Shown: in pieces, positions 1-64,000 of the stretch | Position numbering within the stretch: position 1 is the first letter of the stretch | Layout of the letters: every line of letters begins with the position of its first letter | Source of the DNA: a virus | Direction: 5' to 3' (one strand) | UHGV virus genome: UHGV-0200554 | Length of the DNA: 64,000 nt | The notes under the pieces: model-generated | What the model was told of the DNA's origin: nothing | What the model saw: only the letters and a program-made list of their open reading frames with translations | The model's database searches: none | Made by a program: the position numbers and the translations under genes

Positions 1-362
1 TCAAAGTCAGCAGCAGCTGCCTCAACACACATATGATAGATCGCAATTTCAAGGTCGTCAAGCCCCAACATCAATTCGACCATCATATTTTCATCATCTG
101 TTGGGTGAGCCGGATCAGAGATCATATCCATTGGTACGATGACTTTCCAGTCTTCTTTAGTCCCCACAGGACCTTGAATTTTACGGCTAATCTCTATCAG
201 ATGCTTGGTGTAAAAGGCTTCGTACTGAACAATCTCGTAGTTATTACGGTAGTAAACGTAGTCGAGGTAAGTACCCAGCCGAAGCTGGCATACTTCAACC
301 CCAAACCACTCCTTCTTCCACTGTTTTTCGCCTGAAGATTGGCATTGGCGTTTAGTCAGCAT
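1..362 (-). CDS. hypothetical protein, partial (3' end beyond window start)
   Basis: Open minus-strand frame from ATG at 362 running off the window; RBS-like AGGAGA upstream; absent from ORF track because no stop in window. Confidence 0.35.
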   Translation of the reverse strand, partial: MLTKRQCQSSGEKQWKKEWFGVEVCQLRLGTYLDYVYYRNNYEIVQYEAFYTKHLIEISRKIQGPVGTKEDWKVIVPMDMISDPAHPTDDENMMVELMLGLDDLEIAIYHMCVEAAAADF

Positions 363-377
363 GGCTGGGTTCTCCTG

Positions 378-629
378 TTATTGACGAGCGTATCCGCAGA
401 GGACGATGGTTGCATTAATTTCTGTTGCAGATAAGTCCCCATCCATAATTTGTAAAGAGAAATCTTCCAGGTCTACAGTGTAGATGCCTCCGTCATAAGA
501 GTTATCCTCCATGATTAGCACGTTGCGTACTTCAGCAGCCACTATGATTTCTACAATCGTACCTGGTTTAAAATTTTTGAGAGGTTTGACTACAGGTTCA
601 AGCTCTCTTAAAGATACAGATGTTGCCAT
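378..629 (-). CDS. hypothetical protein
   Basis: ORF track 378..656; start trimmed to ATG at 629 preceded by AGGAGA RBS. Confidence 0.5.
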   Translation of the reverse strand: MATSVSLRELEPVVKPLKNFKPGTIVEIIVAAEVRNVLIMEDNSYDGGIYTVDLEDFSLQIMDGDLSATEINATIVLCGYARQ

Positions 630-639
630 AATGTGTCTC

Positions 640-2091
640 CTATTTAACGTTTTCAATCAAATCTATAGTTCTGCCAAAAGATGGCGTATAGTCTTTGTTA
701 CCACCTTCTGTCCTAATCCAGAGCGTATTATACTTATCCCAACCGTTGCTGTCAACCTCTTTTTCAAAACCTGATTCAAGAAACAGGTCAGTAAAGATAA
801 TAACATCCTGAACATCAGACAGATGTTTATCCAGATATTCAAACACACAACCTGCACGAGTACCGAACGTAGACTTGATCTGGTAGTCTGGCATCTGTGC
901 AATATTCTGGTGAGTGTATACCTGAACATCACCAACTTCTGTTGACCAACAGAACATCGTAACTTTAAACTCTTTATACAGGCTGCACAACCCGCTGATT
1001 TCTGAAGTGATACGTTTCAGAGTCCGTGGAGAGATAGAGCCTGATACGTCGAATGCCACCACTATATCAATCGTTTTCTCCTGGTTGCGACCTGGGAGAA
1101 TAACAGACTGGCGATTGTTGATAGCCCCTCTGCTACGCAATGTGTGAGTTAAAGCACCAGAGCGACGGGCCGGACGACGATAAGTCATATCAGCTTTCCG
1201 GTGTGACAACATACGTTGACGAATCACATCCAGATAGTTGATGATAGGCTTATTGCGATTCTTGATCCACTCACGCACCTGTGCCGGACCTTCACCACCT
1301 GCCGCTTTCATAGCAGCTTCCATCATGTCACCAGAGTCCTGCATTGCTGCATCTTTCTCTGCCTGAGTCATTGCTGGTTGGTTGCCTTTTTCGTAGCCCA
1401 TAGCTTCACTGAGGTTGTCAGACTGGCCTTGTCCGTCCCCCATGTGAGTATCTGTGGCTCGTAGACCACCGCCACTAGCTTTACCTGGTTGTTGCTGTTG
1501 CTGTTGTTGTCTTTCCAGGTCTGCATAAACTTTTTCAGTTATCCACCCGTGGTATTTCTTATCACAATAACAATATTCAAGAAATGCAAACGGCTGGCCT
1601 TTTTTCAGCTGTGTGCGAATCCCGTGTGGGAACATTGCACATGGCGGTTCGGCTAAATCTACCATCAGACCAGTATTAATAACGTGGTCAGCGGCCTGAT
1701 TAAACAGGTTGTGATCAGAGAAGGCTTTACCACGGCTGAGGTGATCAGCAATGATGTGACCTATCTCATGGCACAGGAGAAAAGCAACCTCTTTAAGCGT
1801 TTTAGGTGCATAGAAAGCGTCCAGCTGTTCTTTCATCTTATCATCGCACTTAGGCAGAATGATAGCACGGCGTTCCTGGCAAACACCTATGATGAACTCT
1901 GGATTGTAGTAAATCCGCTTATGGTCTGTGGCGATAGTGTCACACCATGTGTGGTTCTCAACAAATTGTAAGCCTGACAGGAGCACACCGTAGAAGCTCA
2001 ATCTTTCCATGAGCCACATGCGAGCACCCTGAAGCATACGTAGAGCTTCTGGTTTCTGTGCTAAAATCAGTTCTGAACTTCTTGCGTCCAC
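640..2091 (-). CDS. vWA-domain protein with HExxH zinc-metallopeptidase-like motif
   Basis: HEIGH motif in N-terminal half; MIDAS-like DVSGS motif (IVVAFDVSGSIS) in C-terminal half; GTG start with GGAGG RBS. Confidence 0.7.
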   Translation of the reverse strand: MDARSSELILAQKPEALRMLQGARMWLMERLSFYGVLLSGLQFVENHTWCDTIATDHKRIYYNPEFIIGVCQERRAIILPKCDDKMKEQLDAFYAPKTLKEVAFLLCHEIGHIIADHLSRGKAFSDHNLFNQAADHVINTGLMVDLAEPPCAMFPHGIRTQLKKGQPFAFLEYCYCDKKYHGWITEKVYADLERQQQQQQQPGKASGGGLRATDTHMGDGQGQSDNLSEAMGYEKGNQPAMTQAEKDAAMQDSGDMMEAAMKAAGGEGPAQVREWIKNRNKPIINYLDVIRQRMLSHRKADMTYRRPARRSGALTHTLRSRGAINNRQSVILPGRNQEKTIDIVVAFDVSGSISPRTLKRITSEISGLCSLYKEFKVTMFCWSTEVGDVQVYTHQNIAQMPDYQIKSTFGTRAGCVFEYLDKHLSDVQDVIIFTDLFLESGFEKEVDSNGWDKYNTLWIRTEGGNKDYTPSFGRTIDLIENVK

Positions 2092-2104
2092 TACGATCCT
2101 CCAA

Positions 2105-2122
2105 AGGGGGCAAAAGCCCCCT
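2105..2122 (-). terminator. GC hairpin (7-bp stem, AAAA loop) between tandem minus-strand genes
   Basis: AGGGGGC-AAAA-GCCCCCT perfect inverted repeat; weak U-tract, so terminator or processing site. Confidence 0.4.
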
Positions 2123-2142
2123 CGTTGTTATTTTCTGCTATC

Positions 2143-3177
2143 TTACACCTTTTTAAAGATGTTTGCAAGCTCTGCCATCGTCATGTTAGTCGTTTTCATG
2201 AGGTCAGTCATCGCCTTTTCCATCACAGGTGTAACTACCATGAAGTTGCCTTTGACAAAACCTTTATCGCGATCAGCCACCAGGATAGATTTAAGGCCGT
2301 CACCCAGACGTTCACCAGTCAGTGCACAACATTTTTTCTGGTACACTTGTTTGAACTGTCCGAATGTCAGATCTACTTTCATGCCTATATCATAGAAGAC
2401 CTGACAGTAGAAAGCGTAAGCCTGAGCAATAGCCACATCTGGTGGTAATGCCTGAGGTAGCGGTTTAGGCTCTTCAGGAGCGTCTGTACGGTCCTCAACA
2501 ACTTCGGCTTGTACTTCTTCAACTTCAGCCGTTTCTTCAACCACAGGCTCACTCATGATGTTCCTGACATGTTTTTCAGCACGTTTGTCCATGAACTCAC
2601 GTAATTCCTGTGCAGGTGTCATAGGTTCTTCCTCCTTAGCTTCAATTTGTTGCAAAAGTGCTTCACCACCCAACAGGCCAAGTTCAGCTTTGTCATCTTC
2701 AGAGCCATATTGGCGCATGAAGTTTTCGAAAGAGTATTCTTCTTTCAAGGCCTCCATACTTTCTTCTGACAGGTGTAGCATCATCTGCTGAACAATTTTA
2801 CGGTCAGTACGGTCTTTAATAAGGACCGCATTCTTCTTATCAACCAGCGAATCCTTGAGTTCATTACACCGTGTTCCGACCACACAGCAGTTATGCAGAG
2901 CATACGCCCCGTCATCGTCGATACGCTCTAACGATGGGTAGAACGGGTTGCCTAAACCGTTCTCGTCAGTGTGCATATCAAAAGGAAGAAGAGTGTAGTC
3001 ACATACACCGTCCCCAAGTAATTTCTTACCGAAGAACAGCCACTCTTCCCACGTCAACGTAAACATGATGCCCCTTTTCTTAGCATTACCTTGTTTACGT
3101 TTATACTTTTTATTCAGCTTCTCCAACTCCCACGGTTGATAGCAGCCCTCCAGATATTGAATGTGTGTCTTAGCCAT
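2143..3177 (-). CDS. hypothetical Cys-rich protein
   Basis: ORF track; 344 aa; Cys/His cluster (GDGVCDY...HNCCVVGTRCNE) suggests metal binding; no confident family. Confidence 0.55.
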   Translation of the reverse strand: MAKTHIQYLEGCYQPWELEKLNKKYKRKQGNAKKRGIMFTLTWEEWLFFGKKLLGDGVCDYTLLPFDMHTDENGLGNPFYPSLERIDDDGAYALHNCCVVGTRCNELKDSLVDKKNAVLIKDRTDRKIVQQMMLHLSEESMEALKEEYSFENFMRQYGSEDDKAELGLLGGEALLQQIEAKEEEPMTPAQELREFMDKRAEKHVRNIMSEPVVEETAEVEEVQAEVVEDRTDAPEEPKPLPQALPPDVAIAQAYAFYCQVFYDIGMKVDLTFGQFKQVYQKKCCALTGERLGDGLKSILVADRDKGFVKGNFMVVTPVMEKAMTDLMKTTNMTMAELANIFKKV

Positions 3178-3315
3178 AGCAAATGTCCTTGCTTGTGTTT
3201 ATGTAAGGCGAACATTAGCATGAAAATTAATTCTTGTCAACTGAAAAATGTTGTTGACTTTTGGTTCATCTTGATCTATTCTTCGCCAATAACAGAACGA
3301 GAGAGGAACCTTTCA

Positions 3316-4211
3316 TGTTTGAGCATCATATTACACCATTTGACCCTATGAGTCAAGCCCCAACAGATGTAGGAACAATACTTTCTTCTTTGTATGAGAG
3401 TATCCTGTACCGTCGCAGACTATTTACAGCTTGCCATCCATTCTACAACTTCATAGCAAACGCGATCAATACCACACTCAACAGTGCAGGCTTTGACGAT
3501 TTCCACTGGGTCTTCACTAAAGAAGACAAACCGGACAAGGTTTTTGTAGGCAGCTTCAGCATGGAGATCAATAAGGCTGTGTCATGGCAGCGTGCAGGTT
3601 GTGTCATGTTCCGTTTCCAACAAGGTTTTGCCTCTATAGCGGAGCATCCTTCTTTTATGAACGGCATTGAAGGTGGAGAGAAAGGTTTCTTCAAAATGCT
3701 TGCAAAAGTATTTGACATGCAGCCTTTTATGATATATGTTTATTATAGCCTGAATGGCAGGAGCGTATGCTACTCTTCAGATATCTCTATTGATCTGCTT
3801 GACTTGCCATACGTTTTCTGCTACGATGGAAAAATAACTAGCAGGATGACTGGTAATCAGAATGTAGCAGACTTCGCCCCGTTGCAGATTAAGTCACGGG
3901 AATACACAGCTTTGGGTGGAGAACCTGTTATGTTGATCAACAAGTATCACACAACAGGGGAATTTCTGATGTTCCAGTACCGGAAGCGGGATAGCCGGAT
4001 GGAGTATGCCCGTGTCAGCTCAGACACTCTGGAGTCATTTCAGGGTGAGGATGGTAGCTATACAGCTGAATCTCTTGAAGTTATGGAAGCGATGGGAATA
4101 AAAGATCAATTATGGGTTGACAACCTGTTGGGTAATGAGTTAGAATTACTACGTCCTATGTTGAAGTGGGACGAAGAAACTAAAGCTAAATACGAAGGAG
4201 ACTTCCAATGA
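3316..4211 (+). CDS. hypothetical protein
   Basis: ORF track 3261..4211; start moved to ATG at 3316 with GAGAGGAA RBS. Confidence 0.55.
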
Positions 4212-4486
4212 AAAAACACCAGATTTTTCACGTAGGTGAAGACGCACAGGCAGATGCTGTATGGTTCGCAATGCACCACACAACGGATGACGAACTGGCT
4301 ATGGGCCATGCATTCGTTAACCCTGGTGATAAACTGCCGTATCCTGGTGATTATGTTGTGGCAGCAATGGACGGTTACACTTTGTGTTTGCGGGTAACTA
4401 AAATCTTCCTGGATCCGCGCCACAATCATCGTCTGGTTCTGGCATTTGAAGAAGCTCCTGCATATGCTCTGGGGGATGGAGAATGA
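4208..4486 (+). CDS. hypothetical protein
   Basis: ORF track; ATGA stop-start overlap with neighbours (operon). Confidence 0.55.
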   Translation: MKKHQIFHVGEDAQADAVWFAMHHTTDDELAMGHAFVNPGDKLPYPGDYVVAAMDGYTLCLRVTKIFLDPRHNHRLVLAFEEAPAYALGDGE

Positions 4487-4761
4487 AAGTAGTTGTATTA
4501 CGCAATCTTGAACCTGTGATGCTGGATCAAATTACACTTCTGAATAAAGGTGAGTGTTTAGCTGTCTGTATCCCTGAACAAGACATAGCCTACCTGATGG
4601 GATGCTTACCGGAGAATGTGGATAAAAAAATAGCTCATTTAAAGGAAAAAGGTATAGAAGATTTATTGAAGCACGGGTATGGTGATTCTATCTTTGCAGC
4701 CGAAGAGTTCATCAATCCGTCTGAATGTGTAGCAGAATTTGAAGTGGAGATCGAAGAATGA
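4483..4761 (+). CDS. hypothetical protein
   Basis: ORF track; ATGA overlap coupling. Confidence 0.55.
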   Translation: MKVVVLRNLEPVMLDQITLLNKGECLAVCIPEQDIAYLMGCLPENVDKKIAHLKEKGIEDLLKHGYGDSIFAAEEFINPSECVAEFEVEIEE

Positions 4762-5024
4762 AAAAAGTTGTAAACGTTTATCTGAATGCAGAAGAAGTTA
4801 AAGTTGATGGTAGCCTTTTTGAAGTTGGCGATCTGATGATTATCCACTTCGTAAAAGAGGATAAAGGATACATCTCATTGAACCTGCTGGAGTATGTTCC
4901 TGAAGAGATGATGCCTACAGTGTGTCAGGCTTTGTATGCAGGTGGTGATTCTAAACCTCTGGCAGAGCTGAATATTGGCCCTAAAAATCTGGTCATCTCT
5001 ACAACAGTAGACGTGGGAGAATGA
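4758..5024 (+). CDS. hypothetical protein
   Basis: ORF track; ATGA overlap coupling. Confidence 0.55.
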   Translation: MKKVVNVYLNAEEVKVDGSLFEVGDLMIIHFVKEDKGYISLNLLEYVPEEMMPTVCQALYAGGDSKPLAELNIGPKNLVISTTVDVGE

Positions 5025-5395
5025 CTATGGCACAGTGGAACAAGACGCTGGATTTATCTGACTGGTGGGCAGGACTACCACTTGGGGATGGTACAATCCA
5101 GGTATGGACTGGCAATAATGTCCACAAGTTCGCCAAACGGATAGCCCGAAAAATAGCTGAACTCTACCCACGGCAATTAAACAAAGATTGCCCAGAGTAT
5201 GATTGGGTTCTTGATGATGTGGTTGATCACTTCCTGGCAATTCTCCCACCAGAGGAGTTCAACAAACAGGTTCACGCCTACATCAACGAAGAAACTGATT
5301 TTCTGGTCACACCTATAGAAGATTTCAATTATGCTATGTCTGAGCTTTACGACTGGGCAGACAGGCACAATCTATGGGTGAAAACAACTTTCTAA
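5021..5395 (+). CDS. hypothetical protein
   Basis: ORF track; overlap coupling with upstream gene. Confidence 0.55.
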   Translation: MTMAQWNKTLDLSDWWAGLPLGDGTIQVWTGNNVHKFAKRIARKIAELYPRQLNKDCPEYDWVLDDVVDHFLAILPPEEFNKQVHAYINEETDFLVTPIEDFNYAMSELYDWADRHNLWVKTTF

Positions 5396-5410
5396 CACGG
5401 AGGTTGATCT

Positions 5411-5662
5411 ATGTCAAACAAATACAGAGAATTAGACTTTGACAGGGACTACGAAAAGTATTATCATAGCGGCATGAGGGGTGGATCACGCAGGTGCACC
5501 CCTGCATACTTCTACGCTAATCGGGCAATTGACCCACAAGAAGTTGTAGCTTGCAGAATGGCTTATAATTTCGACATAGCGTATGGCATCCCTGTCTTCG
5601 ATGTAATGACAGAACTTGAAAACTTTGAACATACTTACGAAGTAAGAGAGGAGCTTTACTAA
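5411..5662 (+). CDS. hypothetical protein
   Basis: ORF track; GGAGG RBS upstream. Confidence 0.5.
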   Translation: MSNKYRELDFDRDYEKYYHSGMRGGSRRCTPAYFYANRAIDPQEVVACRMAYNFDIAYGIPVFDVMTELENFEHTYEVREELY

Positions 5663-6855
5663 TGTCAAGAAATATTTTCGAGAGTGGGCAGATTACGGTT
5701 CGTGAATTGCCCACTATGATCAAGTTTGCCAAGCGTCACGGCAAATCTTTATTTATACTGGGTTCTCCGGGCGTTGGTAAGAGCCAGGTCATCAAGCAAA
5801 CTGCCGATAAACTGTTTGGAGAACGGGAAGATAACCTGATTGATATCCGTCTGTCGGATAAAGACCCAACAGACCTGTCTGGCCTGCCTGTTCCGGTGAC
5901 AGAGGAAGATGGCACTACTCGCACTGTGTTTGCCACACCTAGCTTCTGGCCTACTGACCCAGACTGGGAAGGTATTATCCTGCTGGATGAAATGAACCAT
6001 GCAGATAATTTTCTCCAGAAAGTAGCCATGCAGATCATGTTGGACCACAAATGTGGTTGCTACAAATTCCCGAAAGGTGCGGTGTTTGTAGGTGCAGGTA
6101 ACCGTTCTGGTGATGGTGCAGTGCTGTCTGTGTTGGAAGCACCTCTGGCAAACCGTTTAACGATTGTAGAAGTTATCCCAGATGCCAACGTCTTCCTGGA
6201 AGACTATGCATTCTCACGAGGTGTACATTCTTCTGTGATCGGTTATCTGAAACGCCAGCCGTCATCGATTGAGAACTATGAAGCAATGGCAGACTGCAAC
6301 TGTCCTGCATTCGCCACACCTCGTTCATGGGTGACTGCTTCGGATATTATGTGGGACCTTGATCGCCATCTGGTTTCAGAAGCTGAAGCCCGTGTCTTGT
6401 TACAAGGGACGATTGGTCACACGATGATGTTGGAGATTATGACTTACCACATGAAGAAACGCAATCTGCCGGAGATTGGGGATATCTTTGCTGGGGCTGT
6501 CAAAGAGTTCAAAGGTCAGAAATCTCCAGACCTCATCTGGATTCTGGGTTCAGAAGGTTGTATTGGTTTACGCAACATGATGGCTAACATTGAAGTTGAT
6601 GATGACGAAGTGGTTAGCAGTGCTGCAAACTTCCTGGACTACTTATGGAGTAACTTCCAGAACGACAACAGAGACTTCGTATTCTCTGTGTTCAAAGCAA
6701 TGATTAGCCCGAATGCACTTGGCAATGCTATTCTGGTGAACAAAGAGCATGGTCGTGAGAAAATCATGGCTAAACTGATTAAAGCGTACCCTAACCTGAT
6801 GGCTATCGTCAAACAGTTTGGGGAAGAGTTCCGTGACTTGTTAGCTAAGGCTTAA
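5662..6855 (+). CDS. AAA+ ATPase, MoxR-like
   Basis: Walker A GSPGVGKSQ, Walker B ILLDEMNH; about 400 aa. Confidence 0.75.
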   Translation: MSRNIFESGQITVRELPTMIKFAKRHGKSLFILGSPGVGKSQVIKQTADKLFGEREDNLIDIRLSDKDPTDLSGLPVPVTEEDGTTRTVFATPSFWPTDPDWEGIILLDEMNHADNFLQKVAMQIMLDHKCGCYKFPKGAVFVGAGNRSGDGAVLSVLEAPLANRLTIVEVIPDANVFLEDYAFSRGVHSSVIGYLKRQPSSIENYEAMADCNCPAFATPRSWVTASDIMWDLDRHLVSEAEARVLLQGTIGHTMMLEIMTYHMKKRNLPEIGDIFAGAVKEFKGQKSPDLIWILGSEGCIGLRNMMANIEVDDDEVVSSAANFLDYLWSNFQNDNRDFVFSVFKAMISPNALGNAILVNKEHGREKIMAKLIKAYPNLMAIVKQFGEEFRDLLAKA

Positions 6856-6865
6856 GGAGTGCACA

Positions 6866-7234
6866 ATGGCTGCATTAGGTAAGAAACGCCGTGGTAATTT
6901 CCTGGTGGTCTTGACAGACCATCCAGAGGAAGAGTATCATTGCAGATCAACACGGGTTATCCCAGTCCAGGATCGTGAAGGTGATGAAATCTGGGATGAA
7001 TTAATGTTGACTTGTTCTGACAGTGAATATTTCTTCATCTACGTTAAAGACAAAGCAGGTTTCTTTGAAAATGATGATCTGCTGCGTTATGATATTGCAG
7101 ATATGGTAAGAGCTTGCCACAAAGACAGTGCTGAACTCTTCGGTCTGCAACTTAAGGATAAAACTTTCTTCTATCAGGACGAATGCGTGGAGATTTACAG
7201 GGAAGTGGAAGATGAATTACTCCACGATAACTGA
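6866..7234 (+). CDS. hypothetical protein
   Basis: ORF track; RBS AAGGAG upstream. Confidence 0.5.
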   Translation: MAALGKKRRGNFLVVLTDHPEEEYHCRSTRVIPVQDREGDEIWDELMLTCSDSEYFFIYVKDKAGFFENDDLLRYDIADMVRACHKDSAELFGLQLKDKTFFYQDECVEIYREVEDELLHDN

Positions 7235-7293
7235 TACTAATCCACAACACTTTGCCCCTCTTACTGAGGGGCTAACTGCTATGGAGCTGACCA

Positions 7294-9309
7294 ATGATTA
7301 TTAAAAGTGACCATAAAGAAGCAACCATTCTCGGTAAGAGTGAAGTTACCACAGGGACAATTGCGCTGAATGCTGAGACGTTTGGCCTGATTATCAAAGG
7401 TATTTACAAAGATCCTTTACTTGCTTCCTGCCGTGAGCCTATCTTTAATGCTGTGGATGCTCATGTTGAAGCGGGTCGTAAAGATGTGCCTATCAAGATC
7501 CATACACCAACCGACCTTGAGCCTTACTTCTCTGTACAGGACGAAGGCCTCGGCATGTCTGAAGAGACTGTACGCACAATCTTTATGACATTGGGCGACT
7601 CCACTAAGCGTCAGAGCAACGAATTGGTGGGTGCCAAAGGTATTGGTTCGAAAGCACCTCTGAGCAAGGTGGAAGCCTTTAACGTTATAAGCGTCTATAA
7701 CGGCACAAGAAGCGAATATCTTGTCTTTATGGACAAAGGTATACCGAAAGTCACTAAAACGCGTAGCGAGCCTTCTACGCAGCATAACGGCATCACAATC
7801 AGGTTCCCTGTGAACAAAAAAGATGTGTCTGCGTATCGCCATGCAATAGCTTCATGCCTGAACTATGCTAAGTTTCCGTTTGAGGTGTCGGATCCGATCA
7901 CCACACGGATGCTGGAGCAATTTAAAAGCAACATTGACTACACATACAAAAAAGATGGGTGGACTCTGTACATCTACCACGGCAATACTTGCTCTCTGGA
8001 AAGTCGTGTTGTGATGGGGCACCAGCCTTATCGTTCAGAGTATCTTGAATCTATGATAGATTATCCGCGTCTGGTGGTAGAGATTCCGATTGGTGATTGC
8101 GATATCAACCCTGGCCGTGAATGGACGATTGAAGGTGATGATGATGGTGGGTTCCTTGAACAACTGAAAGCCTTTGTGGACGAAGGTATCAGTAAACGTG
8201 GTGAAGAGATTGAAGTGCTGCTGAATAAAGCCACTTCTGCTATTGAAGCTCGCCGTATCATTAAAGAGTCTGGTGGCTTCTTCTCGCGTCTGGTAGGCTG
8301 GAAGTTTATGACTGCTAAATGGAAAGCCATAATGCAGGGGCATACTGTCCCAGTTATCAGTGAGTTGCCTGTGTTTGTAGGTGGTACTCGGATTGGCGCT
8401 AACTCTCTGAAACGAGATATGTACGGACCTTCTGAGTTTTCAGCAGGTCGTAAGCTGGTACTGAATGACGCAAATGGTAAATTCAACCGGATTAAATGTA
8501 ACTATCTGGCTAATGAGACTAGTCGCAACGTCTACTATGTAGAAGACCCATACCTGTCAGAAGAGTTGGCTAAGTATGTGGACGATCCATTCTACAGTGA
8601 CGTGCTGTTCCTGTTGTCTGAGCTGCCTAAGCCACCAAAAGACCAACGTCAGGCGAGCAGTACGTATCAGCCGGGTTATTTTGTCAAAAAGCTGGATGAA
8701 CACGGTTGGTTCTGCCGCGAACGCATAAGCAAGCAGGATTTTAAAGATATCAAGTATTGCATCCCGTATGATGGGGATATCCAAAGAGGCCGTAGTTGGT
8801 TGGGTGAGAACAATAACATCTACCAACAGGATCCGGTAGTCTTCCGTGAGGCCTTTGGTATCCCACAGGATGAAGATGTTTACATGGTTGCTGAAAGTCG
8901 CTTGACATGGGTGGCAGAAGATTGTAAGATTATCACAGAGGTTGATGCAAAACCTGTTCTGGAACAGGACGCCTGGAACTGGCTCTTGATGAGAGCTGCA
9001 AACACGACAGGTTACACAAAATACAAAATGCAACTGGGTAAACTGGGTGTGAAAATGTGCATTGACCCAGAAGTAAAAGAAAACGAGTATAAGGTTCGTA
9101 TGTGGATGGGATGCTACTCGTGGAAGTACAGAGATCTGGCTGACAGAGCAGATCATCTTGTGAACCTTCATGTGAAGTGTGCTCGCCGCTACATGGATGG
9201 TGTATACCAACGCTACCCGTTGCTGAAACGCATCCATGGGGATCACTGGGATAAACCGGAAGTTATTGAATATATTGAATTAATGAAAGCTAAGAAGGAG
9301 ACTGAATAA
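7294..9309 (+). CDS. GHKL (Bergerat-fold) ATPase domain protein
   Basis: N-box EPIFNAVDAH, G1 box DEGLGM, G2 box GAKGIGSKA near N-terminus; remainder unassigned. Confidence 0.6.
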   Translation: MIIKSDHKEATILGKSEVTTGTIALNAETFGLIIKGIYKDPLLASCREPIFNAVDAHVEAGRKDVPIKIHTPTDLEPYFSVQDEGLGMSEETVRTIFMTLGDSTKRQSNELVGAKGIGSKAPLSKVEAFNVISVYNGTRSEYLVFMDKGIPKVTKTRSEPSTQHNGITIRFPVNKKDVSAYRHAIASCLNYAKFPFEVSDPITTRMLEQFKSNIDYTYKKDGWTLYIYHGNTCSLESRVVMGHQPYRSEYLESMIDYPRLVVEIPIGDCDINPGREWTIEGDDDGGFLEQLKAFVDEGISKRGEEIEVLLNKATSAIEARRIIKESGGFFSRLVGWKFMTAKWKAIMQGHTVPVISELPVFVGGTRIGANSLKRDMYGPSEFSAGRKLVLNDANGKFNRIKCNYLANETSRNVYYVEDPYLSEELAKYVDDPFYSDVLFLLSELPKPPKDQRQASSTYQPGYFVKKLDEHGWFCRERISKQDFKDIKYCIPYDGDIQRGRSWLGENNNIYQQDPVVFREAFGIPQDEDVYMVAESRLTWVAEDCKIITEVDAKPVLEQDAWNWLLMRAANTTGYTKYKMQLGKLGVKMCIDPEVKENEYKVRMWMGCYSWKYRDLADRADHLVNLHVKCARRYMDGVYQRYPLLKRIHGDHWDKPEVIEYIELMKAKKETE

Positions 9310-10526
9310 TGTCAAACTGCTCAACCGTATCTGTATACGTGCGTACTTACAAAACTCGTAACGATGCTCGTGTAGCAAAAGCAAAATACGAAAGTCGCGG
9401 CTTTCCAGTAGGTAAACCATACCTTCTTGATGGTGAATGGTGGATAGACGTACATTCCCCAGTAAGTTGCGACATTGATAATGAATTTATGGAAGTGGAA
9501 TACCACTATGCAGAGTTCCCTTCTCGTGGGGAGGCTCGTAAGTTCAAAGAGAACTGCATGGAAGGTTCCACAATTATCGACCGTGGCCCTTATGCGACTG
9601 TACCGCGTTGGGTGGTCAAATACCCTGGCGATGTAGTAGGGGTATTACACTGGGAAAATGTAAGTCCTAAAACCCTTGTTTACACCCCAGCAGAAAACGC
9701 AGTGACTTACGATGTTGGCACTTTGGTGCCAAATAATGACCCTGTGGTGGTTATCTTCGGTAGCATGATCCAGATTATCACTCGTGAAGATACCTACACT
9801 GTAGAGTCTGAGGACAACGAAGCACTCTACAAAGAGGTATTTGCAAGAGTTAGTGCTAACGACTTCGATAGTGCTATTCAACTCATTAAGGACGCTGAAA
9901 AAGAGAGTAGTGAAGGTTATGAAGTGCTGGATGAAGAGAATCATCTTATAATGCTTGATGGTGAACTCTTCTACTACGGTGTACATCTGACTTCTACTAT
10001 CGCCAAACGTATTGAAAAGGATGCAGCAGAAGGTACTTTGGATGACCGCTATATTAAGTTCTTGGTCCGTCTGCTTCGTAACCCGTCTGCTAAGTCTGTA
10101 GAAATGCTCTACGACTTTATGCAGGCAAATGATATTGACATTCTACCAGATGGTCGTATAGAATGTTTCCGTGGTGTCACCCAGCTACCTGACGGAAGTT
10201 GCGTAGACTACCATTCTGGTAAAGTCCCACAATACGAAGGTTGCTTTATCTCAATGCCTCGTAACTTTGTAGAGGATAACCCAGAGGTGGCTTGCTCTCA
10301 CGGTCTGCACTGTGCAAGCGCTGAGTATGCCAAAGGTTATGGCGTGTTAACTAAAGTAGCTGTTGACCCAGCAGATGTGGTTAGCGTACCATATGACTAC
10401 GATTTTGCTAAATGCCGTTGCTGCCGATTCGAAATACTCACGGCCCCTGCTAAACGTACAGAGGGTATCCCAGATGAGTATGTAGTTGACCGAGATGGCA
10501 ACGTAATAGAAGAGATCTTCTTCTAA
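9309..10526 (+). CDS. hypothetical protein
   Basis: ORF track; 405 aa; start overlaps previous stop. Confidence 0.55.
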   Translation: MSNCSTVSVYVRTYKTRNDARVAKAKYESRGFPVGKPYLLDGEWWIDVHSPVSCDIDNEFMEVEYHYAEFPSRGEARKFKENCMEGSTIIDRGPYATVPRWVVKYPGDVVGVLHWENVSPKTLVYTPAENAVTYDVGTLVPNNDPVVVIFGSMIQIITREDTYTVESEDNEALYKEVFARVSANDFDSAIQLIKDAEKESSEGYEVLDEENHLIMLDGELFYYGVHLTSTIAKRIEKDAAEGTLDDRYIKFLVRLLRNPSAKSVEMLYDFMQANDIDILPDGRIECFRGVTQLPDGSCVDYHSGKVPQYEGCFISMPRNFVEDNPEVACSHGLHCASAEYAKGYGVLTKVAVDPADVVSVPYDYDFAKCRCCRFEILTAPAKRTEGIPDEYVVDRDGNVIEEIFF

Positions 10527-10535
10527 GGAGGAAGA

Positions 10536-11924
10536 GTGGGAGAACATACTTATGAGATTGGCACGGATGCCGCTCTCGCCGCTGTGTTATGTGGTGAAAA
10601 CGTCTATATCAGCGGACCTGGCGGGACCGGGAAGACTCATCTTTTACAAGATATACAGTCTTTACTTGGCGAATCCTGTATGGTTGTTGCCCCAACAGGG
10701 GTAGCCGCGCTTAACGCGGGAGGTGTTACCGCACACAGAGCTTTTGACCTGTCAGCAGGTGTGACTGTCCCAGAAGACTTCACAGAGATTCGTTCTAAAA
10801 CAGCAAAACCTCTCAAAAGTAAAGCGCTACGGACTTTAGTCATTGATGAAGTGTCTATGGTCCGTGCGGATAAGTTTGTGGAGATGGATAAGAAACTCCA
10901 GCACCTCCGTAAAACCAGTGAACCTTTCGGAGGTTTACAGGTGATCATGTTTGGGGATTTCTACCAGGCACAACCTGTTATCTCTACGCAAGAAAGGGAG
11001 GACTACTACAAATATTGGGATACTGACCTTTGTTTCTATACCCAATCGTGGAAAGATCTTAATCTGAAATGTGTTGCCCTTGTGGAGCAATTCAGGCAAG
11101 AGTCAATCCGGTTTGCCACAATGCTGAACTGCGTTCGTGAAGGTAGGAGAACAGGCGATGTGGTTAAAGAATTAAACTCTCGTTGTTACCACGGGGGGCA
11201 GGCCTCTGATGCTATCATCCTTTGCTCAACCAACAAAAGAGTGGAGGAGATAAACAGAGAGTTCTATGACCGTATTGATGGTGAGGAGAGGATGTATAAA
11301 GGGACGCTGAAAGGTAAATTCCCTCCCAATCAGCTACCTGTGGAAGATTTGATGTGCCTTAAAGTGGGAATGAAAGTCATGATTGTTGCCAACGACCTTA
11401 ATCCTAATCACAAAGTTCCTTGTTATGTTAACGGTTCTCGTGGCACAATATTAAAATTCTATGATGATAAGGTTGACATTGAACTAGATAATGGTACACT
11501 TGTGACTGTACCTAAAAAGCTATGGGAAAGCTACGAATACAAACCGTCCCTGAAAATGGATTGGAAGGCTCGTAAACAGAAAAGAGTGATTGAGAGAATA
11601 ACCACAGGGTCATTTGAACAGTTGCCTTTGAAGTCTGGATACGCGTACACAATTCACAAAAGCCAGGGTCTTACGTTAGATGCCTATAACTTGGATCTTG
11701 GTAAGAGAGGCGCATTCGCAGCGGGAATGACTTATGTTGCTCTTAGTCGTGCTAAGAAAATTCAGAGCATTACCCTCTTGCGTCCTGTCAGAGAAAGTGA
11801 TATTATTGTAGACCCAAGAGTGGTACAGTTTTACGCTGATACGTTCCCGGGGTTGGATGAAAAAGTAAGAAAAGATCTTGAAGTCAAAGTTAAAAAGGAG
11901 GCCGAGAATGAGTCTACTGGCTAA
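10536..11924 (+). CDS. SF1B DNA helicase (Dda/RecD/Pif1-like)
   Basis: Motif I GPGGTGKTH, motif Ia VVAPTGVAA, C-terminal YAYTIHKSQGLTLD. Confidence 0.8.
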   Translation: MGEHTYEIGTDAALAAVLCGENVYISGPGGTGKTHLLQDIQSLLGESCMVVAPTGVAALNAGGVTAHRAFDLSAGVTVPEDFTEIRSKTAKPLKSKALRTLVIDEVSMVRADKFVEMDKKLQHLRKTSEPFGGLQVIMFGDFYQAQPVISTQEREDYYKYWDTDLCFYTQSWKDLNLKCVALVEQFRQESIRFATMLNCVREGRRTGDVVKELNSRCYHGGQASDAIILCSTNKRVEEINREFYDRIDGEERMYKGTLKGKFPPNQLPVEDLMCLKVGMKVMIVANDLNPNHKVPCYVNGSRGTILKFYDDKVDIELDNGTLVTVPKKLWESYEYKPSLKMDWKARKQKRVIERITTGSFEQLPLKSGYAYTIHKSQGLTLDAYNLDLGKRGAFAAGMTYVALSRAKKIQSITLLRPVRESDIIVDPRVVQFYADTFPGLDEKVRKDLEVKVKKEAENESTG

Positions 11925-12231
11925 TGTGGTTAATTATGTCGCCGATATTGATACATCTGAACCACAAGATGTAACAGTGCACGACTTTACACAACGTCAT
12001 AAAAATCATGATCTTTTGTTGGTGGCAGACAGTGAGGATTATGATGTTTACCATGCTTTTGTGTTCTCTGATACTGTTTTTGAAGTAGGTCAATTCCTGA
12101 CTGTTAACTTCGGAGAAGATACAGGTGTGGAAGATATTGTAACTTTCATTATCGAAGGTCTGGATTGTGTTGACGAAGACGGTACTGCGTTTGAATTGAT
12201 TCTTCGTGTTGTAGAAGAGCTTGACATATAA
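11908..12231 (+). CDS. hypothetical acidic protein
   Basis: ORF track 11878..12231 trimmed to ATG at 11908 with AAGGAGG RBS. Confidence 0.45.
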   Translation: MSLLANVVNYVADIDTSEPQDVTVHDFTQRHKNHDLLLVADSEDYDVYHAFVFSDTVFEVGQFLTVNFGEDTGVEDIVTFIIEGLDCVDEDGTAFELILRVVEELDI

Positions 12232-12297
12232 TCCCAACTTTGGTAACATCAGAAGCATGAAGGGGAGTAGGTGCTCCCCACTACTAAGGAGACAGTC

Positions 12298-12588
12298 ATG
12301 GCTAACAAATTACACAGTTTCTATCTAGATTTCACACACGAAGAGTATGTATGTGAATGCCTATGCCGAGTCCAATTGCCAGATTACAATGAACGGGCAT
12401 CGGACATTGATTACTACGGCTTCCGCGAAATCGCAGAGATTGAAGTCTACAAAGATGGTAACAAATTACCGTTCTTACCTAAAGGTTTACGTAATAAAAT
12501 CAACTTTGCAGCACACAAAGCTCTGGAAGAACACTTGCACTCTGCTGATGTGCTCTCTTCGTTTGCTGAAGAAACAGGTGGCTTTTGA
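12298..12588 (+). CDS. hypothetical protein
   Basis: ORF track trimmed to ATG 12298 with AGGAGA RBS. Confidence 0.5.
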   Translation: MANKLHSFYLDFTHEEYVCECLCRVQLPDYNERASDIDYYGFREIAEIEVYKDGNKLPFLPKGLRNKINFAAHKALEEHLHSADVLSSFAEETGGF

Positions 12589-12782
12589 TGGATGTTAAAA
12601 TTCTGAGCTTCAACTTAAGTGTCAGTTATGAGTGTGCTGAACAACAGTTGGCTAGTTACCTAAGACTTGGCTACAAGATCAAAGGTCAATCTCATAACGA
12701 CAAATACCTTATTTATACTTTAGTTGAAGATTCTCCAACACTCGAAGATAAAGAACGAAAACAATGTATGGGAGGCTTCTGA
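12585..12782 (+). CDS. hypothetical protein
   Basis: ORF track; overlap coupling. Confidence 0.45.
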   Translation: MMDVKILSFNLSVSYECAEQQLASYLRLGYKIKGQSHNDKYLIYTLVEDSPTLEDKERKQCMGGF

Positions 12783-13063
12783 TGGCTGCTGATGTAAAAA
12801 TTATCGGGGTCCCGTGTATCGATAGTTGCCTTAATTCTCTGGAAGAGGATTTAAGCAAATATGTTGACGAAGGTTATGCTATCACAGGCCAATGCATAAC
12901 ACCTCAGGGCAATATCATCTATACACTGGTTAAAAACGTAGACGAAGCTAAGGTTGTTCCTACGCCAACACCAGTGCTTGAAGAGATCGATATTGATTTT
13001 GTTCTGGAAACACTGGAAGCAGACTGGATCAAAAACAAAAGTAGGAGGGTAGCTAAAAAATGA
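12782..13063 (+). CDS. hypothetical protein
   Basis: ORF track 12764..13063; probable start ATG 12782; sequence similar in pattern to previous ORF (possible paralog). Confidence 0.45.
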   Translation: MAADVKIIGVPCIDSCLNSLEEDLSKYVDEGYAITGQCITPQGNIIYTLVKNVDEAKVVPTPTPVLEEIDIDFVLETLEADWIKNKSRRVAKK

Positions 13064-13533
13064 TTTACGAAAGTGACTATATCTGGAAGATTGGCCCTGC
13101 TGCACAAGATCTGATTGAAGTGCCACGGGAAACGCTACAAAAAGCTGCTTTTAAGTTCCGTGATCTTGCAGTGATTGGTAACAGGATCCTGAAATATCTT
13201 AAAAACAAACGTTATGTTGAAGAGAAGTTCTTCGGATTGATCAAAAAAGAAACTACAGTATGGGAACACTACTTGAAAGAGTCTCAGAGCTTCTATGCTG
13301 GGCTGGGCGTAGCTCAGATGGTGATGCATGACGGTTACATCAACCCAACTGAAATGCGTTGCCTACGCTACGCTATAAGCGATTACCCTGGGTTCCTGAA
13401 GTATCATTTAACTGGCACAGCCTCTGAAAAGATTTATCTGACAGAGGAACATTTCGAACAACTGAATAAAATTTTAAACATAGACTTGACATTAGTCTCA
13501 ACAGAGTATACAATTGGGATTCGTGTCGAGTAA
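13060..13533 (+). CDS. hypothetical protein
   Basis: ORF track; followed by terminator. Confidence 0.55.
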   Translation: MIYESDYIWKIGPAAQDLIEVPRETLQKAAFKFRDLAVIGNRILKYLKNKRYVEEKFFGLIKKETTVWEHYLKESQSFYAGLGVAQMVMHDGYINPTEMRCLRYAISDYPGFLKYHLTGTASEKIYLTEEHFEQLNKILNIDLTLVSTEYTIGIRVE

Positions 13534-13538
13534 TAACA

Positions 13539-13565
13539 GCCCTGCCCGAAAGGGCGGGGTTTTTG
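13539..13565 (+). terminator. rho-independent terminator
   Basis: Hairpin CCTGCCCGAAAGGGCGGGG followed by TTTTT. Confidence 0.6.
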
Positions 13566-13585
13566 TGTTTGGAGGGCTAAATAGT

Positions 13586-14320
13586 ATGAAGCAAGGTGTA
13601 GTGTGGGCTTTATTCAATGGCTCCGATATTGCTGTCAAACCCTGGGCTGATGCAGGGTATTTGTGCTTCTGCTTCAATGCAGAAGGGGCAGATCACGGGA
13701 GCTATGCAGAGGTAGTAGAAGAACATCCCAACATTAAGTACATAGATTACTGGATTGACCCGTGGTTCCCACAAGAAACCTTGGGGATGTATCCTGCACC
13801 AGATTTCATCCTGTCGTTTCCACCATGTACCCACTTAGCGGTATCTGGAGCAGCACATTTCAAGAAAAAATTACAAAAAGATCCGTTGATTCAGGTCAAT
13901 GCTGTAAAAGATGCACGTATTGCAGAAACATTGGGTAACATGTATAATTGTCCGTGGCATGTGGAGAACCCTGTTGGGGTTATGTCTAATATGTGGCGTA
14001 AACCAGACTACAAGTTCCATCCGTCTGAGTATGGTGGCTATCTGCCGGAAGATGACCAGAACCCGTGGTTCCCTGACCTGATTAAGCCCAGAGATGCTTA
14101 TCCGAAGCTAACCTGTGGATGGTTTGGGAATGGTTTTGTTGTCCCTGAGAAACGACCTGTGCCGCAGATTTGTGATGTAAATGGGTATTCTTTCCAACAT
14201 ACCAAACTGGGAGGAAAATCTCCTCGTACCAAAATGATCAGAAGCCTGACACCTCGTGGTTGGGCATTAGCCGTGTTTGAAGCCAACGAACCCGTTGTAA
14301 GGAGCAAACTCAATGGTTGA
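13586..14320 (+). CDS. C5-cytosine methyltransferase-like protein (short, atypical)
   Basis: Motif I-like LFNGSD, motif IV-like SFPPCT (PC-T instead of PCQ), motif VI HVENPVG (ENV); start ATG 13586 with GGAGGG RBS. Confidence 0.45.
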   Translation: MKQGVVWALFNGSDIAVKPWADAGYLCFCFNAEGADHGSYAEVVEEHPNIKYIDYWIDPWFPQETLGMYPAPDFILSFPPCTHLAVSGAAHFKKKLQKDPLIQVNAVKDARIAETLGNMYNCPWHVENPVGVMSNMWRKPDYKFHPSEYGGYLPEDDQNPWFPDLIKPRDAYPKLTCGWFGNGFVVPEKRPVPQICDVNGYSFQHTKLGGKSPRTKMIRSLTPRGWALAVFEANEPVVRSKLNG

Positions 14321-14984
14321 CTGGAGCAAATATTTCACCTACAGTGACGGTAAACTGTTCTGGGCGTATACCGCAAAAGCCGGAAGAGGCAGGGTTATAC
14401 ATCACGCAGGCGAGGAGGCCACAGGTACAGACACAGATGGCTATAGGGTGATAAGTGTGTCAGGTGTTGGACGTGTTAGTAGGCATAGAATAATTTGGGA
14501 GATGCATTACGGGGAGATACCTGAAGGCCTTGTTGTGCGGCACAAGAACGACATAGCAGGCGATGATAGGATAGAGAACTTAGTCCTAGGAACACAGGGA
14601 GATAATGTACGAGACATGATCTACAGTGACAAATTGAACATTAACAATACCTCAGGGTGTCGAGGTGTATGCTACCATAGGGGTGTAAAAAGATGGATTG
14701 CATCTGCTGGAGACATATATTTAGGATGTTTTAAGACAAAAGAGGATGCAATTACATGCAGAAAGTTATGGGAGGAGGGAAAATTCGTCCCGCAAGAATT
14801 AGATGTTAGAAATACCAGCGGTGTAACAGGGGTGTTCTATGTGCCAAGCTCTGGAAGGTGGAGAGTTAGAGTACAAAGTGGCAAAAAGAGAAAGAGCTAT
14901 GGTAGTTACAACACTTTAGAAGAAGCAAGAGCTGTAAGGGACAGAGTGATGAAAGAGATTGAGGAGTCTAAAGATGGGGAATAA
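14313..14984 (+). CDS. HNH homing endonuclease with two AP2-type DNA-binding domains
   Basis: HNH_3-like N-terminus (GYRVISV...RHRIIWE...HKN...DNRIENL-like), two AP2-like repeats (GVCYHRGVKRWIA..., GVFYVPSSGRWRVRV...). Confidence 0.7.
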   Translation: MVDWSKYFTYSDGKLFWAYTAKAGRGRVIHHAGEEATGTDTDGYRVISVSGVGRVSRHRIIWEMHYGEIPEGLVVRHKNDIAGDDRIENLVLGTQGDNVRDMIYSDKLNINNTSGCRGVCYHRGVKRWIASAGDIYLGCFKTKEDAITCRKLWEEGKFVPQELDVRNTSGVTGVFYVPSSGRWRVRVQSGKKRKSYGSYNTLEEARAVRDRVMKEIEESKDGE

Positions 14985-17900
14985 GTTTATACCCTCTGCG
15001 TATAGTCGTTATGGGGAACCGAACCCAGTTGCAACAAGATACAAAAGCGGAGGCAGTATGGCACGAGACTATCGTGATGAAAAAGAGGTTGAAACTGTAG
15101 AGACTGTTTTAGAAAATACTAAAATTGTCCCTGTTCCACAACAAAATATCGGACTGACGGCTGCACAATATTTCGGTGTGCGATCAGCATTGTCCCAAGA
15201 AGATGGTGTGACAGTCGTTGCAACATATTTCCCATATTACAACCGCTACGGCAATCTATCTGGCTTTAAAAAGCGTGATTGGTCTAAGCCAAAAGAGCAG
15301 AAAGGGCACTGGTCTGTAGTAGGCATTGTTAAGGCCAACAGCCAGTTCTTCGGTCAGAAAATGGTTGGTGAAGGCTCAGACCATCGTAAAATCATTGTCT
15401 GCGAAGGTGAAGGCGATGTTATTGCTGCGTGGCAGACTGAATGGATGATGGTCAGGAAAATAGCTACAGACCCGTCATCAAATAAGAAAGCTAAAGCGTG
15501 GGCACAAAGCGTTCTTGACGGTATTAAAGCCGTGCAGGATGGTGGTTCTGCTAAAGGTTTTCCCACAATTAACGTGGTAGGGCTTAATTGTGGTTGTGCG
15601 AATGCCGTAGACGCTTTTGCCAACAACGAGAAGTTTATTCGTGGCTTTGATGAGATTGTCCTGGCCTTCGATAATGACGCTGCAAATGATGTTGAGAAGC
15701 TAAAACATGTCACCAAAGGTGTTGAAGCCACTCACAATGTTGCAGCTTTCCTGATGGCTGACAACGTTTTCCATGTGCAGTATCCGAGCGAGGTAAATGA
15801 TCCAGAGGGTTACAAAGATATCCGTGATTTGTTCCAGGCTAAAAAGTATGATCAAATTCACGATATGTTCAAAAACCCGATCAAATACGTGCCAGACGCT
15901 GTAGCAGGCCTGAATGATTTCTCAATTGAAGATTTACGTAAAAAATCCACCAATGGTGTTGACATTGGGGCAGAGTTCCCTAAACTCCAGAAAATGTTGA
16001 AAGGTTTGCATAAAGGCACACTGGTCATGTTGACTGGCCCTTCCGGCGGTGGTAAGACTACGGTAGCTAAGAAGATTGAGCACCAGATAGCTAAATACCT
16101 GATGGATCCTACGGTGGCTAAAGCTGATGACTACGACCCCGAAGACAGGTTGTGTATGATTCACCTGGAAGAGGACCCAGAAGAAGCCATCAACTCGCTG
16201 TATGCTAACCAGCTGGGGTATGATATCAAGAATTTCATGGAGGACCCAAGCAAGTATCTGACCGAGCAGGAACACTTTGAAATCCACAAAGCCTGGGTTG
16301 ATGCTGATAAAATCAGAGTATTCCGGCACTTCGGTTCAATACCTGTAAACGACCTGATCACCAAGCTGAAACAGATGGTGTGCTTGTATCATTGTCGTTA
16401 CATCGTACTGGATCATCTGTCAATGGTTATTTCTGGTTTGAATGTAAAAGATGAGCGTAAAGAGCTGGACCTTGCAATGACGCAGCTTGCAGCATTCTGT
16501 AAGCAATTCAATGTGTTCATTTTGGTGATTGCACACTTACGTCGTACAGAGATTATCCCACCGAAGGATAAAGAAGGTAGGGCTTTACCGTTCTGGTATC
16601 CTGTCCGTAAAGAAAACCTTCGTGGTTGTGTTTCTGCGGACACAGAGTTTTTAACCCCGCAGGGGTGGAAACGCATAGATAACTATGCAGAAGGGGATTT
16701 GGTTGCGCAGCACGATGAAAATGGCGTAATGACTTTCGTAACCCCGAAAGCCTACATCAATCTTCCTTGCGAAGAAATGTGGCATGTTTCCAACACTCAC
16801 GTTGTAGACATGTTGTTGAGCGATGAACATCGTGTTGTATATGTGAATGACAGAACGCCAGATGTTTTCCGTACGAAAACCATGTTGGAAGTTGTCTATG
16901 ACCACAACAACAAGCCTTCAGGTATGCGTGGGAAAATACCTGCTACGTTCCTCACAGGGTGCAATGGGACGCTGGGGTTGACTGATGACCAATTACGCCT
17001 ACAGGTTGCTGTAAATGCTGATGGGACAGTTCTTACTGAGTCAACAGGAAGAGTGGCTGTGAGAATCAAAAAAGATCGGAAAAAACAACGTCTCGAGATG
17101 CTGCTGGAGAAAACAAACACCACTTATAGGCGTCTTGATTTGCACGGGGTGCACGAAGGACGCACAGAGTACCAATTTAAAGCACCGTGTGGGTATAAAG
17201 GTGTGACTGGGGAATGGTTTAATCTCAAACAACACGAGTTGGAGATTATCTGTGATGAGGTTATGTATTGGGACGGAGATTCTGTGAACAAAAACAGGGT
17301 GTCCACCATTAACAAACTTGAAGCGGACTTCTTACAGTTTGCCTACAGCGCCTGTGGACATAGAACATCTTTATCCATGAAGGAGAACAACAGTGGCTTT
17401 GGCGGTAGTTACAACTGTAAACCTTTGTACGAGGTAAATGTTTGCAATACTAAGTACATGCATATACGCAAAGGTAGTAATAACAAACCCTCTATTGAAC
17501 GTGTACCTTCCCCAGATGGACGTAAGTATTGCTTTACGTTACCGTCGGGTATGTGGGTGGCGCGCCGCAATGGGCATATTTTTATCACAGGAAATTCGGG
17601 GAGTATGGAACAACTCAGTTGGGTTGTCATAGGGGTAGAAGCAGAAGAGATGCCTGACAGGTCCCGTGGGCGTGTCCGTTTAGTTAGCCTAAAAAACAGG
17701 CCAGCTAAAACCTTGGGTATCGCTGATGTGCTGATTATGAACCCTGAGACTGGTAAATTCTCCGATGCCAGTGACTGGGTGTGGGATAAAGAGACAGGTT
17801 TCTTCCTGAACAAAGATGGGGATATTGTCTGGAGGCCACAAGATATGTTCGACAATGAAGAACATGTTGTTGTGGAAACTCCTGAAGGTAAGGTTACCGC

Positions 17901-18015
17901 CGATGTGAAACCTCAACCAAAATCTGTTGACGCAGAAGGGGAAGAAGATGATGGAGTGGATGATCAGAGTGTAATCCAACAGGAGTTCCCTGAGGATGAA
18001 GATTGTCCGTTCTGA
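14974..18015 (+). CDS. bifunctional DNA primase-helicase (T7 gp4-like), intein-containing
   Basis: TOPRIM motifs (IIVCEGEGD, VLAFDNDAAND), Walker A GPSGGGKTT, helicase motif split by intein; acidic C-terminus ending DEDCPF; ATG 14974 with GAGGAG RBS. Confidence 0.8.
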   Translation: MGNKFIPSAYSRYGEPNPVATRYKSGGSMARDYRDEKEVETVETVLENTKIVPVPQQNIGLTAAQYFGVRSALSQEDGVTVVATYFPYYNRYGNLSGFKKRDWSKPKEQKGHWSVVGIVKANSQFFGQKMVGEGSDHRKIIVCEGEGDVIAAWQTEWMMVRKIATDPSSNKKAKAWAQSVLDGIKAVQDGGSAKGFPTINVVGLNCGCANAVDAFANNEKFIRGFDEIVLAFDNDAANDVEKLKHVTKGVEATHNVAAFLMADNVFHVQYPSEVNDPEGYKDIRDLFQAKKYDQIHDMFKNPIKYVPDAVAGLNDFSIEDLRKKSTNGVDIGAEFPKLQKMLKGLHKGTLVMLTGPSGGGKTTVAKKIEHQIAKYLMDPTVAKADDYDPEDRLCMIHLEEDPEEAINSLYANQLGYDIKNFMEDPSKYLTEQEHFEIHKAWVDADKIRVFRHFGSIPVNDLITKLKQMVCLYHCRYIVLDHLSMVISGLNVKDERKELDLAMTQLAAFCKQFNVFILVIAHLRRTEIIPPKDKEGRALPFWYPVRKENLRGCVSADTEFLTPQGWKRIDNYAEGDLVAQHDENGVMTFVTPKAYINLPCEEMWHVSNTHVVDMLLSDEHRVVYVNDRTPDVFRTKTMLEVVYDHNNKPSGMRGKIPATFLTGCNGTLGLTDDQLRLQVAVNADGTVLTESTGRVAVRIKKDRKKQRLEMLLEKTNTTYRRLDLHGVHEGRTEYQFKAPCGYKGVTGEWFNLKQHELEIICDEVMYWDGDSVNKNRVSTINKLEADFLQFAYSACGHRTSLSMKENNSGFGGSYNCKPLYEVNVCNTKYMHIRKGSNNKPSIERVPSPDGRKYCFTLPSGMWVARRNGHIFITGNSGSMEQLSWVVIGVEAEEMPDRSRGRVRLVSLKNRPAKTLGIADVLIMNPETGKFSDASDWVWDKETGFFLNKDGDIVWRPQDMFDNEEHVVVETPEGKVTADVKPQPKSVDAEGEEDDGVDDQSVIQQEFPEDEDCPF
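16627..17595 (+). other. intein (about 323 aa) inserted in helicase motif of primase-helicase
   Basis: Starts with Cys after ENLRG, ends ...ITGN followed by Ser; removal restores LRG-SGSMEQLS matching the T7 gp4 DLRGSGALRQLS motif; possible degenerate LAGLIDADG-like segments inside. Confidence 0.7.
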
Positions 18016-18079
18016 TGCTTAACTGAGAGTGGGGAGAGCAGTACAGCCAACTCCCCCTTACATGTAAGGTATTAATAAT

Positions 18080-20866
18080 ATGGCGCTTTTTTGTTATGAC
18101 TTTGAGGCCTCAGGCTTGCTCGATGAGCCTGAACTGTACTACCATTGTGGACTGTTTAAACAGCACCACAAAAACAATTTCATGCTATTCCTGCCGCTAA
18201 ACGACAGGACCCATTACACAGAGGAAGATGTAGAAACAGCAAAACAATTTGCTCTCAATAAGCAGACAATTTACAAAAACTGTCAGGTGCGGGTTGCCGA
18301 CTTCGGGTATCTGGAAGAGTGGTTGACAGGACATTCTGATTGGTCACCAACAGCTCTTGCCTGCCACAACTGCTTTGATTATGACCAGATTTTGATGGAA
18401 AAACTGTCAGGCATTCATTTCGACCTGTTCGAAGATAAAGATTGCATGGGAACCATCAACGGTCACAGGGTTAACCTGTTCGATACTCTGCCGATGAGTC
18501 GTATACTGTGGCCTGATCGCCCGTTACCGAAGGGTTGCCCAGAATCAGTATTCAACCCGGTAACGAAGAAAAGTCAAGCTGTAGGTCCACACGGGTTGAT
18601 GGCCTGGGGCTATGCACTTGGCAACCAGAAAGTTAAGATTGATGACTGGCGCAATCTTCCACTCTGGAAATACGTAGACCGTGTGTGGGAAGACGTTATC
18701 ATCCAGGAATTGCTCTGGGACGAACTGATCGCCGAGTCCAAAGGGACATTCTACGGTAAATCTGACATGCAAAACTTTATGTATGATCCAGACAAAGAGA
18801 AACCTGGTGGATTCAAACAGATCACTTGGAAGTATGCTCTGCGTCGTGGGATGCTTCAGCACTTCCTGATGGGCTTACAGGCAAGACAAGGTGTTTATTT
18901 TGATATTGATGGGGCGATAGCTTTACGTCAGAAGTGTGACGACATGATGAAAGAGATCGCTGATCGTGTGGAACCGCAGCTGCCACTGAAAGAAATTTCA
19001 GAGGCCCAGAAGCCTAAGTTCCCACAGAAACCGTTTAATACGGATGGTAGTATCTCTTCTCACGGCTACAGCTGGTTGAAGAACAAACTGGGGTATCCAG
19101 TTAATGAAGCAGCTTTCGACTTCAAACCTGCACCTAAACGGGCTTTCAACAAAGATGGTAGTGTTAGTGCCACAGGTGCTAAATGGTGTGTAGAAAGAGG
19201 TTGCACCGATCCTGAAAAACAGGCAGACTTCCTGAGGGCAGCACGGTCAGAGGAAGCACCTAAACCTCTGCCGGATGACCTGATGCAACAGGCAATTAAG
19301 GATTTGCAGGATAAGAAAATGCCTGATTGCATGGTGCCTATGAGAATGAATAACCAGATGGATATCAAGCGTTATCTAATCTCTGTAGGCTGGCAACCAA
19401 CAATGTGGAGAACGAAAGATTTAACCCGTGATTACCACAAAAAACAGTTGCCGGATGCTGAAGTTGATGCTAAAGTAAGGGAGTATATGGATGAACTGGA
19501 AACATCTGAGTATCGTGCCCTGATCATCCGTGAACTGAACAAGGATGCACGATTCAAAATTTCAGAAGCGAAGTTTCTGAGTCGTAAGAACTCCCCGAGG
19601 GTTGAGCAGGAGGTGTTCGCTAAGTTCCGGCGTAAAGCCAGAGGACTACCAACATCCCCGCAGCTGAAAGATAGCTTCGGGCATTTGTGTCCTAACCTGG
19701 CAAGACTGCAAGGAGAGATGGCAAAAGATATTGTGTTCTGGCTGTCATTGCGTAACCGTAGGTCAGTACTTGACCCAATCAAGGAAGATAAAGTTGATAC
19801 CGGATTGTTGAATCATCCGAGATTGCAGATCGATCACCGCTTACCCGCAGAAAGCTCTGGTTTGACTGCTACCGGACGACAGAAGCATAAAATATGTGCC
19901 AACCAGCCTAAACCTTCACCAAAAGTTGTATTGGGTAAGGAGATGCGTAGCCTCTGGAAACCTGCTCCTGGTAAGTATCAGTTGGGGGTGGATGGTTCCA
20001 ACCTTGAACAGCTGATAGGTGCATGGGGTGCTTACGATTTCGACAACGGGGCGTATTACAGGATTATAAGCGAAGGGGACGCACATGCTTTGAACGCCAA
20101 AGCCTACTCTAAAGTTGTGGGCAGGGAAGTTTCCCGTGGTGATGGTAAACCAATCACCTATGGTGTGATGTATGGCGCTCAAAAGGATAAAGTAGCGGAT
20201 ATGCTCGACGTTGTGCCGGAGGTTGGTCAGCAGGTAATTGATGCATTCTGGGATACCAACTTCGGCCTGAAAGGTCGTAAAGAGGCACTTGAGAAATTCT
20301 GGGAGGCAACAGGTAAGAAATTTATCTATGCTTTCGATGGTCATGCCATCTGGACACGCTCTAAACACTCCTTGCTGAATGCATATCAGCAGAATGGTGG
20401 CGCTTCATTGTGTGACTTGGTAGGCTTACTGGTTCATCGCAACCTAGTGACCTTGAAAATAGATAATAAAACTTGGTATGACCTAGGTGTCAGAAGAATA
20501 ATTTATTACCATGACGAATTTCAGTATGAAATTCCAGATAATGGCTTATTTAAAACAGTTTATGAGTTTGATACTCTGGAAGAACTGGAAAAATTCAAAG
20601 CAGAGGAGGAAGCAAAAGGTCGTATCTTTACTGGCAACAAATACAAAAAAGCCCGTAAAGATGAAAATGGTGAAGAAGTAGTTGACAGCAACGGTAAAAC
20701 CGTGTATGATCCAATCATAAACGAAAACGGCAAATGCCAGTTGATTCATTGCAAGGTTGGTGAAATGGTTGTTAAATGCTTCCACCAGGCATCTCGCATC
20801 ATGAAAGTACCTTTCCAGATCACAGGTGAAGGTCTTGTGGGATACTCGTGGGGCGAATGCCACTGA
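18080..20866 (+). CDS. DNA polymerase, family A, with 3'-5' exonuclease domain
   Basis: Exo I YDFEASG at N-terminus; motif B-like KPITYGVMYGAQ; motif C YHDEFQYE; 928 aa. Confidence 0.85.
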   Translation: MALFCYDFEASGLLDEPELYYHCGLFKQHHKNNFMLFLPLNDRTHYTEEDVETAKQFALNKQTIYKNCQVRVADFGYLEEWLTGHSDWSPTALACHNCFDYDQILMEKLSGIHFDLFEDKDCMGTINGHRVNLFDTLPMSRILWPDRPLPKGCPESVFNPVTKKSQAVGPHGLMAWGYALGNQKVKIDDWRNLPLWKYVDRVWEDVIIQELLWDELIAESKGTFYGKSDMQNFMYDPDKEKPGGFKQITWKYALRRGMLQHFLMGLQARQGVYFDIDGAIALRQKCDDMMKEIADRVEPQLPLKEISEAQKPKFPQKPFNTDGSISSHGYSWLKNKLGYPVNEAAFDFKPAPKRAFNKDGSVSATGAKWCVERGCTDPEKQADFLRAARSEEAPKPLPDDLMQQAIKDLQDKKMPDCMVPMRMNNQMDIKRYLISVGWQPTMWRTKDLTRDYHKKQLPDAEVDAKVREYMDELETSEYRALIIRELNKDARFKISEAKFLSRKNSPRVEQEVFAKFRRKARGLPTSPQLKDSFGHLCPNLARLQGEMAKDIVFWLSLRNRRSVLDPIKEDKVDTGLLNHPRLQIDHRLPAESSGLTATGRQKHKICANQPKPSPKVVLGKEMRSLWKPAPGKYQLGVDGSNLEQLIGAWGAYDFDNGAYYRIISEGDAHALNAKAYSKVVGREVSRGDGKPITYGVMYGAQKDKVADMLDVVPEVGQQVIDAFWDTNFGLKGRKEALEKFWEATGKKFIYAFDGHAIWTRSKHSLLNAYQQNGGASLCDLVGLLVHRNLVTLKIDNKTWYDLGVRRIIYYHDEFQYEIPDNGLFKTVYEFDTLEELEKFKAEEEAKGRIFTGNKYKKARKDENGEEVVDSNGKTVYDPIINENGKCQLIHCKVGEMVVKCFHQASRIMKVPFQITGEGLVGYSWGECH

Positions 20867-20932
20867 TAAATCAATAACTTACGTAACATACTGGAGGGGA
20901 ATACTTCCCCTCCCCAATCAGGAGAGTTAGCC

Positions 20933-21184
20933 ATGACAGAACGTGAAGTAATCCCAGTAGTATGTGTTTACGCAGCAGGTGAAGATGACGGTTATCCACA
21001 CCTGGAAGGTTTATTTGTTGAAGGCCATGAGTACGTACTCGTCCGGTCAGAGGAAGAAGACGAAGAAGGGATCTACCTGGTTAAAGACGAAAGAGTACCG
21101 TTTGAATGGTCAGCAATAGAACAGGAAGATGGTGTGTGGACTGTCGAAGGTCTGGAGCTGATTGCAGAATTCGAAGAACTTTAA
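20933..21184 (+). CDS. hypothetical acidic protein
   Basis: ORF track; RBS AGGAGAG. Confidence 0.5.
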   Translation: MTEREVIPVVCVYAAGEDDGYPHLEGLFVEGHEYVLVRSEEEDEEGIYLVKDERVPFEWSAIEQEDGVWTVEGLELIAEFEEL

Positions 21185-21195
21185 GGGGCACCACA

Positions 21196-21417
21196 ATGGA
21201 AGACTGTATCTTAGTAAAAGCTAAATTCGTCAATCCTAGAGCATTTTGGTTTACAGAAGGTGGTACTTACGTACTCCAGAAGTCTCCTCAAATAGCTGGC
21301 AATTTAATAGTCATTGACGACGATGGTGAATCATGGTTCACAACTCCACAGTTTGACGGTACGTGGGAAGTAGTGGGCACTTACACTCACGCTGTATTCG
21401 AGGAGATAGAGGAATGA
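21196..21417 (+). CDS. hypothetical protein
   Basis: ORF track 21106..21417 trimmed to ATG 21196 (RBS AAGGGG). Confidence 0.45.
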   Translation: MEDCILVKAKFVNPRAFWFTEGGTYVLQKSPQIAGNLIVIDDDGESWFTTPQFDGTWEVVGTYTHAVFEEIEE

Positions 21418-21791
21418 AAGTTAAAGGCACAGAACACATAGAACGCGCTGTGGAGGTTGAACTGGATGCCCGTGAAGTGGGCGAACTCATCGACAACACA
21501 GCAGAAGAAGTGCTCCTGCATTCGATTCAGTGCCGTGCAATGCAACGTTTCTATGAACGGGTTGCAGGTTTTGAAGGCTCTTTTTGTGTGCGGCAGCGGC
21601 AGGGAGATAATGGTATACTTGTGTACCAACTGTGGAAAATTGATGCTGACTGGGACTACCACAATGATGTTGGCATCGATGAAAAAATAAAAGACTTGAC
21701 AACAGAGGAGGTTGTGGAGTATATTTACCTCCGTGGTTGGGTAGAGAACGCAATATTCCAGTTAAGAATTCCAGTTGGAGAAGCCAAATGA
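21414..21791 (+). CDS. hypothetical protein
   Basis: ORF track trimmed to ATG 21414 (GAGGAATGA overlap). Confidence 0.5.
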   Translation: MKVKGTEHIERAVEVELDAREVGELIDNTAEEVLLHSIQCRAMQRFYERVAGFEGSFCVRQRQGDNGILVYQLWKIDADWDYHNDVGIDEKIKDLTTEEVVEYIYLRGWVENAIFQLRIPVGEAK

Positions 21792-22045
21792 AAATTATTA
21801 TCAAAGAAGACAAACTGATTTCTGATGAAACTTTCCGTGATTGCACTGCTGGTGCAGTCTATGAAGCGAAAATGTGTGAAAATCCGCTAATTGCACTCTG
21901 CGAACAACTCGGTATCCACCTTGACGAAGAAGATATTCGTTACGCCGAAGAAGGTCTGCAATGTCTCCTCTTCCACGACGATAAAGGAGAGGCTGTGTAT
22001 TGCACTTTCAAAGACGTGGTTATTGTAAAACCTGAACATTATTGA
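21788..22045 (+). CDS. hypothetical protein
   Basis: ORF track trimmed to ATG 21788. Confidence 0.45.
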   Translation: MKIIIKEDKLISDETFRDCTAGAVYEAKMCENPLIALCEQLGIHLDEEDIRYAEEGLQCLLFHDDKGEAVYCTFKDVVIVKPEHY

Positions 22046-22054
22046 TATTAACTA

Positions 22055-22083
22055 TTGACAAGCGTGGCGGGGTTATGTATAAT
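22055..22083 (+). promoter_or_regulatory. sigma70-like promoter, consensus TTGACA-17-TATAAT, -10 in hairpin loop
   Basis: TTGACA 22055-22060, TATAAT 22078-22083; CGGGG...CCCCG inverted repeat brackets the -10. Confidence 0.6.
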
Positions 22084-22111
22084 AGCCCCGTTAACAAAGA
22101 GGAGAGCCAGA

Positions 22112-22369
22112 ATGAAAGCACAACGTGTCAAAGCTAAAGTAAAACGTTTCTGCCTTGAAGAAGACTGCGCATTTTGTGATTGTGAACTAGGTGTCATCTA
22201 TGATGCTATCATCAATCTGGATGACGAAGATGATCCTCAACTGGGCAAAGAATGTGTCCTGATCGACGGGCATGGTGATGATGTTTACTGCACAACAGCA
22301 GAGCTGGAAATCGTAGAAGAAGGTGAAGTCTACGAAACTACTTACACAGAACTTTTCCGTAGCTTTTAA
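22112..22369 (+). CDS. hypothetical Cys-containing protein
   Basis: ATG 22112 with GAGGAGAG RBS; CxxC pairs (CLEEDCAFCDC). Confidence 0.5.
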   Translation: MKAQRVKAKVKRFCLEEDCAFCDCELGVIYDAIINLDDEDDPQLGKECVLIDGHGDDVYCTTAELEIVEEGEVYETTYTELFRSF

Positions 22370-22381
22370 AGGTGCCACAAG

Positions 22382-22780
22382 ATGAAAAAACTTTGGGATT
22401 TAGACCTCTTCGATCTTACTGGGTTTGACGATTCATTCGGTGTTATCACAGTCCGTGATGGTGTGGCTGTGCTTAACTTGAATGGTCAGCAATTCCTGCT
22501 TGAAGATATGGCTTTGGTACGTGCAGATGACAATCCAAAAGCTGATCTGTTTGACCGTTTACAGCCGTTCAATTTCCGTAAAGGTACAAAAGCAGACCTT
22601 GATTGTAAGGTCAACGTGATGGTCACACAACAAGGTCCGTACCTGGTAATCTGCGCAGTAAAGAAAATGTGCAGCCTGAATGATCACGACCCACGGGCTA
22701 AAAACGATGTTATCATCCTCAAAGTGGGTGATGCGATGGAAGATTTGATGAATGCAACTGGAGGTACTGGTGAGGACTGA
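22382..22780 (+). CDS. hypothetical protein
   Basis: ORF track. Confidence 0.5.
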   Translation: MKKLWDLDLFDLTGFDDSFGVITVRDGVAVLNLNGQQFLLEDMALVRADDNPKADLFDRLQPFNFRKGTKADLDCKVNVMVTQQGPYLVICAVKKMCSLNDHDPRAKNDVIILKVGDAMEDLMNATGGTGED

Positions 22781-23072
22781 TTACGAAAATATGGATCCTG
22801 AAGACTTCCTGAAGATCTTACGCCGCGTAATGAACTCACAAAACGAGATCACTTTGGAAGATGAGTTACTTGCCTCTTACCTCGAAGAGGCTGGCGATGA
22901 GCTTCCAATCTATGCGGGTCCGGGGGGCATGTATGCTTTGTGGCGCAAGATAGACATTCTTGAAACAGGGAAAGATATGATTATCTGGCACCTGATCAAC
23001 AATGTTGGGGTCCCTGCATTTGACAAAGCGGTTGCAGAATTTTATCAACTTGACGAAGGCTACCCAGTATGA
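22770..23072 (+). CDS. hypothetical protein
   Basis: ORF track 22752..23072; start uncertain (GTG 22770 after GGAGG). Confidence 0.4.
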   Translation: MRTDYENMDPEDFLKILRRVMNSQNEITLEDELLASYLEEAGDELPIYAGPGGMYALWRKIDILETGKDMIIWHLINNVGVPAFDKAVAEFYQLDEGYPV

Positions 23073-23329
23073 AACGCTTAACAGACCATGTATTCAAAGA
23101 AGGTGACAAAATCGTATTCGATGAGTTAGGTCCTGGCGCTGAAGCATGTGAAAACCTGACAGTAGGTAAAGAGTATGAAGTTGTAACTCCTACTTACAAA
23201 CACACACAGCTGTTCGGTATTGATGCTGAAATCTTACTACCAGGTATGTTTGAAATCCGTGATGATGCAGGTGATCTGATCGTAGGCGTACTTGGTGACG
23301 GCCTGTGGGGTGTTGCACGCCCAGTGTGA
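23069..23329 (+). CDS. hypothetical protein
   Basis: ORF track; ATGA overlap. Confidence 0.5.
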   Translation: MKRLTDHVFKEGDKIVFDELGPGAEACENLTVGKEYEVVTPTYKHTQLFGIDAEILLPGMFEIRDDAGDLIVGVLGDGLWGVARPV

Positions 23330-23349
23330 TACTGTATAAACAATCAGTA

Positions 23350-23379
23350 TTGTTATTCCTGTAGGGAAGTGCTATAATG
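23350..23379 (+). promoter_or_regulatory. sigma70-like promoter with -10 TATAAT inside GC-clamped hairpin
   Basis: TTGTTA-18-TATAAT (23374-23379); GGGAAGT...ACTTCCC inverted repeat (23364-23388). Confidence 0.5.
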
Positions 23380-23425
23380 GTACTTCCCTTTAATACGTTG
23401 TTCAACTAATCGGAGATTTCCTATA

Positions 23426-23821
23426 ATGGAACAAATGAACGATCAAGAAACGGTGGCAATGAACGTGCCAAACGAAGAACAACCTCAAGAAGCTGTATTC
23501 TTAGGGTTATCACGAGATCAGGTAGCTTTGCTGGCTGTTCTCTCTTCCTTCTTCTCCAACCTTACCGAAGTCATGAAGCAACAAGATGCTGATCGACTCT
23601 TCCAGGCACTGGTTGAAGAACCAAATTACAGACGCTTAGATTATGCTTTAGGTTGGGTAGCTCGCAACCGGGATGATATCCTTGCTTTGGTGGGAACCTG
23701 CAACTTTGCACTGGGCCTACTGGCTAAAGTACAGGATACCTTAATCAAAGTCGGCTTCCAGGCTGGTGATCAGCAACAAGAAGCAGAGCAACCACAACAA
23801 ACTGAAGGAGACAAACAATGA
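23426..23821 (+). CDS. hypothetical protein
   Basis: ORF track; Q-rich acidic C-terminus. Confidence 0.5.
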   Translation: MEQMNDQETVAMNVPNEEQPQEAVFLGLSRDQVALLAVLSSFFSNLTEVMKQQDADRLFQALVEEPNYRRLDYALGWVARNRDDILALVGTCNFALGLLAKVQDTLIKVGFQAGDQQQEAEQPQQTEGDKQ

Positions 23822-25071
23822 GTGTTGTACAAGAATTCAAAAACCCAATGAATCCCCGTGAAACTATTCTCATGGCTCACGGTATCATCAAACGGGTAAG
23901 TATTAAACCTATCAAAGGGGCTGATCCTGAAACAGGCATCAAAACTACTGTGTGGCAAGGTAAGAAAATAGAATCCTCACACACTATTGCTCTTCTAATC
24001 GCTGAAGTGGATGAGAACGACAAACTGCTCCAGGGCGGTGAAGAGATGTGGGTTAGCATGGGCGATAAACTCCTGAAACCTGGTCATCAGGATTCTGTTA
24101 GCGTTAAGATTAATGACAAATGGGAAACTGTAGTACCTGGCTGGATTGTTAACATCCCGCTTAAATCCAACGAGTACAACGGTAAAACCTATTACAAAGG
24201 ATCTCTGGCTAAAATTGTTGTGTTAGGGGCTGGTGAAGTACCTGCAAGTGCTCCTAAAGCGCAGCAGAAAGGCCAACAACAGCCTAAACATGGTCAGGGT
24301 AAGCAACCACAAGGCAACCAACAAAAACCTGCTCAGAAAGGGGCTAATGACGTTTTACGCATTTATGGTACTATCACCGCCATTGATGGTAAATCCGTAA
24401 CCGTTGATGATCAGAAGATTGGTGTTGGTGTGATGGTTGTCAACAACCCAAATCAGTTGAAAGAGCTGGTTGTAGGTGGTCGTGTTGCAGCTGTATGCGA
24501 TACAGCGGGTAATGTCCTGAGTGGTTTTAAAGCATATCCACCACTGGAAAACAAAACACCTCGTAAGTCAACCTACGACCCTATTGGTGTGAGCACTGGT
24601 CATGCTCTTAATGCAATGCAAATTCTTCTGGATCGTGGATTGAATCCGGGGAGTACGACAGATTTAGGTATCGCAATGCAACTCCACACCTTGACAATTG
24701 ACCTTAAAATGGAGTATGCTAAGGCAACAGGGAATGAAGAGGATGCTGTTGGGGCAACTGTAGGTAATGCTGTACTTAATGCATGTCGCCGTGTTAACAT
24801 CGACAACCTACAGAATCTTGATTGTCTGTTCAAAGATATCAAAGCTGAAGCCAATAACGTTCTGGTAAATCTGGCTGAACCTTTGTATCAGTGGATCAAA
24901 ACTGGCAGCACAACCGCTGTTTCTAAACAGGGAACCAAACAGGAACCTGTGCCGGAACAGAAGCCAGAACCGCAACCGGAGCCTCAGCAGAATACTGTAG
25001 ATGCTCCACCAGTAGAAGAGGAGGAACCTGATCCTACAGAGTGGGCCTTTGATGAAGACATACCCTTCTGA
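23818..25071 (+). CDS. SSB-like protein with acidic C-terminal tail (DEDIPF)
   Basis: C-terminus EEEEPDPTEWAFDEDIPF resembles the E. coli SSB tip DFDDDIPF and T7 gp2.5-type acidic tails; Gln/Gly-rich linker; N-terminal fold unverified. Confidence 0.5.
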   Translation: MSVVQEFKNPMNPRETILMAHGIIKRVSIKPIKGADPETGIKTTVWQGKKIESSHTIALLIAEVDENDKLLQGGEEMWVSMGDKLLKPGHQDSVSVKINDKWETVVPGWIVNIPLKSNEYNGKTYYKGSLAKIVVLGAGEVPASAPKAQQKGQQQPKHGQGKQPQGNQQKPAQKGANDVLRIYGTITAIDGKSVTVDDQKIGVGVMVVNNPNQLKELVVGGRVAAVCDTAGNVLSGFKAYPPLENKTPRKSTYDPIGVSTGHALNAMQILLDRGLNPGSTTDLGIAMQLHTLTIDLKMEYAKATGNEEDAVGATVGNAVLNACRRVNIDNLQNLDCLFKDIKAEANNVLVNLAEPLYQWIKTGSTTAVSKQGTKQEPVPEQKPEPQPEPQQNTVDAPPVEEEEPDPTEWAFDEDIPF

Positions 25072-25135
25072 TAAGTCATTGATTTATAGAGGATTTTAGC
25101 CATGTTCAACGAAGAAAACTGGGATGTGTAACGAT

Positions 25136-25162
25136 AAGGCCACCTTCGGGTGGCCTTTTTTA
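25136..25162 (+). terminator. rho-independent terminator
   Basis: AAGGCCACC-TTCG-GGTGGCCTT hairpin followed by TTTTTT. Confidence 0.75.
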
Positions 25163-25191
25163 TTGACAAGAGAAAAATTTTAGGCTATAAT
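25163..25191 (+). promoter_or_regulatory. sigma70-like promoter TTGACA-17-TATAAT
   Basis: TTGACA 25163-25168; TATAAT 25186-25191, directly abutting the terminator. Confidence 0.6.
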
Positions 25192-25493
25192 GCGACCACT
25201 AAGAGAAAGATAAGGACTACCACTAGGATTAAGCAAGACATTATCAAAGCACGCAAACAGTTGACAGCGGAAGAAGCTCTTGATCGGGGTTATCGTTTTG
25301 CACAGACTTATAAAGCTATTCGTGAAGCACTGACTGATATGGTCAATGGGCAGCGGGAAGTGATGAAAAACAATATCAGCATTAAAATTTCTGAGTACAC
25401 AATTTGCAGGTTAGAAAGTTTAGGCATCACTGTTCGTGATTTTGCTTTCAAAGTCTTGTTCCGTTTGGAACGTTTGTGAGAGGGAGGTATTCC

Positions 25494-26132
25494 ATGAAAA
25501 AGTTTATTGGCAAGGTAGTGGCTGTAGATGTGGACCTTACTTTTGTTGATTCTGGTCGTGCATGGTTAGACTGGTGTCAGAAAAGGACTGGTCTACCTAT
25601 TAACGTTTTTCTGCCGCCACAGAATCCACAGATGCGTTTCTATTATGACCTGACAAAATACTTCCCTGAATGCTACAAGAAAGATTTGAGGCTTTTCTGG
25701 AAGTTGGGTGGCATCTATGACAACCTTGAGCCGTTGCCTGGTGCTGTTGACACTATCAAGTGGTTGCATGATGAAGGAGCCATCATCTGGTTTTTAACTG
25801 GGTCTTTAAGCCACAAACAACATGTTAATAAATTCGATTTCATTAACAAGTGGTGTCCTTTCCTGGAGATAAAATGGGGAGGCCACGGAAACAGGAACGA
25901 AAACGAACTGATCCGTGTGAAAGATATGTACGAGAAGGTAAATTTCGAGTGGGACGTGCTCATAGATGATCGCATAGAGGCATTTCCTCCTCGGAAAGAT
26001 TCTCACGCCGGAAGCACGATTCTGATGGATACTCCTTACGATCAGAGTTGTACGGATTGGACACGTGTTGACGCTGTTGTTAACGGTTGGGGTGATAAAA
26101 TGAAAGAGCACCTTGAATGGGCTTTAGCTTGA
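25494..26132 (+). CDS. HAD-superfamily hydrolase, 5'(3')-deoxyribonucleotidase-like
   Basis: DxDxT motif (VAVDVDLTF) at N-terminus; ATG 25494 with GGAGGGAGG RBS. Confidence 0.6.
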   Translation: MKKFIGKVVAVDVDLTFVDSGRAWLDWCQKRTGLPINVFLPPQNPQMRFYYDLTKYFPECYKKDLRLFWKLGGIYDNLEPLPGAVDTIKWLHDEGAIIWFLTGSLSHKQHVNKFDFINKWCPFLEIKWGGHGNRNENELIRVKDMYEKVNFEWDVLIDDRIEAFPPRKDSHAGSTILMDTPYDQSCTDWTRVDAVVNGWGDKMKEHLEWALA

Positions 26133-26590
26133 TGCCTTCCCACAAAGCAGAGGTACACCACATGTGCAAATGTAAATCTTACAATAAGAAAGTGAAGGGC
26201 GCTAAACACCCAAATGTTATTCTGGAAGTTCCTAAACGTCTTCGTACAAAACGGTTAGATGGGACGGAACAACGCACTATTGCAGTTGATAAATGCATGG
26301 CTAAACGGCTGGTTAGTTTGTGGGCAGCAGGTTTGCAGACTATGAACTGTTGCTGTGGTCACAACAAGTTTATGCCTACAATAATCATTCCAGAAGATGC
26401 TTGTCTGGAAGATTATTTCAAGATTCTTGATCGCTATGAGCAAACTTGTGTTGCACAGTGGCGTAAGTTCAAAGGTGAGTTTAGTCTGTTCTACTACATT
26501 AAGGTGGGTTCAGCTATACTTTGTATCAGTGAGCCTCCAAAAGTTCATGGCCCAGATTTTTATATAGCCACCAAAGTGTTCAATCAATAA
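26132..26590 (+). CDS. hypothetical Cys-rich protein
   Basis: ORF track trimmed to ATG 26132 (TGATG overlap); several Cys/His (CKCKS, CCCGHNKF). Confidence 0.45.
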   Translation: MPSHKAEVHHMCKCKSYNKKVKGAKHPNVILEVPKRLRTKRLDGTEQRTIAVDKCMAKRLVSLWAAGLQTMNCCCGHNKFMPTIIIPEDACLEDYFKILDRYEQTCVAQWRKFKGEFSLFYYIKVGSAILCISEPPKVHGPDFYIATKVFNQ

Positions 26591-26607
26591 GTTAAGATAT
26601 TAAGTTC

Positions 26608-26865
26608 ATGAAAAGAAAACTAATTAAGCGCAATAAGGCATTTTTAAGTAAGTGTATTAAGGACGCTAAGGGCTGGCCTCTATACCTCTTCCTTTATGAC
26701 AGGTATTCTAAAATGTCGGTTATGGAAATGCGGTACTACAAGAAGCTCAGAAAGGAATCATATACGAAACAGGGCCGCATTAACGGACTTTACCTGATGT
26801 GGTACGGTAAAGAACCGTCCAGAATCTGTGTTGGGTTAAAGGGGCGTATACGGAACAAAAATTAA
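26608..26865 (+). CDS. hypothetical basic protein
   Basis: ORF track. Confidence 0.45.
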   Translation: MKRKLIKRNKAFLSKCIKDAKGWPLYLFLYDRYSKMSVMEMRYYKKLRKESYTKQGRINGLYLMWYGKEPSRICVGLKGRIRNKN

Positions 26866-26916
26866 TATTTTGCAACTTTACCTCTTGACAACACCAACAA
26901 AAAAGAGTACATTAAA

Positions 26917-26945
26917 GGCCAACAAAGATTGTTGGCCTTTTTATT
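26917..26945 (+). terminator. rho-independent terminator
   Basis: GGCCAACA-AAGAT-TGTTGGCC hairpin then TTTTT. Confidence 0.7.
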
Positions 26946-26961
26946 TTCGGAGAGACATATC

Positions 26962-27465
26962 ATGGCACTTAGTCTGAAACACGAATTTGGCGGTCTTGTT
27001 AACAGAGAACTTTTCGGTATTGACTGGTGTGTAGAGAAGTTTACTGGTTATCAAGACAAGGAAGAGGCTTACGTTACGCTGTCTGTACAAATTTACACTA
27101 CAAGAATCACTATCCACCAGGGTGATGGAAATGTAACTCTTGACGAAATGTATGCCAAATACGATCTTATCCGTGATATGATCGAGCGCTGGATGTTTGC
27201 TCTGGATAACAACATCAAATGTAGTGATCGTATCTGGTTAGACAACTCTCACGCCAAAGGGCACATGCACGGGAATTGCACTTTCGAGGTCTGTGTTGAC
27301 GGCGACAGTAGTGATGACACTTTCACTTTAGCTGATTGTCAAAAACGGCTGTATTTTTCTCCTTACCAAATAGACCAAGTAAAATTACTGCATAAAGAAC
27401 TTTGCAACCTTCTTAAAGCAATCAAGTATTGCAAAACTCATGACGTTTATGGGGGTGCATTATGA
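26962..27465 (+). CDS. hypothetical protein
   Basis: ORF track trimmed to ATG 26962 (GGAGAGA RBS). Confidence 0.5.
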   Translation: MALSLKHEFGGLVNRELFGIDWCVEKFTGYQDKEEAYVTLSVQIYTTRITIHQGDGNVTLDEMYAKYDLIRDMIERWMFALDNNIKCSDRIWLDNSHAKGHMHGNCTFEVCVDGDSSDDTFTLADCQKRLYFSPYQIDQVKLLHKELCNLLKAIKYCKTHDVYGGAL

Positions 27466-27917
27466 TTTTTGGTAGTGACGGTGGCAAATGGTACGGTGAT
27501 GACTACTACGGAATCAGCTACCACATAGAACTGAACAAAAAGCTGCCTTGTGTGTTTGAACTGTGCATTAAAAAGGCAGAACGTGTTGTTCGCCTGCACA
27601 ATGATCATTTTGCAGACTTCCTGATAAAAATCGAAAGACTGCAAGACTGTTTGTGTGATTTTTTACAAGCAGTAGATAACGGTGAGAAAAGTTACGGCAG
27701 GGTTGATCTCGACAGCAGTGATGAATTTTTCAAAATGCTGGCGCGTTGTTGCTGGCATGTCGGGATGGAAGGGGCTTGCTATCCAGAGTTTTGTATCTCT
27801 GATTGCTACCGCATCAATCATTTTACTTCTATCGAGTTTTTAAAAGACCTCGAAAACGAGTTAAAGGTTGTGTTAGACTACCTGCACAAACACGCAGCAG
27901 AGTACGGAGATCGTTAA
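27462..27917 (+). CDS. hypothetical protein
   Basis: ORF track; ATGA overlap. Confidence 0.5.
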   Translation: MIFGSDGGKWYGDDYYGISYHIELNKKLPCVFELCIKKAERVVRLHNDHFADFLIKIERLQDCLCDFLQAVDNGEKSYGRVDLDSSDEFFKMLARCCWHVGMEGACYPEFCISDCYRINHFTSIEFLKDLENELKVVLDYLHKHAAEYGDR

Positions 27918-27938
27918 GCTAAGTAGAAGAGGGGCACT

Positions 27939-28400
27939 ATGATTATCGGTACTGTAAATGGGGATTTAATCTCTATCTTTAAAAGCGGGGCTGGTCACCT
28001 GATCCACGGTTGCAACTGCTTCCACACAATGGGTGCAGGCATAGCAAGGCAGATTGCCAAAGAGTTTCCTCAAGCGTTGGAGACTGATAGGATGACTGCT
28101 TACGGTGATCCAGACAAGTTGGGCACGCTCTCTTGTTGGGAGCATTTTGCCAAGAACAGGATTGTATACGGGATTAACATGTATACTCAATTCCGACCAG
28201 GGCCTAATGCTGATTACTCTTCAATCATGAATGGTTTTGAGCAAGTCAATGAGGTATTCGAAGGTATGTCGTTACCGTTCTACATCCCTAAGATTGGGTG
28301 CGGTATAGGAGGTCTTATGTGGGAGCATGTAGAGAATATCATCAACCTCACGACTCCTGATATAAAAGTGATCGTAGTGGAATACTGCAAAAAAGGTTGA
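27939..28400 (+). CDS. macro-domain (ADP-ribose binding/processing) protein
   Basis: GDLISIF...AGHLIHGCNCFHTMGAGIARQI pattern typical of macro domains; C-terminal IGCGIGG. Confidence 0.55.
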   Translation: MIIGTVNGDLISIFKSGAGHLIHGCNCFHTMGAGIARQIAKEFPQALETDRMTAYGDPDKLGTLSCWEHFAKNRIVYGINMYTQFRPGPNADYSSIMNGFEQVNEVFEGMSLPFYIPKIGCGIGGLMWEHVENIINLTTPDIKVIVVEYCKKG

Positions 28401-28424
28401 CACCGGAAAATTATGGTGTATAAT
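28397..28424 (+). promoter_or_regulatory. sigma70-like promoter with extended -10 (TGTATAAT)
   Basis: TTGACA 28397-28402, 16-bp spacer, TATAAT 28419-28424. Confidence 0.6.
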
Positions 28425-28457
28425 GCAAACACATAAACCAACAGAGAGCGACATGTT

Positions 28458-28649
28458 ATGGTAATTTTTAATCGAGATGGTATTATTGTCCAACAGCACC
28501 CGTTCCTCGAATACTATCAGGTTGAGCAATGGAGCTACGGTGATTGCAGCCACACTTACGGTCAAGGCTGGGGGTATCATGTAGTTTTTGAATCAACTGA
28601 CCTTAATGAAGTAAAACAGAAAGTTTTAGAACTCCTTAACAGCAAGTAA
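28458..28649 (+). CDS. hypothetical protein
   Basis: ORF track. Confidence 0.45.
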   Translation: MVIFNRDGIIVQQHPFLEYYQVEQWSYGDCSHTYGQGWGYHVVFESTDLNEVKQKVLELLNSK

Positions 28650-28675
28650 GTATTACCGCACCAGTTAAAAATTGG

Positions 28676-28704
28676 TTGACAACAGGTGTGGAATCTGGTA
28701 CAGT
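28676..28704 (+). promoter_or_regulatory. sigma70-like promoter
   Basis: TTGACA 28676-28681, 17-bp spacer, TACAGT -10. Confidence 0.45.
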
Positions 28705-28736
28705 ACATCCTATACAAAAGAGAAGGAGCACACACT

Positions 28737-28964
28737 ATGTTGTATCGAGTTAAAGTTGCAGCGGATGTTCAGGGTCCGTGGGCTGAGTGGGCAGGCTGGT
28801 ATTTACTTGCTCCAATGGAGGGTTGTACTGATATTAAGTACAATGCTTGCCTCTACAACGAAGAGGAACTTGAAGAGGAACTCTTCATTGCAGATGGTAT
28901 AGAGCACGGCCTGTTTGAAGTAGAGCCAGCTTTCGACTCTATACCGGGTTATTATTCTTATTGA
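28737..28964 (+). CDS. hypothetical protein
   Basis: ORF track trimmed to ATG 28737 (AGAAGGAG RBS). Confidence 0.5.
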   Translation: MLYRVKVAADVQGPWAEWAGWYLLAPMEGCTDIKYNACLYNEEELEEELFIADGIEHGLFEVEPAFDSIPGYYSY

Positions 28965-28975
28965 GGGGACGAAAA

Positions 28976-29194
28976 ATGAGCATTCAAGAACATGCAGCAC
29001 ATATGTGCCATATGATCACAACTCAGTACCCTCAGCAAATGGCATCAGACTTACGTCTGATCGAGATCCATAGCCGCTTTGCCAATATTGTAGAGGATCC
29101 TGTTTATTACTCTGGTGTACACGGTGAACGTGCATTTGATGCCGCTTGCAACGATTTTGTAGACTGGGAAGATGCACTTTGCTACCAGAGTTAA
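28976..29194 (+). CDS. hypothetical protein
   Basis: ORF track trimmed to ATG 28976. Confidence 0.45.
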   Translation: MSIQEHAAHMCHMITTQYPQQMASDLRLIEIHSRFANIVEDPVYYSGVHGERAFDAACNDFVDWEDALCYQS

Positions 29195-29215
29195 GATGGT
29201 TGAGGAGGTTCTCCG

Positions 29216-29374
29216 ATGGAAGTTTTAGGTTTATCAGTAATGCTCTGTGTTTTTGTGGTATTTTGTATTAGCTTTATGCCACTATCAACAGCTAACAAGG
29301 CGTTCTTCATCACGCTGATTCTGCTATTTATTATCGGCGGCACTATGTATGAAGCTGGAATTATCTTTCACTAG
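29216..29374 (+). CDS. small hydrophobic (membrane) protein, 52 aa
   Basis: Not in ORF track (under 60 aa); GAGGAGG RBS; translation hand-checked in frame to TAG 29372-29374. Confidence 0.45.
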   Translation: MEVLGLSVMLCVFVVFCISFMPLSTANKAFFITLILLFIIGGTMYEAGIIFH

Positions 29375-29385
29375 GAGGACGTACA

Positions 29386-29580
29386 ATGGGTGATTTACAG
29401 AAAATCTTATTTACTGTCCTGCTCCTTGTCGGTATGTTTGCGGCAGTAGGCTTTGTGGCTATTAGTGCTGCACACTACGCAGACTTTCCTGCATGGGTAC
29501 GTGCTTCGTATTCAGCTATTATGTTGGGGGGTTTGTGCGGTTTCTTAAAATATATAGGACGTGAGGTGCCTGAAAAATGA
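29386..29580 (+). CDS. small membrane protein
   Basis: ORF track; hydrophobic segments; AGGAGG RBS. Confidence 0.5.
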   Translation: MGDLQKILFTVLLLVGMFAAVGFVAISAAHYADFPAWVRASYSAIMLGGLCGFLKYIGREVPEK

Positions 29581-30005
29581 TCTACCCTGTACCTAAACTA
29601 ATTCCGGTATATGACAACGATTCTCGCTTTCAGGTAATGATTGCAGGTATCCTTGTCACTGGTAAAATCGATAGCTATGTGTTCAATGGTGAACGTTTTA
29701 AAGAATACTCTATTGAATGGGATGGCTATGACTATAACGTCTACTTCGATGAAAACGGGGAGATGTACTTCGAAGAAGTAGAAATGTTGTTAGGTGTTGC
29801 AGGTATCATCAAACCTAAGGATGTAGAATTTGCTGAAGGGGAATGCGATGACTGCGGTGACTATTGCGTCTGCGATATCCACTTACCTTCAGGGGAAACT
29901 ATCTATTTTGAAACGCATTTCGGTGAAACGAACTTCCCTAATGATTGGGAAGAGTTTTTCGAGATTGTGGAAAAAGAAAGGGAAGTGTTAAGAAGCCGTC
30001 GATAA
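29577..30005 (+). CDS. hypothetical protein
   Basis: ORF track; ATGA overlap; Cys cluster CDDCGDYCVCD. Confidence 0.5.
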   Translation: MIYPVPKLIPVYDNDSRFQVMIAGILVTGKIDSYVFNGERFKEYSIEWDGYDYNVYFDENGEMYFEEVEMLLGVAGIIKPKDVEFAEGECDDCGDYCVCDIHLPSGETIYFETHFGETNFPNDWEEFFEIVEKEREVLRSRR

Positions 30006-30036
30006 ACCCAGTGTAATAATTTTCACTTATTTGCTA

Positions 30037-30065
30037 TTGACAACTGTGTGGGAGAGTGTTATACT
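30037..30065 (+). promoter_or_regulatory. sigma70-like promoter with -10 inside GC-clamped hairpin
   Basis: TTGACA 30037-30042, 17-bp spacer, TATACT; GGGAGAG...CTCTCCC inverted repeat (30050-30070). Confidence 0.55.
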
Positions 30066-30094
30066 CTCCCCATCTTAAAAAGAAGGAGAGAGTT

Positions 30095-30289
30095 ATGGCA
30101 ACAGTACATCTTATGGCTATCAAACGTCACAATACTTTGTATGGCCCGATTTATGAAACTGTTCTCGGCAATCTGTATATCATCAATGGGACTAGCTTCA
30201 GCAAAATTGACATTCACCACATCGAAGCGTTTCGTGTAGCAGAGCCAGAGTTAGGTTGCTGGTTCCTTCCTGTAGAATGCAATTTATGA
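30095..30289 (+). CDS. hypothetical protein
   Basis: ORF track trimmed to ATG 30095 (AAGGAGAG RBS). Confidence 0.45.
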   Translation: MATVHLMAIKRHNTLYGPIYETVLGNLYIINGTSFSKIDIHHIEAFRVAEPELGCWFLPVECNL

Positions 30290-30297
30290 GGTGCAGC

Positions 30298-30510
30298 ATG
30301 GCTACTGCAACATGTGTATCTACGCAGCATGACAAATGGGAACTCTTCGAAGAGTATGAGGTCATCGGTGAGCCAAATGAATTTACTATACTGGTAAAAG
30401 CCTGTGATGGTGAAACATGGTGGTTCCATAAGAGCTGTGATTACCCTGGTTACCATTTTGCACGTACTTCAACTGGCAAATACATTTACTTACTGGTGAA
30501 CGAGGACTGA
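30298..30510 (+). CDS. hypothetical protein
   Basis: ORF track trimmed to ATG 30298. Confidence 0.45.
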   Translation: MATATCVSTQHDKWELFEEYEVIGEPNEFTILVKACDGETWWFHKSCDYPGYHFARTSTGKYIYLLVNED

Positions 30511-30511
30511 T

Positions 30512-30856
30512 ATGAAAAACCGTACACATCCGCTCTATCTTCGAGAACGTAATAGTATTGCTATGGTACTGTGCGATATCTTCAATGTTTCAGATCCGTA
30601 CGATACTCACAATATGTGGGAGACAGCACGCATCCTGTTCCCAACACCAGTGATTGTAGCCATCTCAAAGAATGGCTTGGTGAAAAGAGCATGGGATAAG
30701 TTTGGGCAGTCTTACGTCTGGGCTGATCAACTGGGGTGCTGGTTTGAAGAAAGAAACCCTGTTAGCCTGAACAATGAACGTATGCGGGGAATTGATATCA
30801 TCACGGGCAAAAACATTCGCCTGAAAGGCGAGATTGTTTTCTGGCTTCCACAATAA
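30512..30856 (+). CDS. hypothetical protein
   Basis: ORF track. Confidence 0.5.
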   Translation: MKNRTHPLYLRERNSIAMVLCDIFNVSDPYDTHNMWETARILFPTPVIVAISKNGLVKRAWDKFGQSYVWADQLGCWFEERNPVSLNNERMRGIDIITGKNIRLKGEIVFWLPQ

Positions 30857-30868
30857 CAGGAGAGATCA

Positions 30869-31210
30869 ATGAAGAATCAAACAGTAACAATGCAATGGGT
30901 AGATGTTGATGGCGTGGAGAACATGCCAATCGGTGTATATTTCGTATGTATGCGGGACTGTAATGGTCTGCAACAATATGGTGTATGCGAAGTTGTTATG
31001 GCTGGGCAGGGCAAATATGCACATAAAGTTGGCGTGATCAGTGGTCAATTTTATTTTGAATTCCCACCAATCGTAGCATACATGGTTATCCCAGACTATG
31101 TGCCGATTCAGGACGGAAAACGCCGTTGCCCACACTGTGGTAGCACTGATATCGGTATGGCGCGGGACGATTTATTCTGCTTCTGCTGCCGCCGTTTCCT
31201 GGTGGAATAA
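30869..31210 (+). CDS. hypothetical protein with C-terminal zinc-ribbon-like motif
   Basis: CPHCGS...CFCC near C-terminus; AGGAGAG RBS. Confidence 0.5.
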   Translation: MKNQTVTMQWVDVDGVENMPIGVYFVCMRDCNGLQQYGVCEVVMAGQGKYAHKVGVISGQFYFEFPPIVAYMVIPDYVPIQDGKRRCPHCGSTDIGMARDDLFCFCCRRFLVE

Positions 31211-31220
31211 GGAGTGTACT

Positions 31221-31415
31221 ATGTTCGAGCTTAAATCTTGCACAATCGTAGCACCAGGGGATCGTATCCGTATCCCAGGCCGTCACGAAATCCTACAGGT
31301 TAAAAGCATCGAGTCTGTAGGTAACCGTGTTCTCCTGTTCAAATTTGAAAATGGACACCAGGTGTACATGAGAATGAGAAGCAAAGTGTACATTGACAGG
31401 GGTGCTAAAGAATGA
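31221..31415 (+). CDS. hypothetical protein
   Basis: ORF track trimmed to ATG 31221 (AAGGAG RBS). Confidence 0.45.
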   Translation: MFELKSCTIVAPGDRIRIPGRHEILQVKSIESVGNRVLLFKFENGHQVYMRMRSKVYIDRGAKE

Positions 31416-31738
31416 ATGAAGTATGGGAAATCTGTGTAGACGTAGCAGGAATCACGCTTATAGGTGCTCTGGTTATTGCTCTGGCGCTGGTAGGATACAA
31501 GATGGCACTTCTGCCTTTCCTGGAAGCATTCAGCCTGTGTCATTGCTGGCGTAGAGCATATGGACCACAACCTGTAAAAGACTGGTTCACTTTGTACCGT
31601 ATTGCACTATCTTACACGTTTGATCATTCACGCTTAAACTGCATTGAAAGCTATCATGCTGATGGTTGGTGGTGGGTAGGATTATTCAGATGGGAGGTGA
31701 CAGAGGTAACTCCGAAACGAATGCTTAAGAAAAATTGA
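31412..31738 (+). CDS. hypothetical membrane protein
   Basis: ORF track; N-terminal hydrophobic helix; last gene of plus-strand module. Confidence 0.5.
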   Translation: MNEVWEICVDVAGITLIGALVIALALVGYKMALLPFLEAFSLCHCWRRAYGPQPVKDWFTLYRIALSYTFDHSRLNCIESYHADGWWWVGLFRWEVTEVTPKRMLKKN

Positions 31739-32059
31739 TTTTAGAATTATAAAAGTTTTAGATGACAAGGGGAAATCTGTAATAGATTTTCCCTTATTTA
31801 TCAGATATTTGCAGATATTTGAAAATCATTAGAAACTTAGGTAATTAGGAGCGTACGAAAATGGATTTTTTAAAAGCATAAGCAATCATTTAGCAAATTA
31901 GCCAAATAGATTTTAGCCTATTGCTATTGTGTATGCATGTATTTGCATATGCCTTGCACATATCCCCACACACCTCTTCCCACATTCCCACACAGTTCTC
32001 GGTTGACCCGCCAATCTCCCCTCCACAACTCTCCCAGTAATTTCCTTAAGTACTCGATC

Positions 32060-32160
32060 TGTTTTTCAAAATCGAAATCGGATTCTGAAAATCTCGACAG
32101 CTTTTCTCCTCGGTTCTCGATAGGTTTTTTATTTTCGATTTTGGATTCTGGATCTCGGTC
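32060..32160. repeat. inverted repeats (AAAATCGAAAT / ATTTCGATTTT) in non-coding leader
   Basis: AAAATCGAAATCGGATTCTG and TTTTCGATTTTGGATTCTGG copies about 60 bp apart. Confidence 0.45.
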
Positions 32161-32316
32161 TGGTTCTGGCTAGGCCTGCGCCTGAGGAACGAAAGCACTT
32201 TTTTATTTTTGAAAGTGGATTTTGAATTTCTATATAGAAAAAATTTACCCCCTACCATTTTTGGTAGATAGTCACGGTACGTAATTAGCCTGCTAACTAA
32301 ATTTTAGATAGTTTCA

Positions 32317-32500
32317 TGAGTGATTATCACCGTTACTATAAATTGCCGTAACTATAAATCACCGTGCGTTACTATTTTAATTTCACCATGCAACTATAAA
32401 TCACGGGCCGTTATTATTTATATAGAAAACTATTACTAACCGTGCGTTATTACCTCAATTTGCTTAGGTTACTATTAATCACCGTAAGTAACTATTTTTT
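32317..32500. repeat. iteron-like array (CACCGT...ACTAT(A/T)AAT units, about 8 copies)
   Basis: Repeated ATCACCGT and (T/A)ACTATAAAT-like units at irregular spacing; non-coding. Confidence 0.5.
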
Positions 32501-32859
32501 AAATGATAATCATTCTCAAAATATATTGCGTGCATCCCCGGTGATTGTCTCCCGGCCCCTGGTGCCCCGGCTTGATTATATAATAACAGATCCGGCCCCC
32601 ATGTCAACAGCTTTTTTAGAAAAATATTAGTTACAACATCCTGGCGCCACCTGGCAGGGCCATCATGACCATGATCCGGTCCGGCGCTTGCGCCCTGGTC
32701 CATCCTCCGCACATTAGTTACAGCATTCCAACGACCGATCCCCGATAGTCTGCAACCTGGCGGGGCCGCCTGGTCCACTGGACCGCCTCCCCTGGTCCGG
32801 TGGGGAGTCCGGCTTGCAATTCAAAATGTGATCTGTGTCAACCTTTCACCATGTAGCTA

Positions 32860-32888
32860 TTGATCAGGTTACGGCCTAGTGTATTCTA
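32860..32888 (+). promoter_or_regulatory. promoter-like element (TTGATC-17-ATTCTA) with conserved GTATTCTATAG(G/C)TGAA start region
   Basis: Paralogous to element at 38496; followed by purine-rich leader. Confidence 0.4.
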
Positions 32889-32955
32889 TAGGTGAAGGGA
32901 AACAAAGGGGAAACGGAAAGCAAAACACCAGGCCGCAAGGCAGGAGGAAAATAAA

Positions 32956-33132
32956 ATGAAAGGCATGGTTAACAACAACAACGTAAAAGAGAGGGAAATT
33001 ATTGTTAATGGTCGTGAGATTGACAATAAACGCCGGAAAGCTATGCGTGATGCCCTGGTCAACTGGTTGGATTATGAAAAAATGATGGTAATGGCAGCGG
33101 GTGCCGCAGCTGGTGAATTTAACCACAGATAA
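32956..33132 (+). CDS. small hypothetical protein (58 aa)
   Basis: Not in ORF track; GGAGGAAAATAAAATG initiation module; hand translated. Confidence 0.45.
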   Translation: MKGMVNNNNVKEREIIVNGREIDNKRRKAMRDALVNWLDYEKMMVMAAGAAAGEFNHR

Positions 33133-33148
33133 CCACAGGGGGGCAAAG

Positions 33149-33343
33149 GTGTTAGCTTATAATCTTCCAGGCCGTCGCCGTACGGTTGCCGACCAGGTAA
33201 CGGCAAAGGCAGACGTAACAATCAACAACGGGCAGGGCCTTTACAAGTTTAAACGGGGGAACAGCTATACGATCCAGTTTCTTAACCGTTGTGCTTTAAC
33301 ACCTGGTCAGATCAACCATTGGTTTAAAGCTAAAAAATTTTAA
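33149..33343 (+). CDS. hypothetical basic protein
   Basis: ORF track 33101..33343; possible GTG start 33149 after AGGGGGG; start uncertain. Confidence 0.35.
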   Translation: MLAYNLPGRRRTVADQVTAKADVTINNGQGLYKFKRGNSYTIQFLNRCALTPGQINHWFKAKKF

Positions 33344-33351
33344 AAAATTAG

Positions 33352-33380
33352 TTGACACCAGAAAGAAATAAAGTATTATA
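33352..33380 (+). promoter_or_regulatory. sigma70-like promoter with A-tract UP element
   Basis: AAAAAATTAGTTGACA, 17-bp spacer, ATTATA; conserved GAAAGCAGTA downstream. Confidence 0.55.
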
Positions 33381-33428
33381 GATAGTGAAAGCAGTACACA
33401 AGGTTAACAAAATATAAGGAGTAACATC

Positions 33429-33830
33429 ATGAGCGCTTTTAACACTGATTTCGATTTCTCTGGTCTGGAAGAAGTTCGCGATCTTCGTAACTGCCGCCGC
33501 GAAAACGGTTTTTATAAATCTCTGGACCTGGTGGCACTGGACCACAAAATGGACCTGGAAGAAGTAGCAACGATTCGTTTCTACCAGTCACCGCGCGGTA
33601 ACACTGTTTACTGTGTAGTATGGGTACATGAAGCAGGGCACGAATTTTATGCCACTGCTGGCGGGAAAGCTGGTGGCTATGGTTACGATAAAGAGGAGGC
33701 CGCATTACGGGAAGCTATCGAGGCGATGGGTGTAAAAGCTGGCGATTATGCTCACCCTGAAAAATTTTTAATCCAGCTTGCTCGCTACTTCGGATATGAA
33801 AAAGCTAAAGTGATTGAAGCACACGCATAA
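33429..33830 (+). CDS. hypothetical protein
   Basis: ORF track; AAGGAG RBS; CGY-biased Arg codons. Confidence 0.55.
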   Translation: MSAFNTDFDFSGLEEVRDLRNCRRENGFYKSLDLVALDHKMDLEEVATIRFYQSPRGNTVYCVVWVHEAGHEFYATAGGKAGGYGYDKEEAALREAIEAMGVKAGDYAHPEKFLIQLARYFGYEKAKVIEAHA

Positions 33831-33842
33831 GCTGCCTTTTAG

Positions 33843-33863
33843 ATGGCCCCCTGGTGGGGCCAT
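33843..33863 (+). repeat. intergenic palindromic element (TTTTAGATGGCC...GGCCAT family)
   Basis: ATGGCCCC-CTGGT-GGGGCCAT hairpin preceded by GCCTTTTAG and followed by TGATAAAG. Confidence 0.5.
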
Positions 33864-33907
33864 TGATAAAGGTAACTTGGGGCAACAATAACCGAGAGAA
33901 AGAAAAT

Positions 33908-34342
33908 ATGAAACGTTTACCACGCTGGATCCGCTTTATTAATAAACTTGCCGCAGATGAAAAAATCCAGGCTATGCATAAAGATAACCGCGAACGCCGT
34001 GCTGCCTTACGAGATTATCGCCGCATGTTGGCAAAGTTAGCCAATAAAAATGGCGTTCTTAAACCGTTCCGCAAAGTGATCCACCTGGTCGCTATGGGAG
34101 CGCCTAAGGTGGCAAACGTTCCAAACGTCCATAAGATTGATGACCGCGACGTTGTAAGAGATATTGATAAAGATTTTTCTCCGAAGGCCATCAATCAGCG
34201 GATCAACAGCTGCAAAAATAAGAAAGATCTTGATAATTTGTTAGATAGCCTCGACGCTTTAGGGTGTGATTATGATTTCTTAGATGACAAGATTAATAAA
34301 AAATACCGCGAATTGGCTGGTTATCGCGTCAACCGGATTTAA
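33908..34342 (+). CDS. hypothetical basic protein
   Basis: ORF track trimmed to ATG 33908. Confidence 0.5.
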   Translation: MKRLPRWIRFINKLAADEKIQAMHKDNRERRAALRDYRRMLAKLANKNGVLKPFRKVIHLVAMGAPKVANVPNVHKIDDRDVVRDIDKDFSPKAINQRINSCKNKKDLDNLLDSLDALGCDYDFLDDKINKKYRELAGYRVNRI

Positions 34343-34629
34343 CATATCAGAATAGTTGGCCCTGGTGGATCCGATCCGTGCACGGTCCAGGGTATGCCCG
34401 AAAACCTCCCCCATTACGCCGCTACGCCTGTTTTGAAGGTGTGGCGGTGTAGTTGCACCTCTTTGCAAAACACCTCGCCATAATACTTATTTGATGCCTT
34501 ATTTTCGATACGCTCAAATAATGACCAATCAATCGCCCCCACCATGATTTTTTTCTTGCAATCCCCCAATGTATGAATACAATAACAATTGAAGGCAGTA
34601 TTAACAAAAACACAAGAAGGGGAAACAAA

Positions 34630-34800
34630 ATGGATAAAATCTATTACGTTGTTTATCGCGGCCTTAATGTTGCCTGGTACGACAATTTGGCTGAGGCAAT
34701 GGAAGAGGCGCACGACCGTTACGACCTGGGGCGTAACCGCCTTGAAGTGGTGGATAGCGACGGCGTGATCTATTGGTGTAGTGAGGATCTGGAATACTGA
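34630..34800 (+). CDS. small hypothetical protein (56 aa)
   Basis: ORF track 34573..34800 trimmed to ATG 34630 (AAGGGGAAAC RBS). Confidence 0.45.
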   Translation: MDKIYYVVYRGLNVAWYDNLAEAMEEAHDRYDLGRNRLEVVDSDGVIYWCSEDLEY

Positions 34801-34811
34801 AAAAAAAATAG

Positions 34812-34840
34812 TTGACACGACCGTTTGAAAGTGTAGTATA
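34812..34840 (+). promoter_or_regulatory. sigma70-like promoter with A-tract UP element
   Basis: AAAAAAAATAGTTGACA, 17-bp spacer, AGTATA. Confidence 0.5.
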
Positions 34841-34895
34841 TAAACCGAAGGGGAAAGAAATTTCCCAGAGGTAAAAAACAAAGAGGATAAAAATC

Positions 34896-35171
34896 ATGGC
34901 TATCATCGAAAAAGTAAACGTTCCAGCCACTTATAATAAAGGTTATAACGGTTGGAAAAATTACAATCAGTGGAACGTTGCACTGTGGATCAATAACGAC
35001 GAAAGTTTATACTTCTTTGCCCTGGGCTTGATTAATGAGTGTGGCAATAAAGACGCGGCAGCTGATTTGATGGTTTACCGCTTGAAAGAAGAGGGGATCA
35101 CTCATACGCCTGATGGGGTGCCTTACAATAAAACTAACATCCGCGCCGCTATGGTCGGAATGCCGCACTGA
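34896..35171 (+). CDS. hypothetical protein
   Basis: ORF track; RBS GAGGAT. Confidence 0.5.
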   Translation: MAIIEKVNVPATYNKGYNGWKNYNQWNVALWINNDESLYFFALGLINECGNKDAAADLMVYRLKEEGITHTPDGVPYNKTNIRAAMVGMPH

Positions 35172-35247
35172 TAGCCGCCTTACCCTGGGGCCGTGGCAGC
35201 GCCCCATGAATAAGGTTACTACCCCCACAATAACAGGAGGTAACATT

Positions 35248-35358
35248 ATGAACATTATCGCGGCAATCATTGTAGGCTATGCCCTCTTTTTGCTGGGCTT
35301 GCACCTGGCGGCAGTTATCAAAGGCCTGATCGATTTCTTTAAAAAAGATGAAAAATAG
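35248..35358 (+). CDS. small membrane peptide (36 aa)
   Basis: ORF track 35113..35358 trimmed to ATG 35248 with AGGAGG RBS; hydrophobic. Confidence 0.4.
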   Translation: MNIIAAIIVGYALFLLGLHLAAVIKGLIDFFKKDEK

Positions 35359-35360
35359 TG

Positions 35361-35389
35361 TTGACAGGTGAGAGAAAATAAATATACTT
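35361..35389 (+). promoter_or_regulatory. sigma70-like promoter
   Basis: TTGACA 35361-35366, 17-bp spacer, ATACTT; GAAAGCAGTA downstream. Confidence 0.5.
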
Positions 35390-35438
35390 AACCATGAAAG
35401 CAGTAAACGAGATTAATAAAACACAGGAGAAAAAGATC

Positions 35439-35849
35439 ATGAAAACTACTTTCCGTAATGCAAATGGTTTAACTGCATTCGCTTTAGCTTGTGGATATGT
35501 TCAAATGGTAGAGGGGCGGGATCGTGAAATGGTGGATCTGTTTAAAGCCCACGGTTGCTACCATGTTCGCGCTTTTAATGCTGATGGCGAGCGGCAAGCA
35601 TGGTTTAGTGTGCCATCTTTAACTGATGCCCGTCGCCATTGGAAAGAACTGGTAAAACTGATTTTCGGTGCACGCATTGCACAAGTGAAACGCTGCAAAC
35701 GTTACGAAGTGCGCCACGTCCTGGACCTGAGAGGGGAGGCAGTTTACCAGGTTATCTATCGCTACGATGGGGAGTCTCGCCACGTCGGCTACTGTGAAAA
35801 CGTGGACGCGGCATGGATGATTGCACACCGCGACTATGTAAGCCTATAG
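35439..35849 (+). CDS. hypothetical protein
   Basis: ORF track trimmed to ATG 35439 (CAGGAGAAAAAG RBS). Confidence 0.5.
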   Translation: MKTTFRNANGLTAFALACGYVQMVEGRDREMVDLFKAHGCYHVRAFNADGERQAWFSVPSLTDARRHWKELVKLIFGARIAQVKRCKRYEVRHVLDLRGEAVYQVIYRYDGESRHVGYCENVDAAWMIAHRDYVSL

Positions 35850-35872
35850 GTTATTTTTCGGTGGCCTGGGTA

Positions 35873-35901
35873 TTGACACCGGGCCATCTATAAAGTAACC
35901 T
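35873..35901 (+). promoter_or_regulatory. promoter-like element with -35 inside palindromic loop
   Basis: GGTGGCC-TGGGTATTGACACC-GGGCCATC; TTGACA 35873-35878. Confidence 0.35.
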
Positions 35902-35933
35902 AAAGATCCACACAACGAAGGGGGGGAACAATC

Positions 35934-36026
35934 ATGAAAAACTATTCTCACTATTTGATCCGTCGTGATGTTATGATTATGGCCCTGGGCTACCTGGTTA
36001 TGTTTGCTTTTCGTGTAATGCTGTAA
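35934..36026 (+). CDS. small hydrophobic peptide (30 aa)
   Basis: Not in ORF track; RBS GAAGGGGGGGAA; hand translated. Confidence 0.35.
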   Translation: MKNYSHYLIRRDVMIMALGYLVMFAFRVML

Positions 36027-36044
36027 AATAAATTAAAAAATTAG

Positions 36045-36073
36045 TTGACACAGTAGCAAAAATAAGTAAACTT
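36045..36073 (+). promoter_or_regulatory. sigma70-like promoter with A-tract UP element
   Basis: AAAAAATTAGTTGACA; weak -10; GAAAGAAGTAATTAG downstream. Confidence 0.45.
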
Positions 36074-36117
36074 AAAACTGAAAGAAGTAATTAGTAAACC
36101 ACAAAGAGGAAAACATC

Positions 36118-36477
36118 ATGAAACGCATCAATAAGGCTATGGCTAACGCAATCCGTGCTTATGTAGTTGACAGCTTAAACTTTGACGACATGGAACACGA
36201 CAACGACGTTGAGGAACTGAAAGCACGCTTTGAAGCTGAGCATTTTGACGGCTATTATATCCGTCGCTTTAACGGCAACCGTGTAAAAGCAATGGCCGAC
36301 TGGTTAGCAGGACTGCCGAGCGGTGTAGACATTGACTTCTGTAATGATGACATTTTAAACCGCTTGCGTGAGTTCGGAATCATTGACGAAAAAACTAAAG
36401 AAGACACTAAAGATCGCTACATTGACGAATGGTTTGAACTGATGGCGCGGTTTTATGTGGAACTAGCATACAAATAA
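36118..36477 (+). CDS. hypothetical protein
   Basis: ORF track; AGAGGAAAACATCATG module. Confidence 0.55.
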   Translation: MKRINKAMANAIRAYVVDSLNFDDMEHDNDVEELKARFEAEHFDGYYIRRFNGNRVKAMADWLAGLPSGVDIDFCNDDILNRLREFGIIDEKTKEDTKDRYIDEWFELMARFYVELAYK

Positions 36478-36516
36478 AATAGCTTGCTTTTAGATGGCCT
36501 CGAAAAAAAAAAATAG

Positions 36517-36545
36517 TTGACACGGGGCCATCGATAAAGTAAACT
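36517..36545 (+). promoter_or_regulatory. promoter-like element with -35 inside TTTTAGATGGCC...GGCCATC palindrome
   Basis: GATGGCC-TCGAAAAAAAAAAATAGTTGACACG-GGGCCATC; TTGACA 36517-36522. Confidence 0.4.
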
Positions 36546-36583
36546 AACACACAGTAAGAAGTAACAACAAAGGAGAAAACATT

Positions 36584-36922
36584 ATGAACGCTAACATTGA
36601 ACTGATTGCACGTCGTGCCGCCCTGGTTGCAGCTATCGAACAATTGAACAATAAAATTGAAAACTTTGAAATTGATCCAGATGACTACGAAAACGACTAC
36701 GATGATTTACTAGACGAAGGCGGTGCGGTAGTGGTAGGCGGTTGCGAATTTCTCCCGTCTAGAATCCTCCGCGAACTGGATCCGATTGCTTATCGTTGCG
36801 GCCTGAATGATTATATAGACAACATTGATGTAAGCGATGACGCAAACTATTGTGATTTGTGTGACGATCTGGCTGACCTTGAGGCAGAACTAGGGGAAGT
36901 CGAGGAAGCGCTACGTAACTAA
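36584..36922 (+). CDS. highly acidic small protein (DNA-mimic candidate)
   Basis: ORF track; 112 aa very rich in Asp/Glu (DPDDYENDYDDLLDE..., DVSDDANYCDLCDDLADLEAELGEVEE). Confidence 0.55.
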   Translation: MNANIELIARRAALVAAIEQLNNKIENFEIDPDDYENDYDDLLDEGGAVVVGGCEFLPSRILRELDPIAYRCGLNDYIDNIDVSDDANYCDLCDDLADLEAELGEVEEALRN

Positions 36923-36933
36923 GTTGCCTTTTA

Positions 36934-36957
36934 GATGGCCTCCCTGGCGGGGCCATC
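36934..36957 (+). repeat. intergenic palindromic element (TTTTAGATGGCC...GGCCATC family)
   Basis: GATGGCC-TCCCTGGCGG-GGCCATC preceded by GCCTTTTA, followed by CATAAAG. Confidence 0.5.
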
Positions 36958-37001
36958 CATAAAGATAATTTAGTGTAACCACAATAAAAAGGAGTTACGC
37001 A

Positions 37002-37250
37002 ATGGCAAAATTAATTAACTTTGCAGCGGTGGACCTGGTAAAAGCTGATTGGTATTATAGCAATGGTCGCGCCGTTTGGTGGCGTGAAGGGGGTGCCGAG
37101 GGCAAAGTAAAAGCGCGTATGATTAAAGGTTACCATTTAGATCGCCCTGTAATTCGTATCAATGGGAAGCTGGTCGCTTTCATGCATATCAAAGCGGTTG
37201 ACGATATTGAAAAAATTTTGAACGTCAACTATTTTAAAATGTTAGGGTGA
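37002..37250 (+). CDS. hypothetical protein
   Basis: ORF track; AAGGAG RBS. Confidence 0.5.
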   Translation: MAKLINFAAVDLVKADWYYSNGRAVWWREGGAEGKVKARMIKGYHLDRPVIRINGKLVAFMHIKAVDDIEKILNVNYFKMLG

Positions 37251-37339
37251 CATGCCAGGCGGGGGCCGTTAGTCCGGCCCCCTCTATCCAACCAGGAGGA
37301 GGTGACACTATGCCCAGTTAACAACAGAGAGGAAAATAT

Positions 37340-37678
37340 ATGGACCTCATGACGTGCATACTCGCATTTATTGCAATAGGTGTAGTCTGGAACAAAGTAA
37401 AAAACCAGAGTTATTACGCCAGATGCCAGGCTTTTCGGGTGAATCCGTGGGATATTGATCCGGGTGCTGATTATGTTATCAAGTACCAGGACCGACACGG
37501 CAAACAATATGTAACGCCGTCGCCGATACCGGCCTATTGCTTGCTGGAATACACAGACAAGATAAAACAGGCAGGTTTTTTAATTGTTGACCTGTGGGGC
37601 CGCCACGGTGACGCGAAAAAATTTATTAAAGCAGTGGCTGCAAATATTGCAGCACAAGAAAACGACGATGAAGAGTAA
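37340..37678 (+). CDS. hypothetical protein with N-terminal hydrophobic segment
   Basis: ORF track; GAGAGGAAAATATATG. Confidence 0.5.
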   Translation: MDLMTCILAFIAIGVVWNKVKNQSYYARCQAFRVNPWDIDPGADYVIKYQDRHGKQYVTPSPIPAYCLLEYTDKIKQAGFLIVDLWGRHGDAKKFIKAVAANIAAQENDDEE

Positions 37679-37692
37679 CAGGAGCGCCGATT

Positions 37693-37914
37693 ATGAACAT
37701 GGTAAACTTTGAAAAAATTACTAAGCGCAATCATTTATCTGACGAACTACCGGAACGCCGCCAGCGTAACAACAAGCTGAATAAACCGCGTCGATTTGGT
37801 AAACTGTGGCGCAACTATTACGACCGTAATTTACGCCGCCTGTTACTTGAACGTGAACGCCAACAAATGAGATACGCAGCACGGCGGGAACGGATGAAAG
37901 CAGACGAAATTTAA
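37693..37914 (+). CDS. Arg-rich basic small protein
   Basis: ORF track; RRQRNNKLNKPRR...RRERMK. Confidence 0.5.
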   Translation: MNMVNFEKITKRNHLSDELPERRQRNNKLNKPRRFGKLWRNYYDRNLRRLLLERERQQMRYAARRERMKADEI

Positions 37915-37930
37915 CCGATAGGCCCCCAGG

Positions 37931-37954
37931 TGGGGGCCTTTCTTCATTTGTAAC
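37931..37954 (+). terminator. rho-independent terminator
   Basis: GGCCCCCA-GG-TGGGGGCC hairpin then TTTCTT. Confidence 0.6.
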
Positions 37955-38154
37955 ATAGCGCAATCAATTTTAAGGCCCTTAAAACGCCCTACAACGCAAA
38001 GAAGCCTAAAGGTGAACAATTGCATTACCCGCCCCCAATTAGTAATTTGTGATCAAGATCTCACAAAAATTAATAGGTAAAAACCTTATTTACTTCTTAT
38101 AGGATCTGCATACCATTTTAATTGAAAGAAGAAACACAGCAGGAGGAAAATAAA

Positions 38155-38364
38155 ATGGTCTACTGTGATTATGCCAATGATGCACTGGGCCGCTATGAGA
38201 AAGGCCGTTATTATGACCTGAGCGAAATAATTGATAACGAGGATTATTACATCGATAAGAATGATGATCATCTAGTCGTTATCCATCGCGTAGTCGATCC
38301 GATGTGCTTCGTGGACGTTAGCCCGATTGTGGCACGCTTTGAAATTATGGTATTGGAGGCTTGA
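38155..38364 (+). CDS. hypothetical acidic protein
   Basis: ORF track trimmed to ATG 38155 (CAGGAGGAAAATAAAATG). Confidence 0.5.
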   Translation: MVYCDYANDALGRYEKGRYYDLSEIIDNEDYYIDKNDDHLVVIHRVVDPMCFVDVSPIVARFEIMVLEA

Positions 38365-38366
38365 TT

Positions 38367-38468
38367 ATGTTACTTGAAATGCTGATGAATCCGATTATTT
38401 CTATGGGCCTGATCTTTGTAGTTGTCTGCCTGGTTGTTGGTTTTATCTTGAGCAATATGCGGAAGTAA
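38367..38468 (+). CDS. small membrane peptide (33 aa)
   Basis: Not in ORF track; hydrophobic; TGATTATG coupling; hand translated. Confidence 0.35.
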   Translation: MLLEMLMNPIISMGLIFVVVCLVVGFILSNMRK

Positions 38469-38495
38469 AAATTTTTAAAAAGCTATGAAAAAGTG

Positions 38496-38526
38496 TTGAC
38501 ACGGCCCCCCGGTTTGGTATTCTATA
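38496..38526 (+). promoter_or_regulatory. sigma70-like promoter with conserved GTATTCTATAGCTGAA start region
   Basis: TTGACA 38496-38501, 17-bp spacer, ATTCTA; paralogous to 32860 element; followed by about 250-nt purine-rich leader. Confidence 0.5.
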
Positions 38527-38777
38527 GCTGAAAGGAAAAGAAAGGGAACAAGAAGGAAAGTTCCGGGAGCGGGAAAAGAAGGGTAAGGGAAAAGCCTTGA
38601 AGCATAGCTAACCGAAGGACCGAGGGAGCCGGGAGCGGCCCTAAAAGATACTCAAAGAAGTAAAAAGAAGTTGACAAGGTAACACAAAGCAGTAAAATAA
38701 AGTTGAAAGGGAAGGATGCAGGGAGCAACAAGGACCGGATAAACCGGGGGGAGCTGAAAGAAAACGAGGAAAATAAA

Positions 38778-38864
38778 ATGAAAGACTACTACAAAGCAAA
38801 CGAATATGAAAGGGTAGCAGATTTCATTAAAGAAATGTTAAAAGGTCTGAATAATAAAAAATGA
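38778..38864 (+). CDS. tiny ORF (28 aa)
   Basis: GAGGAAAATAAAATG module; hand translated; coding status uncertain. Confidence 0.3.
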   Translation: MKDYYKANEYERVADFIKEMLKGLNNKK

Positions 38865-38872
38865 GGTGGGGT

Positions 38873-38986
38873 ATGAAAAACAAGCAAGAAAGGCCCGAAG
38901 ATGACAAATTTACATGGCGTGAGCTTTTAAACATCTGGTACATCATTTACGGGCAACATTATAAACACAGAGGAGGGAGGTTATAA
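38873..38986 (+). CDS. tiny ORF (37 aa)
   Basis: RBS GAGGTGGGG; followed by GGAGGGAGG-TTATAAA-CCTCCCACC hairpin; coding status uncertain. Confidence 0.3.
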   Translation: MKNKQERPEDDKFTWRELLNIWYIIYGQHYKHRGGRL

Positions 38987-39033
38987 ACCTCCCACCACAA
39001 AGAAAGAAACAACAACCAAGCGAGGAAAATAAA

Positions 39034-39261
39034 ATGAGCAACGTTATCAAGTTCCCCATGAATCGTGTAAAACCATCTAAAGGTGTGGTTAATTTCGATA
39101 ATAAGGTTTACCGCATGGCCTGGATCGTTAGAAACAGCGACAATAAGGGCGATATCTGGGTAGAGGCATTCAGGCGGGAGGTTGATGCTATTTTTTCAAG
39201 AAGTGTAAGGGGAGGCCGGATCATTAGAGGATTTTTCAAAGCGGCACCGGAAGAGGTTTAA
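39034..39261 (+). CDS. hypothetical protein
   Basis: ORF track; GCGAGGAAAATAAAATG module. Confidence 0.5.
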   Translation: MSNVIKFPMNRVKPSKGVVNFDNKVYRMAWIVRNSDNKGDIWVEAFRREVDAIFSRSVRGGRIIRGFFKAAPEEV

Positions 39262-39266
39262 AAAGG

Positions 39267-39300
39267 TTGACAAATCATAAAAAACAAGTAGACTGATAAT
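39267..39300 (+). promoter_or_regulatory. sigma70-like promoter (spacer ambiguous)
   Basis: AAAAAGGTTGACA; GATAAT -10 candidate; CGAAAGCAGTA downstream. Confidence 0.4.
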
Positions 39301-39336
39301 CGAAAGCAGTAAACAATTTAAAAGGAGAACATAATC

Positions 39337-39531
39337 ATGAAACACATCAACATCGTAAACCTGAAAAAAGTTTGCAAAATTGCAATTTTTGTGGAAGGTG
39401 TCGAGGCTTATCGTTGCGACTACGAAGATTATAAAGATGCGTTAGCTTTCCTCCTGGACGTGGCACACCACAACAATCTAGACTATGAAGCCATCGAGGC
39501 AGCCGAAAAAGTTATGGCAATTGCCGCATGA
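39337..39531 (+). CDS. hypothetical protein
   Basis: ORF track; AAGGAGAACATAATCATG. Confidence 0.5.
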   Translation: MKHINIVNLKKVCKIAIFVEGVEAYRCDYEDYKDALAFLLDVAHHNNLDYEAIEAAEKVMAIAA

Positions 39532-39542
39532 GTTAGCTTTTA

Positions 39543-39569
39543 GATGGTCCACGATGCGAAAGTGGATCA
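39543..39569 (+). repeat. intergenic palindromic element (TTTTAGATGG...CATCAATAAAG family)
   Basis: ATGGTCCAC-GATGCGAAA-GTGGATCAT preceded by GCTTTTAG. Confidence 0.45.
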
Positions 39570-39612
39570 TCAATAAAGAAAACTCAACCACGAAGCAAGA
39601 AGGAGAAACATC

Positions 39613-39843
39613 ATGGACCTTATGACAGCTGTTGCAACATACGACTATAAAAACTTTTTTGATGTAGTCATGATTAAAAAACCAGCTAACGCCCGGATGC
39701 CTGCAAATGGTTACGGTAAAAAATTACCGACTAACTGGATGATCAATTTCGAGGGCCGTATGCGCCGCGTCTATGTTGATATCTGTGGCAATTCTGGACA
39801 CAGGTACATCATGGTTAAAGGCCGTAAATTTACTATCATGTAA
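39613..39843 (+). CDS. hypothetical protein
   Basis: ORF track; AGGAGAAACATCATG. Confidence 0.5.
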   Translation: MDLMTAVATYDYKNFFDVVMIKKPANARMPANGYGKKLPTNWMINFEGRMRRVYVDICGNSGHRYIMVKGRKFTIM

Positions 39844-39904
39844 CACGATTTCAACCAGGGCCGGAAGTCCGGCCCTATCATCAACCAACAAAGGGGATCA
39901 AAAA

Positions 39905-40024
39905 ATGAAAGACAAGCCTCGACCTTGCAGCGATACAATTTACCATCTGATAGCATGGTGTGAGATCCTGGCAATTGAAGCCCTTATGGGTGTTGGCATT
40001 TACTTTATAGCGATCTATAATTAA
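39905..40024 (+). CDS. small membrane peptide (39 aa)
   Basis: ORF track 39773..40024 trimmed to ATG 39905 (AAAGGGGA RBS). Confidence 0.35.
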   Translation: MKDKPRPCSDTIYHLIAWCEILAIEALMGVGIYFIAIYN

Positions 40025-40057
40025 CGCGAAAGGAAATAGCCATGAGGAATAAAAGCA

Positions 40058-40414
40058 ATGAGAATCATCGACCTGTTAAACCGTATGCCGGACGTCAACG
40101 AGATGGCCCCCGATATGAACGAAATTGATCGAGAAGCTGCCGAAAAAGCGGCCCGTAAAATTAAATGCCGTGGGGCCGCTATCGGTGCGGTGCTTTTTGG
40201 CCTTGCTTATGCTCATATTGATTTGGTCCATAACATTTTCCACAATGCACCGATCAAAATCGTGTTAGCCTGGATTGTCTGCTACGTGTGCGGTGAGTAC
40301 ATTTACCCGGTTGCCAAAAAATTGGCCCCGTGGGCCGTCCTGGGTGCGGTGATCTATTATGTTGCGCCTGTGATTATTGCAATCGTAAAACATTACACAG
40401 CGCAACAAATGTAA
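40058..40414 (+). CDS. membrane protein
   Basis: ORF track; multiple hydrophobic helices. Confidence 0.5.
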   Translation: MRIIDLLNRMPDVNEMAPDMNEIDREAAEKAARKIKCRGAAIGAVLFGLAYAHIDLVHNIFHNAPIKIVLAWIVCYVCGEYIYPVAKKLAPWAVLGAVIYYVAPVIIAIVKHYTAQQM

Positions 40415-40425
40415 GAGATTCTAAG

Positions 40426-40449
40426 GGCCGCAAATAAGCGGCCTTTTTT
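40426..40449 (+). terminator. rho-independent terminator (GGCCGCAAATAAGCGGCC + T6)
   Basis: Perfect 6-bp stem, AAATAA loop, TTTTTT; identical hairpin recurs at 43944. Confidence 0.75.
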
Positions 40450-40753
40450 ATGGCCCCGCCTCCTGTGTTTAAAATCCTTCCTGTAAGCCCCGCCATTGAG
40501 ATTTACCCGCAAGATAAGCAAGTGTAAAGCCCCACCATTCCAGGCCGTTGCAGGCCCTGCCAGGTGCCTAAAAATCGATTTATACGCTTCCACTATTGCC
40601 AACCTTCAAAGCGATCCAGACTTAAAAGTGTTGCCCCTGCAAAATGAGAATAGTTATCATCTTATAAATTTTTCTTGCAATGTGGTCTGTTGTGTGTATA
40701 CTTATTCTTGAAAGGGGAATACCTCCCCCACCAACAACAAAGGAGTTAAAATT

Positions 40754-41035
40754 ATGTTCCCTAACCTATTCCCTGGTGCGGTTATCAATTTTGAAGCCCG
40801 TTATTTGCAAGCTGGTATGATTATCATTCGAAATGATCGCCCATTGAAATTAACTAGGGTAGAATACAATGAAGGCCAGGCCCCTGGCGAGGAAACTGTA
40901 GACTACTTCTTCATGTATGCAGATGAGGATCCAAATGATAACACTGGCGAATGGTTTAACTTCTTCCTGCCGGACGAAATGATTAAAGTGCTTTATTATC
41001 CTGGTAACCGTTATCCGCTTCATGCGCTTTTCTAA
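40754..41035 (+). CDS. hypothetical protein
   Basis: ORF track; AAGGAG RBS. Confidence 0.5.
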   Translation: MFPNLFPGAVINFEARYLQAGMIIIRNDRPLKLTRVEYNEGQAPGEETVDYFFMYADEDPNDNTGEWFNFFLPDEMIKVLYYPGNRYPLHALF

Positions 41036-41130
41036 AAAAAATCTTCATAAAGGCTTGCAATGTGCAGGCCTTTTTCCTACTATAAAGGTGAAGAAAGAAG
41101 TAAGGCCAACAGTTAGAGGAGTAACAAATT

Positions 41131-41340
41131 ATGGGCATGGGAAGAGATAAACGTAAAGCGGCGAAAGCAAGAAAAGCGGCAGCAAAGGCCGCACCTGTTA
41201 AAGCTGTACCGTACCACGTCAATATAAACAACCTGGAAGTAATGAACAATCCGGCCCCTATGGAAGAATTTAACGATGCGGATTGGAGGGCGGTAGCAAG
41301 AATGGTTATCCGGCTTGAACGCCTTGCCAGGGAAGAGTAA
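41131..41340 (+). CDS. Lys/Ala-rich basic small protein
   Basis: ORF track; AGAGGAG RBS. Confidence 0.5.
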   Translation: MGMGRDKRKAAKARKAAAKAAPVKAVPYHVNINNLEVMNNPAPMEEFNDADWRAVARMVIRLERLAREE

Positions 41341-41361
41341 AAAAGTTAGAAAAAAAAACGG

Positions 41362-41389
41362 TTGACACAGAATAGAGAAGGCCTATAAT
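41362..41389 (+). promoter_or_regulatory. sigma70-like promoter TTGACA-16-TATAAT with A-tract UP element
   Basis: AAAAAAAAACGGTTGACA; TATAAT 41384-41389; GAAAGAAGTAATTAG downstream. Confidence 0.6.
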
Positions 41390-41439
41390 TAAAGTGAAAG
41401 AAGTAATTAGAAACAACAAAATAAGAAGAGGTAAGTATC

Positions 41440-41706
41440 ATGAAAATGGTAGACGTTAAAGGCATCAAGAACGTTAAAATGCAAAAAAATACTCCCGCAA
41501 ACGTTCTTAAAAAAGCCCTGAGCATCCTAGAAGCACACAACGCAAAAACGGTGCATCCTGTTAAATTAAATTGCGGTTATGGCTATAAATACAATATTAA
41601 TAAAGACTGGAGGCTGTTAAACCGTGATGGCGAATTTAAAGATTGGTTAATTGTTGAGCACTTGGAGTATAATCGTCTGGTTGGCGTAAAAGGCGCTCAT
41701 AAATAA
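41440..41706 (+). CDS. hypothetical basic protein
   Basis: ORF track. Confidence 0.5.
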   Translation: MKMVDVKGIKNVKMQKNTPANVLKKALSILEAHNAKTVHPVKLNCGYGYKYNINKDWRLLNRDGEFKDWLIVEHLEYNRLVGVKGAHK

Positions 41707-41751
41707 CGCCAGAACATGAAAACACAGCATAAAACACTAAGAGGGAACGCC

Positions 41752-41931
41752 ATGATTAGAGAATCCCAAATACTTTACGAAAATGGCAACTACTGGATCC
41801 TTGAGGCTAAACCGGGGGTTTACCAGGTGATGGTAAAAGGTTTAACGCATTCGACTTGCGATAGCGCCTACGCAGATTTTGATCTAGCATTGGCCCGGTG
41901 TGAGTACCTGGCACGAAGAGAAAACGCATAA
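41752..41931 (+). CDS. hypothetical protein
   Basis: ORF track 41716..41931 trimmed to ATG 41752 (AGAGGGAA RBS). Confidence 0.45.
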   Translation: MIRESQILYENGNYWILEAKPGVYQVMVKGLTHSTCDSAYADFDLALARCEYLARRENA

Positions 41932-41937
41932 AAGAAA

Positions 41938-41960
41938 GGCCCCACCCAGGGGCCTTAACT
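41938..41960 (+). terminator. terminator-like hairpin
   Basis: GGCCCC-ACCCA-GGGGCC then TTAACTTT. Confidence 0.45.
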
Positions 41961-41986
41961 TTATGAAAAAAAATCTGAAAAAATAG

Positions 41987-42015
41987 TTGACACCTTGCTG
42001 GGATAGTATATTATT
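41987..42015 (+). promoter_or_regulatory. sigma70-like promoter with A-tract UP element
   Basis: GAAAAAATAGTTGACA; TATATTATT -10 region; GAAAGCAGTA downstream. Confidence 0.5.
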
Positions 42016-42057
42016 AAATTGAAAGCAGTACTAAACCACTTGAAAGAGGAAAAGATC

Positions 42058-42540
42058 ATGAAAGCGTTCAAATATGTTTTAGCGGCCCTGGCGATGGTTA
42101 TCGGTGTAAATGTGAATGCTGGCGGTTTTAGAGTCGAGGCCCCCGAGCATATCAATCCGGTTTATGTGAAAGAAATTTTAATGAATTGCGCCGGGGAAAT
42201 GGTTGCACCTGATGCGGTGTTTAATCCTGATGCACCGATCAACGTTAAAAAAGGTTGGCTGGCTAAAGCTGACAAAGAATGTAAAACATTGGTAAATAAT
42301 GTTATCGTTCACGCCCTGATTGTTGACCTGATTATCAAGAAAGGCCCTGAAAATATGAAGGGCATGGACGAAGAGGAGTTTAAAGAGTATTTCTATAACG
42401 AAGAAATGAAAGTGGAGAATTACCATTTTGATGAAAACGGTTATGAAGATGTTAAAGCTAACTTGAAAGATGTTTACAATCTTGCGCTTGAAAATCCTAA
42501 AGCCGCCCATGCTATCAAGGTGCGAATGATGGGAAAATAA
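42058..42540 (+). CDS. secreted/periplasmic protein (signal peptide)
   Basis: ATG 42058 with AGAGGAAAAG RBS; N-terminus MKAFKYVLAALAMVIGVNVNA-GG resembles a Sec signal peptide with AXA-like site. Confidence 0.55.
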   Translation: MKAFKYVLAALAMVIGVNVNAGGFRVEAPEHINPVYVKEILMNCAGEMVAPDAVFNPDAPINVKKGWLAKADKECKTLVNNVIVHALIVDLIIKKGPENMKGMDEEEFKEYFYNEEMKVENYHFDENGYEDVKANLKDVYNLALENPKAAHAIKVRMMGK

Positions 42541-42544
42541 AAGT

Positions 42545-42573
42545 ATTGACAAGCTGCCAGGTTGTTGTAAGAT
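42545..42573 (+). promoter_or_regulatory. sigma70-like promoter
   Basis: TTGACA 42545-42550; weak -10 TAAGAT. Confidence 0.4.
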
Positions 42574-42617
42574 GTAAATAAAAGAAGTACCACACCAAAT
42601 AAGAGGAGTACCAAATC

Positions 42618-42797
42618 ATGAAACGGAATATTAAAAAGGTCAACAACCTGGTAAATGTTGCAATGCGTGAACGTGAAAATGCTCTAGACCTTCTCCCCGA
42701 TGACGATATCGATGAGGAGGTGGCAGAAAAAGCCGTCTACCTGGCTAAAAACCTTGAGAATTTCGACATGCACGAACTGTTAAAAATGGCCCTGTAA
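42618..42797 (+). CDS. small acidic protein (59 aa)
   Basis: Not in ORF track; AAGAGGAG RBS; hand translated to TAA 42795-42797. Confidence 0.45.
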   Translation: MKRNIKKVNNLVNVAMRERENALDLLPDDDIDEEVAEKAVYLAKNLENFDMHELLKMAL

Positions 42798-42849
42798 GGC
42801 GGGGCCGATACCCCGCCAGCTATCCACCAAATCGAAAGGAGTGATTATT

Positions 42850-43146
42850 ATGTTTATCCCTGCAAACGGTTTATTCTTCTTTGACGGTATGATCGACAAT
42901 GCCGCCGTAATGGTCGAGATTGCCAACAAAAACGGCGGCCAGGTGATGGCATTCCGTGATGACCATGACCATGATCGATGGTTAGAGGTCGAGATCCAAA
43001 AAGTGGACGAAAAAAGCTATCTAGTGATCTACCGCCTCTTTGAAGACGGTCGCCAGGAGGCAGGGGATCAGGCCATCTTCCCGCGCTACATGGTCCAGGG
43101 TGCGATCATCGCTTTCGTGAACGATGTTTTCCCTGTTGAAGAATAA
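42850..43146 (+). CDS. hypothetical protein
   Basis: ORF track; ATG 42850 with AAAGGAG RBS. Confidence 0.5.
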   Translation: MFIPANGLFFFDGMIDNAAVMVEIANKNGGQVMAFRDDHDHDRWLEVEIQKVDEKSYLVIYRLFEDGRQEAGDQAIFPRYMVQGAIIAFVNDVFPVEE

Positions 43147-43353
43147 CCGACTATACTCGAAAGCTGAAAATCAAAAAATAGCCCATCTAATCGCCACACA
43201 GGCGGGATAAACCTGGGGAGGCCTTGCAAGTGCATAGCCTCCTTTTTCATGCCCTTAAAACGCTTCCTGTTGCGTTTCCTGCGATACGGTCCAGGCCGTG
43301 ACGGCGGTCCGGTCCGGTGTAGGGTGTTCAAATGTTGTAACTAAAAATAATCC

Positions 43354-43381
43354 TTGCACCGATTCACAAATAGGCTATAAT
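43354..43381 (+). promoter_or_regulatory. sigma70-like promoter TTGCAC-16-TATAAT
   Basis: TATAAT 43376-43381; GAAAGAGGTAATTAC downstream. Confidence 0.5.
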
Positions 43382-43425
43382 AAAAATGAAAGAGGTAATT
43401 ACCTCACATAATAAGGGGCAAAATC

Positions 43426-43683
43426 ATGAAAGGCTGGATTAAAAAGGTGACCGAAAAACGTTTTAACGCCATTTGGGATCTTATTGAAAAGGAAGAAGGT
43501 GCCTCAAGCCGCTACCTCAATAATCTTGAATTTCATTACGTGGAAGCGATGAATGCAGAACATGACCACAAAGGCGGCGCGGATGATTTTGCAAAAAGGT
43601 ACGGTTTTAATAATGCCAACGAGATGATCGAGGCGGTTGTACTCCAGGCAGAAGAAGACTACGCAGAAAGGGCGCTTGGTTAA
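43426..43683 (+). CDS. hypothetical protein
   Basis: ORF track. Confidence 0.5.
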   Translation: MKGWIKKVTEKRFNAIWDLIEKEEGASSRYLNNLEFHYVEAMNAEHDHKGGADDFAKRYGFNNANEMIEAVVLQAEEDYAERALG

Positions 43684-43726
43684 TACACGGGCCGAAAGGC
43701 CCACCACACAAAGAGGAGTAAAAATT

Positions 43727-43921
43727 ATGGCACTTAAAAAATTAACTGAAAAAACTCGTTGGGATATGATCGACGGGGAAGTCTATATTTTCGCCCGTAA
43801 ACCTGGCGATCAAAAATGGGTAAAAGCGTTCACTTGTCACCCTGCTGTTATTGACCTCATTAAAAGTAAAGGCCTACGTGAAGCAGTGGCACGTAGTCTA
43901 TTAATCCCTTGCAAAGAATAA
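43727..43921 (+). CDS. hypothetical protein
   Basis: ORF track 43637..43921 trimmed to ATG 43727 (AAGAGGAG RBS). Confidence 0.5.
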   Translation: MALKKLTEKTRWDMIDGEVYIFARKPGDQKWVKAFTCHPAVIDLIKSKGLREAVARSLLIPCKE

Positions 43922-43943
43922 TATAACTGACGAAATAATAAGA

Positions 43944-43966
43944 GGCCGCAAATAAGCGGCCTTTTT
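43944..43966 (+). terminator. rho-independent terminator (GGCCGCAAATAAGCGGCC + T5), duplicate of 40426
   Basis: Identical 18-nt hairpin followed by TTTTT; last element of the small-gene array. Confidence 0.75.
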
Positions 43967-44630
43967 GTTGTCTGTAGTATAGTGAATCCGGTATTCAAAA
44001 CAGCGGATCATTCCGCGAACGCTATGCGTGATGTGTGCATAAAATAAAATGCCTATAAATTAACCACACCACAAAAAAGCTGTATGTGCATACATAGTTT
44101 TTAAGTTTTTTCAGTTTTCAGCTGTCAAATGTGGGGCATTTTGTGAAGTATCTCACACTTTTCGGCTGATGCACATTTTATATAGCTATGTCAACAACTA
44201 TAAATCTTTATAAAACAGTAAGTTACAAAGTCCATTTTTTGAAAAATCGGGTATAACTATAGGCGCGAAATTCTATTTTTCACGTAGCGTCACGATAAGA
44301 TGTATCTGATAGGTATGTTTTAATTATGCAATATTAATGCATAACCAACATGTGATAAATATTCTCAACAACCCGGCAGATGTATTAAATATGGTGACTA
44401 TTCCACCCCACATTATTTCAGACGGCAACTATTCCGATGTGTGATTAATATACTTTCAGGCGGTGATTATTCTGTATCTCAATAATCTATATAATATAAT
44501 ATTAGTAATATAATTAGATTATGAGATACAAGAAAACATCTAAAATAGTAAAATTACAATTAATGAAAATATATAAATTGCATAAAATAAAATAAGACAA
44601 ATAACAATTTGCGAATGCAATGATCACAAT

Positions 44631-45051
44631 ATGCAACGATAACATGGCGCGACCGGAGGGAGCGACATAATAACGCTGAGTGACAATAACACCCCCGTGT
44701 TATTATCCAGCATTATTATCTCGCTAATTTATGATTATCTCATAAATTAACATGTAATAATCCTCAGCGTTATTATGTCCTCCAATAACAATAAAAATTG
44801 TTATGGTAACGCTGAGTTATTACTATGTTAATAAAAGGGCATAAAGCCCGGTACTATGTACCATTAAATAATCTAAAACGATTACGTTTTCTCAGCGTTA
44901 TTGTGTCAAATGTTATGATAACAGTATATAATTATCTTGCTAACTTTCAGTATACATATTCCGCGTAGCGTCATGTGGAGCGTGTAGTAAACCTGTAGCA
45001 AGATAAGAATAACGCTGAGGTATTGTACCGTATGCAACGATAACATGGCGC
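44631..45051. repeat. 20-bp direct repeat ATGCAACGATAACATGGCGC (2 copies: 44631-44650, 45032-45051)
   Basis: Exact copies about 400 bp apart in AT-rich non-coding DNA. Confidence 0.7.
44669..45019. repeat. 12-bp motif AATAACGCTGAG, 5 copies in both orientations
   Basis: Copies at 44669, 44763 (inverted), 44807, 44891 (inverted), 45008. Confidence 0.7.
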
Positions 45052-45572
45052 AACTATAACAGGCCTAAAGAGTAAGATAAACAATAGTTTATGTGTATAA
45101 TCGGCGGGGCCTCCTGGCTGCGCTGTGTGAAACTATCATGTATGGAAACAGTCCAGGATGTTATGATTTCAGCATGGGATTGTGTGTTTTTGAATTGTGT
45201 ACGGGTAAACTGTGTGGGGTAAGTATAGGGGAAGTATAGGGGAAGTATAGGGGAAGTATAGGGGAAGTATGCCTAACAAATTTCGTTCTTTTTGTCAACA
45301 ATTTTTCTATGAAAGTGGTCCGACCAGTTATAAGATGCATCTACGGAGCATGTTATGTAGCTGGTATGGTAGTGTGCCAGTGCAATATGATGCCCGGTCA
45401 TAGCTTGTGTGGTGTACCTGTTACACCAGTAAATAGAATTAATAGCAGGCTAACTACTACAATGATTAATCTTTTAGTGCTGTAATAAACCGCAATTATT
45501 CTCCTTTCGATTGTTTTCGTTTCCTTTCGTTTCTTATCGTTTGAGCTGTGTTTTATTCCGCGTAGCGTCATG
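44959..45572. repeat. 17-bp direct repeat TTCCGCGTAGCGTCATG (2 copies: 44959-44975, 45556-45572)
   Basis: Exact copies; degenerate relatives near 44003 and 44281. Confidence 0.65.
45216..45270. repeat. tandem repeat, 11-bp unit GGGGAAGTATA, about 5 copies
   Basis: GGGGTAAGTATAGGGGAAGTATAGGGGAAGTATAGGGGAAGTATAGGGGAAGTAT. Confidence 0.85.
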
Positions 45573-45578
45573 CTGAGC

Positions 45579-45618
45579 TGTGGATAAGTCTGTGGATAAC
45601 CCTGCCTCCTGTGGATAA
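45579..45618. promoter_or_regulatory. cluster of three DnaA boxes (TGTGGATAA = complement of TTATCCACA)
   Basis: Perfect 9-mers at 45579-45587, 45591-45599, 45610-45618, same orientation. Confidence 0.65.
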
Positions 45619-46481
45619 CTGGCCTGCTATGCCTGCTGTGTGGTACTATTGAACTACTGTACAAATGATCATAAGTGCGTATAATCGGTGTTACGTATGA
45701 TGAACAATACGAAGTAATAATTATTCCCACATGAGAAGGCTTATCATTTACTTAAATGTTGCTGTGGAAAACTGTAACGCATGTTATTATTCAACCCCAC
45801 ACAATGAGGGCGTGAACAGTCCCCCCCTATAATCACTGTGTGCAACTATTAATCACTGTGAGTAACTACCATGCAATAACTAGGCCAATGGTCGCAAGGC
45901 CCCGGCTATCAATTGCGTAAACAGCCTCGATATTTGAGAATCATTCGCATTATGAGAAGGAGTCGCGTTTCGCCTGCCTAATACCTCAGATGTGAGTCTG
46001 GGTGTATCGGCCCCGCACTACCCCTGCTTCAGGACAGGACCTGCGGTCCGGTGACAACAACTTGTTGTGCACCATTGAGGATATTTGCCCCGGTTTGTAT
46101 GAATACCTCTTCAGGCTGTGTACCTCCCCGTAGGGGGGGTATGGTGAGAGGTAGTACGAATAAAAAAAAAATGAAGCCCTCTTCAGGCCTGTGATATTTG
46201 TGTGGCTGATATTTGTGGGGAATCCAGTATTTACGGGACTCCTGGACAGGGCGGGGAGGTATACACAAAGGAGGTATTATGTTAAAGATATGTTAAAATA
46301 TGTGGTGCTCTTTAGGCATTATTCTTCAATGAAATCAAGTGCTTAGGCTATGTGTGGGTATTTTCTGTGAATAATTGGCATGTTAATCGGATCAAAGAGG
46401 ATTAAAGAAGGGAAATGATTTGACTCTTCATGCCACTTGTGGTATATTTTCGATACTGGTAAAGGGGGTTCGGAGGTCAGG

Positions 46482-46856
46482 ATGTTTGAGTTCAAAGCTG
46501 ATGCTCAGGAGTTCTACAACAAAGTTGCTAAGCCTGTTGTGGAGTCTGTTCAGGAACACCCTGCAAGCAGACCTACTTCTGTGGGGATAAAAGGTGTTAG
46601 CAAGTACTACAGAGGTAAACATGTGTATTACAGGGCTTACATCTGGGTAACACGCCACACTGTGAACAAGCAGTTGATCAAAACGTTTAAAACTCTGGAA
46701 GAAGCTGTAGCTCAAAGGCAGGAATGGGAACAGGTGAAGGATATTTTGGACGGGAAAGTAGCGATGGTATTACCTTTTGAATGGGATATGGTGTATGCTT
46801 CTAAATACTGGGAAGTTTATCATGGAATGGCTCAGGAGCAGGATGAAGATTATTAA
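46482..46856 (+). CDS. AP2-domain DNA-binding protein (standalone)
   Basis: ORF track 46437..46856 trimmed to ATG 46482; GVSKYYRGKHVYYRAYIWV...TLEEAVAQRQEW resembles the AP2 repeats of the HNH-AP2 endonuclease at 14313. Confidence 0.45.
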   Translation: MFEFKADAQEFYNKVAKPVVESVQEHPASRPTSVGIKGVSKYYRGKHVYYRAYIWVTRHTVNKQLIKTFKTLEEAVAQRQEWEQVKDILDGKVAMVLPFEWDMVYASKYWEVYHGMAQEQDEDY

Positions 46857-47371
46857 TGGACCGTGAAGGTCCGGCATGTAATGCCAGTTTATGGAATGTA
46901 ATTTGTAGGCATGGAAGCTATTATTTTGCTTAGCTCTGTAATGATTAGCAGGCTGTGTGCTACAACCTTGTTGTACCTGAATCCTTAGGTTTCTAATGAT
47001 TAGTTTGCTAAGTATTTATATGTGCCTAACCCCCTACCCCCGGTTCTAGTCTCCCCAACAACGCTGGTACTTAAACTCTACCGTTATTGTGCCTTACTGC
47101 CCATATTACATCGCAGTTGGCTGGTCACTATAACCGCTCCCGCTCTCCAACCTCGACAAGCTCGTGCGATACTCCATTCATTCGGATGTTCACGCTGTTC
47201 ACTCAGTCGATATTCCCCTATCTCCTTCAATCCGAAGAGAGAGAAACCCAGAATCGTATTCTGGAAAAGAGAGAGAAGATCTAAATTATAGCAGGAGATG
47301 AGAGGAATTGCAATATGGAGGATACCTACCAGAATTGGTAGGCATATGTGGACAGCACTTATTGACAAAAA

Positions 47372-47599
47372 CTACTCCGTATCGATATCTACCTCTGTGC
47401 CTTCCTCAGGTACAGATAACATAGCCATCTGTAGAGCTTCCTCCCAGTTAGTGCGCTCAGCCTGAGCCACCAACTCATCCGGGTCTTTACCCAATGCTTC
47501 AGCTAACCGAGATACATAGAGTACACCAGGGAGAAGTTCAGGATCAAATTCAAGATAGAGAATCCCATCCCCATCTTCTGTGAAAAGCTCAAGTCGCAT
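47372..47599 (-). CDS. small acidic protein
   Basis: ORF track; first gene of minus-strand array. Confidence 0.5.
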   Translation of the reverse strand: MRLELFTEDGDGILYLEFDPELLPGVLYVSRLAEALGKDPDELVAQAERTNWEEALQMAMLSVPEEGTEVDIDTE

Positions 47600-47854
47600 A
47601 CTGGCTCCTTATGTTGACTTCATACAGGTTGTACGATGCCTAAAGAGTGAAATTACTTTGTCTCTTCAGGCAACAGAGCTTGCGATTGTTGTGGATGTGT
47701 GGGCAGAGAAGCTACATAGTAGTGAATAGCTCCACGACATACTACAACAGTATGCATATCATTGTGACCGCTCCAGCTACACACAATATAGCACTTATGA
47801 TTGCTAATGAGAACAGGCAGTAGCTGATAGCTGTGTCTGTAATATCACTTACCC

Positions 47855-48070
47855 TCATACGCTTCTCCTTGTTGCTCTTGCTACTTCAAAATAGTCTACA
47901 TATCTTGATTCTTGCAGGATACGATAGCCTTCCCTATCTGCGTCTTCGATTGTGTGGAAGCGATCTCCAAGCTCCATACGCTCACCAGATTGTAAAACAA
48001 TTATCAGCTTGTACATAGACCCTCCTTCATAATGCAAACTGATAATAGCACAGACAGGAGAAGGAGTCAA
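47855..48070 (-). CDS. hypothetical protein
   Basis: ORF track. Confidence 0.45.
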   Translation of the reverse strand: MTPSPVCAIISLHYEGGSMYKLIIVLQSGERMELGDRFHTIEDADREGYRILQESRYVDYFEVARATRRSV

Positions 48071-48312
48071 GCATAAACCGTGAAGAAAATAGATTATTTT
48101 CTGAGCAGTGAAGGTAAGGCTGGAAAAATTTTGGACAGCTCGCCGCTGGCGAGGAAATGTACAGACCCCCCCTAAAACGTAATAAGAGGGCCTGTAATGG
48201 GTTTTTAGGTTAGGGTAGGGTGTTTGCTCAAGTTCTTGCGAAAAATGCGTCAGAATTGCATCTAGGCCCCTTAAATTTGAAATCTGAGGTCTGTTTTTAG
48301 TCTTAGGGTCCT

Positions 48313-48528
48313 CTAAAAGTCCTCCCTTTCACGAAGTATTTTAGTGAACCCTTCAAGCCAGGTAGTGTCTGTGATCATATCAAGATCCTGTGCAAGTGCA
48401 CGTCTGACGTTCCTTTTATGCACCGCAGTTAGTGTTACCCAAAAGTCCAGAGGCATGTTGGCTAGACAAGAATTGTCGAAAGGGTAATTATGCACCTTAC
48501 CTTCAGAGCAGAGCACACTGAAATCCAT
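48313..48528 (-). CDS. hypothetical protein
   Basis: ORF track. Confidence 0.45.
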   Translation of the reverse strand: MDFSVLCSEGKVHNYPFDNSCLANMPLDFWVTLTAVHKRNVRRALAQDLDMITDTTWLEGFTKILREREDF

Positions 48529-48544
48529 TTGGCATCACCTCCGA

Positions 48545-48835
48545 TCACTTATGATCAGCGTCGTAGTCTTTCCAGGGGAGAAATTCGCAATCAAGGCCGG
48601 GGGCAACAACCTCACCAGTAGTAAGACCTTGCAGGAAGATAGTCTGCCCAGTTTCTGTAACGATGCATTCAAAATTCCTCTGATGGGCATAAAGCACCGT
48701 ATAGATCTCGCCGAGGTACAACCCTTTGATACCGCCTGTTTTTACGCACATGACGCTCATAAGAGGGTATAAACCTTCTTCACAAGTTAGTTTGCTCAGT
48801 TCTCTCATAGTGTATCTCATTGTGTCCTCCATCAT
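48545..48835 (-). CDS. hypothetical protein
   Basis: ORF track. Confidence 0.5.
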   Translation of the reverse strand: MMEDTMRYTMRELSKLTCEEGLYPLMSVMCVKTGGIKGLYLGEIYTVLYAHQRNFECIVTETGQTIFLQGLTTGEVVAPGLDCEFLPWKDYDADHK

Positions 48836-49140
48836 CCAAAAATTGTTTCGAGATAGGCAGCTCTGCGGTTTTTCGTGAAATCCTGCAAATCATTGAGATC
48901 GGCATCAGTCCTGGTACACAAAGACTCCCTGCATGTGTTCAGCCAATGCAGATCTATCATAACCTGACAGAAGTCCCTGGGTAGCATATTATCCATAACA
49001 TCCTTCTTGTCAAGGTTTGGGAAGATTTCATCGATAGTGCTATCATCGGGACTAATGATACTGAATGTTCTGTCAATACCTGTGCAGACAGCTACAAGTG
49101 TAGGGCTGTCACCAGGCAACAATTCGTGATCACGAGACAT
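48832..49140 (-). CDS. hypothetical protein
   Basis: ORF track; overlap coupling. Confidence 0.5.
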   Translation of the reverse strand: MSRDHELLPGDSPTLVAVCTGIDRTFSIISPDDSTIDEIFPNLDKKDVMDNMLPRDFCQVMIDLHWLNTCRESLCTRTDADLNDLQDFTKNRRAAYLETIFG

Positions 49141-49184
49141 GTAAACCTCAGATAAAGAAAAAGGGAGCCAAAGCTCCCTTCAGA

Positions 49185-49490
49185 TTATTCTGCTGAACGC
49201 TTGAAGAGGATATCAGTCTCTTCCATTGCGTCAACTTCGGCTTCCAGTTTCGCGCGACGTTTCTCTGATTCATATCTCTTATCGAATTCAGTAGCCACCA
49301 GTGACTTCAGGAATTTAGGAGAAATCAAGTGATCTTCTTTTTCCACCTTGATAATATCCTTCATTGCTTCCTTCATGTCTTTAATTTTCAACTGGAGATC
49401 AACCAGTTCTTCAACTGTTTTACGCAGACGTTCGCGTTCTGCTGGGTCAGCCGGAAGAGAAGTAAACAGTTCAACTTTAGTACGTGCCAT
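49185..49490 (-). CDS. hypothetical coiled-coil-like protein
   Basis: ORF track; charged heptad-like sequence. Confidence 0.5.
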   Translation of the reverse strand: MARTKVELFTSLPADPAERERLRKTVEELVDLQLKIKDMKEAMKDIIKVEKEDHLISPKFLKSLVATEFDKRYESEKRRAKLEAEVDAMEETDILFKRSAE

Positions 49491-49508
49491 CTTTAGAGGT
49501 CCCCTTTC

Positions 49509-49721
49509 TTAATCTAAAATGTCTACAATTTTGAAGTACTCTGGGCATTCGATTACATTCAGGCAGATGTAACGGCTATCACCATCGTCATCAATCGTAT
49601 AGAAAGCTAACTCACCGTCAACAGCTGGATGGTGGACGACGTAACCATCGTAGATTCCACCTTTAGTGAACCCCCAGTAATCACCGAGGCATTTCACTGC
49701 AAAGCAATCACCGTTTGTCAT
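49509..49721 (-). CDS. hypothetical protein
   Basis: ORF track. Confidence 0.45.
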   Translation of the reverse strand: MTNGDCFAVKCLGDYWGFTKGGIYDGYVVHHPAVDGELAFYTIDDDGDSRYICLNVIECPEYFKIVDILD

Positions 49722-49867
49722 TTCTTCAACTCCTCACGAATCCGGTCACAAACCACTTTCAGCAGATACGACACCCCAGCAAGTATCCCGCCAAGTACAA
49801 GGGATACACCGAAGATCATCAATAGGACATAGATATCTACCATGGAAACGTCCACAAGCCACCCCCC

Positions 49868-50125
49868 CTATCGAATACCTTTCAGGATATCTTCAAGTTT
49901 ATAGCCTTCGTCAATTGCATGGATAACTTCATCAGCTGTGTAGTAGTATTCTTTACACAAGCGGCAGGCTACAAACAGTTCACCACGAAGTTCCAGACGG
50001 CTGATATCAAACTCACTGAAACCCTGTTTACGAAGTTCTATCTTACACCATTCTACGGCAACCTTGCAAACAATAAACAGGATTAAGATTGCCAGAAGAA
50101 TGGCGGTCAAAGTACTGACTACCAC
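49868..50125 (-). CDS. membrane protein
   Basis: ORF track; N-terminal hydrophobic helix. Confidence 0.5.
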   Translation of the reverse strand: MVVSTLTAILLAILILFIVCKVAVEWCKIELRKQGFSEFDISRLELRGELFVACRLCKEYYYTADEVIHAIDEGYKLEDILKGIR

Positions 50126-50214
50126 AGAGTCCCCTTAGATTAGAATGATAAGTGCGATGACTGCTGCCGCTGTAATAGTTATTGTTCCTAAAAACAACTT
50201 CAGCATTTCTTTGT

Positions 50215-50523
50215 TCATGATATAATCTCCAAAATTTCATAACGGTTAGGTTTGAATATGAAGGCTTCTTCTTTTTGGTATTTGCTTTTTATCTTCTTGC
50301 CCCCTTTTTCTTTACGGCAGAAATAACAAATGATAACGTTATCTCTTACCATGTGGAACAGGATATCTTCTTCTGTCAACCCACAGGTAGAAAGGTCCTC
50401 GTAGGAGAGTGCTTTAGCTACAGATTCTTTGGTTGGGGTTTCACCAACAACTTCGTCACCTTCGTGAACCCCGTACTCTGCCAAAGCATCTCCCACACCA
50501 ATCAATCTAACTTTAACCAGCAT
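50215..50523 (-). CDS. hypothetical protein
   Basis: ORF track. Confidence 0.5.
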   Translation of the reverse strand: MLVKVRLIGVGDALAEYGVHEGDEVVGETPTKESVAKALSYEDLSTCGLTEEDILFHMVRDNVIICYFCRKEKGGKKIKSKYQKEEAFIFKPNRYEILEIIS

Positions 50524-50537
50524 GGGAGAGTCTCCTG

Positions 50538-50810
50538 CTATTCAACGATTTCGTAGCAATCACTGCAAACAATCATCGGGTCTGCTTCGAAGCCAGGGAT
50601 ATTTTCAAGAACGACCGCTTGGTTAAGAGTCAGCATAACCAGGAGAATACCAACATCTTCTTCTGCAACACCTAAGCTAAGCAGTTCTTCTTTATTCGGG
50701 TAGTGTGCATCAAGCACAGCACCTTCTTTGATCATACCAGACGCTTCAACCATTCCTTTCATGTCACTAGGCATCATGCAGTCTTCAACTTTAGTCAGGC
50801 GAATTTTCAT
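50538..50810 (-). CDS. small acidic protein, paralog family member
   Basis: MKIRL... start and ...YEIVE end shared with 51279..51551 and 50810..51103. Confidence 0.55.
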   Translation of the reverse strand: MKIRLTKVEDCMMPSDMKGMVEASGMIKEGAVLDAHYPNKEELLSLGVAEEDVGILLVMLTLNQAVVLENIPGFEADPMIVCSDCYEIVE

Positions 50811-51103
50811 TATTCGTCCTCCTCTTCTTCAACAACATCCCAGAAATCACCAGGGATAGCCAGACCTTTATCTTCATCACCGTTTGGGAAAATGAAAACA
50901 ACCCCTTCGAGGATCATCATCAGAGTGACCTGCTGTAATGCATCTTCACCAGGATCAGGATCTCCGTGAGAAGTGATCTCTTTCAACACATCTGCCGGAC
51001 TTGGGACAAATGCATCATGAATTTCACCATCTTTGATACCGAAGATTTTTGCTGTTTCTTCGTCTACACCTTTAAGCACTACTTTAAAATCTGGTTGACG
51101 CAT
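50810..51103 (-). CDS. small acidic protein, paralog family member
   Basis: Similar length and pattern; ends DVVEEEEDE. Confidence 0.5.
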   Translation of the reverse strand: MRQPDFKVVLKGVDEETAKIFGIKDGEIHDAFVPSPADVLKEITSHGDPDPGEDALQQVTLMMILEGVVFIFPNGDEDKGLAIPGDFWDVVEEEEDE

Positions 51104-51278
51104 TGTGAGTACCTTTTGTAAAAGGGCACATCCGCTGTGCCGATGAGTTAGGGAGGTAACTGCAAGTTTATCAGAGAAACTCTTTCAAAACTTTAGCTTG
51201 GGTGATCATAAAGACACCGTAAGCAAGAACTACAGGTGCTGTTACGACAGTTAAGAGATAAGCTACTGCCAACATGCT

Positions 51279-51551
51279 TTACTCCTCAACTACCTCGTAG
51301 TTTTCAGGTAAAACAATCAGGTTTTCACCACTACCCGGGGCATCAAAAGTAGCCATACCTTCCGGCAGGTGCAGTTCAACCAAAGTGAGCAGAGCTTCAC
51401 GTTCAGCTTCGCCCATACCTTCGAAAGTTTCGTCACCTAGGGCATCGCGAGCTACATCTTCCGGTGTAGGAATTTTAGCTTCTACGATCATACCTTCAGT
51501 CAGGCCGTGGATTGGATCAGCGATTTCAGTGTTCAGTAATTTAATTTTCAT
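51279..51551 (-). CDS. small acidic protein, paralog family member
   Basis: MKIKL... start and ...NYEVVEE end. Confidence 0.55.
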   Translation of the reverse strand: MKIKLLNTEIADPIHGLTEGMIVEAKIPTPEDVARDALGDETFEGMGEAEREALLTLVELHLPEGMATFDAPGSGENLIVLPENYEVVEE

Positions 51552-51917
51552 TAGAAGGTCCTCTTTTTGGGTAGAATTAATAGCCGTAGCCTAAGAAGTT
51601 AACAACAGCTATCAGGAAAATCATAACTAACAGACAAGCTATCTCTAAACGCATTACATGTTCTCTTTAGTTGGTAGTTATTTCTCTTGTTTGTAGTGTT
51701 CACGGAGGAGCTGGATTACAAAGTCCAGCCCTCCGATGATACCACAGACAAGGAAAGTATAGATGAGAAACATTAAAATCATGTCGTACATACTACACCA
51801 CCTTGCTGCTAGTGTCAAGTGCTTATTTGGAAAATAGGTGAATTATTTTTTACCTTTCCCGCCTTTGCCTTTGCCACCTTTTTTGCCACATGCCATACAC
51901 AATCTCCAGTTAGTTAA

Positions 51918-52238
51918 TTAAAAGTGGCCTTGCGCTAGTTTAATGAGCGCATCTGCCATTTGACGAACCGCTTTGGCGTGTTCCAAAGGCGAAAGTCCGT
52001 CTTCAGGATCGAAGCGTAATGCTTCCATTACTGCTTTCAGTTCACCATCTTCCGCATGGATTTCACCACGTACCGGAAGTGCCCCAGGACACGATTGGTC
52101 CATACTTTCTTCAACGTAATCAACACCAGCGATAAGACCAAATGCACCGTTGTTGTCGATAACAAGTTCTTGTTTCATCTTGGCACCCTCTTTGTTTCGA
52201 TGTGTGGTAACTATAACAGATTCAAATCGTGTTGTCAA
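51918..52238 (-). CDS. hypothetical protein
   Basis: ORF track; start may be the internal MKQEL. Confidence 0.45.
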   Translation of the reverse strand: MTTRFESVIVTTHRNKEGAKMKQELVIDNNGAFGLIAGVDYVEESMDQSCPGALPVRGEIHAEDGELKAVMEALRFDPEDGLSPLEHAKAVRQMADALIKLAQGHF

Positions 52239-52643
52239 CTACTTTTTAATCTCAATTTTGCCGTATGGAGGCATATCATCAAGATTACTGTTTTTAAGCA
52301 TTGTAGCACAATTTTTATCTGGTGTCCACTGTTTTTTATCATTGTCCCAATAATAAGGAGATCTGCTATCAGGATGTTTAATTATAAACACTTCAGGTGC
52401 TGTTGTCAAGTCAATTTTTTCAAAATCTACGTGGACTTTACCATTAAACCCGCCACGTTGATATCCACGGTCGAAATTTGATCTTGCAAATAAATATCCG
52501 GCTAACCAGCCAGCAGAGACACCATCCCCCGCGATGGCGTAGCCAATTACACGTTTTCTCTTCTGGTGGTCATCCTCAACATCCCAGGCATCTTCCACCA
52601 GAGTAGTTATTTTATACAGATTCACCTCTGTGGGCCTCCTCAT
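52239..52643 (-). CDS. hypothetical protein
   Basis: ORF track. Confidence 0.5.
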   Translation of the reverse strand: MRRPTEVNLYKITTLVEDAWDVEDDHQKRKRVIGYAIAGDGVSAGWLAGYLFARSNFDRGYQRGGFNGKVHVDFEKIDLTTAPEVFIIKHPDSRSPYYWDNDKKQWTPDKNCATMLKNSNLDDMPPYGKIEIKK

Positions 52644-52974
52644 AGTTCAGAATCATGGCATCTACAAACAACATCCGCATAACGTTGAGGTGTTTGTTCT
52701 TGCGGCTATAATACACGTATGCATCCCCGTTGTCAAACGGAAACTGTGTGTCACCATAAACTTTTTCCAGAGCATTTTCCAGCTCTTCCTGGAGCTGATA
52801 GTACGTCCCTGTATCAAGACCTTGATAAGAGGCATACTCAGCCAGGTTCCCACATAAACCGCGATGATCCTGGAACACAGGATCAGTGTCTTTAGCACCT
52901 CCCCATGCCCAGCTCCTGTACTCCATGTAAAACTGGTACATGAAGTCAGAAGGAATTACTGTCTCAATAACCAT
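52612..52974 (-). CDS. hypothetical protein
   Basis: ORF track. Confidence 0.5.
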   Translation of the reverse strand: MVIETVIPSDFMYQFYMEYRSWAWGGAKDTDPVFQDHRGLCGNLAEYASYQGLDTGTYYQLQEELENALEKVYGDTQFPFDNGDAYVYYSRKNKHLNVMRMLFVDAMILNYEEAHRGESV

Positions 52975-52983
52975 AACCCACCT

Positions 52984-53283
52984 CTACTCATCTACATATA
53001 TGAGCAGGATACGAGTATCCGGCACCCCAGTTACTTCCCAGTAGCCACCACCTGGATAAACTTTACCAAGCAGTACGCCGATATGGCGACGGATTTTCTC
53101 AACCATCTCTTCCATACGTTGTGCATCTTTGCGTCGGAACATGCGGAATGTGCCGTTTGACAAACGGTATTGGTATTCCATCATCTTATCGACTAATTCA
53201 GCTACACGGTTTACTACCGGATCGTCATCGAGGCCATCAAGTAAACGAACATGACGCATAACTCTCTCCTTACCAGCCTTCAT
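52984..53283 (-). CDS. hypothetical protein
   Basis: ORF track. Confidence 0.5.
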   Translation of the reverse strand: MKAGKERVMRHVRLLDGLDDDPVVNRVAELVDKMMEYQYRLSNGTFRMFRRKDAQRMEEMVEKIRRHIGVLLGKVYPGGGYWEVTGVPDTRILLIYVDE

Positions 53284-53331
53284 AGCGGATAATTGGTTGT
53301 GGGGGTTCAGGTGGACGTGGTTTATCGTCCT

Positions 53332-53595
53332 TTACAGCTTTTTTGGCGGTGCTGCCTTAGGCATATGAGCTTTAGTATGGATCTGGTCAGCAGTGTAATA
53401 CTGTGCACCCTGCTCTGTTAAAGCTCGGTCTTTCACATAGCAATCAGCAGCCCAAACGGCCTGTTCTTCACTATGCCATTTACGCTGACCATTTAGCCAA
53501 ATATCATGCCACATTGGGATAAAGCCAAGGTGAACTTTCTTCACCTGTGCCCTCCACCATACACCATCAAAGAAGATTTTAAATTCCACTTCCAT
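53332..53595 (-). CDS. hypothetical protein
   Basis: ORF track. Confidence 0.5.
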   Translation of the reverse strand: MEVEFKIFFDGVWWRAQVKKVHLGFIPMWHDIWLNGQRKWHSEEQAVWAADCYVKDRALTEQGAQYYTADQIHTKAHMPKAAPPKKL

Positions 53596-53867
53596 CAGTC
53601 ATCCTCCACCAGCTGTGCACCTGCCGGATAAATACCTGTTTCAACCCAAAGCTCACACTGAGCGTACCCTGGGATACGAGACAGCGAGCAAGGTTTAGAT
53701 GTAGTGTAGAAACGGCGTTCACCGTAACCGTTCTCCTGGAGGATCCAGAAACCTACGTCACCATCTCCAGGTATTTTCATGCCGTTCTCATCGAGCCACT
53801 CTATACTCCAGCGGCGATAAGCTACTGTGTGGAATTTACGTTTCTGCCACCAGTTAAAGAGCCACAT
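53595..53867 (-). CDS. hypothetical protein
   Basis: ORF track. Confidence 0.5.
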   Translation of the reverse strand: MWLFNWWQKRKFHTVAYRRWSIEWLDENGMKIPGDGDVGFWILQENGYGERRFYTTSKPCSLSRIPGYAQCELWVETGIYPAGAQLVEDD

Positions 53868-54048
53868 CTGTAACCTCCTCCAGCTTCACATAACGCCACG
53901 TACGGCTGTAGAGGGCACCAGCGTCATCAAGAGTATCACGGATGTACTCAGGAGTCGTGCCTTCTTTAAAAACGAGAACCCTGACCAGATGCCAGTCTTC
54001 GTCAATAGACATACGACCAGATATGATGAAAGTTGTTTCTGTAGGCAT
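53854..54048 (-). CDS. hypothetical protein
   Basis: ORF track. Confidence 0.45.
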   Translation of the reverse strand: MPTETTFIISGRMSIDEDWHLVRVLVFKEGTTPEYIRDTLDDAGALYSRTWRYVKLEEVTDVAL

Positions 54049-54245
54049 CAGAAGATCTCCTCTTCAAAAATACCTCTCTCAATAGCTTTTATCATAAGCT
54101 CTTTAGTGAAAGCAGAACCTTTCCCCTTACTTATATTTTCAGACCTACACACCATTACAATGTTTGGAGTGTCTGAGTGCACGATGTAATACAAACCATT
54201 CTGTTTGTTGAAGTAATAAGTGTCGTATTTAAATTTGTTAGCCAT
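54048..54245 (-). CDS. hypothetical protein
   Basis: ORF track. Confidence 0.45.
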   Translation of the reverse strand: MANKFKYDTYYFNKQNGLYYIVHSDTPNIVMVCRSENISKGKGSAFTKELMIKAIERGIFEEEIF

Positions 54246-54553
54246 TAGCGTCTACCTCTACCTTTTCTTTTTACTGCTTTCTTAGGTTTCTCAGCTTCAT
54301 CGTCTGCATTAAACATCTGCATGAGATGTGCCTGAGAATTCTTACCAAGGCCGGGTTTCTTCAAAGGATTATCATGTTCTTCAATGTCAATCTCTACTGA
54401 CTCAACCTCTCCGACCTTGTATGGCAATTCTAACAGAAGTTTACCATCCTTGTCAAATGTTTTTATAATAATTGTTTTCCCTTTTTCTTCTACCTCATAA
54501 CGGACACCCGCCGTATAGAAAAGTGTACCGTCATTATGATGGATCCACAGCAT
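54245..54553 (-). CDS. hypothetical protein
   Basis: ORF track; basic C-terminus. Confidence 0.5.
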   Translation of the reverse strand: MLWIHHNDGTLFYTAGVRYEVEEKGKTIIIKTFDKDGKLLLELPYKVGEVESVEIDIEEHDNPLKKPGLGKNSQAHLMQMFNADDEAEKPKKAVKRKGRGRR

Positions 54554-54737
54554 CGCCTTCCTCCTTCAACATCTGGTGGTAGATATCCATAATGGCATCG
54601 TATGCAACATCAAAACCTTGCTGACGCAGCATATCTTCCAGAGGAGACTCCATTGTTGGGTTGTAGTGACGAGCTACGATATCCCGATCCAGTTCGTCAA
54701 AAATGCGTTGGAATACCTCAAATTGCTCTTTTGTCAT
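54534..54737 (-). CDS. hypothetical protein
   Basis: ORF track. Confidence 0.45.
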   Translation of the reverse strand: MTKEQFEVFQRIFDELDRDIVARHYNPTMESPLEDMLRQQGFDVAYDAIMDIYHQMLKEEGDAVDPS

Positions 54738-55123
54738 ATACGAACCCCATCTGCTGGCCCAGAGTATCGCTCAGGTTCCGTTACCGGATCACTGGCTGCT
54801 GGAGCTTCCATTCGCATCTGAGCCTGATCTCCATCCATATAAAGCCAGAACTCTATCTCTTCACCAGAAGAAAGGATAGCATAACCGTGGAAGAAATCTT
54901 TGTTCTTAGTCAACTTTTCGTCAATTGTTGCTTCGACACAAACTTCTTCATAGCCACTTTTTTGTAGCGTGTACGTTGCAACCTGGCAAGCATAAGCCTC
55001 TTGATCTCTGTAATCTTCACCCAGTGAATGAATGATGAAACCCAAGCCTAATCCGCAAAACAGGATAATGCCTAAAGCAAGCATACACTTGGCGAAAGCA
55101 ACACTGAACAGAAAATTTTTCAT
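54734..55123 (-). CDS. membrane-anchored or secreted protein
   Basis: ORF track; N-terminal hydrophobic signal-like segment. Confidence 0.5.
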   Translation of the reverse strand: MKNFLFSVAFAKCMLALGIILFCGLGLGFIIHSLGEDYRDQEAYACQVATYTLQKSGYEEVCVEATIDEKLTKNKDFFHGYAILSSGEEIEFWLYMDGDQAQMRMEAPAASDPVTEPERYSGPADGVRI

Positions 55124-55253
55124 ACAATGAACCTCATAGCTTCAACAAACAGAAGACCTAATGCTGCACCGAACGCAAACCAGCACACCCCATCAATTAA
55201 CTCCTTAATGAACTTTTTCATGTTGCCCTCTCTTACACATCCTTGTGTAACAT

Positions 55254-55709
55254 TTATTCAAAAAGTAGCTCTACGTGGTGTAAAATAAGCATTAATTGCA
55301 TTAACACAATGACAAGAACTACCCAGTTGGCTTTATTATTAACAATTTTACGAATCTTTTCAGAACGTGATTCAGGTAGAGATCTCAGGATACGCTCTAC
55401 TGAACGATTCATATCACGGATAGCCATTTTAAAACTGTCCGATCCTTCATCTTGCTCCGTAACCACGTCGAAAGCACAGTCTTTAGCGTTACCTCCAGAA
55501 CCACGAGTCACAATGAGTCGATACATTGACACAGAATAATGTGTATTCGACTCAGCGTCATAGATGCTGAGAACTTCTTTGGTATGGTCAATTGCTGATG
55601 AAAGTTTAATCGCACCAGCTGTCGTCTCAATTTTACCAGCCTCAAGGAGCATTAACCAATGCTTTTTATCCAGATTCTCAAGACTAGATCTGACGTACTT
55701 CACAAACAT
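55254..55709 (-). CDS. hypothetical protein
   Basis: ORF track. Confidence 0.5.
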   Translation of the reverse strand: MFVKYVRSSLENLDKKHWLMLLEAGKIETTAGAIKLSSAIDHTKEVLSIYDAESNTHYSVSMYRLIVTRGSGGNAKDCAFDVVTEQDEGSDSFKMAIRDMNRSVERILRSLPESRSEKIRKIVNNKANWVVLVIVLMQLMLILHHVELLFE

Positions 55710-55922
55710 TTAATCCTCCTTGCCGAAAGTTAAAAAGAAGTTAAAATCATCAATCCAGTCCCAATTAGAGCGGATCATAGGCCACGATTTATCACCATGC
55801 TCAACATTGTGGGCGCGATAGTCCATCTCCCACACATCAATTAGCTGGTGCATATACTCTTTAGCCTGCTCAAGAGACATGTTGTCAGGATCAATTTTTG
55901 TAATGTCAATCATCTTCATCAT
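55710..55922 (-). CDS. hypothetical protein
   Basis: ORF track. Confidence 0.45.
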   Translation of the reverse strand: MMKMIDITKIDPDNMSLEQAKEYMHQLIDVWEMDYRAHNVEHGDKSWPMIRSNWDWIDDFNFFLTFGKED

Positions 55923-56153
55923 CCTCTTTTAGTTTGTGATAAAGGATAATTGCACCCGCTAAGATAACAAAAAACAGGCACACCCCAGTCAACATCTCAA
56001 CCAACATTGCTTGGCCCATGATCAACCTCTTCAATTAGCTCAACAACTTCATGTAGCAAGTTTTGCAACAAAATTTGATCAGCCAATGTTTTAGCATTGT
56101 TTCTGTGGTCTTTTATGATGTGGAGCACTTGCCACAACAATTGGGCATGAATA

Positions 56154-56372
56154 TCATCTTCCATCACCACCTCCTCTCAGCTTACGCATATTCTTAACCC
56201 AATCGATTACACCGATCAGCAAGCCCAGGAACAGGAAAGGCCACAATCCTGCCAACCCAAGGATATTATGAACATCATCACCATCAATCCGACGTTTAGT
56301 CTTCATACACAGGATTGCCAGAACAATCATCAACAATCCTGCTACACCGAAATATAGTTCAACAATGCCCAT
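56154..56372 (-). CDS. small membrane protein
   Basis: ORF track; two hydrophobic helices. Confidence 0.5.
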   Translation of the reverse strand: MGIVELYFGVAGLLMIVLAILCMKTKRRIDGDDVHNILGLAGLWPFLFLGLLIGVIDWVKNMRKLRGGGDGR

Positions 56373-56383
56373 TGTGTCAACTC

Positions 56384-56899
56384 CTATTTAAATTCTGCCA
56401 TACTGCGGATCATCCGATCACGAGCTTTTCTGTGATGAGTACGCATACATTCTTCAAACACTCCAGAGATAAATCTTGAAATGTAATCTCTTTCAGCTTT
56501 AGTTAGGAGTTCTTCCTCTTCTATTTCGACAGTTTTGTAAGCATATAGACCACATTCGTTGTAGCCTTCATAATAATTCACAGCAATTTTAACAGGAAGA
56601 TCATGACCTTCAAGGGTGAACGGTGTTAACCGACGCTCTGGGTGGCCTGTTTCCTCACCTTCAACAAAATAAAGCGTATTATCATCGAACGCTTTGTCCA
56701 TGCAAGCCACAAAAGCAGCTACTGCCTCAGAAACACCAGCGATAAAGTAAGCATATTTAGCTTTAGCCATCATGATTTGATGACGTTTTACATCTGCTTC
56801 AGTGTGCTTTCCTGAAGCATAGTAATAATATGTGTGGATCTTATCCGGCGATACGTAAAAGTCTTCCCAAGTGTACAGTAGCTTGCTCATAGTGGTCAC
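56384..56899 (-). CDS. hypothetical protein
   Basis: ORF track. Confidence 0.5.
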   Translation of the reverse strand: MTTMSKLLYTWEDFYVSPDKIHTYYYYASGKHTEADVKRHQIMMAKAKYAYFIAGVSEAVAAFVACMDKAFDDNTLYFVEGEETGHPERRLTPFTLEGHDLPVKIAVNYYEGYNECGLYAYKTVEIEEEELLTKAERDYISRFISGVFEECMRTHHRKARDRMIRSMAEFK

Positions 56900-57129
56900 T
56901 CCTCAACTATTTCGAACCCTAAACCGCCATGCTCTGGGAGCGGCAGAAGGGACATGTAGTAGGTATATCCGGGGGATATTCTTCCCTCTTTTGCACCTGC
57001 CTCTAATAAATCAACACCACGAATTATAACAATTGTCGGATCGGTTGTCAAGCGTTTACAGGGAACAATTTTGCCAACACAATCACAGAGGGATGGGTAA
57101 CCGTGGTCGGTAAGGAATTTGACTTTCAT
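56896..57129 (-). CDS. small protein, possible distant member of acidic paralog family
   Basis: Starts MKVKF and ends FEIVEE like 50538/51279 products. Confidence 0.45.
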   Translation of the reverse strand: MKVKFLTDHGYPSLCDCVGKIVPCKRLTTDPTIVIIRGVDLLEAGAKEGRISPGYTYYMSLLPLPEHGGLGFEIVEE

Positions 57130-57170
57130 TTAAACCTCCTGAAAGGCCATCCCTGGCAGGCTAAAGAAAC

Positions 57171-57581
57171 TTACTGAACTGTTTTTGGAGCTACCATTGA
57201 CAATTCTTCAATAGCGAAGAGTTCGTTACCCACAATGATATCTTCTTTTTCGCAGTTTTCAGGGTCTTCCGCGTAAATCAGAGCTACTTCATCAAATTTA
57301 CAACCGATGCGATTGCCCTTATTGTCTTCCATCTGCATACGAGGATGTTCAGTCATGCAGATGTATCCGTCTGTACCGACAGTACCTTCCATAGGTTCCT
57401 GACCTGCTACTAGGATCAGGATTGTTGCACCTTTAGGTACAAAACCCATCACCTGAACAGTGTCACCAACAATACTTTCACCGAAATGAGTTTTCTCAAA
57501 CATTGTGTCTTTCACCACTGTGGCGAATTCACCGTTCACTTCTTTCTTGCCGCTCTCACCTGTTACGATTTCGATTTTCAT
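57171..57581 (-). CDS. hypothetical protein
   Basis: ORF track; starts MKIEIV. Confidence 0.5.
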   Translation of the reverse strand: MKIEIVTGESGKKEVNGEFATVVKDTMFEKTHFGESIVGDTVQVMGFVPKGATILILVAGQEPMEGTVGTDGYICMTEHPRMQMEDNKGNRIGCKFDEVALIYAEDPENCEKEDIIVGNELFAIEELSMVAPKTVQ

Positions 57582-57593
57582 CGTGGACTCCTG

Positions 57594-57854
57594 TTATTTC
57601 CAAGTGTTCATGTATTTTATTAAATCTAACATATCCCTGCCATGATCCAGATCATAAATTTCATCAGCCGGAATCATGCCAGTCAGTCTTTTGAAGTGCT
57701 CATCCTTACGCAGCATCTCACGGCACCACCAACCGCTACCTTCAGGTTTTTCACCTTGTGTGATGAATAGCTCTGTATAGTGTTTGTTTTTGCGGAACCA
57801 GATGTTGAATTTAACGTAAGCCATAAGCACCTCCGATGTTTTGAATAGTAACAC
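57594..57854 (-). CDS. hypothetical protein
   Basis: ORF track. Confidence 0.45.
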   Translation of the reverse strand: MLLFKTSEVLMAYVKFNIWFRKNKHYTELFITQGEKPEGSGWWCREMLRKDEHFKRLTGMIPADEIYDLDHGRDMLDLIKYMNTWK

Positions 57855-57861
57855 ACATCTA

Positions 57862-58158
57862 TTACCATGTCAACATCAAAAACACAAATACAGCATCTTT
57901 TTCTGGATTCATCCCGATCACATCCACAGATATACCACCAGATCTTAGGTCAGCTATCATGTGAGGAATGTAATCTGACAGATGCTCAGGTATTTTCAGC
58001 GTGAATGAGCAGCCAAAGAAGCCTGCAACTGCCTTTTCTTTGGCTGTAGCCACAACTGCATCATAAAGCTCGTTCATCTCTTTAGGAAGCGTTACAGGAG
58101 CTTTCATGGCCAGGTTGTGTAGCGTATCTCTTGCGTTCATTATTCTGGTCCTATCCAC
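57862..58158 (-). CDS. hypothetical protein
   Basis: ORF track. Confidence 0.45.
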   Translation of the reverse strand: MDRTRIMNARDTLHNLAMKAPVTLPKEMNELYDAVVATAKEKAVAGFFGCSFTLKIPEHLSDYIPHMIADLRSGGISVDVIGMNPEKDAVFVFLMLTW

Positions 58159-58658
58159 ATGAATGGTGGAAGTTTCAGCAGGTCCTGTTTATCCCACACA
58201 AAGAAGGCATACGCCTGACCATCAGTTCTGCCGTTCTCCTGGAAGGATGGACGCTTGGCAATGGTGATTATCGTTGTGGGTTGGTGGGTTTGCCACCACT
58301 CATAACGTGTCTTTGACTCAAGAAAATTCAGACGAAGTAGCATGATCACCACATCAGCATCACTCAGACCTTTCTCAATAAACTCTTGAGCTTTAGAGAA
58401 GGGCGGGTTGGTCACAATGCAGTTAACATGTGGGTAATCTGTTTTCAGATAGTCCACACCTTCCTGAATTTCACCCCAGGCTGAACCTAACGGCATATTG
58501 CTGTAGAACGGCCCTGTTGCACTGTTTCTGCACGGCTCCATGAACGTGAAGTGGTCAGGGAAGTCAATCAGTTCGAATAGTGCATCCGCTAAATATTGTG
58601 GGGTGACATATTCATCATAGGGTTTACGTTCACTATCTGGCTTGCGAGCACAGGTCAT
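58140..58658 (-). CDS. small DNA N6-adenine methyltransferase-like protein (phage Dam-like)
   Basis: Catalytic motif IVTNPPF (N/D-PP-F/Y) and FTP-like N-terminal motif; 172 aa. Confidence 0.55.
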   Translation of the reverse strand: MTCARKPDSERKPYDEYVTPQYLADALFELIDFPDHFTFMEPCRNSATGPFYSNMPLGSAWGEIQEGVDYLKTDYPHVNCIVTNPPFSKAQEFIEKGLSDADVVIMLLRLNFLESKTRYEWWQTHQPTTIITIAKRPSFQENGRTDGQAYAFFVWDKQDLLKLPPFMWIGPE

Positions 58659-58712
58659 AAATAAATCTCCAGATCAAAAAAGCCCTCCGAAGAGGGCTTA
58701 GCGTTATGTTAA

Positions 58713-59768
58713 TCAGCCCAGCAATTTATCATGAAGATCTTTGCCAGCTTTGATGATTTTTTTAACCAGACGACCACGGTTGTTGTCTTTAACTTCAATT
58801 TCTTCACCAGTTAAAGCACCGTGTAACTGAACCAGAATCTCACGGAGTTCTGCAACAGTGAAGTCTTTCAGCTCTTCTTCACTTAACGTTGCAACGTTCA
58901 GTTTAAAGTTACGACCATCGTCCATCAGCAGATTCAGATAAACATCTTTCGGTTTATCTTCTTCCTTGTCTTTAGCTTTCGCTTCATGGATAGCTTTTAC
59001 CAGTTCTTCCATAGAATTGCATTGACGAACTTCCGGTAAACCTTCTTCACCTAACAAGCCACGGTCTTTGTTGAAAGGCAGAGCCTGCTGACCAGCCTGA
59101 ATACGTGCAATATTCTCTTCGTCAAGGATGATTGCACCAGTGCGTTCAGCCATGTCTTCTTCGTTCAACCAGACCTGACCACCACCTTTAATTTTCGCAA
59201 TCTCTTCTTCAGTCAGAACACCAGTGTACATTTTATCAATCAAGCGATCAAAATGACGTTTGAAGAAAGTTACCTGATCGTGCATGTTAGCACCGTCACC
59301 ATAAGTCCCGCCCTGGTAGTTATGGAACATGAATTCACAGTTCGGAGACAAAGTACGTTCTTTTGCACCTAACCACAGAATAGTACCAGCAGAGCAGACC
59401 ATACCTTCAGCGTGAGTAACTACATGGCCCTGAGATTCACGCATTGCTTGGAGATAAGCCATAGCAATGTTAACGCAACCCCCTGGGCTATTGATGATAA
59501 TTCTAATAGAATCATCAGGTTGCAGCATACGAATCAGTTGTAAACGAGATAGATGGTCCTGAAGGTCTTCTAAGTCATCAATATAGATGACATGATCCAT
59601 AACCGGAGCAGGATAGCTGTATGTTTCCATGATGCCACCAGGCATACCGAACATTTTGTTCTGCATCGGTTCTACTGCTTTCTCGTTGCGTTCAGGCTGA
59701 CGACGATTGTTATAAAATTTGTTCATGATAGCGATCCTTATGTGAGGGTAGACTTGTTGTAGCGTCAC
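58713..59768 (-). CDS. ClpP-family serine protease-like protein with C-terminal extension
   Basis: IINSPGGCVN...MVCSAGT...FMFHNYQGGTYG pattern matches the ClpP fold; extra charged C-terminal region. Confidence 0.6.
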   Translation of the reverse strand: MTLQQVYPHIRIAIMNKFYNNRRQPERNEKAVEPMQNKMFGMPGGIMETYSYPAPVMDHVIYIDDLEDLQDHLSRLQLIRMLQPDDSIRIIINSPGGCVNIAMAYLQAMRESQGHVVTHAEGMVCSAGTILWLGAKERTLSPNCEFMFHNYQGGTYGDGANMHDQVTFFKRHFDRLIDKMYTGVLTEEEIAKIKGGGQVWLNEEDMAERTGAIILDEENIARIQAGQQALPFNKDRGLLGEEGLPEVRQCNSMEELVKAIHEAKAKDKEEDKPKDVYLNLLMDDGRNFKLNVATLSEEELKDFTVAELREILVQLHGALTGEEIEVKDNNRGRLVKKIIKAGKDLHDKLLG

Positions 59769-59780
59769 TGCATCACCACC

Positions 59781-60098
59781 TTATCTTGCTACAACGTATT
59801 TGTAAGTGTTGTCGTTCTCTGGAATTCCTGCAATGTCAACAATGTACCAGATTACACCGTCTATGTCAACCTTTTCTCCAACAAATTTTACTTCACTTGT
59901 GAAATACTCCATAGACTCTGTGAACATCTTGTAAGACGAATTTGTCAAGATTGCCACACTTTCTACAGAACCGTCAGGATTCTTAATCCATGCATTACGT
60001 GTTCCCTTATTGGCTACGATATAACCTTCACCTTTAGGGACAAGGCAATACACTTTGTTTAGTCTTTCTTGCAATGATAGGAATCTCTTTTCTGCCAT
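59781..60098 (-). CDS. hypothetical protein
   Basis: ORF track. Confidence 0.5.
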   Translation of the reverse strand: MAEKRFLSLQERLNKVYCLVPKGEGYIVANKGTRNAWIKNPDGSVESVAILTNSSYKMFTESMEYFTSEVKFVGEKVDIDGVIWYIVDIAGIPENDNTYKYVVAR

Positions 60099-60192
60099 AC
60101 TTCGTTCTCCTCTTTATGGGACTAACTATAACAGAAACGATGAGGGTTGTCAACAGTTTTCTTTCAATAAATTTTAAAATACTACCCACAAA

Positions 60193-60208
60193 GGGGGCCG
60201 AAGCCCCC
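60193..60208 (-). terminator. GC hairpin GGGGGC-CGAA-GCCCCC between tandem minus-strand genes
   Basis: Perfect inverted repeat; same architecture as hairpin at 2105. Confidence 0.4.
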
Positions 60209-60221
60209 GTGTTGTGAGTGA

Positions 60222-61010
60222 TTATTCAGATACCGGAGTCCAGATTTTATTTTTACGGTCTTCAATAAGGTTAAGAGCAATCTGGCGACCAATACCAGAA
60301 CGGACTACATCATCTGGACTATCGAAGTCTACCATACCAACTTCTTCGTCCGGGTGACGAGTGAAGAAGTCAGTAACCCATGCAAGGCCAGAACGACCTG
60401 CAATATCGCGTTGCGAGTTATCACCCATGATTACCAGCGTTGCCTGGTCTGAAACACGAGTGATGATCGACAACATTTCTTCCGGTGAAGTTTGCTGTGC
60501 TTCGTCAATCAGTACAAAGCAGCGTTCGTCGAAAGAACGACCACGAATTGATTCAACTTCGCAAATCTCAATGCGGCTGTTCTGACCATCACCAAGCATA
60601 GCTGCAAATGCACCACCACCAACCTGACGGCGAATAGTGTCCATCATGCTACGCAAATAAGGCCAAAGTTTCTGCATCGCATTACCAGGTTTAAACCCTG
60701 AAGTTTTACCAGTCTGAACATATGGACGTGCAACAATGATTTTATCAATCTCATTTTTGCGTAACTGTTGACCAGCAAAAGCTGAAGCCATGAACGTTTT
60801 ACCGCTACCGAACACACCGTTTACGATAACAATCTTCTTAGTTTGTAAGAAGTGCAGATATAACCCTTGTTTTTTGTTGAGAGGACGGATAGCAGGAGCA
60901 TTATACTCACGTTCTTCAGCAAATTTTTCCGCTGCGTGTCTCATACGCTCGTTTTTACGAGCTTCTTTAGCATCTTCACGCATACGACGAGTTTCGCGAC
61001 TTCTACCCAT
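60222..61010 (-). CDS. phoH: PhoH-like ATPase
   Basis: Walker A GVFGSGKTF and overall PhoH-like pattern; 262 aa. Confidence 0.7.
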   Translation of the reverse strand: MGRSRETRRMREDAKEARKNERMRHAAEKFAEEREYNAPAIRPLNKKQGLYLHFLQTKKIVIVNGVFGSGKTFMASAFAGQQLRKNEIDKIIVARPYVQTGKTSGFKPGNAMQKLWPYLRSMMDTIRRQVGGGAFAAMLGDGQNSRIEICEVESIRGRSFDERCFVLIDEAQQTSPEEMLSIITRVSDQATLVIMGDNSQRDIAGRSGLAWVTDFFTRHPDEEVGMVDFDSPDDVVRSGIGRQIALNLIEDRKNKIWTPVSE

Positions 61011-61104
61011 TTTGGGACTCCTTAGTTGAGGATAATTGGGGAATATTGTTTCAGACCGCTACACTTCAGCACCGCACGGCCTAATCAACGGCTGTTTTCT
61101 TGAA

Positions 61105-61464
61105 TCATCCCAGGAGTTCAGTTAAAGATTGATCAAGTCCGGCTGCTACGCCTTGTACACGAATGTTGAGTTTCTCTGTGTGGATCAGTTCCTCCAGCTC
61201 TTTCACGGAGAACTCTTTCGCCATTGCATCCACCATAATCTCCCGCACTTTGGCCTGAGTTTTAGCTAACAATGCTTTTTCAAGTTGTTTAGCTTTTGCT
61301 TCCAGGTCTTTCATTAGGCGAGGATCGGTAGATTTCTGTAGTAACAGGCGAATACCTTCCAATTCAAATTGAATACTTTCAGCATGGCCTGCCATCATAC
61401 GTGGAAATACTAAATCCACAAATTCTTGAGCCAAAGCTCTGCGTTTGTCTACATTAATCGGCAT
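61105..61464 (-). CDS. hypothetical protein
   Basis: ORF track. Confidence 0.5.
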   Translation of the reverse strand: MPINVDKRRALAQEFVDLVFPRMMAGHAESIQFELEGIRLLLQKSTDPRLMKDLEAKAKQLEKALLAKTQAKVREIMVDAMAKEFSVKELEELIHTEKLNIRVQGVAAGLDQSLTELLG

Positions 61465-61684
61465 TATTCTTCTTCCTCTTCTTTTGCTTTACGTTTTGCC
61501 CTTTCCATTTCTTCATGTTTACGCCGACGTTTAAGCTCCAGTGCCATTTCTTTCTTCAGAGCTTTTTTCAGCATTTTCTTAGCCATCTCAAGGCCCCTCC
61601 TCTGTTTTGTTGAGCTAAGTATAACAAAGTTTACTGAGCTTTGTCAACCAATCTTTTAAGTATCATGTATTGTTTGCTTGCTTT

Positions 61685-62170
61685 TCAATCAACCTTGTGC
61701 CAGATACCATCTTTCTTAACATAAAAGCACTGATTATCAGAGCCACGGAAAGGTTTCTTTGTTGGCAGGTCTTTCTCATATCTGCCATCGATAAGCATGT
61801 CAGCAAGGCATTCTACCTGGGCACGTACCCAAATCGGTAGTTCTTCCAATACGTAGCCAGTATACACTAAAATGGTCTTCTTGTCACCAAATTTTTTGCG
61901 GATTTCTCGCATTACTGAAAGAATGCCTTCCACGTTATAAGGTGCAAGAGGTTCACCACCGAGGAAACTGATTCCGTCGATGTAGTTATTATCCAGATCT
62001 TGAAGTATTTTGTCAAGATGTTTTTCTGAAAATGGTGTACCTTTATCTGGGTCGAAATAGGAAGCGTTAAAACACCCCTTGCAGTGATGTATGCAACCAG
62101 ACACCCACACAGCAACCCTGATACCTGGCCCCTCTGTATAAGAGGCCGAATCATAACCAACTATGTTCAT
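61685..62170 (-). CDS. nrdG: anaerobic ribonucleotide reductase activating protein (radical SAM)
   Basis: GPGIRVAVWVSGCIHHCKGCFN cysteine motif; start trimmed to ATG 62170 with GGAGGGAGG RBS. Confidence 0.75.
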   Translation of the reverse strand: MNIVGYDSASYTEGPGIRVAVWVSGCIHHCKGCFNASYFDPDKGTPFSEKHLDKILQDLDNNYIDGISFLGGEPLAPYNVEGILSVMREIRKKFGDKKTILVYTGYVLEELPIWVRAQVECLADMLIDGRYEKDLPTKKPFRGSDNQCFYVKKDGIWHKVD

Positions 62171-62228
62171 CTTCCTCCCTCCAAAAAGATGCACATCCTT
62201 GTGCATCATTAGTAAATTACTCATCATC

Positions 62229-64000
62229 TCACAACATGCAGTGATCACCGCCTACATGTTTAACCCTCTCTATAACTTCCTGCTGTTTACCAACGTTGAA
62301 CGGACGAGCGTTTGGTGCACTCAAGTAACCAGATACACGCCGGATTACAGAGAGTGTTGCAGGATCATGGTTACCACATTCTGGGCATTCGAAACCTTTT
62401 GCTGTTGCCTTAGCTTCGCCTTTAAAGCCACATTTCATACAAAAATCAACAGGTTGGTTTACCCCGTAGTACATAATATGCTTGTAACCAAAATCAATAA
62501 GGGCTTCTAAAGCACCGAGGTTATTTCTCAGGTTTGGTGTCTCAATGTAACCAATGTTACCTCCGTTGGAGATCGTGGCAAAACCTTCCTCGTATAACCA
62601 TTTGTCAAAAGGTGTTGTATATAACCACACAGGTTGGTGGAAGCTGTTAGTCAGGTATTCACGTTCATGTTCCAGCACCCCAGGATACGCTCTGTCTAAG
62701 CAAGTAGCTGATTTATAGCATAAACTTTCGCTCGGCGTGCCGTACAAGCTAAAACCTAATCTGCTGCGTTCTTTGAACTCAACGCATTTATCCTTCATGT
62801 GCTGGAGGATACCCAGAGCAAGGTTTTTGTCGCCTTCCCTACCGAGGATTTGGCATGTTTCATAAACACCAATGTAGCCGATACTAATCGAAGCATAGCC
62901 ATCAAAAAACAAACTGTCTATGGTTTCTTCGGGGTCAAGACGGGCAAGAACACCCTCACACCACATGATCGGGTTCTGCCCCGCTTTTGTCCCTTTCAGG
63001 CGGTTGACACGAACCATGTGGGCATCGTATGCCAGTTCAAGATATTCATCAAGAACAGCGTAGAAGTCCGTACCCTCTGTCTTAGCTTTCGCTGCAATCA
63101 TAGGCAGGTTAAGGCTAACAACACCTAGATTGAAGCGCCCCAGATATTTCTCTTCACCTGTTTGTTGGTCGATATATTTAGAGAGGTAGCTTCTACATCC
63201 CATGCTTGTAACATCACCAGCAGTAGAACCTGTAACTTTTCTGTTCAAAGGCACAGAAACAAAGTCTGGGTAAATTCGTTCTGCTGAGCATTCCAAAGCC
63301 AGGCGTTTCAGGTCATAATTTGGGTCACCTGGGTTAAGGTTCACACCTTCTTCAAGGAAGAACAAAACTTTAGGGAATACCGGGGTTATATGATCCTCCC
63401 CAATACCACCTTTGTGAACCATAAGATAGTTTTTAGTAATCATCCTCCCAAATTTAGAAGTATCTAGACCTAAACTGATAGTCAAAAACGGAGTTTGGCC
63501 GTTGGTGCTGGTTAATGTGTTGATTTGATAGAGAAAACATTGCATACTATCGTACACATCTTTCTCTGTCATTTCATCGGCGACGCTTTCCGGCAAACCG
63601 TGTTTTTTACAGAAAGATAAGTTTTTATTATGTGTTTTTTCTACATAAGGTACAAGATAGCGGTCTATGTGGCTGTACGTCTGCCCACCATATTGCCCAC
63701 CAGAAACAGCAGCTGAAATTTGTGAAAGAACTGTTGCAGCTACATTAATAGAATTGGGTGTTCCTATAGTTGCGTTACCTATTGTAAATCCATGCTCCAG
63801 CATGTCTGGGTAATTTACAAGACAACAGTTTGTTAATGAACTGATAATATAGTCAAGATCGTGCACATGTATAAAACCATCGGTATGTGCCTTCGAAATA
63901 TGTTCCGGTAGGATCTGTGTCACAGCTAAGTGCTTGCTTAGAATCCCAGCCAGTAAATCACGATGAGTGTGCACATGCTTGGTGGGTTTGTTAGCATTCT
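62229..64000 (-). CDS. nrdD: anaerobic ribonucleoside-triphosphate reductase, 5' end beyond window
   Basis: C-terminal CPECGNHD zinc site and glycyl-radical motif RRVSGYL; frame stays open upstream of track start to window edge. Confidence 0.8.
   Translation of the reverse strand, partial: NANKPTKHVHTHRDLLAGILSKHLAVTQILPEHISKAHTDGFIHVHDLDYIISSLTNCCLVNYPDMLEHGFTIGNATIGTPNSINVAATVLSQISAAVSGGQYGGQTYSHIDRYLVPYVEKTHNKNLSFCKKHGLPESVADEMTEKDVYDSMQCFLYQINTLTSTNGQTPFLTISLGLDTSKFGRMITKNYLMVHKGGIGEDHITPVFPKVLFFLEEGVNLNPGDPNYDLKRLALECSAERIYPDFVSVPLNRKVTGSTAGDVTSMGCRSYLSKYIDQQTGEEKYLGRFNLGVVSLNLPMIAAKAKTEGTDFYAVLDEYLELAYDAHMVRVNRLKGTKAGQNPIMWCEGVLARLDPEETIDSLFFDGYASISIGYIGVYETCQILGREGDKNLALGILQHMKDKCVEFKERSRLGFSLYGTPSESLCYKSATCLDRAYPGVLEHEREYLTNSFHQPVWLYTTPFDKWLYEEGFATISNGGNIGYIETPNLRNNLGALEALIDFGYKHIMYYGVNQPVDFCMKCGFKGEAKATAKGFECPECGNHDPATLSVIRRVSGYLSAPNARPFNVGKQQEVIERVKHVGGDHCML

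Follow-up and report, generated by a model that had tools for sequence, protein, structure and literature searches.

Positions 32860-43970 of the 64,000-nt stretch analysed here (the window) hold an array of small genes, which raises the question of what this island does for its phage and whether it was acquired as a block. Between 32956 and 43921 the island has 32 ORFs on the plus strand, 28-160 aa long (a sequence-only reading counted roughly 30 of 30-160 aa), and its coding density is only 70%. Replication genes on the same strand (a DnaB-like primase/helicase, a family A polymerase and a PIF1 helicase) border it on one side, and a minus-strand module that includes PhoH, NrdG and NrdD borders it on the other. 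The phage, uncultured so far, is related to E. coli phage rV5: its primase/helicase is ~76% identical to that of the rV5 group, DNA-level matches to this group occur in patches only, and two IMG/VR contigs of 139-141 kb, R1 and R2, are ~89% identical in nucleotide sequence across the region. The host is taken as E. coli or a close enterobacterium. We consider it probable, at roughly 0.8, that the phage represents a new lineage of rV5-like (Vequintavirinae) myoviruses, so far seen only in metagenomes, and that the island is its early-gene, hyperplastic region.

The small genes are real and under constraint, since every island gene with an orthologue in both metagenomic relatives is under purifying selection (pooled dN/dS of 0.10-0.11 against R1/R2) and 24 of the 29 island proteins tested matched a PHROG family. 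The product types foreseen from the sequence were all recovered, namely acidic (g11, pI 4.1), Arg-rich basic (g14, pI 11.3), small hydrophobic (g07, g09, g16, g22 and g23) and secreted-type (g28, with a predicted signal-peptide-like N-terminus). A new observation is that Ser, Thr and Gln are depleted in the island proteins in a lineage-specific manner.

Eighteen sigma-70-type promoters drive 17 transcription units, so that the proposal of a separate promoter for almost every gene applies to about half of them, whereas 15 genes are promoter-less within operons of 2-4 genes. The promoters follow one design, in which an UP-like A-tract is followed by TTGACA, 16 nt, TAnnnT and, 6-7 nt further on, (T)GAAAG; the GAAAG box is found at this distance past the -10 in 16 of the 18. 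Because the spacer is 16 nt rather than the optimal 17 nt in 15/18 promoters, their strength is an assumption. The promoter motif AAAAWWAGTTGACAC (up to two mismatches) gave 13 matches against 0.98 expected, eight of them in the island, and the start-region motif TGAAAGMAGTA (up to one mismatch) gave 19 against 3.2, with 13 on the island plus strand. The strong ribosome-binding regions that had been claimed were found as repeated sequence families (D2, D3, D7, D8, D11 and D13). Promoters in the flanks are styled differently, as TTGACA-N14-TGTTATAnT, and lack the GAAAG box. Across the three genomes, the regulatory regions show high conservation, and those of g24 and g15 are ~98-100% identical to R1/R2 over 100-130 nt, at an island gene dS of ~0.4.

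All individual features described below lie on the plus strand. The first promoter (32860..32887; TTGATC-16-TATTCT, then a GA-rich leader; conserved in R1/R2) serves g01 (32956..33132; 58 aa, basic, without Ser/Thr; SD AGGAGG; PHROG 21957), which is 93-95% identical in R1/R2 at the protein level with a dN/dS of 0.02-0.05, and g02 in the same operon (33149..33343; 64 aa, GTG start; PHROG 7119, E 4e-25), which is 66% identical to its JLBYU08 homologue. The next (33352..33396), with start region TGAAAGCAGTA, precedes g03 (33429..33830; 133 aa; PHROG 7028, E 2e-44), which is 48% identical to an rV5-type homologue and found no relative in a PDB search, and g04 (33908..34342; 144 aa, basic; PHROG 13245), upstream of and inside which relatives carry insertions. 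The acidic g05 (34630..34800; 56 aa) has its promoter at 34556..34600 (TTGCAA-16-TACAAT, with TGAAGGCAGTA) and is a variable cassette, absent from R1 and replaced by a g12 paralogue in R2. The promoter at 34812..34866, followed by a 5' stem-loop GGGAAAGAAATTTCCC, serves g06 (34896..35171; 91 aa), a DUF7249 protein (Pfam PF23907, 54 bits) and variable cassette that R1 lacks, with homologues in T7/SP6-like, jumbo and phi92-like phages, and the hydrophobic g07 (35248..35358; 36 aa; GRAVY 1.17), which is kept in R1/R2. The basic g08 (35439..35849; 136 aa; PHROG 16510; dN/dS 0.14-0.18) is preceded by a promoter with TGAAAGCAGTA (35361..35405), and the hydrophobic g09 (35934..36026; 30 aa; amino acid identity 77-80% in R1/R2) by a promoter and hairpin composite (35860..35901) whose loop holds TTGACA and which recurs in JLBYU08 and JEP1. 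A promoter with TGAAAGAAGTA (36045..36089) precedes the acidic g10 (36118..36477; 119 aa; PHROG 11100), with homologues in Phapecoctavirus-type phages.

The g11-g14 operon starts at another hairpin composite (36493..36545; repeat family D5) and encodes g11 (36584..36922; 112 aa), a predicted coiled-coil hairpin with a conserved DPIAYRCGLND tip (from the alignment and an AF2 model of pLDDT 94.9), g12 (37002..37250; 82 aa; PHROG 11241), g13 (37340..37678; 112 aa, with an N-terminal hydrophobic segment; PHROG 12734) and the T7 gp1.1-like g14 (37693..37914; 73 aa; Pfam PF08200, 37.4 bits, cutoff 21), which is 78% identical to an rV5-type homologue. The weak-consensus promoter at 38089..38133 (TTTACT-16-TACCAT, with TGAAAGAAGAA; ~98% conserved in R1/R2) serves the acidic g15 (38155..38364; 69 aa), kept in R1/R2 and without a match in a PHROG search, and the hydrophobic g16 (38367..38468; 33 aa; GRAVY 1.71; 85% nucleotide identity in R1/R2). 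Tandem promoters (38496..38523 and 38671..38698) serve g17 (38778..38864; 28 aa; 96-100% amino acid identity in R1/R2), which follows a purine-rich 280-nt leader, g18 (38873..38986; 37 aa; PHROG 16356; dN/dS 0.02-0.03) and g19 (39034..39261; 75 aa, basic, AGR-rich with a low CAI). The promoter with CGAAAGCAGTA at 39267..39311 serves g20 (39337..39531; 64 aa; PHROG 12347), the basic g21 (39613..39843; 76 aa; PHROG 3436), whose C-terminal half is shared by Felix-O1-like phages, g22 (39905..40024; 39 aa, hydrophobic C-terminus; PHROG 13629) and g23 (40058..40414; 118 aa), a predicted membrane protein (GRAVY 0.51; 94% amino acid identity in R1/R2) without a match in a PHROG search.

The acidic g24 (40754..41035; 93 aa; PHROG 12610) has its promoter at 40675..40730 (TTGCAA-16-TATACT, with a 5' stem-loop; 98-100% conserved in R1/R2), and g25 (41131..41340; 69 aa, Lys/Ala-rich N-terminus) at 41049..41102, where the -35 lies within a hairpin 3' of g24. 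A perfect TTGACA-16-TATAAT promoter with TGAAAGAAGTA (41362..41405) precedes g26 (41440..41706; 88 aa), which resembles ParE/RelE-superfamily toxins (Pfam PF24732, 43.3 bits, cutoff 24.4) and for which a homologue was searched but not found in the JLBYU08 island, and g27 (41752..41931; 59 aa; PHROG 20712), which shares 66% identity with SP6 nt 711-878, that is gp1, the first gene of SP6. Downstream of a promoter with TGAAAGCAGTA (41987..42030) lies the variable cassette g28 (42058..42540; 160 aa), whose N-terminus MKAFKYVLAALAMVIGVNVNA looks by inspection like a signal peptide; R2 instead encodes an unrelated 136-aa protein with identical first residues and the same promoter. The promoter at 42546..42589, with TAAAAGAAGTA, serves the acidic g29 (42618..42797; 59 aa) and g30 (42850..43146; 98 aa; PHROG 7366; 99% amino acid identity in R2), and that at 43354..43405 (TTGCAC-16-TATAAT, with TGAAAGAGGTA and a stem-loop) serves g31 (43426..43683; 85 aa; PHROG 7287, E 4e-40), the best-conserved gene of the island, 79% identical to an rV5-type homologue, and the variable cassette g32 (43727..43921; 64 aa; PHROG 20168), which is replaced in R2 and has a paralogue inserted between g07 and g08 in R1.

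The GC hairpins ascribed to the genes are present, about 17 in number, but only about six carry a T-run. Three belong to the TTTTAGATGGCC...GGCCAT family (D5), at 33842..33864 (with neither a -35 in the loop nor a T-run), at 36934..36957 between g11 and g12, and at 39543..39571 between g20 and g21. Hairpins with a T-run resemble intrinsic terminators 3' of g14 (37920..37949) and 3' of g23 (40426..40449; GGCCGCAAATAAGCGGCC, repeat family D15), and another T-run hairpin follows g30 (43217..43247); a further GC hairpin lies 3' of g27 (41936..41956). The island closes with a terminator (43940..43975; D15) that repeats the hairpin at 40426 exactly.

The codon usage, described earlier as host-like, shows a modest and significant shift: assuming an E. 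coli-like host, CAI relative to average E. coli genes is 0.654 in the island and 0.596 in the flanks (p = 2e-4), with E. coli's own genes at 0.686 on the same scale, but no significant shift is seen relative to ribosomal-protein genes (p = 0.15), and the codon usage of g18, g19, g25 and g27 is not host-like. Arg codons are not almost all CGY, as had been suggested (CGY/CGR/AGR 66/16/18%), although they do differ from the flanks (59/13/29%; chi-square p = 6e-5). AGA, ACA, CCA, TCA and ATA each occur about half as often as in the flanks, TAA stops are used by 75% of island genes vs 45% in the flanks, and 41% have AAA as second codon vs 22%. GC content does not differ (0.438 vs 0.440), whereas the observed/expected CpG ratio reaches 1.2 in the island against 0.7 in the flanks, and 31-45 kb forms a sharp compositional domain (0.9-1.26 inside, 0.5-0.85 outside). 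The codon shift presumably has a translational rationale. rV5 encodes tRNAs that read the codons avoided most, AGA, ACA, CCA and UCA (PMC3606486), and by analogy the avoidance of AGA, ACA, CCA and TCA may correspond to the codons of phage-carried tRNAs; this argument is borrowed from rV5, as no tRNA genes were found in the window or the examined parts of relatives.

The sequence-only reading had also proposed a horizontally acquired island. We reject this, and a recent acquisition, for the island as a whole, because the rV5-like phages recovered carry a syntenic 9-10 kb block at the same place, and the CpG contrast recurs in L006, L007 and JEP1 (1.1-1.2 vs 0.66-0.72; four rV5-type islands measured in all). 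About one third of the residues in this block are conserved (50-58% identity), and every product carries a hypothetical annotation. The small-ORF region of rV5 has already been described (PMC3606486), and the layout of interchangeable promoter-plus-gene cassettes is already known for the group. Transfer does hold for single genes, which are swapped between close relatives and are common to unrelated phages. Close relatives differ by swaps of whole-gene cassettes, and the indels fall at gene boundaries. In R1, the sequence inserted between g07 and g08 has a copy of the A-tract-TTGACA promoter on each side (two copies), and the R2 replacements of g05 and g28 begin in the conserved leader or the first codons and reach as far as the next promoter. 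The clearest junctions fall in repeated regulatory motifs, much like the T4 PeSL elements.

Alternatively, the island might be an anti-defence module. Nothing positive emerged for this reading from family searches and structure prediction: Pfam, NCBIfam and PDB searches tied no island protein to a known anti-restriction or anti-CRISPR family, and the high-confidence models of g11 and g06 (pLDDT 88 for the latter) matched no solved fold, the g11 model finding none in the PDB at E < 1. For cultured Vequintavirinae, moreover, an exceptional sensitivity to restriction-modification systems has been reported (PMC8594841).

The early-gene reading, in contrast, fits all the indirect evidence, from promoters and codons to homologues and published descriptions of such regions. 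Early timing is suggested by the sigma-70/UP-type promoters and by analogy; the TAA/AAA bias, the codon avoidance and the T7/SP6-type early homologues fit the same reading. Homologues of g27, g14 and g06 are found at the host-transcribed left end of phages of the SP6/T7 type, as SP6 gp1, as T7 gp1.1 and at 2-3 kb in T7-like genomes, respectively. In published descriptions, the corresponding region is regarded as probably early in rV5 (PMC3606486) and in Certrevirus, where UP/-35/-10 promoters concentrate in a "likely early gene region" (PMC7344957).

We propose, for a host-takeover region, the following course. Once the DNA has entered, the sigma-70 RNA polymerase of the host, in unmodified form, would fire from the 18 closely spaced promoters, and transcripts would start in the conserved (T)GAAAG(C/A)AGTA box. 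From the 17 short transcripts, whose strong translation-initiation regions are nearly identical and which favour AAA as second codon, TAA as stop and codons suited to the host tRNA pool over AGA, ACA, CCA, TCA and ATA, ~32 small proteins would be made rapidly, ahead of phage-supplied tRNAs and of middle and late functions, while the GC hairpins may end or stabilise the transcripts. The products would probably act as accessory host-interaction factors, among them ParE/RelE-like, T7 gp1.1-like, SP6 gp1-like, small membrane and one exported protein. Since the promoter, leader and hairpin sequences are repeated, they may double as recombination points at which single-gene cassettes would be gained, lost and swapped.

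Judged from its large flanking genes, the window belongs to an rV5-group myovirus (Vequintavirinae), whose DnaB-type primase/helicase of 1018 aa shares ~76% identity with its homologues in rV5-like coliphages. At the DNA level, a near-identity search with the island (32860-43970) matched rV5-like phages in short patches only, and thus revealed no close cultured relative. Two IMG/VR contigs of 139 and 141 kb, hereafter R1 and R2, are ~89% identical to the window across the region (the IMG/VR contigs of the lineage are 3300045988_140627 and 3300045988_159287), while ~20 further metagenomic contigs (Logan/ENA) encode near-identical copies of one island protein. Together, these contigs indicate that the lineage is real and recurrent, with no cultured member apparent in these collections. 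Replication genes occupy the plus strand up to ~32 kb, and NrdD, NrdG, PhoH and a Clp-like protease occupy the minus strand from 64 kb down to ~47 kb. The island shares its strand with the replication genes and is bounded by their module and by a large ORF-free stretch, a layout that is repeated in the rV5-like phages JLBYU08 and JEP1 and has its counterpart in the description of rV5 (PMC3606486). Here, our comparative analysis supports with good confidence the reading of the block as a cassette-built early accessory region, driven by the host polymerase and typical of rV5-like phages, carried by a new Vequintavirinae-like lineage. A small-ORF region is already described in the literature; it is the lineage itself that is new.

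Several features of the surrounding DNA were recorded alongside. The primase/helicase gene (14959-18015) aligns to its rV5-group homologues in two pieces (66-69% of length), and in database records that show such a split, homing endonucleases or a Dcm-like methyltransferase are annotated close by; the split may reflect an intein or an inserted domain. In the non-coding gap that leads from the replication module to the island, four iteron-like 28-nt direct repeats (AACTATAAATCACCGTGCGTTACTATTT, repeat family D6) are found at 32350-32497, with spacings of 42, 36 and 42 nt. Next to them, at 32497-32610 on the minus strand, a near-perfect promoter (A-tract, TTGACA at 32607, TG-TATTAT) points outwards from the island with no ORF following it, and might drive a small RNA or a transcript that activates an origin. 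The segment 32497-32580 retains 81% identity to the rV5-like contig L006, whereas most of the island is not alignable at the DNA level. On the other side of the island, the ORF-poor 2.4-kb stretch at 43970-46430 corresponds to the 'non-coding' region of rV5. Three exact DnaA boxes (TTATCCACA) cluster on its minus strand within 40 bp (45579-45618; five in the whole window vs 0.8 expected). With four tandem GGGGAAGTATA(G) units at ~45225-45270, repeated AACGCTGAG/TTAT units at 44670-45020 and a segment of 37-38% GC in addition, the stretch is a candidate replication origin or DnaA-titrating site. A lone plus-strand ORF of 139 aa (46437-46856), located between this stretch and the minus-strand module, gave weak matches to HNH-endonuclease PHROGs (E = 7e-5).

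Within the island, we curated 32 plus-strand genes of 28-160 aa (g01-g32, 32956-43921), which amount to a coding density of 70%. Comparison with R1 and R2 yielded pooled dN/dS values of 0.11 and 0.10, respectively, and the genes of 28-39 aa are conserved as well. PHROG families were matched by 24 of the 29 proteins tested, every one of them of 'unknown function', and several of the products are strongly acidic. The genes share a standardised translational design: 75% end in TAA (45% in the flanks), 41% have AAA as the second codon (22% in the flanks), and a good Shine-Dalgarno sequence precedes nearly all of them. The translation-initiation regions are alike enough to emerge as repeat families, for example AAAGAGGAAAACATCATGAAA with six copies, which bears out the strong ribosome-binding sites noticed in the sequence-only reading.

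That reading had also assigned almost every gene its own promoter, which our curation does not uphold: 18 promoter-like sites serve 17 transcription units, and 15 genes have no promoter of their own. The predicted promoters are uniform in geometry, with an A-rich tract, TTGACA, a 16-nt spacer (15 of 18), TAnnnT and, 6-7 nt further on, (T)GAAAG (16 of 18); the -35 hexamer is a perfect TTGACA in 12 of the 18 and TTGCAA, TTGCAC, TTGATC or TTTACT in the others. With up to two mismatches, AAAAWWAGTTGACAC is matched 13 times against 0.98 expected, eight of these matches lying within the island. The conserved start region was likewise recovered, since TGAAAGMAGTA (up to one mismatch) occurs 19 times against 3.2 expected, 13 of them on the plus strand of the island. 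Promoters in the flanks differ, in that they read TTGACA-N14-TGTTATAnT with an extended -10 and possess neither the A-tract nor the GAAAG box. Intergenic GC hairpins, also noticed in that reading, are present: we counted ~17, only ~6 of which have a T-run. A repeated intergenic motif that joins a putative early promoter to a stem-loop is present in the island (repeat families D1, D4 and D5), and in two of the hairpins, at 35860 and 36493, the loop contains TTGACA. The composite element TTTTAGATGGCC-[loop, with or without TTGACA]-GGCCATC-N-ATAAAGTAA has five copies in the window and is also found many times in JLBYU08 and JEP1.

Such a density of signals raises the possibility that the DNA and RNA elements are the main function of the block, with the dense array of strong promoters acting as a sink for host RNA polymerase or the purine-rich leaders as sponges for host RNA-binding proteins. 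In line with this notion, 18 promoters are packed into 11 kb at a coding density of only 70%, and some regulatory regions are 98-100% identical over 100-130 nt among the window, R1 and R2, against a dS of ~0.4 for the island genes. One leader of 280 nt (38520-38777), with two tandem promoters on one side and the 28-aa g17 on the other, consists of 75-77% purines, contains 12 GGA per 200 nt, is conserved in R1 and R2, and is paralogous to the leader of g01 (repeat family D16). However, this leader has no significant structure (z = -0.46) and no Rfam family was matched by it or elsewhere in the DNA searched at the gathering and E-value thresholds, and on these grounds a CsrA sponge was rejected; the ORFs, moreover, are under strong purifying selection, with dN/dS ~0.1 even in genes of 28-39 aa. 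We therefore consider a primarily DNA- or RNA-borne function very improbable.

Additional short motifs were noted near the promoters. Two Fur-box-like 6-1-6 inverted hexamers read GATAAT-C-ATTCTC (32503-32515) and GAGAAT-A-GTTATC (40646-40658), the second immediately 5' of the g24 promoter, within sequence that R1 and R2 retain at 98-100% identity. A CRP-like TGTGA-N6-TCAAC at 32828-32843 is centred ~61 nt upstream of the predicted g01 start, and the palindrome TGTGATCAAGATCTCACA (38048-38065), upstream of the g15 promoter, is perfectly conserved. By eye, one exact Chi site (GCTGGTGG) lies inside g03 (33666-33673), about the number expected for 64 kb, and several hairpin loops read CCTGGTGG, one base away from Chi.

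Compositionally, the island stands apart from its surroundings in CpG, neighbour pairs and codon usage, while its GC content equals that of the flanks (0.44 in both). CpG observed/expected is 0.9-1.26 inside a sharply bounded domain at 31-45 kb and 0.5-0.85 outside it, and the WW/SS index (weak-weak plus strong-strong neighbour pairs) exceeds 1.07 inside while staying below 0.98 outside. Arginine codons are distributed as 66/16/18% CGY/CGR/AGR in the island against 59/13/29% in the flanks (p = 6e-5), so that CGY is indeed raised, but the earlier description of almost exclusive CGY usage was too strong, given 18% AGR. More broadly, GGC, GCC/GCG, CCG, AGC, CGC and TTT are raised and ATA, CCA, ACA, TCA, AGA and AAG lowered. 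With E. coli K-12 genes as the reference, RSCU values correlate at 0.82 in the island and at 0.75 in the flanks, and the CAI relative to average E. coli genes is 0.654 and 0.596, respectively (p = 2e-4), compared with 0.686 for E. coli's own genes. The proposed host-like codon usage is thus a real and broad, if modest, shift towards average E. coli genes, but no significant shift was found against the ribosomal-protein genes of E. coli. Two further compositional signals were followed and rejected. CCWGG is in approximately three-fold excess in the island (5.3 vs 1.85 per kb), but 32 of its 42 coding sites are NNC-CTG/CAG-G codon junctions, which makes the excess a by-product of the codon shift rather than a Dcm-related signal. 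TNTC is scarce on the sense strand of the island (8.4 vs 14-15 per kb), but most words that contain a weak-strong step are low as well, and DarT-type avoidance was set aside.

A sharp compositional domain of this kind, with CpG at ~1.1-1.2 inside and ~0.7 outside, would also be expected if the whole 11-kb block were a foreign island that owes its host-like composition to recent horizontal transfer, and single genes do have homologues in lambdoid, T7-like, Felix-O1-like and jumbo phages. Nevertheless, comparison with the rV5-like phages recovered contradicts the suggestion of a horizontally acquired island. By tblastn with the concatenated island proteins, a collinear block of 9-10 kb was identified at the same place in these phages, with approximately one-third of the residues conserved at 50-58% identity and every product annotated as hypothetical. 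In JLBYU08, BLASTP retrieved orthologues of 13 of the 32 genes (32-79% amino acid identity). The CpG contrast recurs in each of the four rV5-type islands measured, with values in L006, L007 and JEP1 of 1.10-1.15 in the island vs 0.66-0.72 outside. Furthermore, no tRNA, integrase or attachment-type repeat was found at the island borders, and the GC content does not deviate from that of the flanks. Recent transfer of the block as a whole is consequently extremely improbable, and the recurrence of both synteny and CpG contrast points to an old, fixed feature of the subfamily.

In the published description of rV5, a run of small ORFs (nt 92269-121323) adjoins an ORF-free stretch (104013-106618), with 33 sigma-70 promoters and tRNAs for AGA, ACA, CCA, UCA, Tyr and Met (PMC3606486). 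The island here and those of rV5 and other Vequintavirus phages share their placement between the replication genes and a ~2.5-kb non-coding stretch, their orientation, the sigma-70 promoters, the composite GATGGCC-TTGACA-GGCCATC hairpin/promoter and the CpG contrast, but differ in more than half of the genes. In JLBYU08 and JEP1, the GAAAG(C/A)AGTA box was not seen, and many leaders begin instead with short GC stem-loops. The Certrevirus phages CB7, CR3, CR8 and CR9 offer a further parallel within the Vequintavirinae, as their 'likely early gene region' of short hypothetical ORFs clusters promoters of the form AAAA-N3-TGTTGAC-N19-TATAAT, which likewise join a UP-like A-tract to -35 and -10 elements, and no conserved transcribed box is reported for them (PMC7344957). 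By description, they are set apart by genus and by their TGTTGAC consensus, as opposed to AGTTGACAC here.

While the block as a whole is old, its gene content is in flux. Relative to the window, R1 and R2 show twelve indels or replacements, nearly always of whole genes. In R1, a paralogue of g32 is inserted between g07 and g08 (35351-35369), with a copy of the A-tract-TTGACA promoter on either side. In R2, a paralogue of g12 takes the place of g05, the exchanged segment starting at the conserved TTGAAGGCAGT leader and reaching as far as the AAAAAAATAGTTGACAC promoter that follows; an unrelated protein, predicted to be exported or membrane-bound, takes the place of g28 in a segment that ends at the next promoter and leaves the promoter, the leader and the first few codons unchanged. 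The junctions lie clearly within the repeated motifs in these three of the twelve events, and at ribosome-binding sites or gene borders with no obvious repeat in the others. From these few junctions, the repeated regulatory sequences would appear to act as recombination points. A similar arrangement is known from the promoter-early stem-loop (PeSL) cassettes described in the hyperplastic regions of T4-like phages (PMC2839356, PMC4122927). Both systems repeat composite promoter/stem-loop motifs between small early ORFs of unknown function, and in both close relatives differ by whole-ORF indels with the clearest junctions in the motifs; however, the phage families are unrelated, and the likeness here is one of layout, with recombination deduced from a small number of junctions. 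The non-coding DNA upstream of g01 (32520-32830) is GC-rich and CCWGG-rich. At this spot, R1 (locus L004, 8614-9392) and R2 (locus L005, 8667-9399) carry an extra 229-aa ORF that the window does not have, HNH-endonuclease-like by eye only and with a normal Ser+Thr content of ~10%.

Early expression is suggested by homology and by promoter type. The product of g27 is 66% identical to SP6 gp1, the first gene of the SP6 genome, in an early cluster that also includes a gene annotated as Ocr-like; g14 scores 37.4 bits with PF08200, the T7 gene 1.1 family (cutoff 21); and homologues of g06 (DUF7249) occur at 2-3 kb in T7/SP6-like genomes as well as in jumbo and phi92-like phages. The class I early regions of T7 and SP6 resemble the island in these direct homologies and in combining strong host-polymerase promoters and A-rich upstream tracts with small host-takeover genes, but they use few promoters, long polycistronic transcripts and a switch to their own polymerase, whereas 17 short units are found here. 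The pre-early and early promoters of T5 are similarly strong, host-polymerase-dependent and preceded by an A-rich tract, and they too drive small host-takeover genes. No phage polymerase is known in the present group (PMC7344957), and no time-resolved expression data for Vequintavirinae were found in the literature. Codon usage offers a second line of reasoning. Apart from ATA, the four most avoided codons are those read by the tRNAs of rV5, as would fit island mRNAs that are translated before phage tRNAs accumulate; codon differences between early and late genes are a known phage phenomenon (PMC5683454). As tRNA scans detected none in the window or in the fetched parts of its relatives, this codon-tRNA link is borrowed from rV5.

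The shared early genes, with SP6 gp1 close to an Ocr-like gene, also speak for an anti-defence arsenal in which most of the small proteins would counter restriction, CRISPR, abortive infection or comparable defences of the host. The genes are small accessory genes of an early type with fast turnover, and some recur in early regions of unrelated phages; a number of products are highly acidic; and the turnover of cassettes between close relatives fits an arms race. Yet Pfam, NCBIfam and PHROG searches provided no functional label beyond DUF7249, T7 gp1.1 and ParE_like (NCBIfam returned no matches), and PDB sequence searches with the single proteins g03, g11, g26 and g28 and with profiles of g06 and g11 found nothing significant, which leaves no link to known anti-defence families in these databases. 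A homologue search with g03 retrieved three near-identical proteins only. Structure models were built for g11 and g06, two of the 32 proteins. The acidic g11 (pI 4.1), a candidate for an Ocr- or ArdA-like DNA mimic, was modeled as a coiled-coil hairpin (pLDDT 95) with no Foldseek match at E < 1 and no Pfam or PDB sequence match, which argues against such a fold; the g06 model had no fold match. A zinc finger was also rejected for g11, as only one Cys is conserved. In addition, cultured Vequintavirinae are reported to be exceptionally sensitive to restriction-modification systems (PMC8594841), an argument against potent anti-restriction activity in that part of the block which is conserved. On balance, we regard a predominantly anti-defence role as unlikely.

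One property of the island proteins sets this lineage apart. Ser, Thr and Gln make up 1.7%, 1.6% and 1.5% of the island proteome, compared with 3.8, 4.5 and 2.7% of 58 small flank proteins (p = 2e-7, 5e-12 and 8e-4, respectively). R2 has the same depletion, and Ser and Thr are likewise scarce in the cassette ORFs particular to R1 and R2. Ser (~4%) and Thr (4-5%) stand at normal levels in the syntenic islands of JLBYU08, JEP1, L006 and L007, so that the depletion is confined to the present lineage. Across 13 orthologue pairs, 53 Ser/Thr positions were lost and 18 gained (p = 4e-5). Relative to the flanks, codon frequencies are 0.24x for TCN, 0.35x for ACN and 0.48x for CAR, with elevated GCN, CGN and AAY. 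Since all three codon junctions, and non-coding DNA too, are short of weak-strong dinucleotide steps, a cause at the DNA level is possible. To our knowledge, no such lineage-specific loss of Ser, Thr and Gln has been described for the early genes of phages; if selection lies behind it, it would point to a constraint of a new type acting on early proteins or mRNAs.

A potential source of such selection is encoded within the island. The product of g26 matches the ParE/RelE-superfamily toxin profile PF24732 (ParE_like) at 43.3 bits, above the curated cutoff of 24.4. This lineage has the gene, no copy was detected in the island of JLBYU08, the one rV5-type island checked, and a homologue search returned no g26-bearing phages beyond R1 and R2. 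Downstream of g26 in the same operon lies g27, the position of a possible cognate antitoxin gene, but the SP6 homologue of g27 stands alone, and R1 and R2 carry an extra ORF between the two genes. Conceivably, the purge of Ser, Thr and Gln could shield the phage's early products from co-expressed g26, acting as a codon-selective mRNA interferase in host shut-off, or from a Ser/Thr-directed modifying activity. This is a long shot; if true, it would amount to 'immunity by composition' of a whole gene class.

For annotation, these findings mean that the block should be labelled neither a foreign island nor a proven anti-defence locus. For phage biology, the island offers 18 natural promoters, compactly and regularly arranged, that share a conserved transcribed box and come with standardised translation starts. 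Its distinct, host-like dinucleotide and codon signature marks the early region of the subfamily and could help to predict early genes from sequence, and its whole-gene exchanges would extend gene shuffling by PeSL-type 'regulatory cassettes' from T4-like to rV5-like phages.

Follow-up and report, generated by a model that had tools for sequence, protein, structure and literature searches.

Conserved, strand-specific intergenic hairpins of an rV5-like phage may combine an early promoter with an RNA processing site

The window analysed here, a stretch of 64 kb of phage DNA, contains a family of intergenic palindromes (Table 1) that is clustered and restricted to one phage lineage, and on which selection is strand-specific. 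It is virtually beyond doubt that the family is real and conserved, and a function of the hairpin at the RNA level is very probable. The explanation that we favour, with a somewhat better than even chance of being correct, is that the elements are cassettes similar to the promoter-early stem-loops (PeSLs) of T4-like phages (Arbiol et al. 2010, PMC2839356; Comeau et al. 2014, PMC4122927), with a hairpin that acts on read-through mRNA. The phage and all matching phages are related to Vequintavirus (rV5-like). Such phages are commonly isolated and are in use for therapy and biocontrol, yet the control of their early genes is almost unexplored. The paper on the rV5 genome lists neither these sites nor an explanation for the individual expression of the phage's many small early genes. 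The cassette would mark promoters and also probable sites of RNA processing or stability, and thus provide concrete targets for transcript mapping and an annotation gain for 120 or more genomes.

The first-pass annotation had described a family of palindromes located just after stop codons, and exact matches of both arms, together with five matches of a covariance model, bear this out. The sequence TTTTAGATGG occurs exactly four times in the window, always on the plus strand (33837, 36488, 36929 and 39538). The 3' half, GGCCATYNATAAAG, is found without mismatches at 33858, 35882, 36526 and 36951, and with two mismatches at 39565. When up to two mismatches are allowed, GGCCATYNATAAAG has 10 matches versus 3.2 expected, a number that none of 100 shuffles reaches. 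The covariance model yields exactly five strong matches in the 64 kb, all on the plus strand and at 59-68 bits, in a scan of the window that is partly circular; the four copies of phage EmilHeitz, which were left out of model building, score 63-74 bits. Two previously listed positions, 36483 and 36490, belong to a single element (B), so that there are five distinct plus-strand copies (A, E, B, C and D, between 33828 and 39586) and not six. The palindrome, with 52-69 nt, is also much longer than had been proposed. In agreement with the described position just after stop codons, the upstream stop codon lies at or beside the first bases of the lower stem: the elements start at the stop codon or within a few bases after it. 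Their 3' ends are located about 25-35 nt ahead of the next ATG. A T-tract is present 5' of the stem and none is present 3' of it, again in agreement with the earlier description, and the 3' flank reads NATAAAG(T/A/G)AA. The flanking open reading frames represent real phage gene families, and every neighbouring gene falls into a PHROG family without a known function.

Table 1. Elements in the 64-kb window, with upstream stop codons, promoter-like hexamers, predicted folds and covariance model scores.
Element	Coordinates	Strand	Description	Upstream stop codon	-35 and -10 hexamers	Fold	Score (bits)
A	33828-33879	+	three-tier hairpin, loop CCCTGGTGG, without -35 box	TAA, first 3 nt of the element (gene 33429-33830)		MFE -27.4, z -3.4	61.1
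F	35168-35226	+	degenerate relative (GCCTTA...CCCCATGAATAAGGTTACT), same layout			weak, z -1.5	no match in scan of 64 kb
E	35846-35903	+	subtype TTTTCGGTGG...CCATCTATAAAG; hairpin with putative embedded promoter	TAG, 35847-35849	TTGACA 35873-35878, 17-nt spacer, TAACCT 35896-35901	MFE -30.6, z -6.0 (minus strand just -18.9)	63.1
B	36479-36547	+	hairpin, 26-nt loop with A-tract and TTGACA; loop segment AAAAAAAAATAGTTGACACG identical to canonical promoter at 34812	ends 1 nt upstream of the element	TTGACA 36517-36522, 17-nt spacer, TAAACT 36540-36545 (promoter score 10/12)	z -5.75	68.1
C	36920-36972	+	hairpin without -35 box	TAA, 36920-36922			63.2
D	39529-39586	+	hairpin without -35 box; variant upper stem GAUGGUCCAC/GUGGAUCAUC (compensatory C-G to U-A change and one G.U pair)	TGA, 39529-39531		z -6.0	59

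Fold prediction gives the same three-tier hairpin for all five copies (z-scores of -2.9 to -6.0), in which an asymmetric 2x3 internal loop (UA / NAU), itself conserved, separates the lower from the upper stem, and the apical loop is variable. The predicted helix comprises about 22 pairs, 10-12 in the lower stem (about 12 as a rule) and 9-10 in the upper stem (GAUGGCC/GGCCAUC). In the lower stem, the 5' strand begins at or beside the stop codon, and the 3' strand holds a -10-like hexamer. When 21 copies are aligned with MAFFT, pairing is seen in 93% of the cells, compared to 31-51% when the partners are slid. Compensatory changes affect 7 pairs, and the 32 double-change cells are not matched in any of 500 shuffles, but these counts do not represent independent events because the copies are partly orthologous. 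For 23 of 25 copies, the plus-strand RNA is more stable than its minus-strand counterpart, the mean advantage being 6.2 kcal/mol, and minus-strand hairpins can be as weak as -8 kcal/mol. Covariance model scores are 59-78 bits for the plus strand and 16-40 bits for the minus strand. Moreover, G.U pairs outnumber A.C pairs by 42 to 11, which indicates that selection acts on the sense-strand RNA.

It is very unlikely that the element operates purely at the DNA level, whether as the operator of a dimeric repressor, as a cruciform or supercoil switch over a promoter, or as a recombination hotspot. The palindrome does overlap a promoter, the elements are adjoined by genes gained or lost between relatives, and B has a loop that forms a chimera with a canonical promoter. 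However, the half-site spacing varies from 7 to 26 bp and is thus ill-suited to a duplex operator, the G.U excess and the weak minus-strand hairpins oppose a two-strand cruciform, and intergenic junctions are expected under any viable gene shuffling.

The primary sequence of the upper stem, of the internal loop and of the CUUU/AAAG segment is nearly invariant between genera, and both sequence subtypes, AGAUGG and CGGUGG, persist across genera, G.U pairs included. Such strict conservation of the upper stem and internal loop exceeds the needs of RNase III, and may reflect gene conversion among the copies or a protein partner that reads the sequence. The flanking genes, by comparison, share 31-57% amino acid identity. 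The hairpin might be the binding site of a phage or host protein that reads the folded RNA, for example a regulator of early mRNA translation or stability. As an explanation in its own right, this appears distinctly improbable. No candidate RNA-binding protein was identified, the neighbour genes are all assigned to families of unknown function, and gene conversion among copies could also keep the sequences alike.

The presence of TTGACA in the loop of two copies (E, at 35873, and B, at 36517) had been recognized in the first-pass annotation, but the -10-like hexamer 17-18 nt downstream had been overlooked. It had also escaped notice that the -35 box as a rule constitutes the loop in rV5-type phages, where most copies carry TTGACA, and that PeSLs are the closest analogue described. 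A -35/-10 pair with about 17-bp spacing and an AT-rich upstream tract is found in 13 of the 25 copies examined, including B and E, but not A, C and D. The hexamer 3' of TTGACA, which reads TAAAYT or TAACCT, lies inside the 3' strand of the lower stem. Its distance from TTGACA is constant (17-18 nt), while the loop ranges from 4 to 26 nt. In three ortholog pairs between the window and EmilHeitz (C/element 2, E/element 3 and D/element 4), the -35 box co-occurs with the TA that opens the -10 hexamer. Judged by these sequence features, the copies with a -35 box are likely sigma-70 promoters. The -10 hexamers are weak (TAAACT, 4/6; TAACCT, 3/6), and in the rV5-type copies the spacer is 18 nt long.

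Elements A, C and D are located inside operons, and their downstream genes have no promoter of their own. Conceivably, these three copies could be phage-specific middle promoters for a remodelled host RNA polymerase, in analogy to sigma appropriation by T4, with GGCCATCNATAAAG as the activator box. Indeed, a conserved block directly precedes the -10-like hexamer, with a constant distance of 35-45 nt to the start codon, and rV5-type phages encode an anti-sigma factor (PMC3606486). Nevertheless, we consider this highly improbable, because it accounts neither for the strand asymmetry, nor for the left arm, which is just as conserved, nor for covariation between the lower stem and the stop-codon region. 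Moreover, the hexamer is most degenerate where a -35 box is lacking (GTAACT, AAAACT).

A terminator scan calls none of the five elements, yet it calls true U-tract terminators nearby, at 37920 and 43940. As no U-tract follows the stem, the elements are not intrinsic terminators, in line with the original assessment. They resemble rho-independent terminators in that a GC-rich hairpin is located directly 3' of a gene, but differ in having the T-tract 5' instead of 3', and downstream genes that rely on read-through. A role as attenuator or terminator, as in classical PeSLs, is unlikely. In this scheme, the stem-loop would damp read-through and insulate small genes, and a promoter would re-initiate transcription where present. 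The layout of stop codon, hairpin, promoter, Shine-Dalgarno sequence and ATG is the same as in PeSLs, and the PeSL stem-loop of RB49/phi1 cut lacZ expression as much as rrnB T1 (PMC2839356). On the other hand, not a single copy has a U-tract after the stem, efficient termination at A, C and D would silence the promoterless genes that they precede, the covarying AU-rich lower stem of 12 pairs would be superfluous for a terminator, and the phage has ordinary U-tract terminators at its operon ends.

The earlier suggestion that the family is phage-specific agrees with its distribution. At 95% identity or more, the element is held by 121 GenBank records of rV5-like phages, in about three places each and without annotation. 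The search of E. coli genomes returned only a chance partial match of 31 nt inside ppx (E = 0.08). Rfam has nothing on the elements, its sole match being a sub-threshold plastid motif at 44755. In the whole genome of EmilHeitz, there are four copies within 4.5 kb of the early-gene array and none outside it. Between the window and EmilHeitz, the element cores are 63-77% identical, and the flanks 43-52%. Element C is the positional ortholog of EmilHeitz element 2, which has TTGACA. Element D is orthologous to EmilHeitz element 4; the upstream genes are homologous (31% amino acid identity), and the downstream genes are unrelated. In the relatives L003 and L007, gene insertions of 0.7 and 1.2 kb begin exactly at the 3' edge of element A, and the insert of L003 terminates in another hairpin with TTGACA in the loop. 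Breakpoints between relatives occur at the 3' edge of A, at that of F, and 3' of D/element 4, and fall in the Shine-Dalgarno region. Because they are located at the cassette edge and not inside the hairpin, they do not prove a role of the element in recombination. Any viable gene junction must be intergenic.

According to the favoured reading, the elements would be bifunctional intergenic cassettes of the early-gene array. At the RNA level, a read-through transcript from the upstream gene would fold the palindrome into a helix of about 22 pairs, which would serve as an RNase III-type processing site, a 3'-end-stabilizing site, or both, like the early intercistronic sites of T7. Cleavage would split the polycistronic early RNA into units shielded by a hairpin at the 3' end. 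In the form of duplex DNA, this cassette would be a sigma-70 early promoter wherever the apex has TTGACA 17-18 bp before TAAAYT or TAACCT, and transcripts from this promoter would begin just 3' of the hairpin. A, C and D would be hairpin-only versions, with both hexamers lost or never present. Together with the surrounding canonical promoter cassettes, the elements presumably act as joints for the gain, loss and swap of small early genes. For the RNA hairpin, anatomy and the analogy to T7 favour a processing site, as the first-pass annotation had also proposed. The narrower assignment to RNase III is tentative, with a somewhat less than even chance. A literature search for rV5-like phages found no relevant transcriptome paper.

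It is also conceivable, but quite unlikely, that a single 55-nt palindrome has two readouts, as an early promoter in DNA and as a sequence-specific cleavage or binding site in read-through RNA, and forms a translation-coupled switch conserved across rV5-like phages. RNase III or a dedicated phage protein would then recognize the RNA, and processed and primary transcripts would share a near-identical 5' leader. As the stop codon is at or beside the first triplet of the lower stem, the terminating ribosome would control helix formation, and hence formation of the cleavage site. If so, translation, processing and initiation would be linked in one compact element.

The previously proposed similarity to REP elements holds loosely. 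Like the REP/BIME sequences of enterobacterial chromosomes, which can stabilize upstream mRNA, the elements are short imperfect intergenic palindromes 3' of stop codons. Unlike these, they have no host copies and no BIME arrays, are limited to 4-5 clustered copies per genome, are oriented strictly in the direction of transcription, and can embed a promoter.

The combination of promoter and hairpin is already known from T4-like and T7 phages. As in PeSLs, a stable stem-loop is found in intergenic regions ahead of small ORFs, and in part of the copies, such as B and E, it adjoins or overlaps a putative early promoter of the sigma-70 type that follows an AT-rich tract. The unit likewise recurs between small genes without known function, in an early region that is plastic, and some copies have degraded promoters. 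Some gene indels of close relatives abut the cassettes, as they might at any intergenic junction. In PeSLs, recombination between cassettes also gives rise to mini-circles. However, the lineage is rV5-like and not T4-like, and there are only 4-5 copies per genome. The PeSL stem-loop is located between -35 and -10 or over the -10 in RB49, and upstream of the promoter in PST, whereas here the -35 box is at the apex and the -10 hexamer is paired with the stop-codon region. The two-tier helix of about 22 pairs with its conserved internal loop is also different, as are the lack of a U-tract and the retention of the full hairpin in the roughly half of the copies that are promoterless.

E. coli RNase III substrates typically have two helical turns, and internal loops limit cutting to one strand, so that a hairpin remains to protect the 3' end (PMC1540722). 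In T7, the early intergenic regions begin at a UGA stop codon, have a GC-rich upper stem of 9-10 pairs and an AU-rich lower stem, lack a U-tract, and adjoin the annotated E. coli promoters B and C. The T7 RNase III sites R0.5 and R1 are reported to lie in these regions (Dunn and Studier 1983). The elements resemble the T7 sites (R0.3, R0.5, R1, R1.1 and R1.3) as a family of intergenic hairpins in an early operon transcribed by host RNA polymerase, which start at or near the upstream stop codon and are interleaved with promoters. Both combine an AU-rich lower stem, an internal loop and a GC-rich upper stem of 9-10 pairs capped by a loop of 4-5 nt, and both lack a U-tract. A total helix length of about two turns, as is typical of RNase III substrates (PMC1540722), is predicted for all copies here and supported by the covariation. 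In contrast, there is no sequence similarity, the -35 box is at the apex, and cleavage is putative. Compared with T7, the internal loop (2x3 nt) is also smaller and the lower stem has a more regular structure, which could mean cuts in both strands, or binding without cleavage. The natural promoter-on and promoter-off versions of one hairpin may help to separate the two functions. If our interpretation is correct, the promoter-plus-stem-loop logic of the T4-like PeSLs and of the T7 RNase III sites extends to a third phage lineage.

The window carries five intergenic elements (A, E, B, C and D, in order of position), which were defined by reading the sequence and by a relaxed pattern search, and a degenerate sixth copy, F. 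In the window, the 10-mer TTTTAGATGG occurs four times, always on the + strand, and the 3' half GGCCATYNATAAAG is found in four exact copies and one with two mismatches. A covariance model built on 21 copies returned exactly A, E, B, C and D from the 64 kb, with 59-68 bits and on the + strand only. As a non-circular check, the four copies of phage EmilHeitz, absent from model training, scored 63-74 bits. The first-pass annotation had recognized a palindromic family, which the model bears out, but two of its copies, at 36483 and 36490, are both element B. The motif scan that it suggested found further copies in relatives besides the five in the window, and RNA fold prediction gave a like hairpin in every copy. 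Little of the intergenic spacer is left outside each element. In A, C and D, the first three bases are the upstream stop codon; in E the codon is displaced by 1 nt, and in B it ends 1 nt upstream of the stem. A placement just after stop codons had also been noted at first pass. The independently annotated CDS ends of EmilHeitz follow a like pattern.

Hairpin elements and other promoter or hairpin features of the window
Feature	Position	Strand
Element A	33828-33879	+
Element F (degenerate)	35168-35226	
Element E	35846-35903	+
Element B	36479-36547	+
Element C	36920-36972	+
Element D	39529-39586	+
Canonical promoter, leader with GAAAG(C/A)AGTA(A)	33352	
Canonical promoter, same leader motif	35361	
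Canonical promoter, same leader motif	36045	
Canonical promoter, same leader motif	39267	
Canonical promoter, same leader motif	41362	
Canonical promoter, same leader motif	41987	
Canonical promoter, same leader motif	42546	
Second hairpin family	37261-37282	
Second hairpin family	39858-39875	
Hairpin similar to second family	42798-42817	
Hairpin similar to second family	38975-38993	
Other promoter/hairpin combination	26885-26945	
Other promoter/hairpin combination	25136-25190	
Other promoter/hairpin combination	30037-30070	

Judging from its sequence, the window is a segment of the genome of a distant relative of the rV5-like coliphages (Vequintavirus). In megablast comparisons, rV5-like genomes match it just in short stretches of 73-88% identity. 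Its gene order is that of EmilHeitz/Bas49, with methyltransferases, primase/helicase and DNA polymerase, followed by a long run of small + strand genes; this array spans 28-44 kb and is dense in TTGACA-N16/17-TAnnnT promoters with A-tracts upstream. The ORFs adjoining the elements fall into genuine phage gene families (PHROGs) without a known function, for which Pfam offered nothing beyond one DUF. In the canonical early promoters, the conserved leader motif follows the -10 box at a distance of about 8-18 nt; the leaders of hairpin-type cassettes are CA-rich instead (e.g. aaccacaataa). Two strong sigma-70-like promoters (38496, 38671) lie in a purine-rich region of some 310 nt without an ORF (38469-38777), which may represent a non-coding RNA or a long leader. 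At the end of the + strand array, directly before the strand switch, the region 44000-46000 has low GC content (0.37) and is probably the 'non-coding' region drawn on the rV5 map. A hairpin at 44755-44821 has a sub-threshold Rfam match to the plastid psbJ motif (E = 0.039).

With a 49-nt rV5-type copy as the query, 121 phage records with at least 95% identity were retrieved, all of them rV5-like, with about three places per genome and mostly without an annotated feature. Seventeen of these records (MG0656xx) are named 'Campylobacter phage', with C. jejuni as the host; the genomes are of the rV5-like coliphage type, and the host labels are probably wrong. In the complete EmilHeitz genome, the four copies (85177-85227, 85797-85847, 86131-86182 and 89530-89581) lie inside 4.5 kb of the early array, with none in the other ~135 kb. 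The motif is also present in IMG/VR, in contigs of 14.8-141 kb that number five in all (four at 136-141 kb), and the two closest relatives there carry the same set of five elements as the window. Between the window and EmilHeitz, the element cores share 63-77% identity, and their 150-nt flanks 43-52%. The first 50 kb of phi92 contain no covariance-model match, and in seven other viral contigs the distant homologues of gene 36584-36922 have no element after them. BLAST matches of two element variants were confined to rV5-like records, and 5,426 E. coli genomes contain no copies. The family is thus phage-specific, as originally proposed, and the description as REP-like has to be rejected in the sense of a host REP family. 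The rV5 genome paper tabulates 33 promoters and 20 terminators, and the element is absent from both tables; the N15-17 spacer criterion of that paper would miss copies with 18-nt spacing. We found no transcriptome paper on Vequintavirus in the literature. The so far unannotated family is a real and conserved regulatory cassette of rV5-like phages, the function of which we infer below.

Every copy is predicted to fold in the same way, with 10-12 pairs in the lower stem, 9-10 pairs in the upper stem (GAUGGCC/GGCCAUC or GGUGGYC/GRCCAUC), an apex of 3-26 nt and, between the two stems, an internal loop in which 2 nt (UA or UC) face 3 nt (NAU). The -10-like hexamer lies in the 3' strand of the lower stem, where it is partnered with the stop-codon region. 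Lower stems vary by copy (AGUUUA/UAAACU, AAAUUUA/UAAAUUU, GCC/GGU, GAGUU/AACUC). Covariation was counted on a MAFFT alignment made without reference to structure (A1), using a pairing scheme derived from the folds of the window copies. Standard pairs occupy 93% of 399 cells, compared with 31-51% for slid partners. Both sides have changed in 32 cells, which none of 500 shuffles matched, the covarying cells not being independent events as many alignment rows are orthologues. Compensatory changes affect 6 of the 12 lower-stem pairs, and CCAC/GUGG of D is CCGC/GCGG in its orthologue on L007, a contig of a close relative. G.U pairs (42) outnumber A.C mismatches (11). In 23 of 25 copies, the sense strand gives a more stable fold than the antisense strand; its mean advantage is 6.2 kcal/mol, and as much as 17 kcal/mol is reached in the CGGUGG subtype. 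The G.U excess and the better sense folding imply that the selected object is the + strand, i.e. the read-through transcript. Some RNA-level function of the hairpin is very probable. A rival to the processing model favoured below is a sequence-specific protein partner that would bind the hairpin, to which the unusually strict conservation of the sequence points. DNA-level roles are another; a duplex-DNA operator was rejected on account of the half-site spacing of 7-26 bp and the strand asymmetry of G.U pairs. For an IHF site (WATCAANNNNTTR), inspection found ATCAA in some copies only and the TTR part in none.

None of the five elements passes a hairpin-plus-T-run terminator scan, which genuine terminators at 37920 and 43940 do. 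The 3' flank reads NAUAAAG(U/A/G)AA, and an intrinsic terminator was rejected for lack of a U-tract after the stem, in agreement with the first-pass annotation. A, C and D lie between genes on one upstream promoter, so that the downstream genes need read-through. An example operon runs from the predicted promoter P36517 through gene 36584-36922, element C and gene 37002-37250 to the terminator at 37920. An Rfam scan of 28-46 kb (E up to 1) gave no match on the elements. Tandem gene duplication was rejected as the repeat source, the proteins upstream of A and E not being detectably related (E = 0.084).

B and E, already noted for a TTGACA box in the loop, have TAAACT or TAACCT 17 nt downstream. 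In rV5-type phages, the -35 box makes up the apex itself (GATGGCC-TTGACA-CCAGGGCCATC-AATAAAG-TAAACT, spacer 18 nt). Despite loops of 4-26 nt, the -35 to -10 spacing is constant at 17-18 nt; in B, TTGACA stands at the 3' end of the 26-nt loop. Three pairs of positional orthologues in the window and EmilHeitz (C/el2, E/el3 and D/el4) differ in -35 status: where the box is present the hexamer starts with TA, and where it is absent there is no TA. Since the two come and go together, the sequences argue for a real promoter in about half of the copies (13 of 25), the rest being hairpin-only. A 20-mer of the B loop is that of the canonical promoter at 34812, and the B leader resembles that of P36045, so that B is a chimera of two cassette types. 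That the copies without a -35 box (A, C and D) are middle promoters is an unlikely rival reading. The T4-type late promoter TATAAATA and the rV5 late motif TggTAaAAtA were rejected, as TATAAAG is found only in the E/el3 subtype and not family-wide.

Dcm sites (CCWGG) are over-represented in the window (162, versus 98.7 +/- 9.3 in dinucleotide shuffles), at 4.6 per kb in the early-gene array (28000-44000) and 1.8-2.0 per kb elsewhere. They occur in 17 of 21 hairpin copies, near the apex in those inspected, and relatives have a gene for a Dcm-like methyltransferase. A second hairpin family, intergenic, GC-rich and lacking a U-tract (GGCCG-nnAG-TCCGGCC, then (C)TATC(C/A)A(A/C)CCA), also lies between early genes, directly before the Shine-Dalgarno sequence. 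Elsewhere, a terminator-like hairpin at 26914 is immediately 3' of P26885, within the 5' UTR, P25163 directly adjoins the terminator at 25136, and the hairpin GGGAGAG/CTCTCCC overlaps the -10 box of P30037.

L007 and L003, another contig of a close relative, are about 88-90% identical to the window. Collinearity with both stops exactly after the leader of A, where L003 has an insertion of 0.7 kb and L007 one of 1.2 kb. The terminal cassette of the L003 insert (L003:2128-2200) is of like design with an unrelated upper stem (AAGCCCCC/GGGGGCTT); it reads TATTTTTCAAGCCCCC-tattgacac-GGGGGGCTT-TATAAAG-TATGAT, with TTGACA in the loop and TATGAT as the -10 box. This suggests that the design itself recurs, beyond one sequence family. 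L007 lacks a 0.6-kb segment whose end falls directly after F, and has an extra gene between duplicated copies of promoter P35361. D and el4 have homologous genes upstream and unrelated genes downstream. The pattern fits cassette-wise shuffling, as proposed for the promoter-early stem-loop cassettes (PeSLs) of T4-like phages (PMC2839356, PMC4122927). However, the resolvable junction is in the Shine-Dalgarno region and viable junctions are always intergenic, so that any causal role of the element in shuffling is putative.

For comparison, five early intergenic regions of phage T7 were folded, which contain the RNase III sites R0.3, R0.5, R1, R1.1 and R1.3, reportedly described by Dunn and Studier in 1983 (unannotated in the GenBank record used). 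In all five the upper stem is GC-rich, with 9-10 pairs (13 in the last), and a U-tract is lacking. The regions after genes 0.4 and 0.7 open with the UGA stop codon, base-paired within an AU-rich lower stem, and adjoin the annotated E. coli promoters B and C. Like the elements, they combine a start at the stop codon with an upper stem of 9-10 pairs and no U-tract. In the elements, the lower stem extends the helix to about 22 pairs with an asymmetric internal loop at the centre. The reactivity epitopes for E. coli RNase III agree with this geometry: they comprise two helical turns, with internal loops that confine the cut to one strand, so that a protective 3' hairpin remains (PMC1540722). Neither a terminator nor a simple 3' stabiliser requires the selected lower stem. 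Because of the epitope match and the likeness to the T7 regions, we favour a model in which the hairpin in the read-through early RNA would direct RNase III-type processing or stabilisation, with PeSL-style attenuation as a rival. That RNase III specifically acts on the hairpin is a tentative part of the favoured model, to which we assign somewhat less than an even chance. The elements, whose function is putative, represent a novel geometry of two known ideas, the PeSLs of T4-like phages and the intercistronic processing hairpins of T7.

Follow-up and report, generated by a model that had tools for sequence, protein, structure and literature searches.

Does the gene at positions 36584 to 36922 of a 64,000-nucleotide (nt) stretch of virus DNA (UHGV virus genome UHGV-0200554; the whole stretch is called the window here) encode a DNA mimic? 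The original prediction was that its highly acidic product is a candidate for such a mimic, comparable to Ocr and ArdA, and that it is expressed early from its own promoter. Judged by its sequence, the window is part of a divergent rV5-like (Vequintavirinae-like) myophage genome. It has about 83% DNA identity to Vequintavirus genomes, in the primase/helicase region only, and a megablast search gave no match for the locus in 50,697 phage records. The gene, of which there is one copy in the window, and its Shine-Dalgarno sequence are as follows.

36570..36575, + strand, Shine-Dalgarno sequence AAGGAG, 8 nt before the ATG, read from the sequence
36584..36922, + strand, coding sequence (CDS) of 112 amino acids plus stop, ATG to TAA; member of PHROG 9294 and orthologue of rV5 gp187/ORF192

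The product has 17 Asp and 13 Glu residues against 1 Lys, 6 Arg, and no His (30 D+E and 7 K+R; 26.8% D+E), which gives the 112-residue protein a net charge of −23. Its computed pI, about 4.05, is at the calculator's lower limit. The negative charge is clustered, mainly in residues 31 to 50 (−9) and 81 to 110 (−12). These values bear out the original description of the product as rich in Asp and Glu with few basic residues. For comparison, we took the approximately 48 open reading frames (ORFs) that lie on the + strand in the 26- to 58.6-kb part of the window and have a Shine-Dalgarno sequence in front of them; among these, 36584..36922 is the most acidic per residue, at −0.205 versus a mean of −0.007 (standard deviation, 0.083).

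The distribution of differences between relatives shows that the ORF is not an accident of the sequence. Compared with L008, its closest viral-contig relative and the reference for this calculation, there are 26 synonymous and 7 nonsynonymous codon differences, and dN/dS is 0.05. Because of this value and because there are hundreds of homologues, 36584..36922 is a real gene under purifying selection. A chance ORF, or a decaying gene without function, is suggested only by the small size and the missing annotation. Against it stand the low dN/dS, the 918 family clusters found at E ≤ 1e-10, the confident fold prediction, and the conserved ribosome-binding site and promoter. The conservation data already refute this explanation, and its probability is negligible.

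The original prediction gave the gene its own promoter. The elements that bear on this claim lie in the intergenic sequences on both sides of the gene.

36484..36542, + strand, upstream intergenic cassette, a two-tier stem-loop by RNA folding, which recurs in the window
36503..36513, + strand, A11 tract, UP-element-like, upstream of the −35 hexamer, read from the sequence
36517..36545, + strand, sigma70-type promoter-like site, with TTGACA at 36517-36522, a 17-nt spacer, and TAAACT at 36540-36545
36923..36969, + strand, downstream copy of the cassette by cassette alignment, a stem-loop GAUGGCCUC/GGGGCCAUC with a short loop, followed by ATAAAGATAAT

In a consensus scan, the putative sigma70 promoter of the gene had 10 of 12 consensus matches. 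Both hexamers are kept in L008 and in L009, another metagenomic phage, despite differing lengths of the loop and of the A tract, which is A7 in L008 and missing from L009. In rV5, an annotated sigma70 promoter, P192, lies directly upstream of the orthologue, gp187/ORF192. Thus, the claim of an own promoter holds at the level of consensus and conservation, and at that level only.

The upstream cassette starts 7 nt past the stop codon of the preceding gene (36475-36477). Its outer stem is CUUUU/AAAG and its inner stem is GAUGGCCUCG/CGGGGCCAUC, and its 20-nt loop contains the A11 tract and the −35 hexamer. The folding energy of the RNA is −22.4 kcal/mol (z, −5.75), and none of 200 shuffled sequences was equally stable. 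The downstream copy, which is without the −35 hexamer, folds at −17.5 kcal/mol (z, −2.2) and stands between the gene and the next one, 37002..37250. The layout that is repeated consists of CTTTTAGATGGCC, a loop of 5 to 27 nt, GGGGCCATCNATAAAG, and then a −10-like (T/A)AAACT, and it forms a stable two-tier hairpin. In two of the copies, the TTGACA −35 hexamer is inside the loop, and therefore the stem-loop and the promoter overlap. Copies in the window are at ~33826-33875, 35860-35900, 36484-36545, 36923-36969, and 39533-39585. The cassettes bracket single small genes, and 36584..36922 is a one-gene unit between two copies. They recall the "promoter-early stem-loop" cassettes, which have been proposed as drivers of gene shuffling in T4-type phages.

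The same gene order is found in rV5-like phages, which have homologues of the protein and of both of its neighbors (PHROGs 11100 and 11241). In rV5 itself, gp187/ORF192 is included in a long leftward unit of small genes (PMC3606486). Elsewhere, too, the family's genes are in arrays of small unannotated genes, and this is also true of the metagenomic relatives. In Providencia phage PS3 (Autographiviridae), a single gene separates the left end from a homologue consisting of the core alone, which follows an annotated host-type promoter, and in Stenotrophomonas phage Jojan60 a core-only homologue is about 4 kb from the terminal repeat. The sigma70-type promoter, the array of small genes of early type, and the position of core-only relatives near genome ends agree with the early setting that had been predicted, insofar as a setting can be read from sequence.

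We clustered all ORFs within 3 kb of family genes at 68 viral-contig loci. No neighbor family occurred at more than 4 of the 68 loci, and a Pfam scan found no known anti-defense gene among the nearest neighbors; the Pfam matches of these neighbors were two to Kyano_Gp96, one to DUF7222, and one to a pentapeptide-repeat protein. Because there is no conserved neighbor or partner across the 68 loci, the protein very probably acts alone. MfpA and Qnr are DNA mimics with a pentapeptide-repeat fold. The pentapeptide-repeat protein mentioned above is a single case: it has 238 amino acids (L045:2569-3285; Pfam Pentapeptide, E 9e-43), and its gene is 81 nt downstream of the family gene L045:2096-2356.

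The window's own array of small genes gave a few other domain matches. An ORF of 153 amino acids at 27939-28400 (+ strand), in the same array as 36584..36922, has a Macro domain (PF01661; E 1.5e-5, above the gathering score) and may be an ADP-ribose-binding or -hydrolyzing accessory protein. Among 42 small ORFs in the 26- to 58.6-kb array, there were also single matches to a ParE-like toxin domain (E 3.8e-11), to the T7 gene 1.1-like Phage_1_1 (E 3.4e-9), and, at 34896-35171, to DUF7249 (E 3.5e-14).

How large is the family, and what is conserved in it? A word-indexed search found 39 homologues. When 1.84 billion cluster representatives were searched with a profile, 3180 of them matched at E ≤ 1e-3, of which 918 also passed E ≤ 1e-10 and 19 passed E ≤ 1e-30. 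The protein matched PHROG 9294 (E 2.9e-28, residues 16 to 109) and three smaller PHROGs, all of unknown function; the DPxAYRCGLxDY core is within the significant match to the PHROG 9294/rV5 gp187 family. No Pfam or NCBIfam model matched the protein, and 149 family members compared with Pfam gave only coiled-coil noise (HalX, Prefoldin_2, and DivIC). Literature searches gave no match to the motif, and neither did the supplements of two anti-defense catalogues or screens. The family, although catalogued (as PHROG 9294), is uncharacterized. Pfam has no entry for it, and no solved structure is related to its core.

Family members were found in phages of Escherichia, Vibrio, Proteus, Providencia, Stenotrophomonas, Pseudoalteromonas, Clavibacter, Microbacterium, and Gordonia, and also in many uncultured viral contigs of 14 to 165 kb, that is, myo-, podo-, and siphovirus-sized. 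Among 72,556 plasmids, tblastn gave one match. This is an rV5-type homologue at 15060-15254 of CP057073.1, a 137.6-kb "non-mobilizable plasmid" of E. coli from cattle feces, which is probably the genome of an rV5-like phage, assembled and then submitted under the label of a plasmid. In bacteria, the family was found in 2 of 185,579 species genomes, searched with the narrow pattern AYRCGLND only.

Acidity is a property of the whole family. The median net charge is −27, and the pI is below 4.5 in 98% of 187 members; in the 68 viral-contig members, the median charge per residue is −0.19. The core-only members are strongly acidic too, at −0.18 and −0.22 per residue. We analyzed conservation in 149 representatives that were no more than 50% identical to one another. 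In these, the conserved columns are either hydrophobic or acidic; D or E makes up at least 70% of each of 17 columns, and a tendency toward basic residues is seen in columns 63 and 71 only. L62, D66, and A69 are near invariant and structural. R71 and C72 of the motif are replaceable, as the variants AYRTG, AYRVG, AYACG, and AYNCG show, and the 149 representatives have no invariant residue of catalytic type and no sign of a catalytic site. The combination of hydrophobic and acidic conservation with a replaceable R71 and C72 fits a function that is exerted via surface charge and not via an active site. It appears that selection maintains the fold and a polyanionic surface.

The fold was predicted with AlphaFold2 and the family alignment. 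The pLDDT of the model was 94.3, and 103 of 112 residues were at 90 or above. The order of the predicted elements is a helix (residues 3 to 26), an acidic helix (32 to 46), a beta-hairpin (49 to 51 and 54 to 56), two helices (58 to 65 and 67 to 79), and a last helix (87 to 111). The corresponding segments of the gene, and the cysteine codons that are discussed below, are as follows.

36590..36661, + strand, N-terminal amphipathic helix, residues 3-26, one strand of the antiparallel coiled coil predicted by AlphaFold2
36662..36841, + strand, conserved core, residues 27-86, with acidic helix, beta-hairpin, and two helices; motif LDPIAYRCGLNDY
36842..36916, + strand, C-terminal acidic heptad helix, residues 87-111, paired with the N-terminal helix in the model
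36743-36745, 36797-36799, 36851-36853, and 36860-36862, + strand, codons of C54, C72, C90, and C93, respectively

The N-terminal helix has heptad-spaced hydrophobic columns (7, 11, 14, 18, 21, 25, and 28) that are conserved among the 149 representatives. On the C-terminal helix, the seam consists of Y89, L92, L96, L99, L103, V106, and L110, and the other positions are mostly D or E; the acidic helix at residues 32 to 46 has the same pattern of faces. The structural neighbors of the model were generic helical hairpins only, with 55 to 62 aligned residues, and the core by itself had no structural neighbor. Thus, the fold is confidently predicted and, as modeled, is without a solved relative.

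The core is an independent module. It is alone in Providencia phage PS3 (67 amino acids) and in Stenotrophomonas phage Jojan60 (83 amino acids), and two tandem cores without a coiled coil are found in P0115 (314 amino acids) and P0154 (211 amino acids). In long family members, the fusion partners are Kyano_Gp96 (PF23790) and DUF7222 (PF23864), both of them phage domains of unknown function. These two domains are found both fused and adjacent to family genes (P0081, P0187, L025:3086-3364, L057:1039-1341, and L014:5479-5946), and their association with the family is weak but repeated. A fusion to a beta-lactamase fragment was seen once and was set aside as probably a gene-call chimera.

Within the family, the window protein belongs to a clade separate from the rV5 clade. 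The rV5-type protein is 58% to 61% identical to it over residues 20 to 83, and the close relatives, at 79% to 97% identity, are metagenomic sequences only, on contigs of 129 to 141 kb. The window clade has three extra cysteines, C54, C90, and C93, that the rV5 clade is without. They are present in P0001 to P0020, in the sequences GGCEF and YCDLCD, and come in addition to the family-wide C72. The cysteines of the clade could bind a metal at a site specific to this clade, or they could staple the core to the C-terminal helix by a disulfide. We rejected a reading of the four cysteines as a zinc finger: it is not a feature of the family, in which C72 alone is widely conserved and is itself replaceable.

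The explanation that we favor, although we put it at somewhat less than an even chance, is that the protein works by itself, early, as a polyanionic decoy directed at a basic surface with which a host protein binds nucleic acid. The gene would then be an early accessory unit that consists of one gene with its own promoter in a divergent rV5-like myophage. The product is a member of a large, uncharacterized, phage-restricted family defined by a core of about 55 residues (an acidic helix, a beta-hairpin, and two helices, with the motif DPxAYRCGLxDY). In the window subfamily, the core is predicted to be clamped by an antiparallel coiled coil made of the N-terminal helix and the very acidic C-terminal helix. 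Acting alone and early in infection, the protein may occupy the basic nucleic-acid-binding surface of its target and block it competitively, as DNA mimics do; candidate targets are a nuclease or restriction complex, a nucleoid protein, and RNA polymerase. The points that we count in favor are the Ocr-like composition, the family-wide acidity, the early-type setting, and the missing partner gene, and the presence of the family in phages of both Proteobacteria and Actinobacteria suggests a generic kind of target. On the other side, the well-conserved motif, which is not acidic, could just as well serve a specific contact between proteins that has nothing to do with mimicry. In addition, searches found no likeness to known mimics in sequence or fold and no recurrent anti-defense neighbor, rV5-like phages are extremely sensitive to type II and type III restriction, and the family is nearly absent from plasmids and bacteria.

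A broader form of the decoy explanation is that the protein is the first recognized representative of a large, structurally new phage family of DNA-mimic or anti-defense decoys, which we think unlikely. If so, the compact acidic core, whether single, in tandem, or mounted on a coiled-coil stalk, would neutralize a widespread host nucleic-acid-binding protein, either of defense or of housekeeping. The scope of such a family would be more than 900 clusters at 50% identity, from phages of Proteobacteria, Actinobacteria, and uncultured hosts.

A narrower form is that the protein inhibits type I restriction-modification (R-M) as a functional equivalent of Ocr and ArdA, with a dimer presenting its acidic helices to the DNA-binding groove of HsdM2S. 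The size and charge, which are as in Ocr, and the early setting read from the sequence would suit this role, and published plating data can be brought to bear on it, since by tblastn the Vequintaviruses of the BASEL collection carry the orthologue. The BASEL authors found the Vequintavirinae exceptionally susceptible to R-M, without effective protection (PMC8594841). In the raw EOP values, this susceptibility holds for the type II and type III systems (PMC8594841, S1 Data). On the type I systems EcoKI and EcoCFT_I, the rV5-like phages that carry the orthologue have EOPs of ~0.1 to 1 despite 10 to 17 EcoKI sites (PMC8594841, S1 and S5), so they are barely restricted there and are destroyed by EcoRV and EcoCFT_II. 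The Vequintavirus DrSchubert, whose orthologue is bas50_0107 and which has 10 EcoKI sites, has an EOP of 0.08 to 1.08 on EcoKI and of 0.6 to 1.08 on EcoCFT_I (4 sites), compared with ~6e-4 on EcoRI and values below detection on EcoRV and EcoCFT_II (PMC8594841). The small siphovirus AugustePiccard, with only 3 EcoKI sites, is restricted ~5000-fold by EcoKI (EOP, 1.9e-4) (PMC8594841). However, the authors ascribe the weak type I restriction to the rarity of sites (PMC8594841), and escape does not track the family. The EOPs on EcoKI are ~0.1 to 0.7 for phi92-like phages with 12 to 14 EcoKI sites and ~0.75 to 1.5 for a Felix O1-like phage with 9 (PMC8594841), and no Felix O1-like homologue was among the tblastn hits for the family. 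Because non-carriers also appear to escape, a correlation between type I escape and carriage of the family failed in the BASEL data, and the plating data are not specific to this gene. They are compatible with some type I inhibitor in rV5-like genomes, and they neither point to 36584..36922 nor exclude it. Taken together, Vequintavirinae, phi92-like phages, and a Felix O1-like phage have EOPs of ~0.1 to 1 on both type I systems with 9 to 17 EcoKI sites (PMC8594841), and large virulent coliphages may commonly carry unrecognized type I evasion functions. The window itself has 3 EcoKI sites against 7.6 expected, a depletion that is not significant. None of 42 other small ORFs of the window has an Ocr or ArdA domain in Pfam, which speaks for this protein, but the search for other candidates covered 64 kb of a genome of ~140 kb. 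The protein's lack of homology or fold similarity to Ocr and ArdA, and the occurrence of the family in phages of actinobacterial and marine hosts with no recurrent link to an anti-restriction gene, also count against a type I inhibitor, and we consider this role improbable.

The main rival of a decoy is a specific protein-protein modulator that mimics no nucleic acid, a possibility that we consider real, if rather doubtful. In this case, the core motif (DPxAYRCGLxDY), together with the beta-hairpin, would be the docking site for one particular protein of the host or of the phage, and the acidic coiled coil would serve only for solubility, dimerization, or spacing. This would explain why the most conserved stretch is largely non-acidic (L62, D66, P67, A69, Y70, G73, and L74), and it accords with a core that occurs alone, in tandem (P0115 and P0154), and in fusions, and with coiled-coil arms that are dispensable in many members. 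Yet the conserved residues are mostly hydrophobic or helix capping, with R71 and C72 replaceable, as in a structural core; moreover, the members reduced to the core have kept a strong negative charge (−0.18 and −0.22 per residue), and no partner gene co-occurs. We also considered a role inside the phage's own program, either as a small regulator of the early-to-late switch or as an acidic chaperone or buffer whose client is a basic protein of the phage, such as one for DNA binding or packaging or an internal protein. The helix/beta-hairpin/helix with coiled-coil arms loosely recalls prefoldin beta subunits, there were weak Prefoldin_2 matches in 16 of 149 members, and the fusions and adjacencies to Kyano_Gp96 and DUF7222 are loose links in the same direction. 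However, these Prefoldin and other Pfam matches are sub-threshold coiled-coil noise, and a prefoldin beta-like chaperone was rejected when the Prefoldin_2 gathering threshold was not reached. The family also spans unrelated phage types (myo-, podo-, and siphovirus-sized contigs). Because the genes are in early accessory arrays and not in structural or replication modules, and because no phage partner is conserved at the 68 loci, a helper of this kind is less likely, and we judge it improbable.

Overall, the protein is a reasonable, cheap-to-test candidate decoy, which would block a DNA-binding protein of the host. Among small early proteins of acidic composition, there are proven inhibitors of restriction, BREX, RecBCD, nucleoid proteins, and RNA polymerase, and each new mimic fold so far has given mechanistic insight and a research tool. 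The present family is unusually large and widespread, and its minimal core is only about 55 residues long. Because a large family is combined with a confident structure and a minimal core, hundreds of phage genes could be annotated from a single positive assay. Phages of the rV5 type are often considered for therapy and biocontrol against E. coli, and almost all of their approximately 100 small early genes are unannotated. If the protein were a mimic, it would be a new structural variant within a known functional class; if it were inert in defense assays, it would still be a new small domain worth a Pfam entry.

How, then, does the protein compare with known DNA mimics? In composition, it is close to T7 Ocr, which has 117 amino acids, 34 D+E, 6 K+R, and a net charge of −28, versus 112, 30, 7, and −23 for the window protein; the D+E contents are 29% and 27%, respectively. 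Both have an acidic C-terminal stretch and, as far as sequence tells, a gene behind a host-type promoter in an early-type setting. The core-only relative in phage PS3 is near the left genome end, roughly like gene 0.3 in T7. In contrast, there is no homology to Ocr: hhalign of the family alignment against T7 Ocr gave a probability of 0.3% over 10 aligned columns. Ocr (T7 gp0.3), which inhibits type I R-M and BREX through binding to the methyltransferase core, is an all-helical elongated dimer that imitates bent B-DNA, whereas the window protein is predicted to have a beta-hairpin-containing core and a terminal coiled coil. ArdA, the anti-restriction mimic encoded by conjugative plasmids and transposons, is likewise a hyperacidic small protein expressed early after DNA entry. 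Its three-domain chain is longer than the window protein, and it is found in the leading regions of conjugative elements, whereas the single plasmid match of the window family is to an rV5-like genome. ArdA-type mimics are common in plasmids and bacterial genomes, where the window family is nearly absent.

Neither the protein nor the 149 family members had a Pfam match to Ocr or ArdA. A sequence-profile search of the PDB gave coiled-coil proteins only, at E > 0.1, and did not find Ocr, ArdA, Arn, Gam, or any other solved mimic even at E ≤ 10. There was also no DNA mimic among the structural neighbors listed for the model. The predicted fold is thus unrelated to those of the known mimics, and the original comparison with Ocr and ArdA is supported by an acidity equal to that of Ocr and by the early-type setting, and it has no support from homology or fold. 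These sequence and model comparisons place the protein outside the Ocr and ArdA families, and its likeness to them is in composition and setting only. To our knowledge, however, the known DNA mimics have no common fold, so that the negative result removes an "Ocr/ArdA-like protein" and not a protein that acts as a mimic. The traits of the class as a whole, small size, high D+E content, and low pI, are present in the window protein and in its family. T4 Arn, T7 gp5.9, lambda Gam, and SPO1 Gp46 are small acidic early phage proteins that block host nucleic-acid-binding proteins, and by analogy the window protein would share their general logic, that of a small, acidic, early protein that stands alone.
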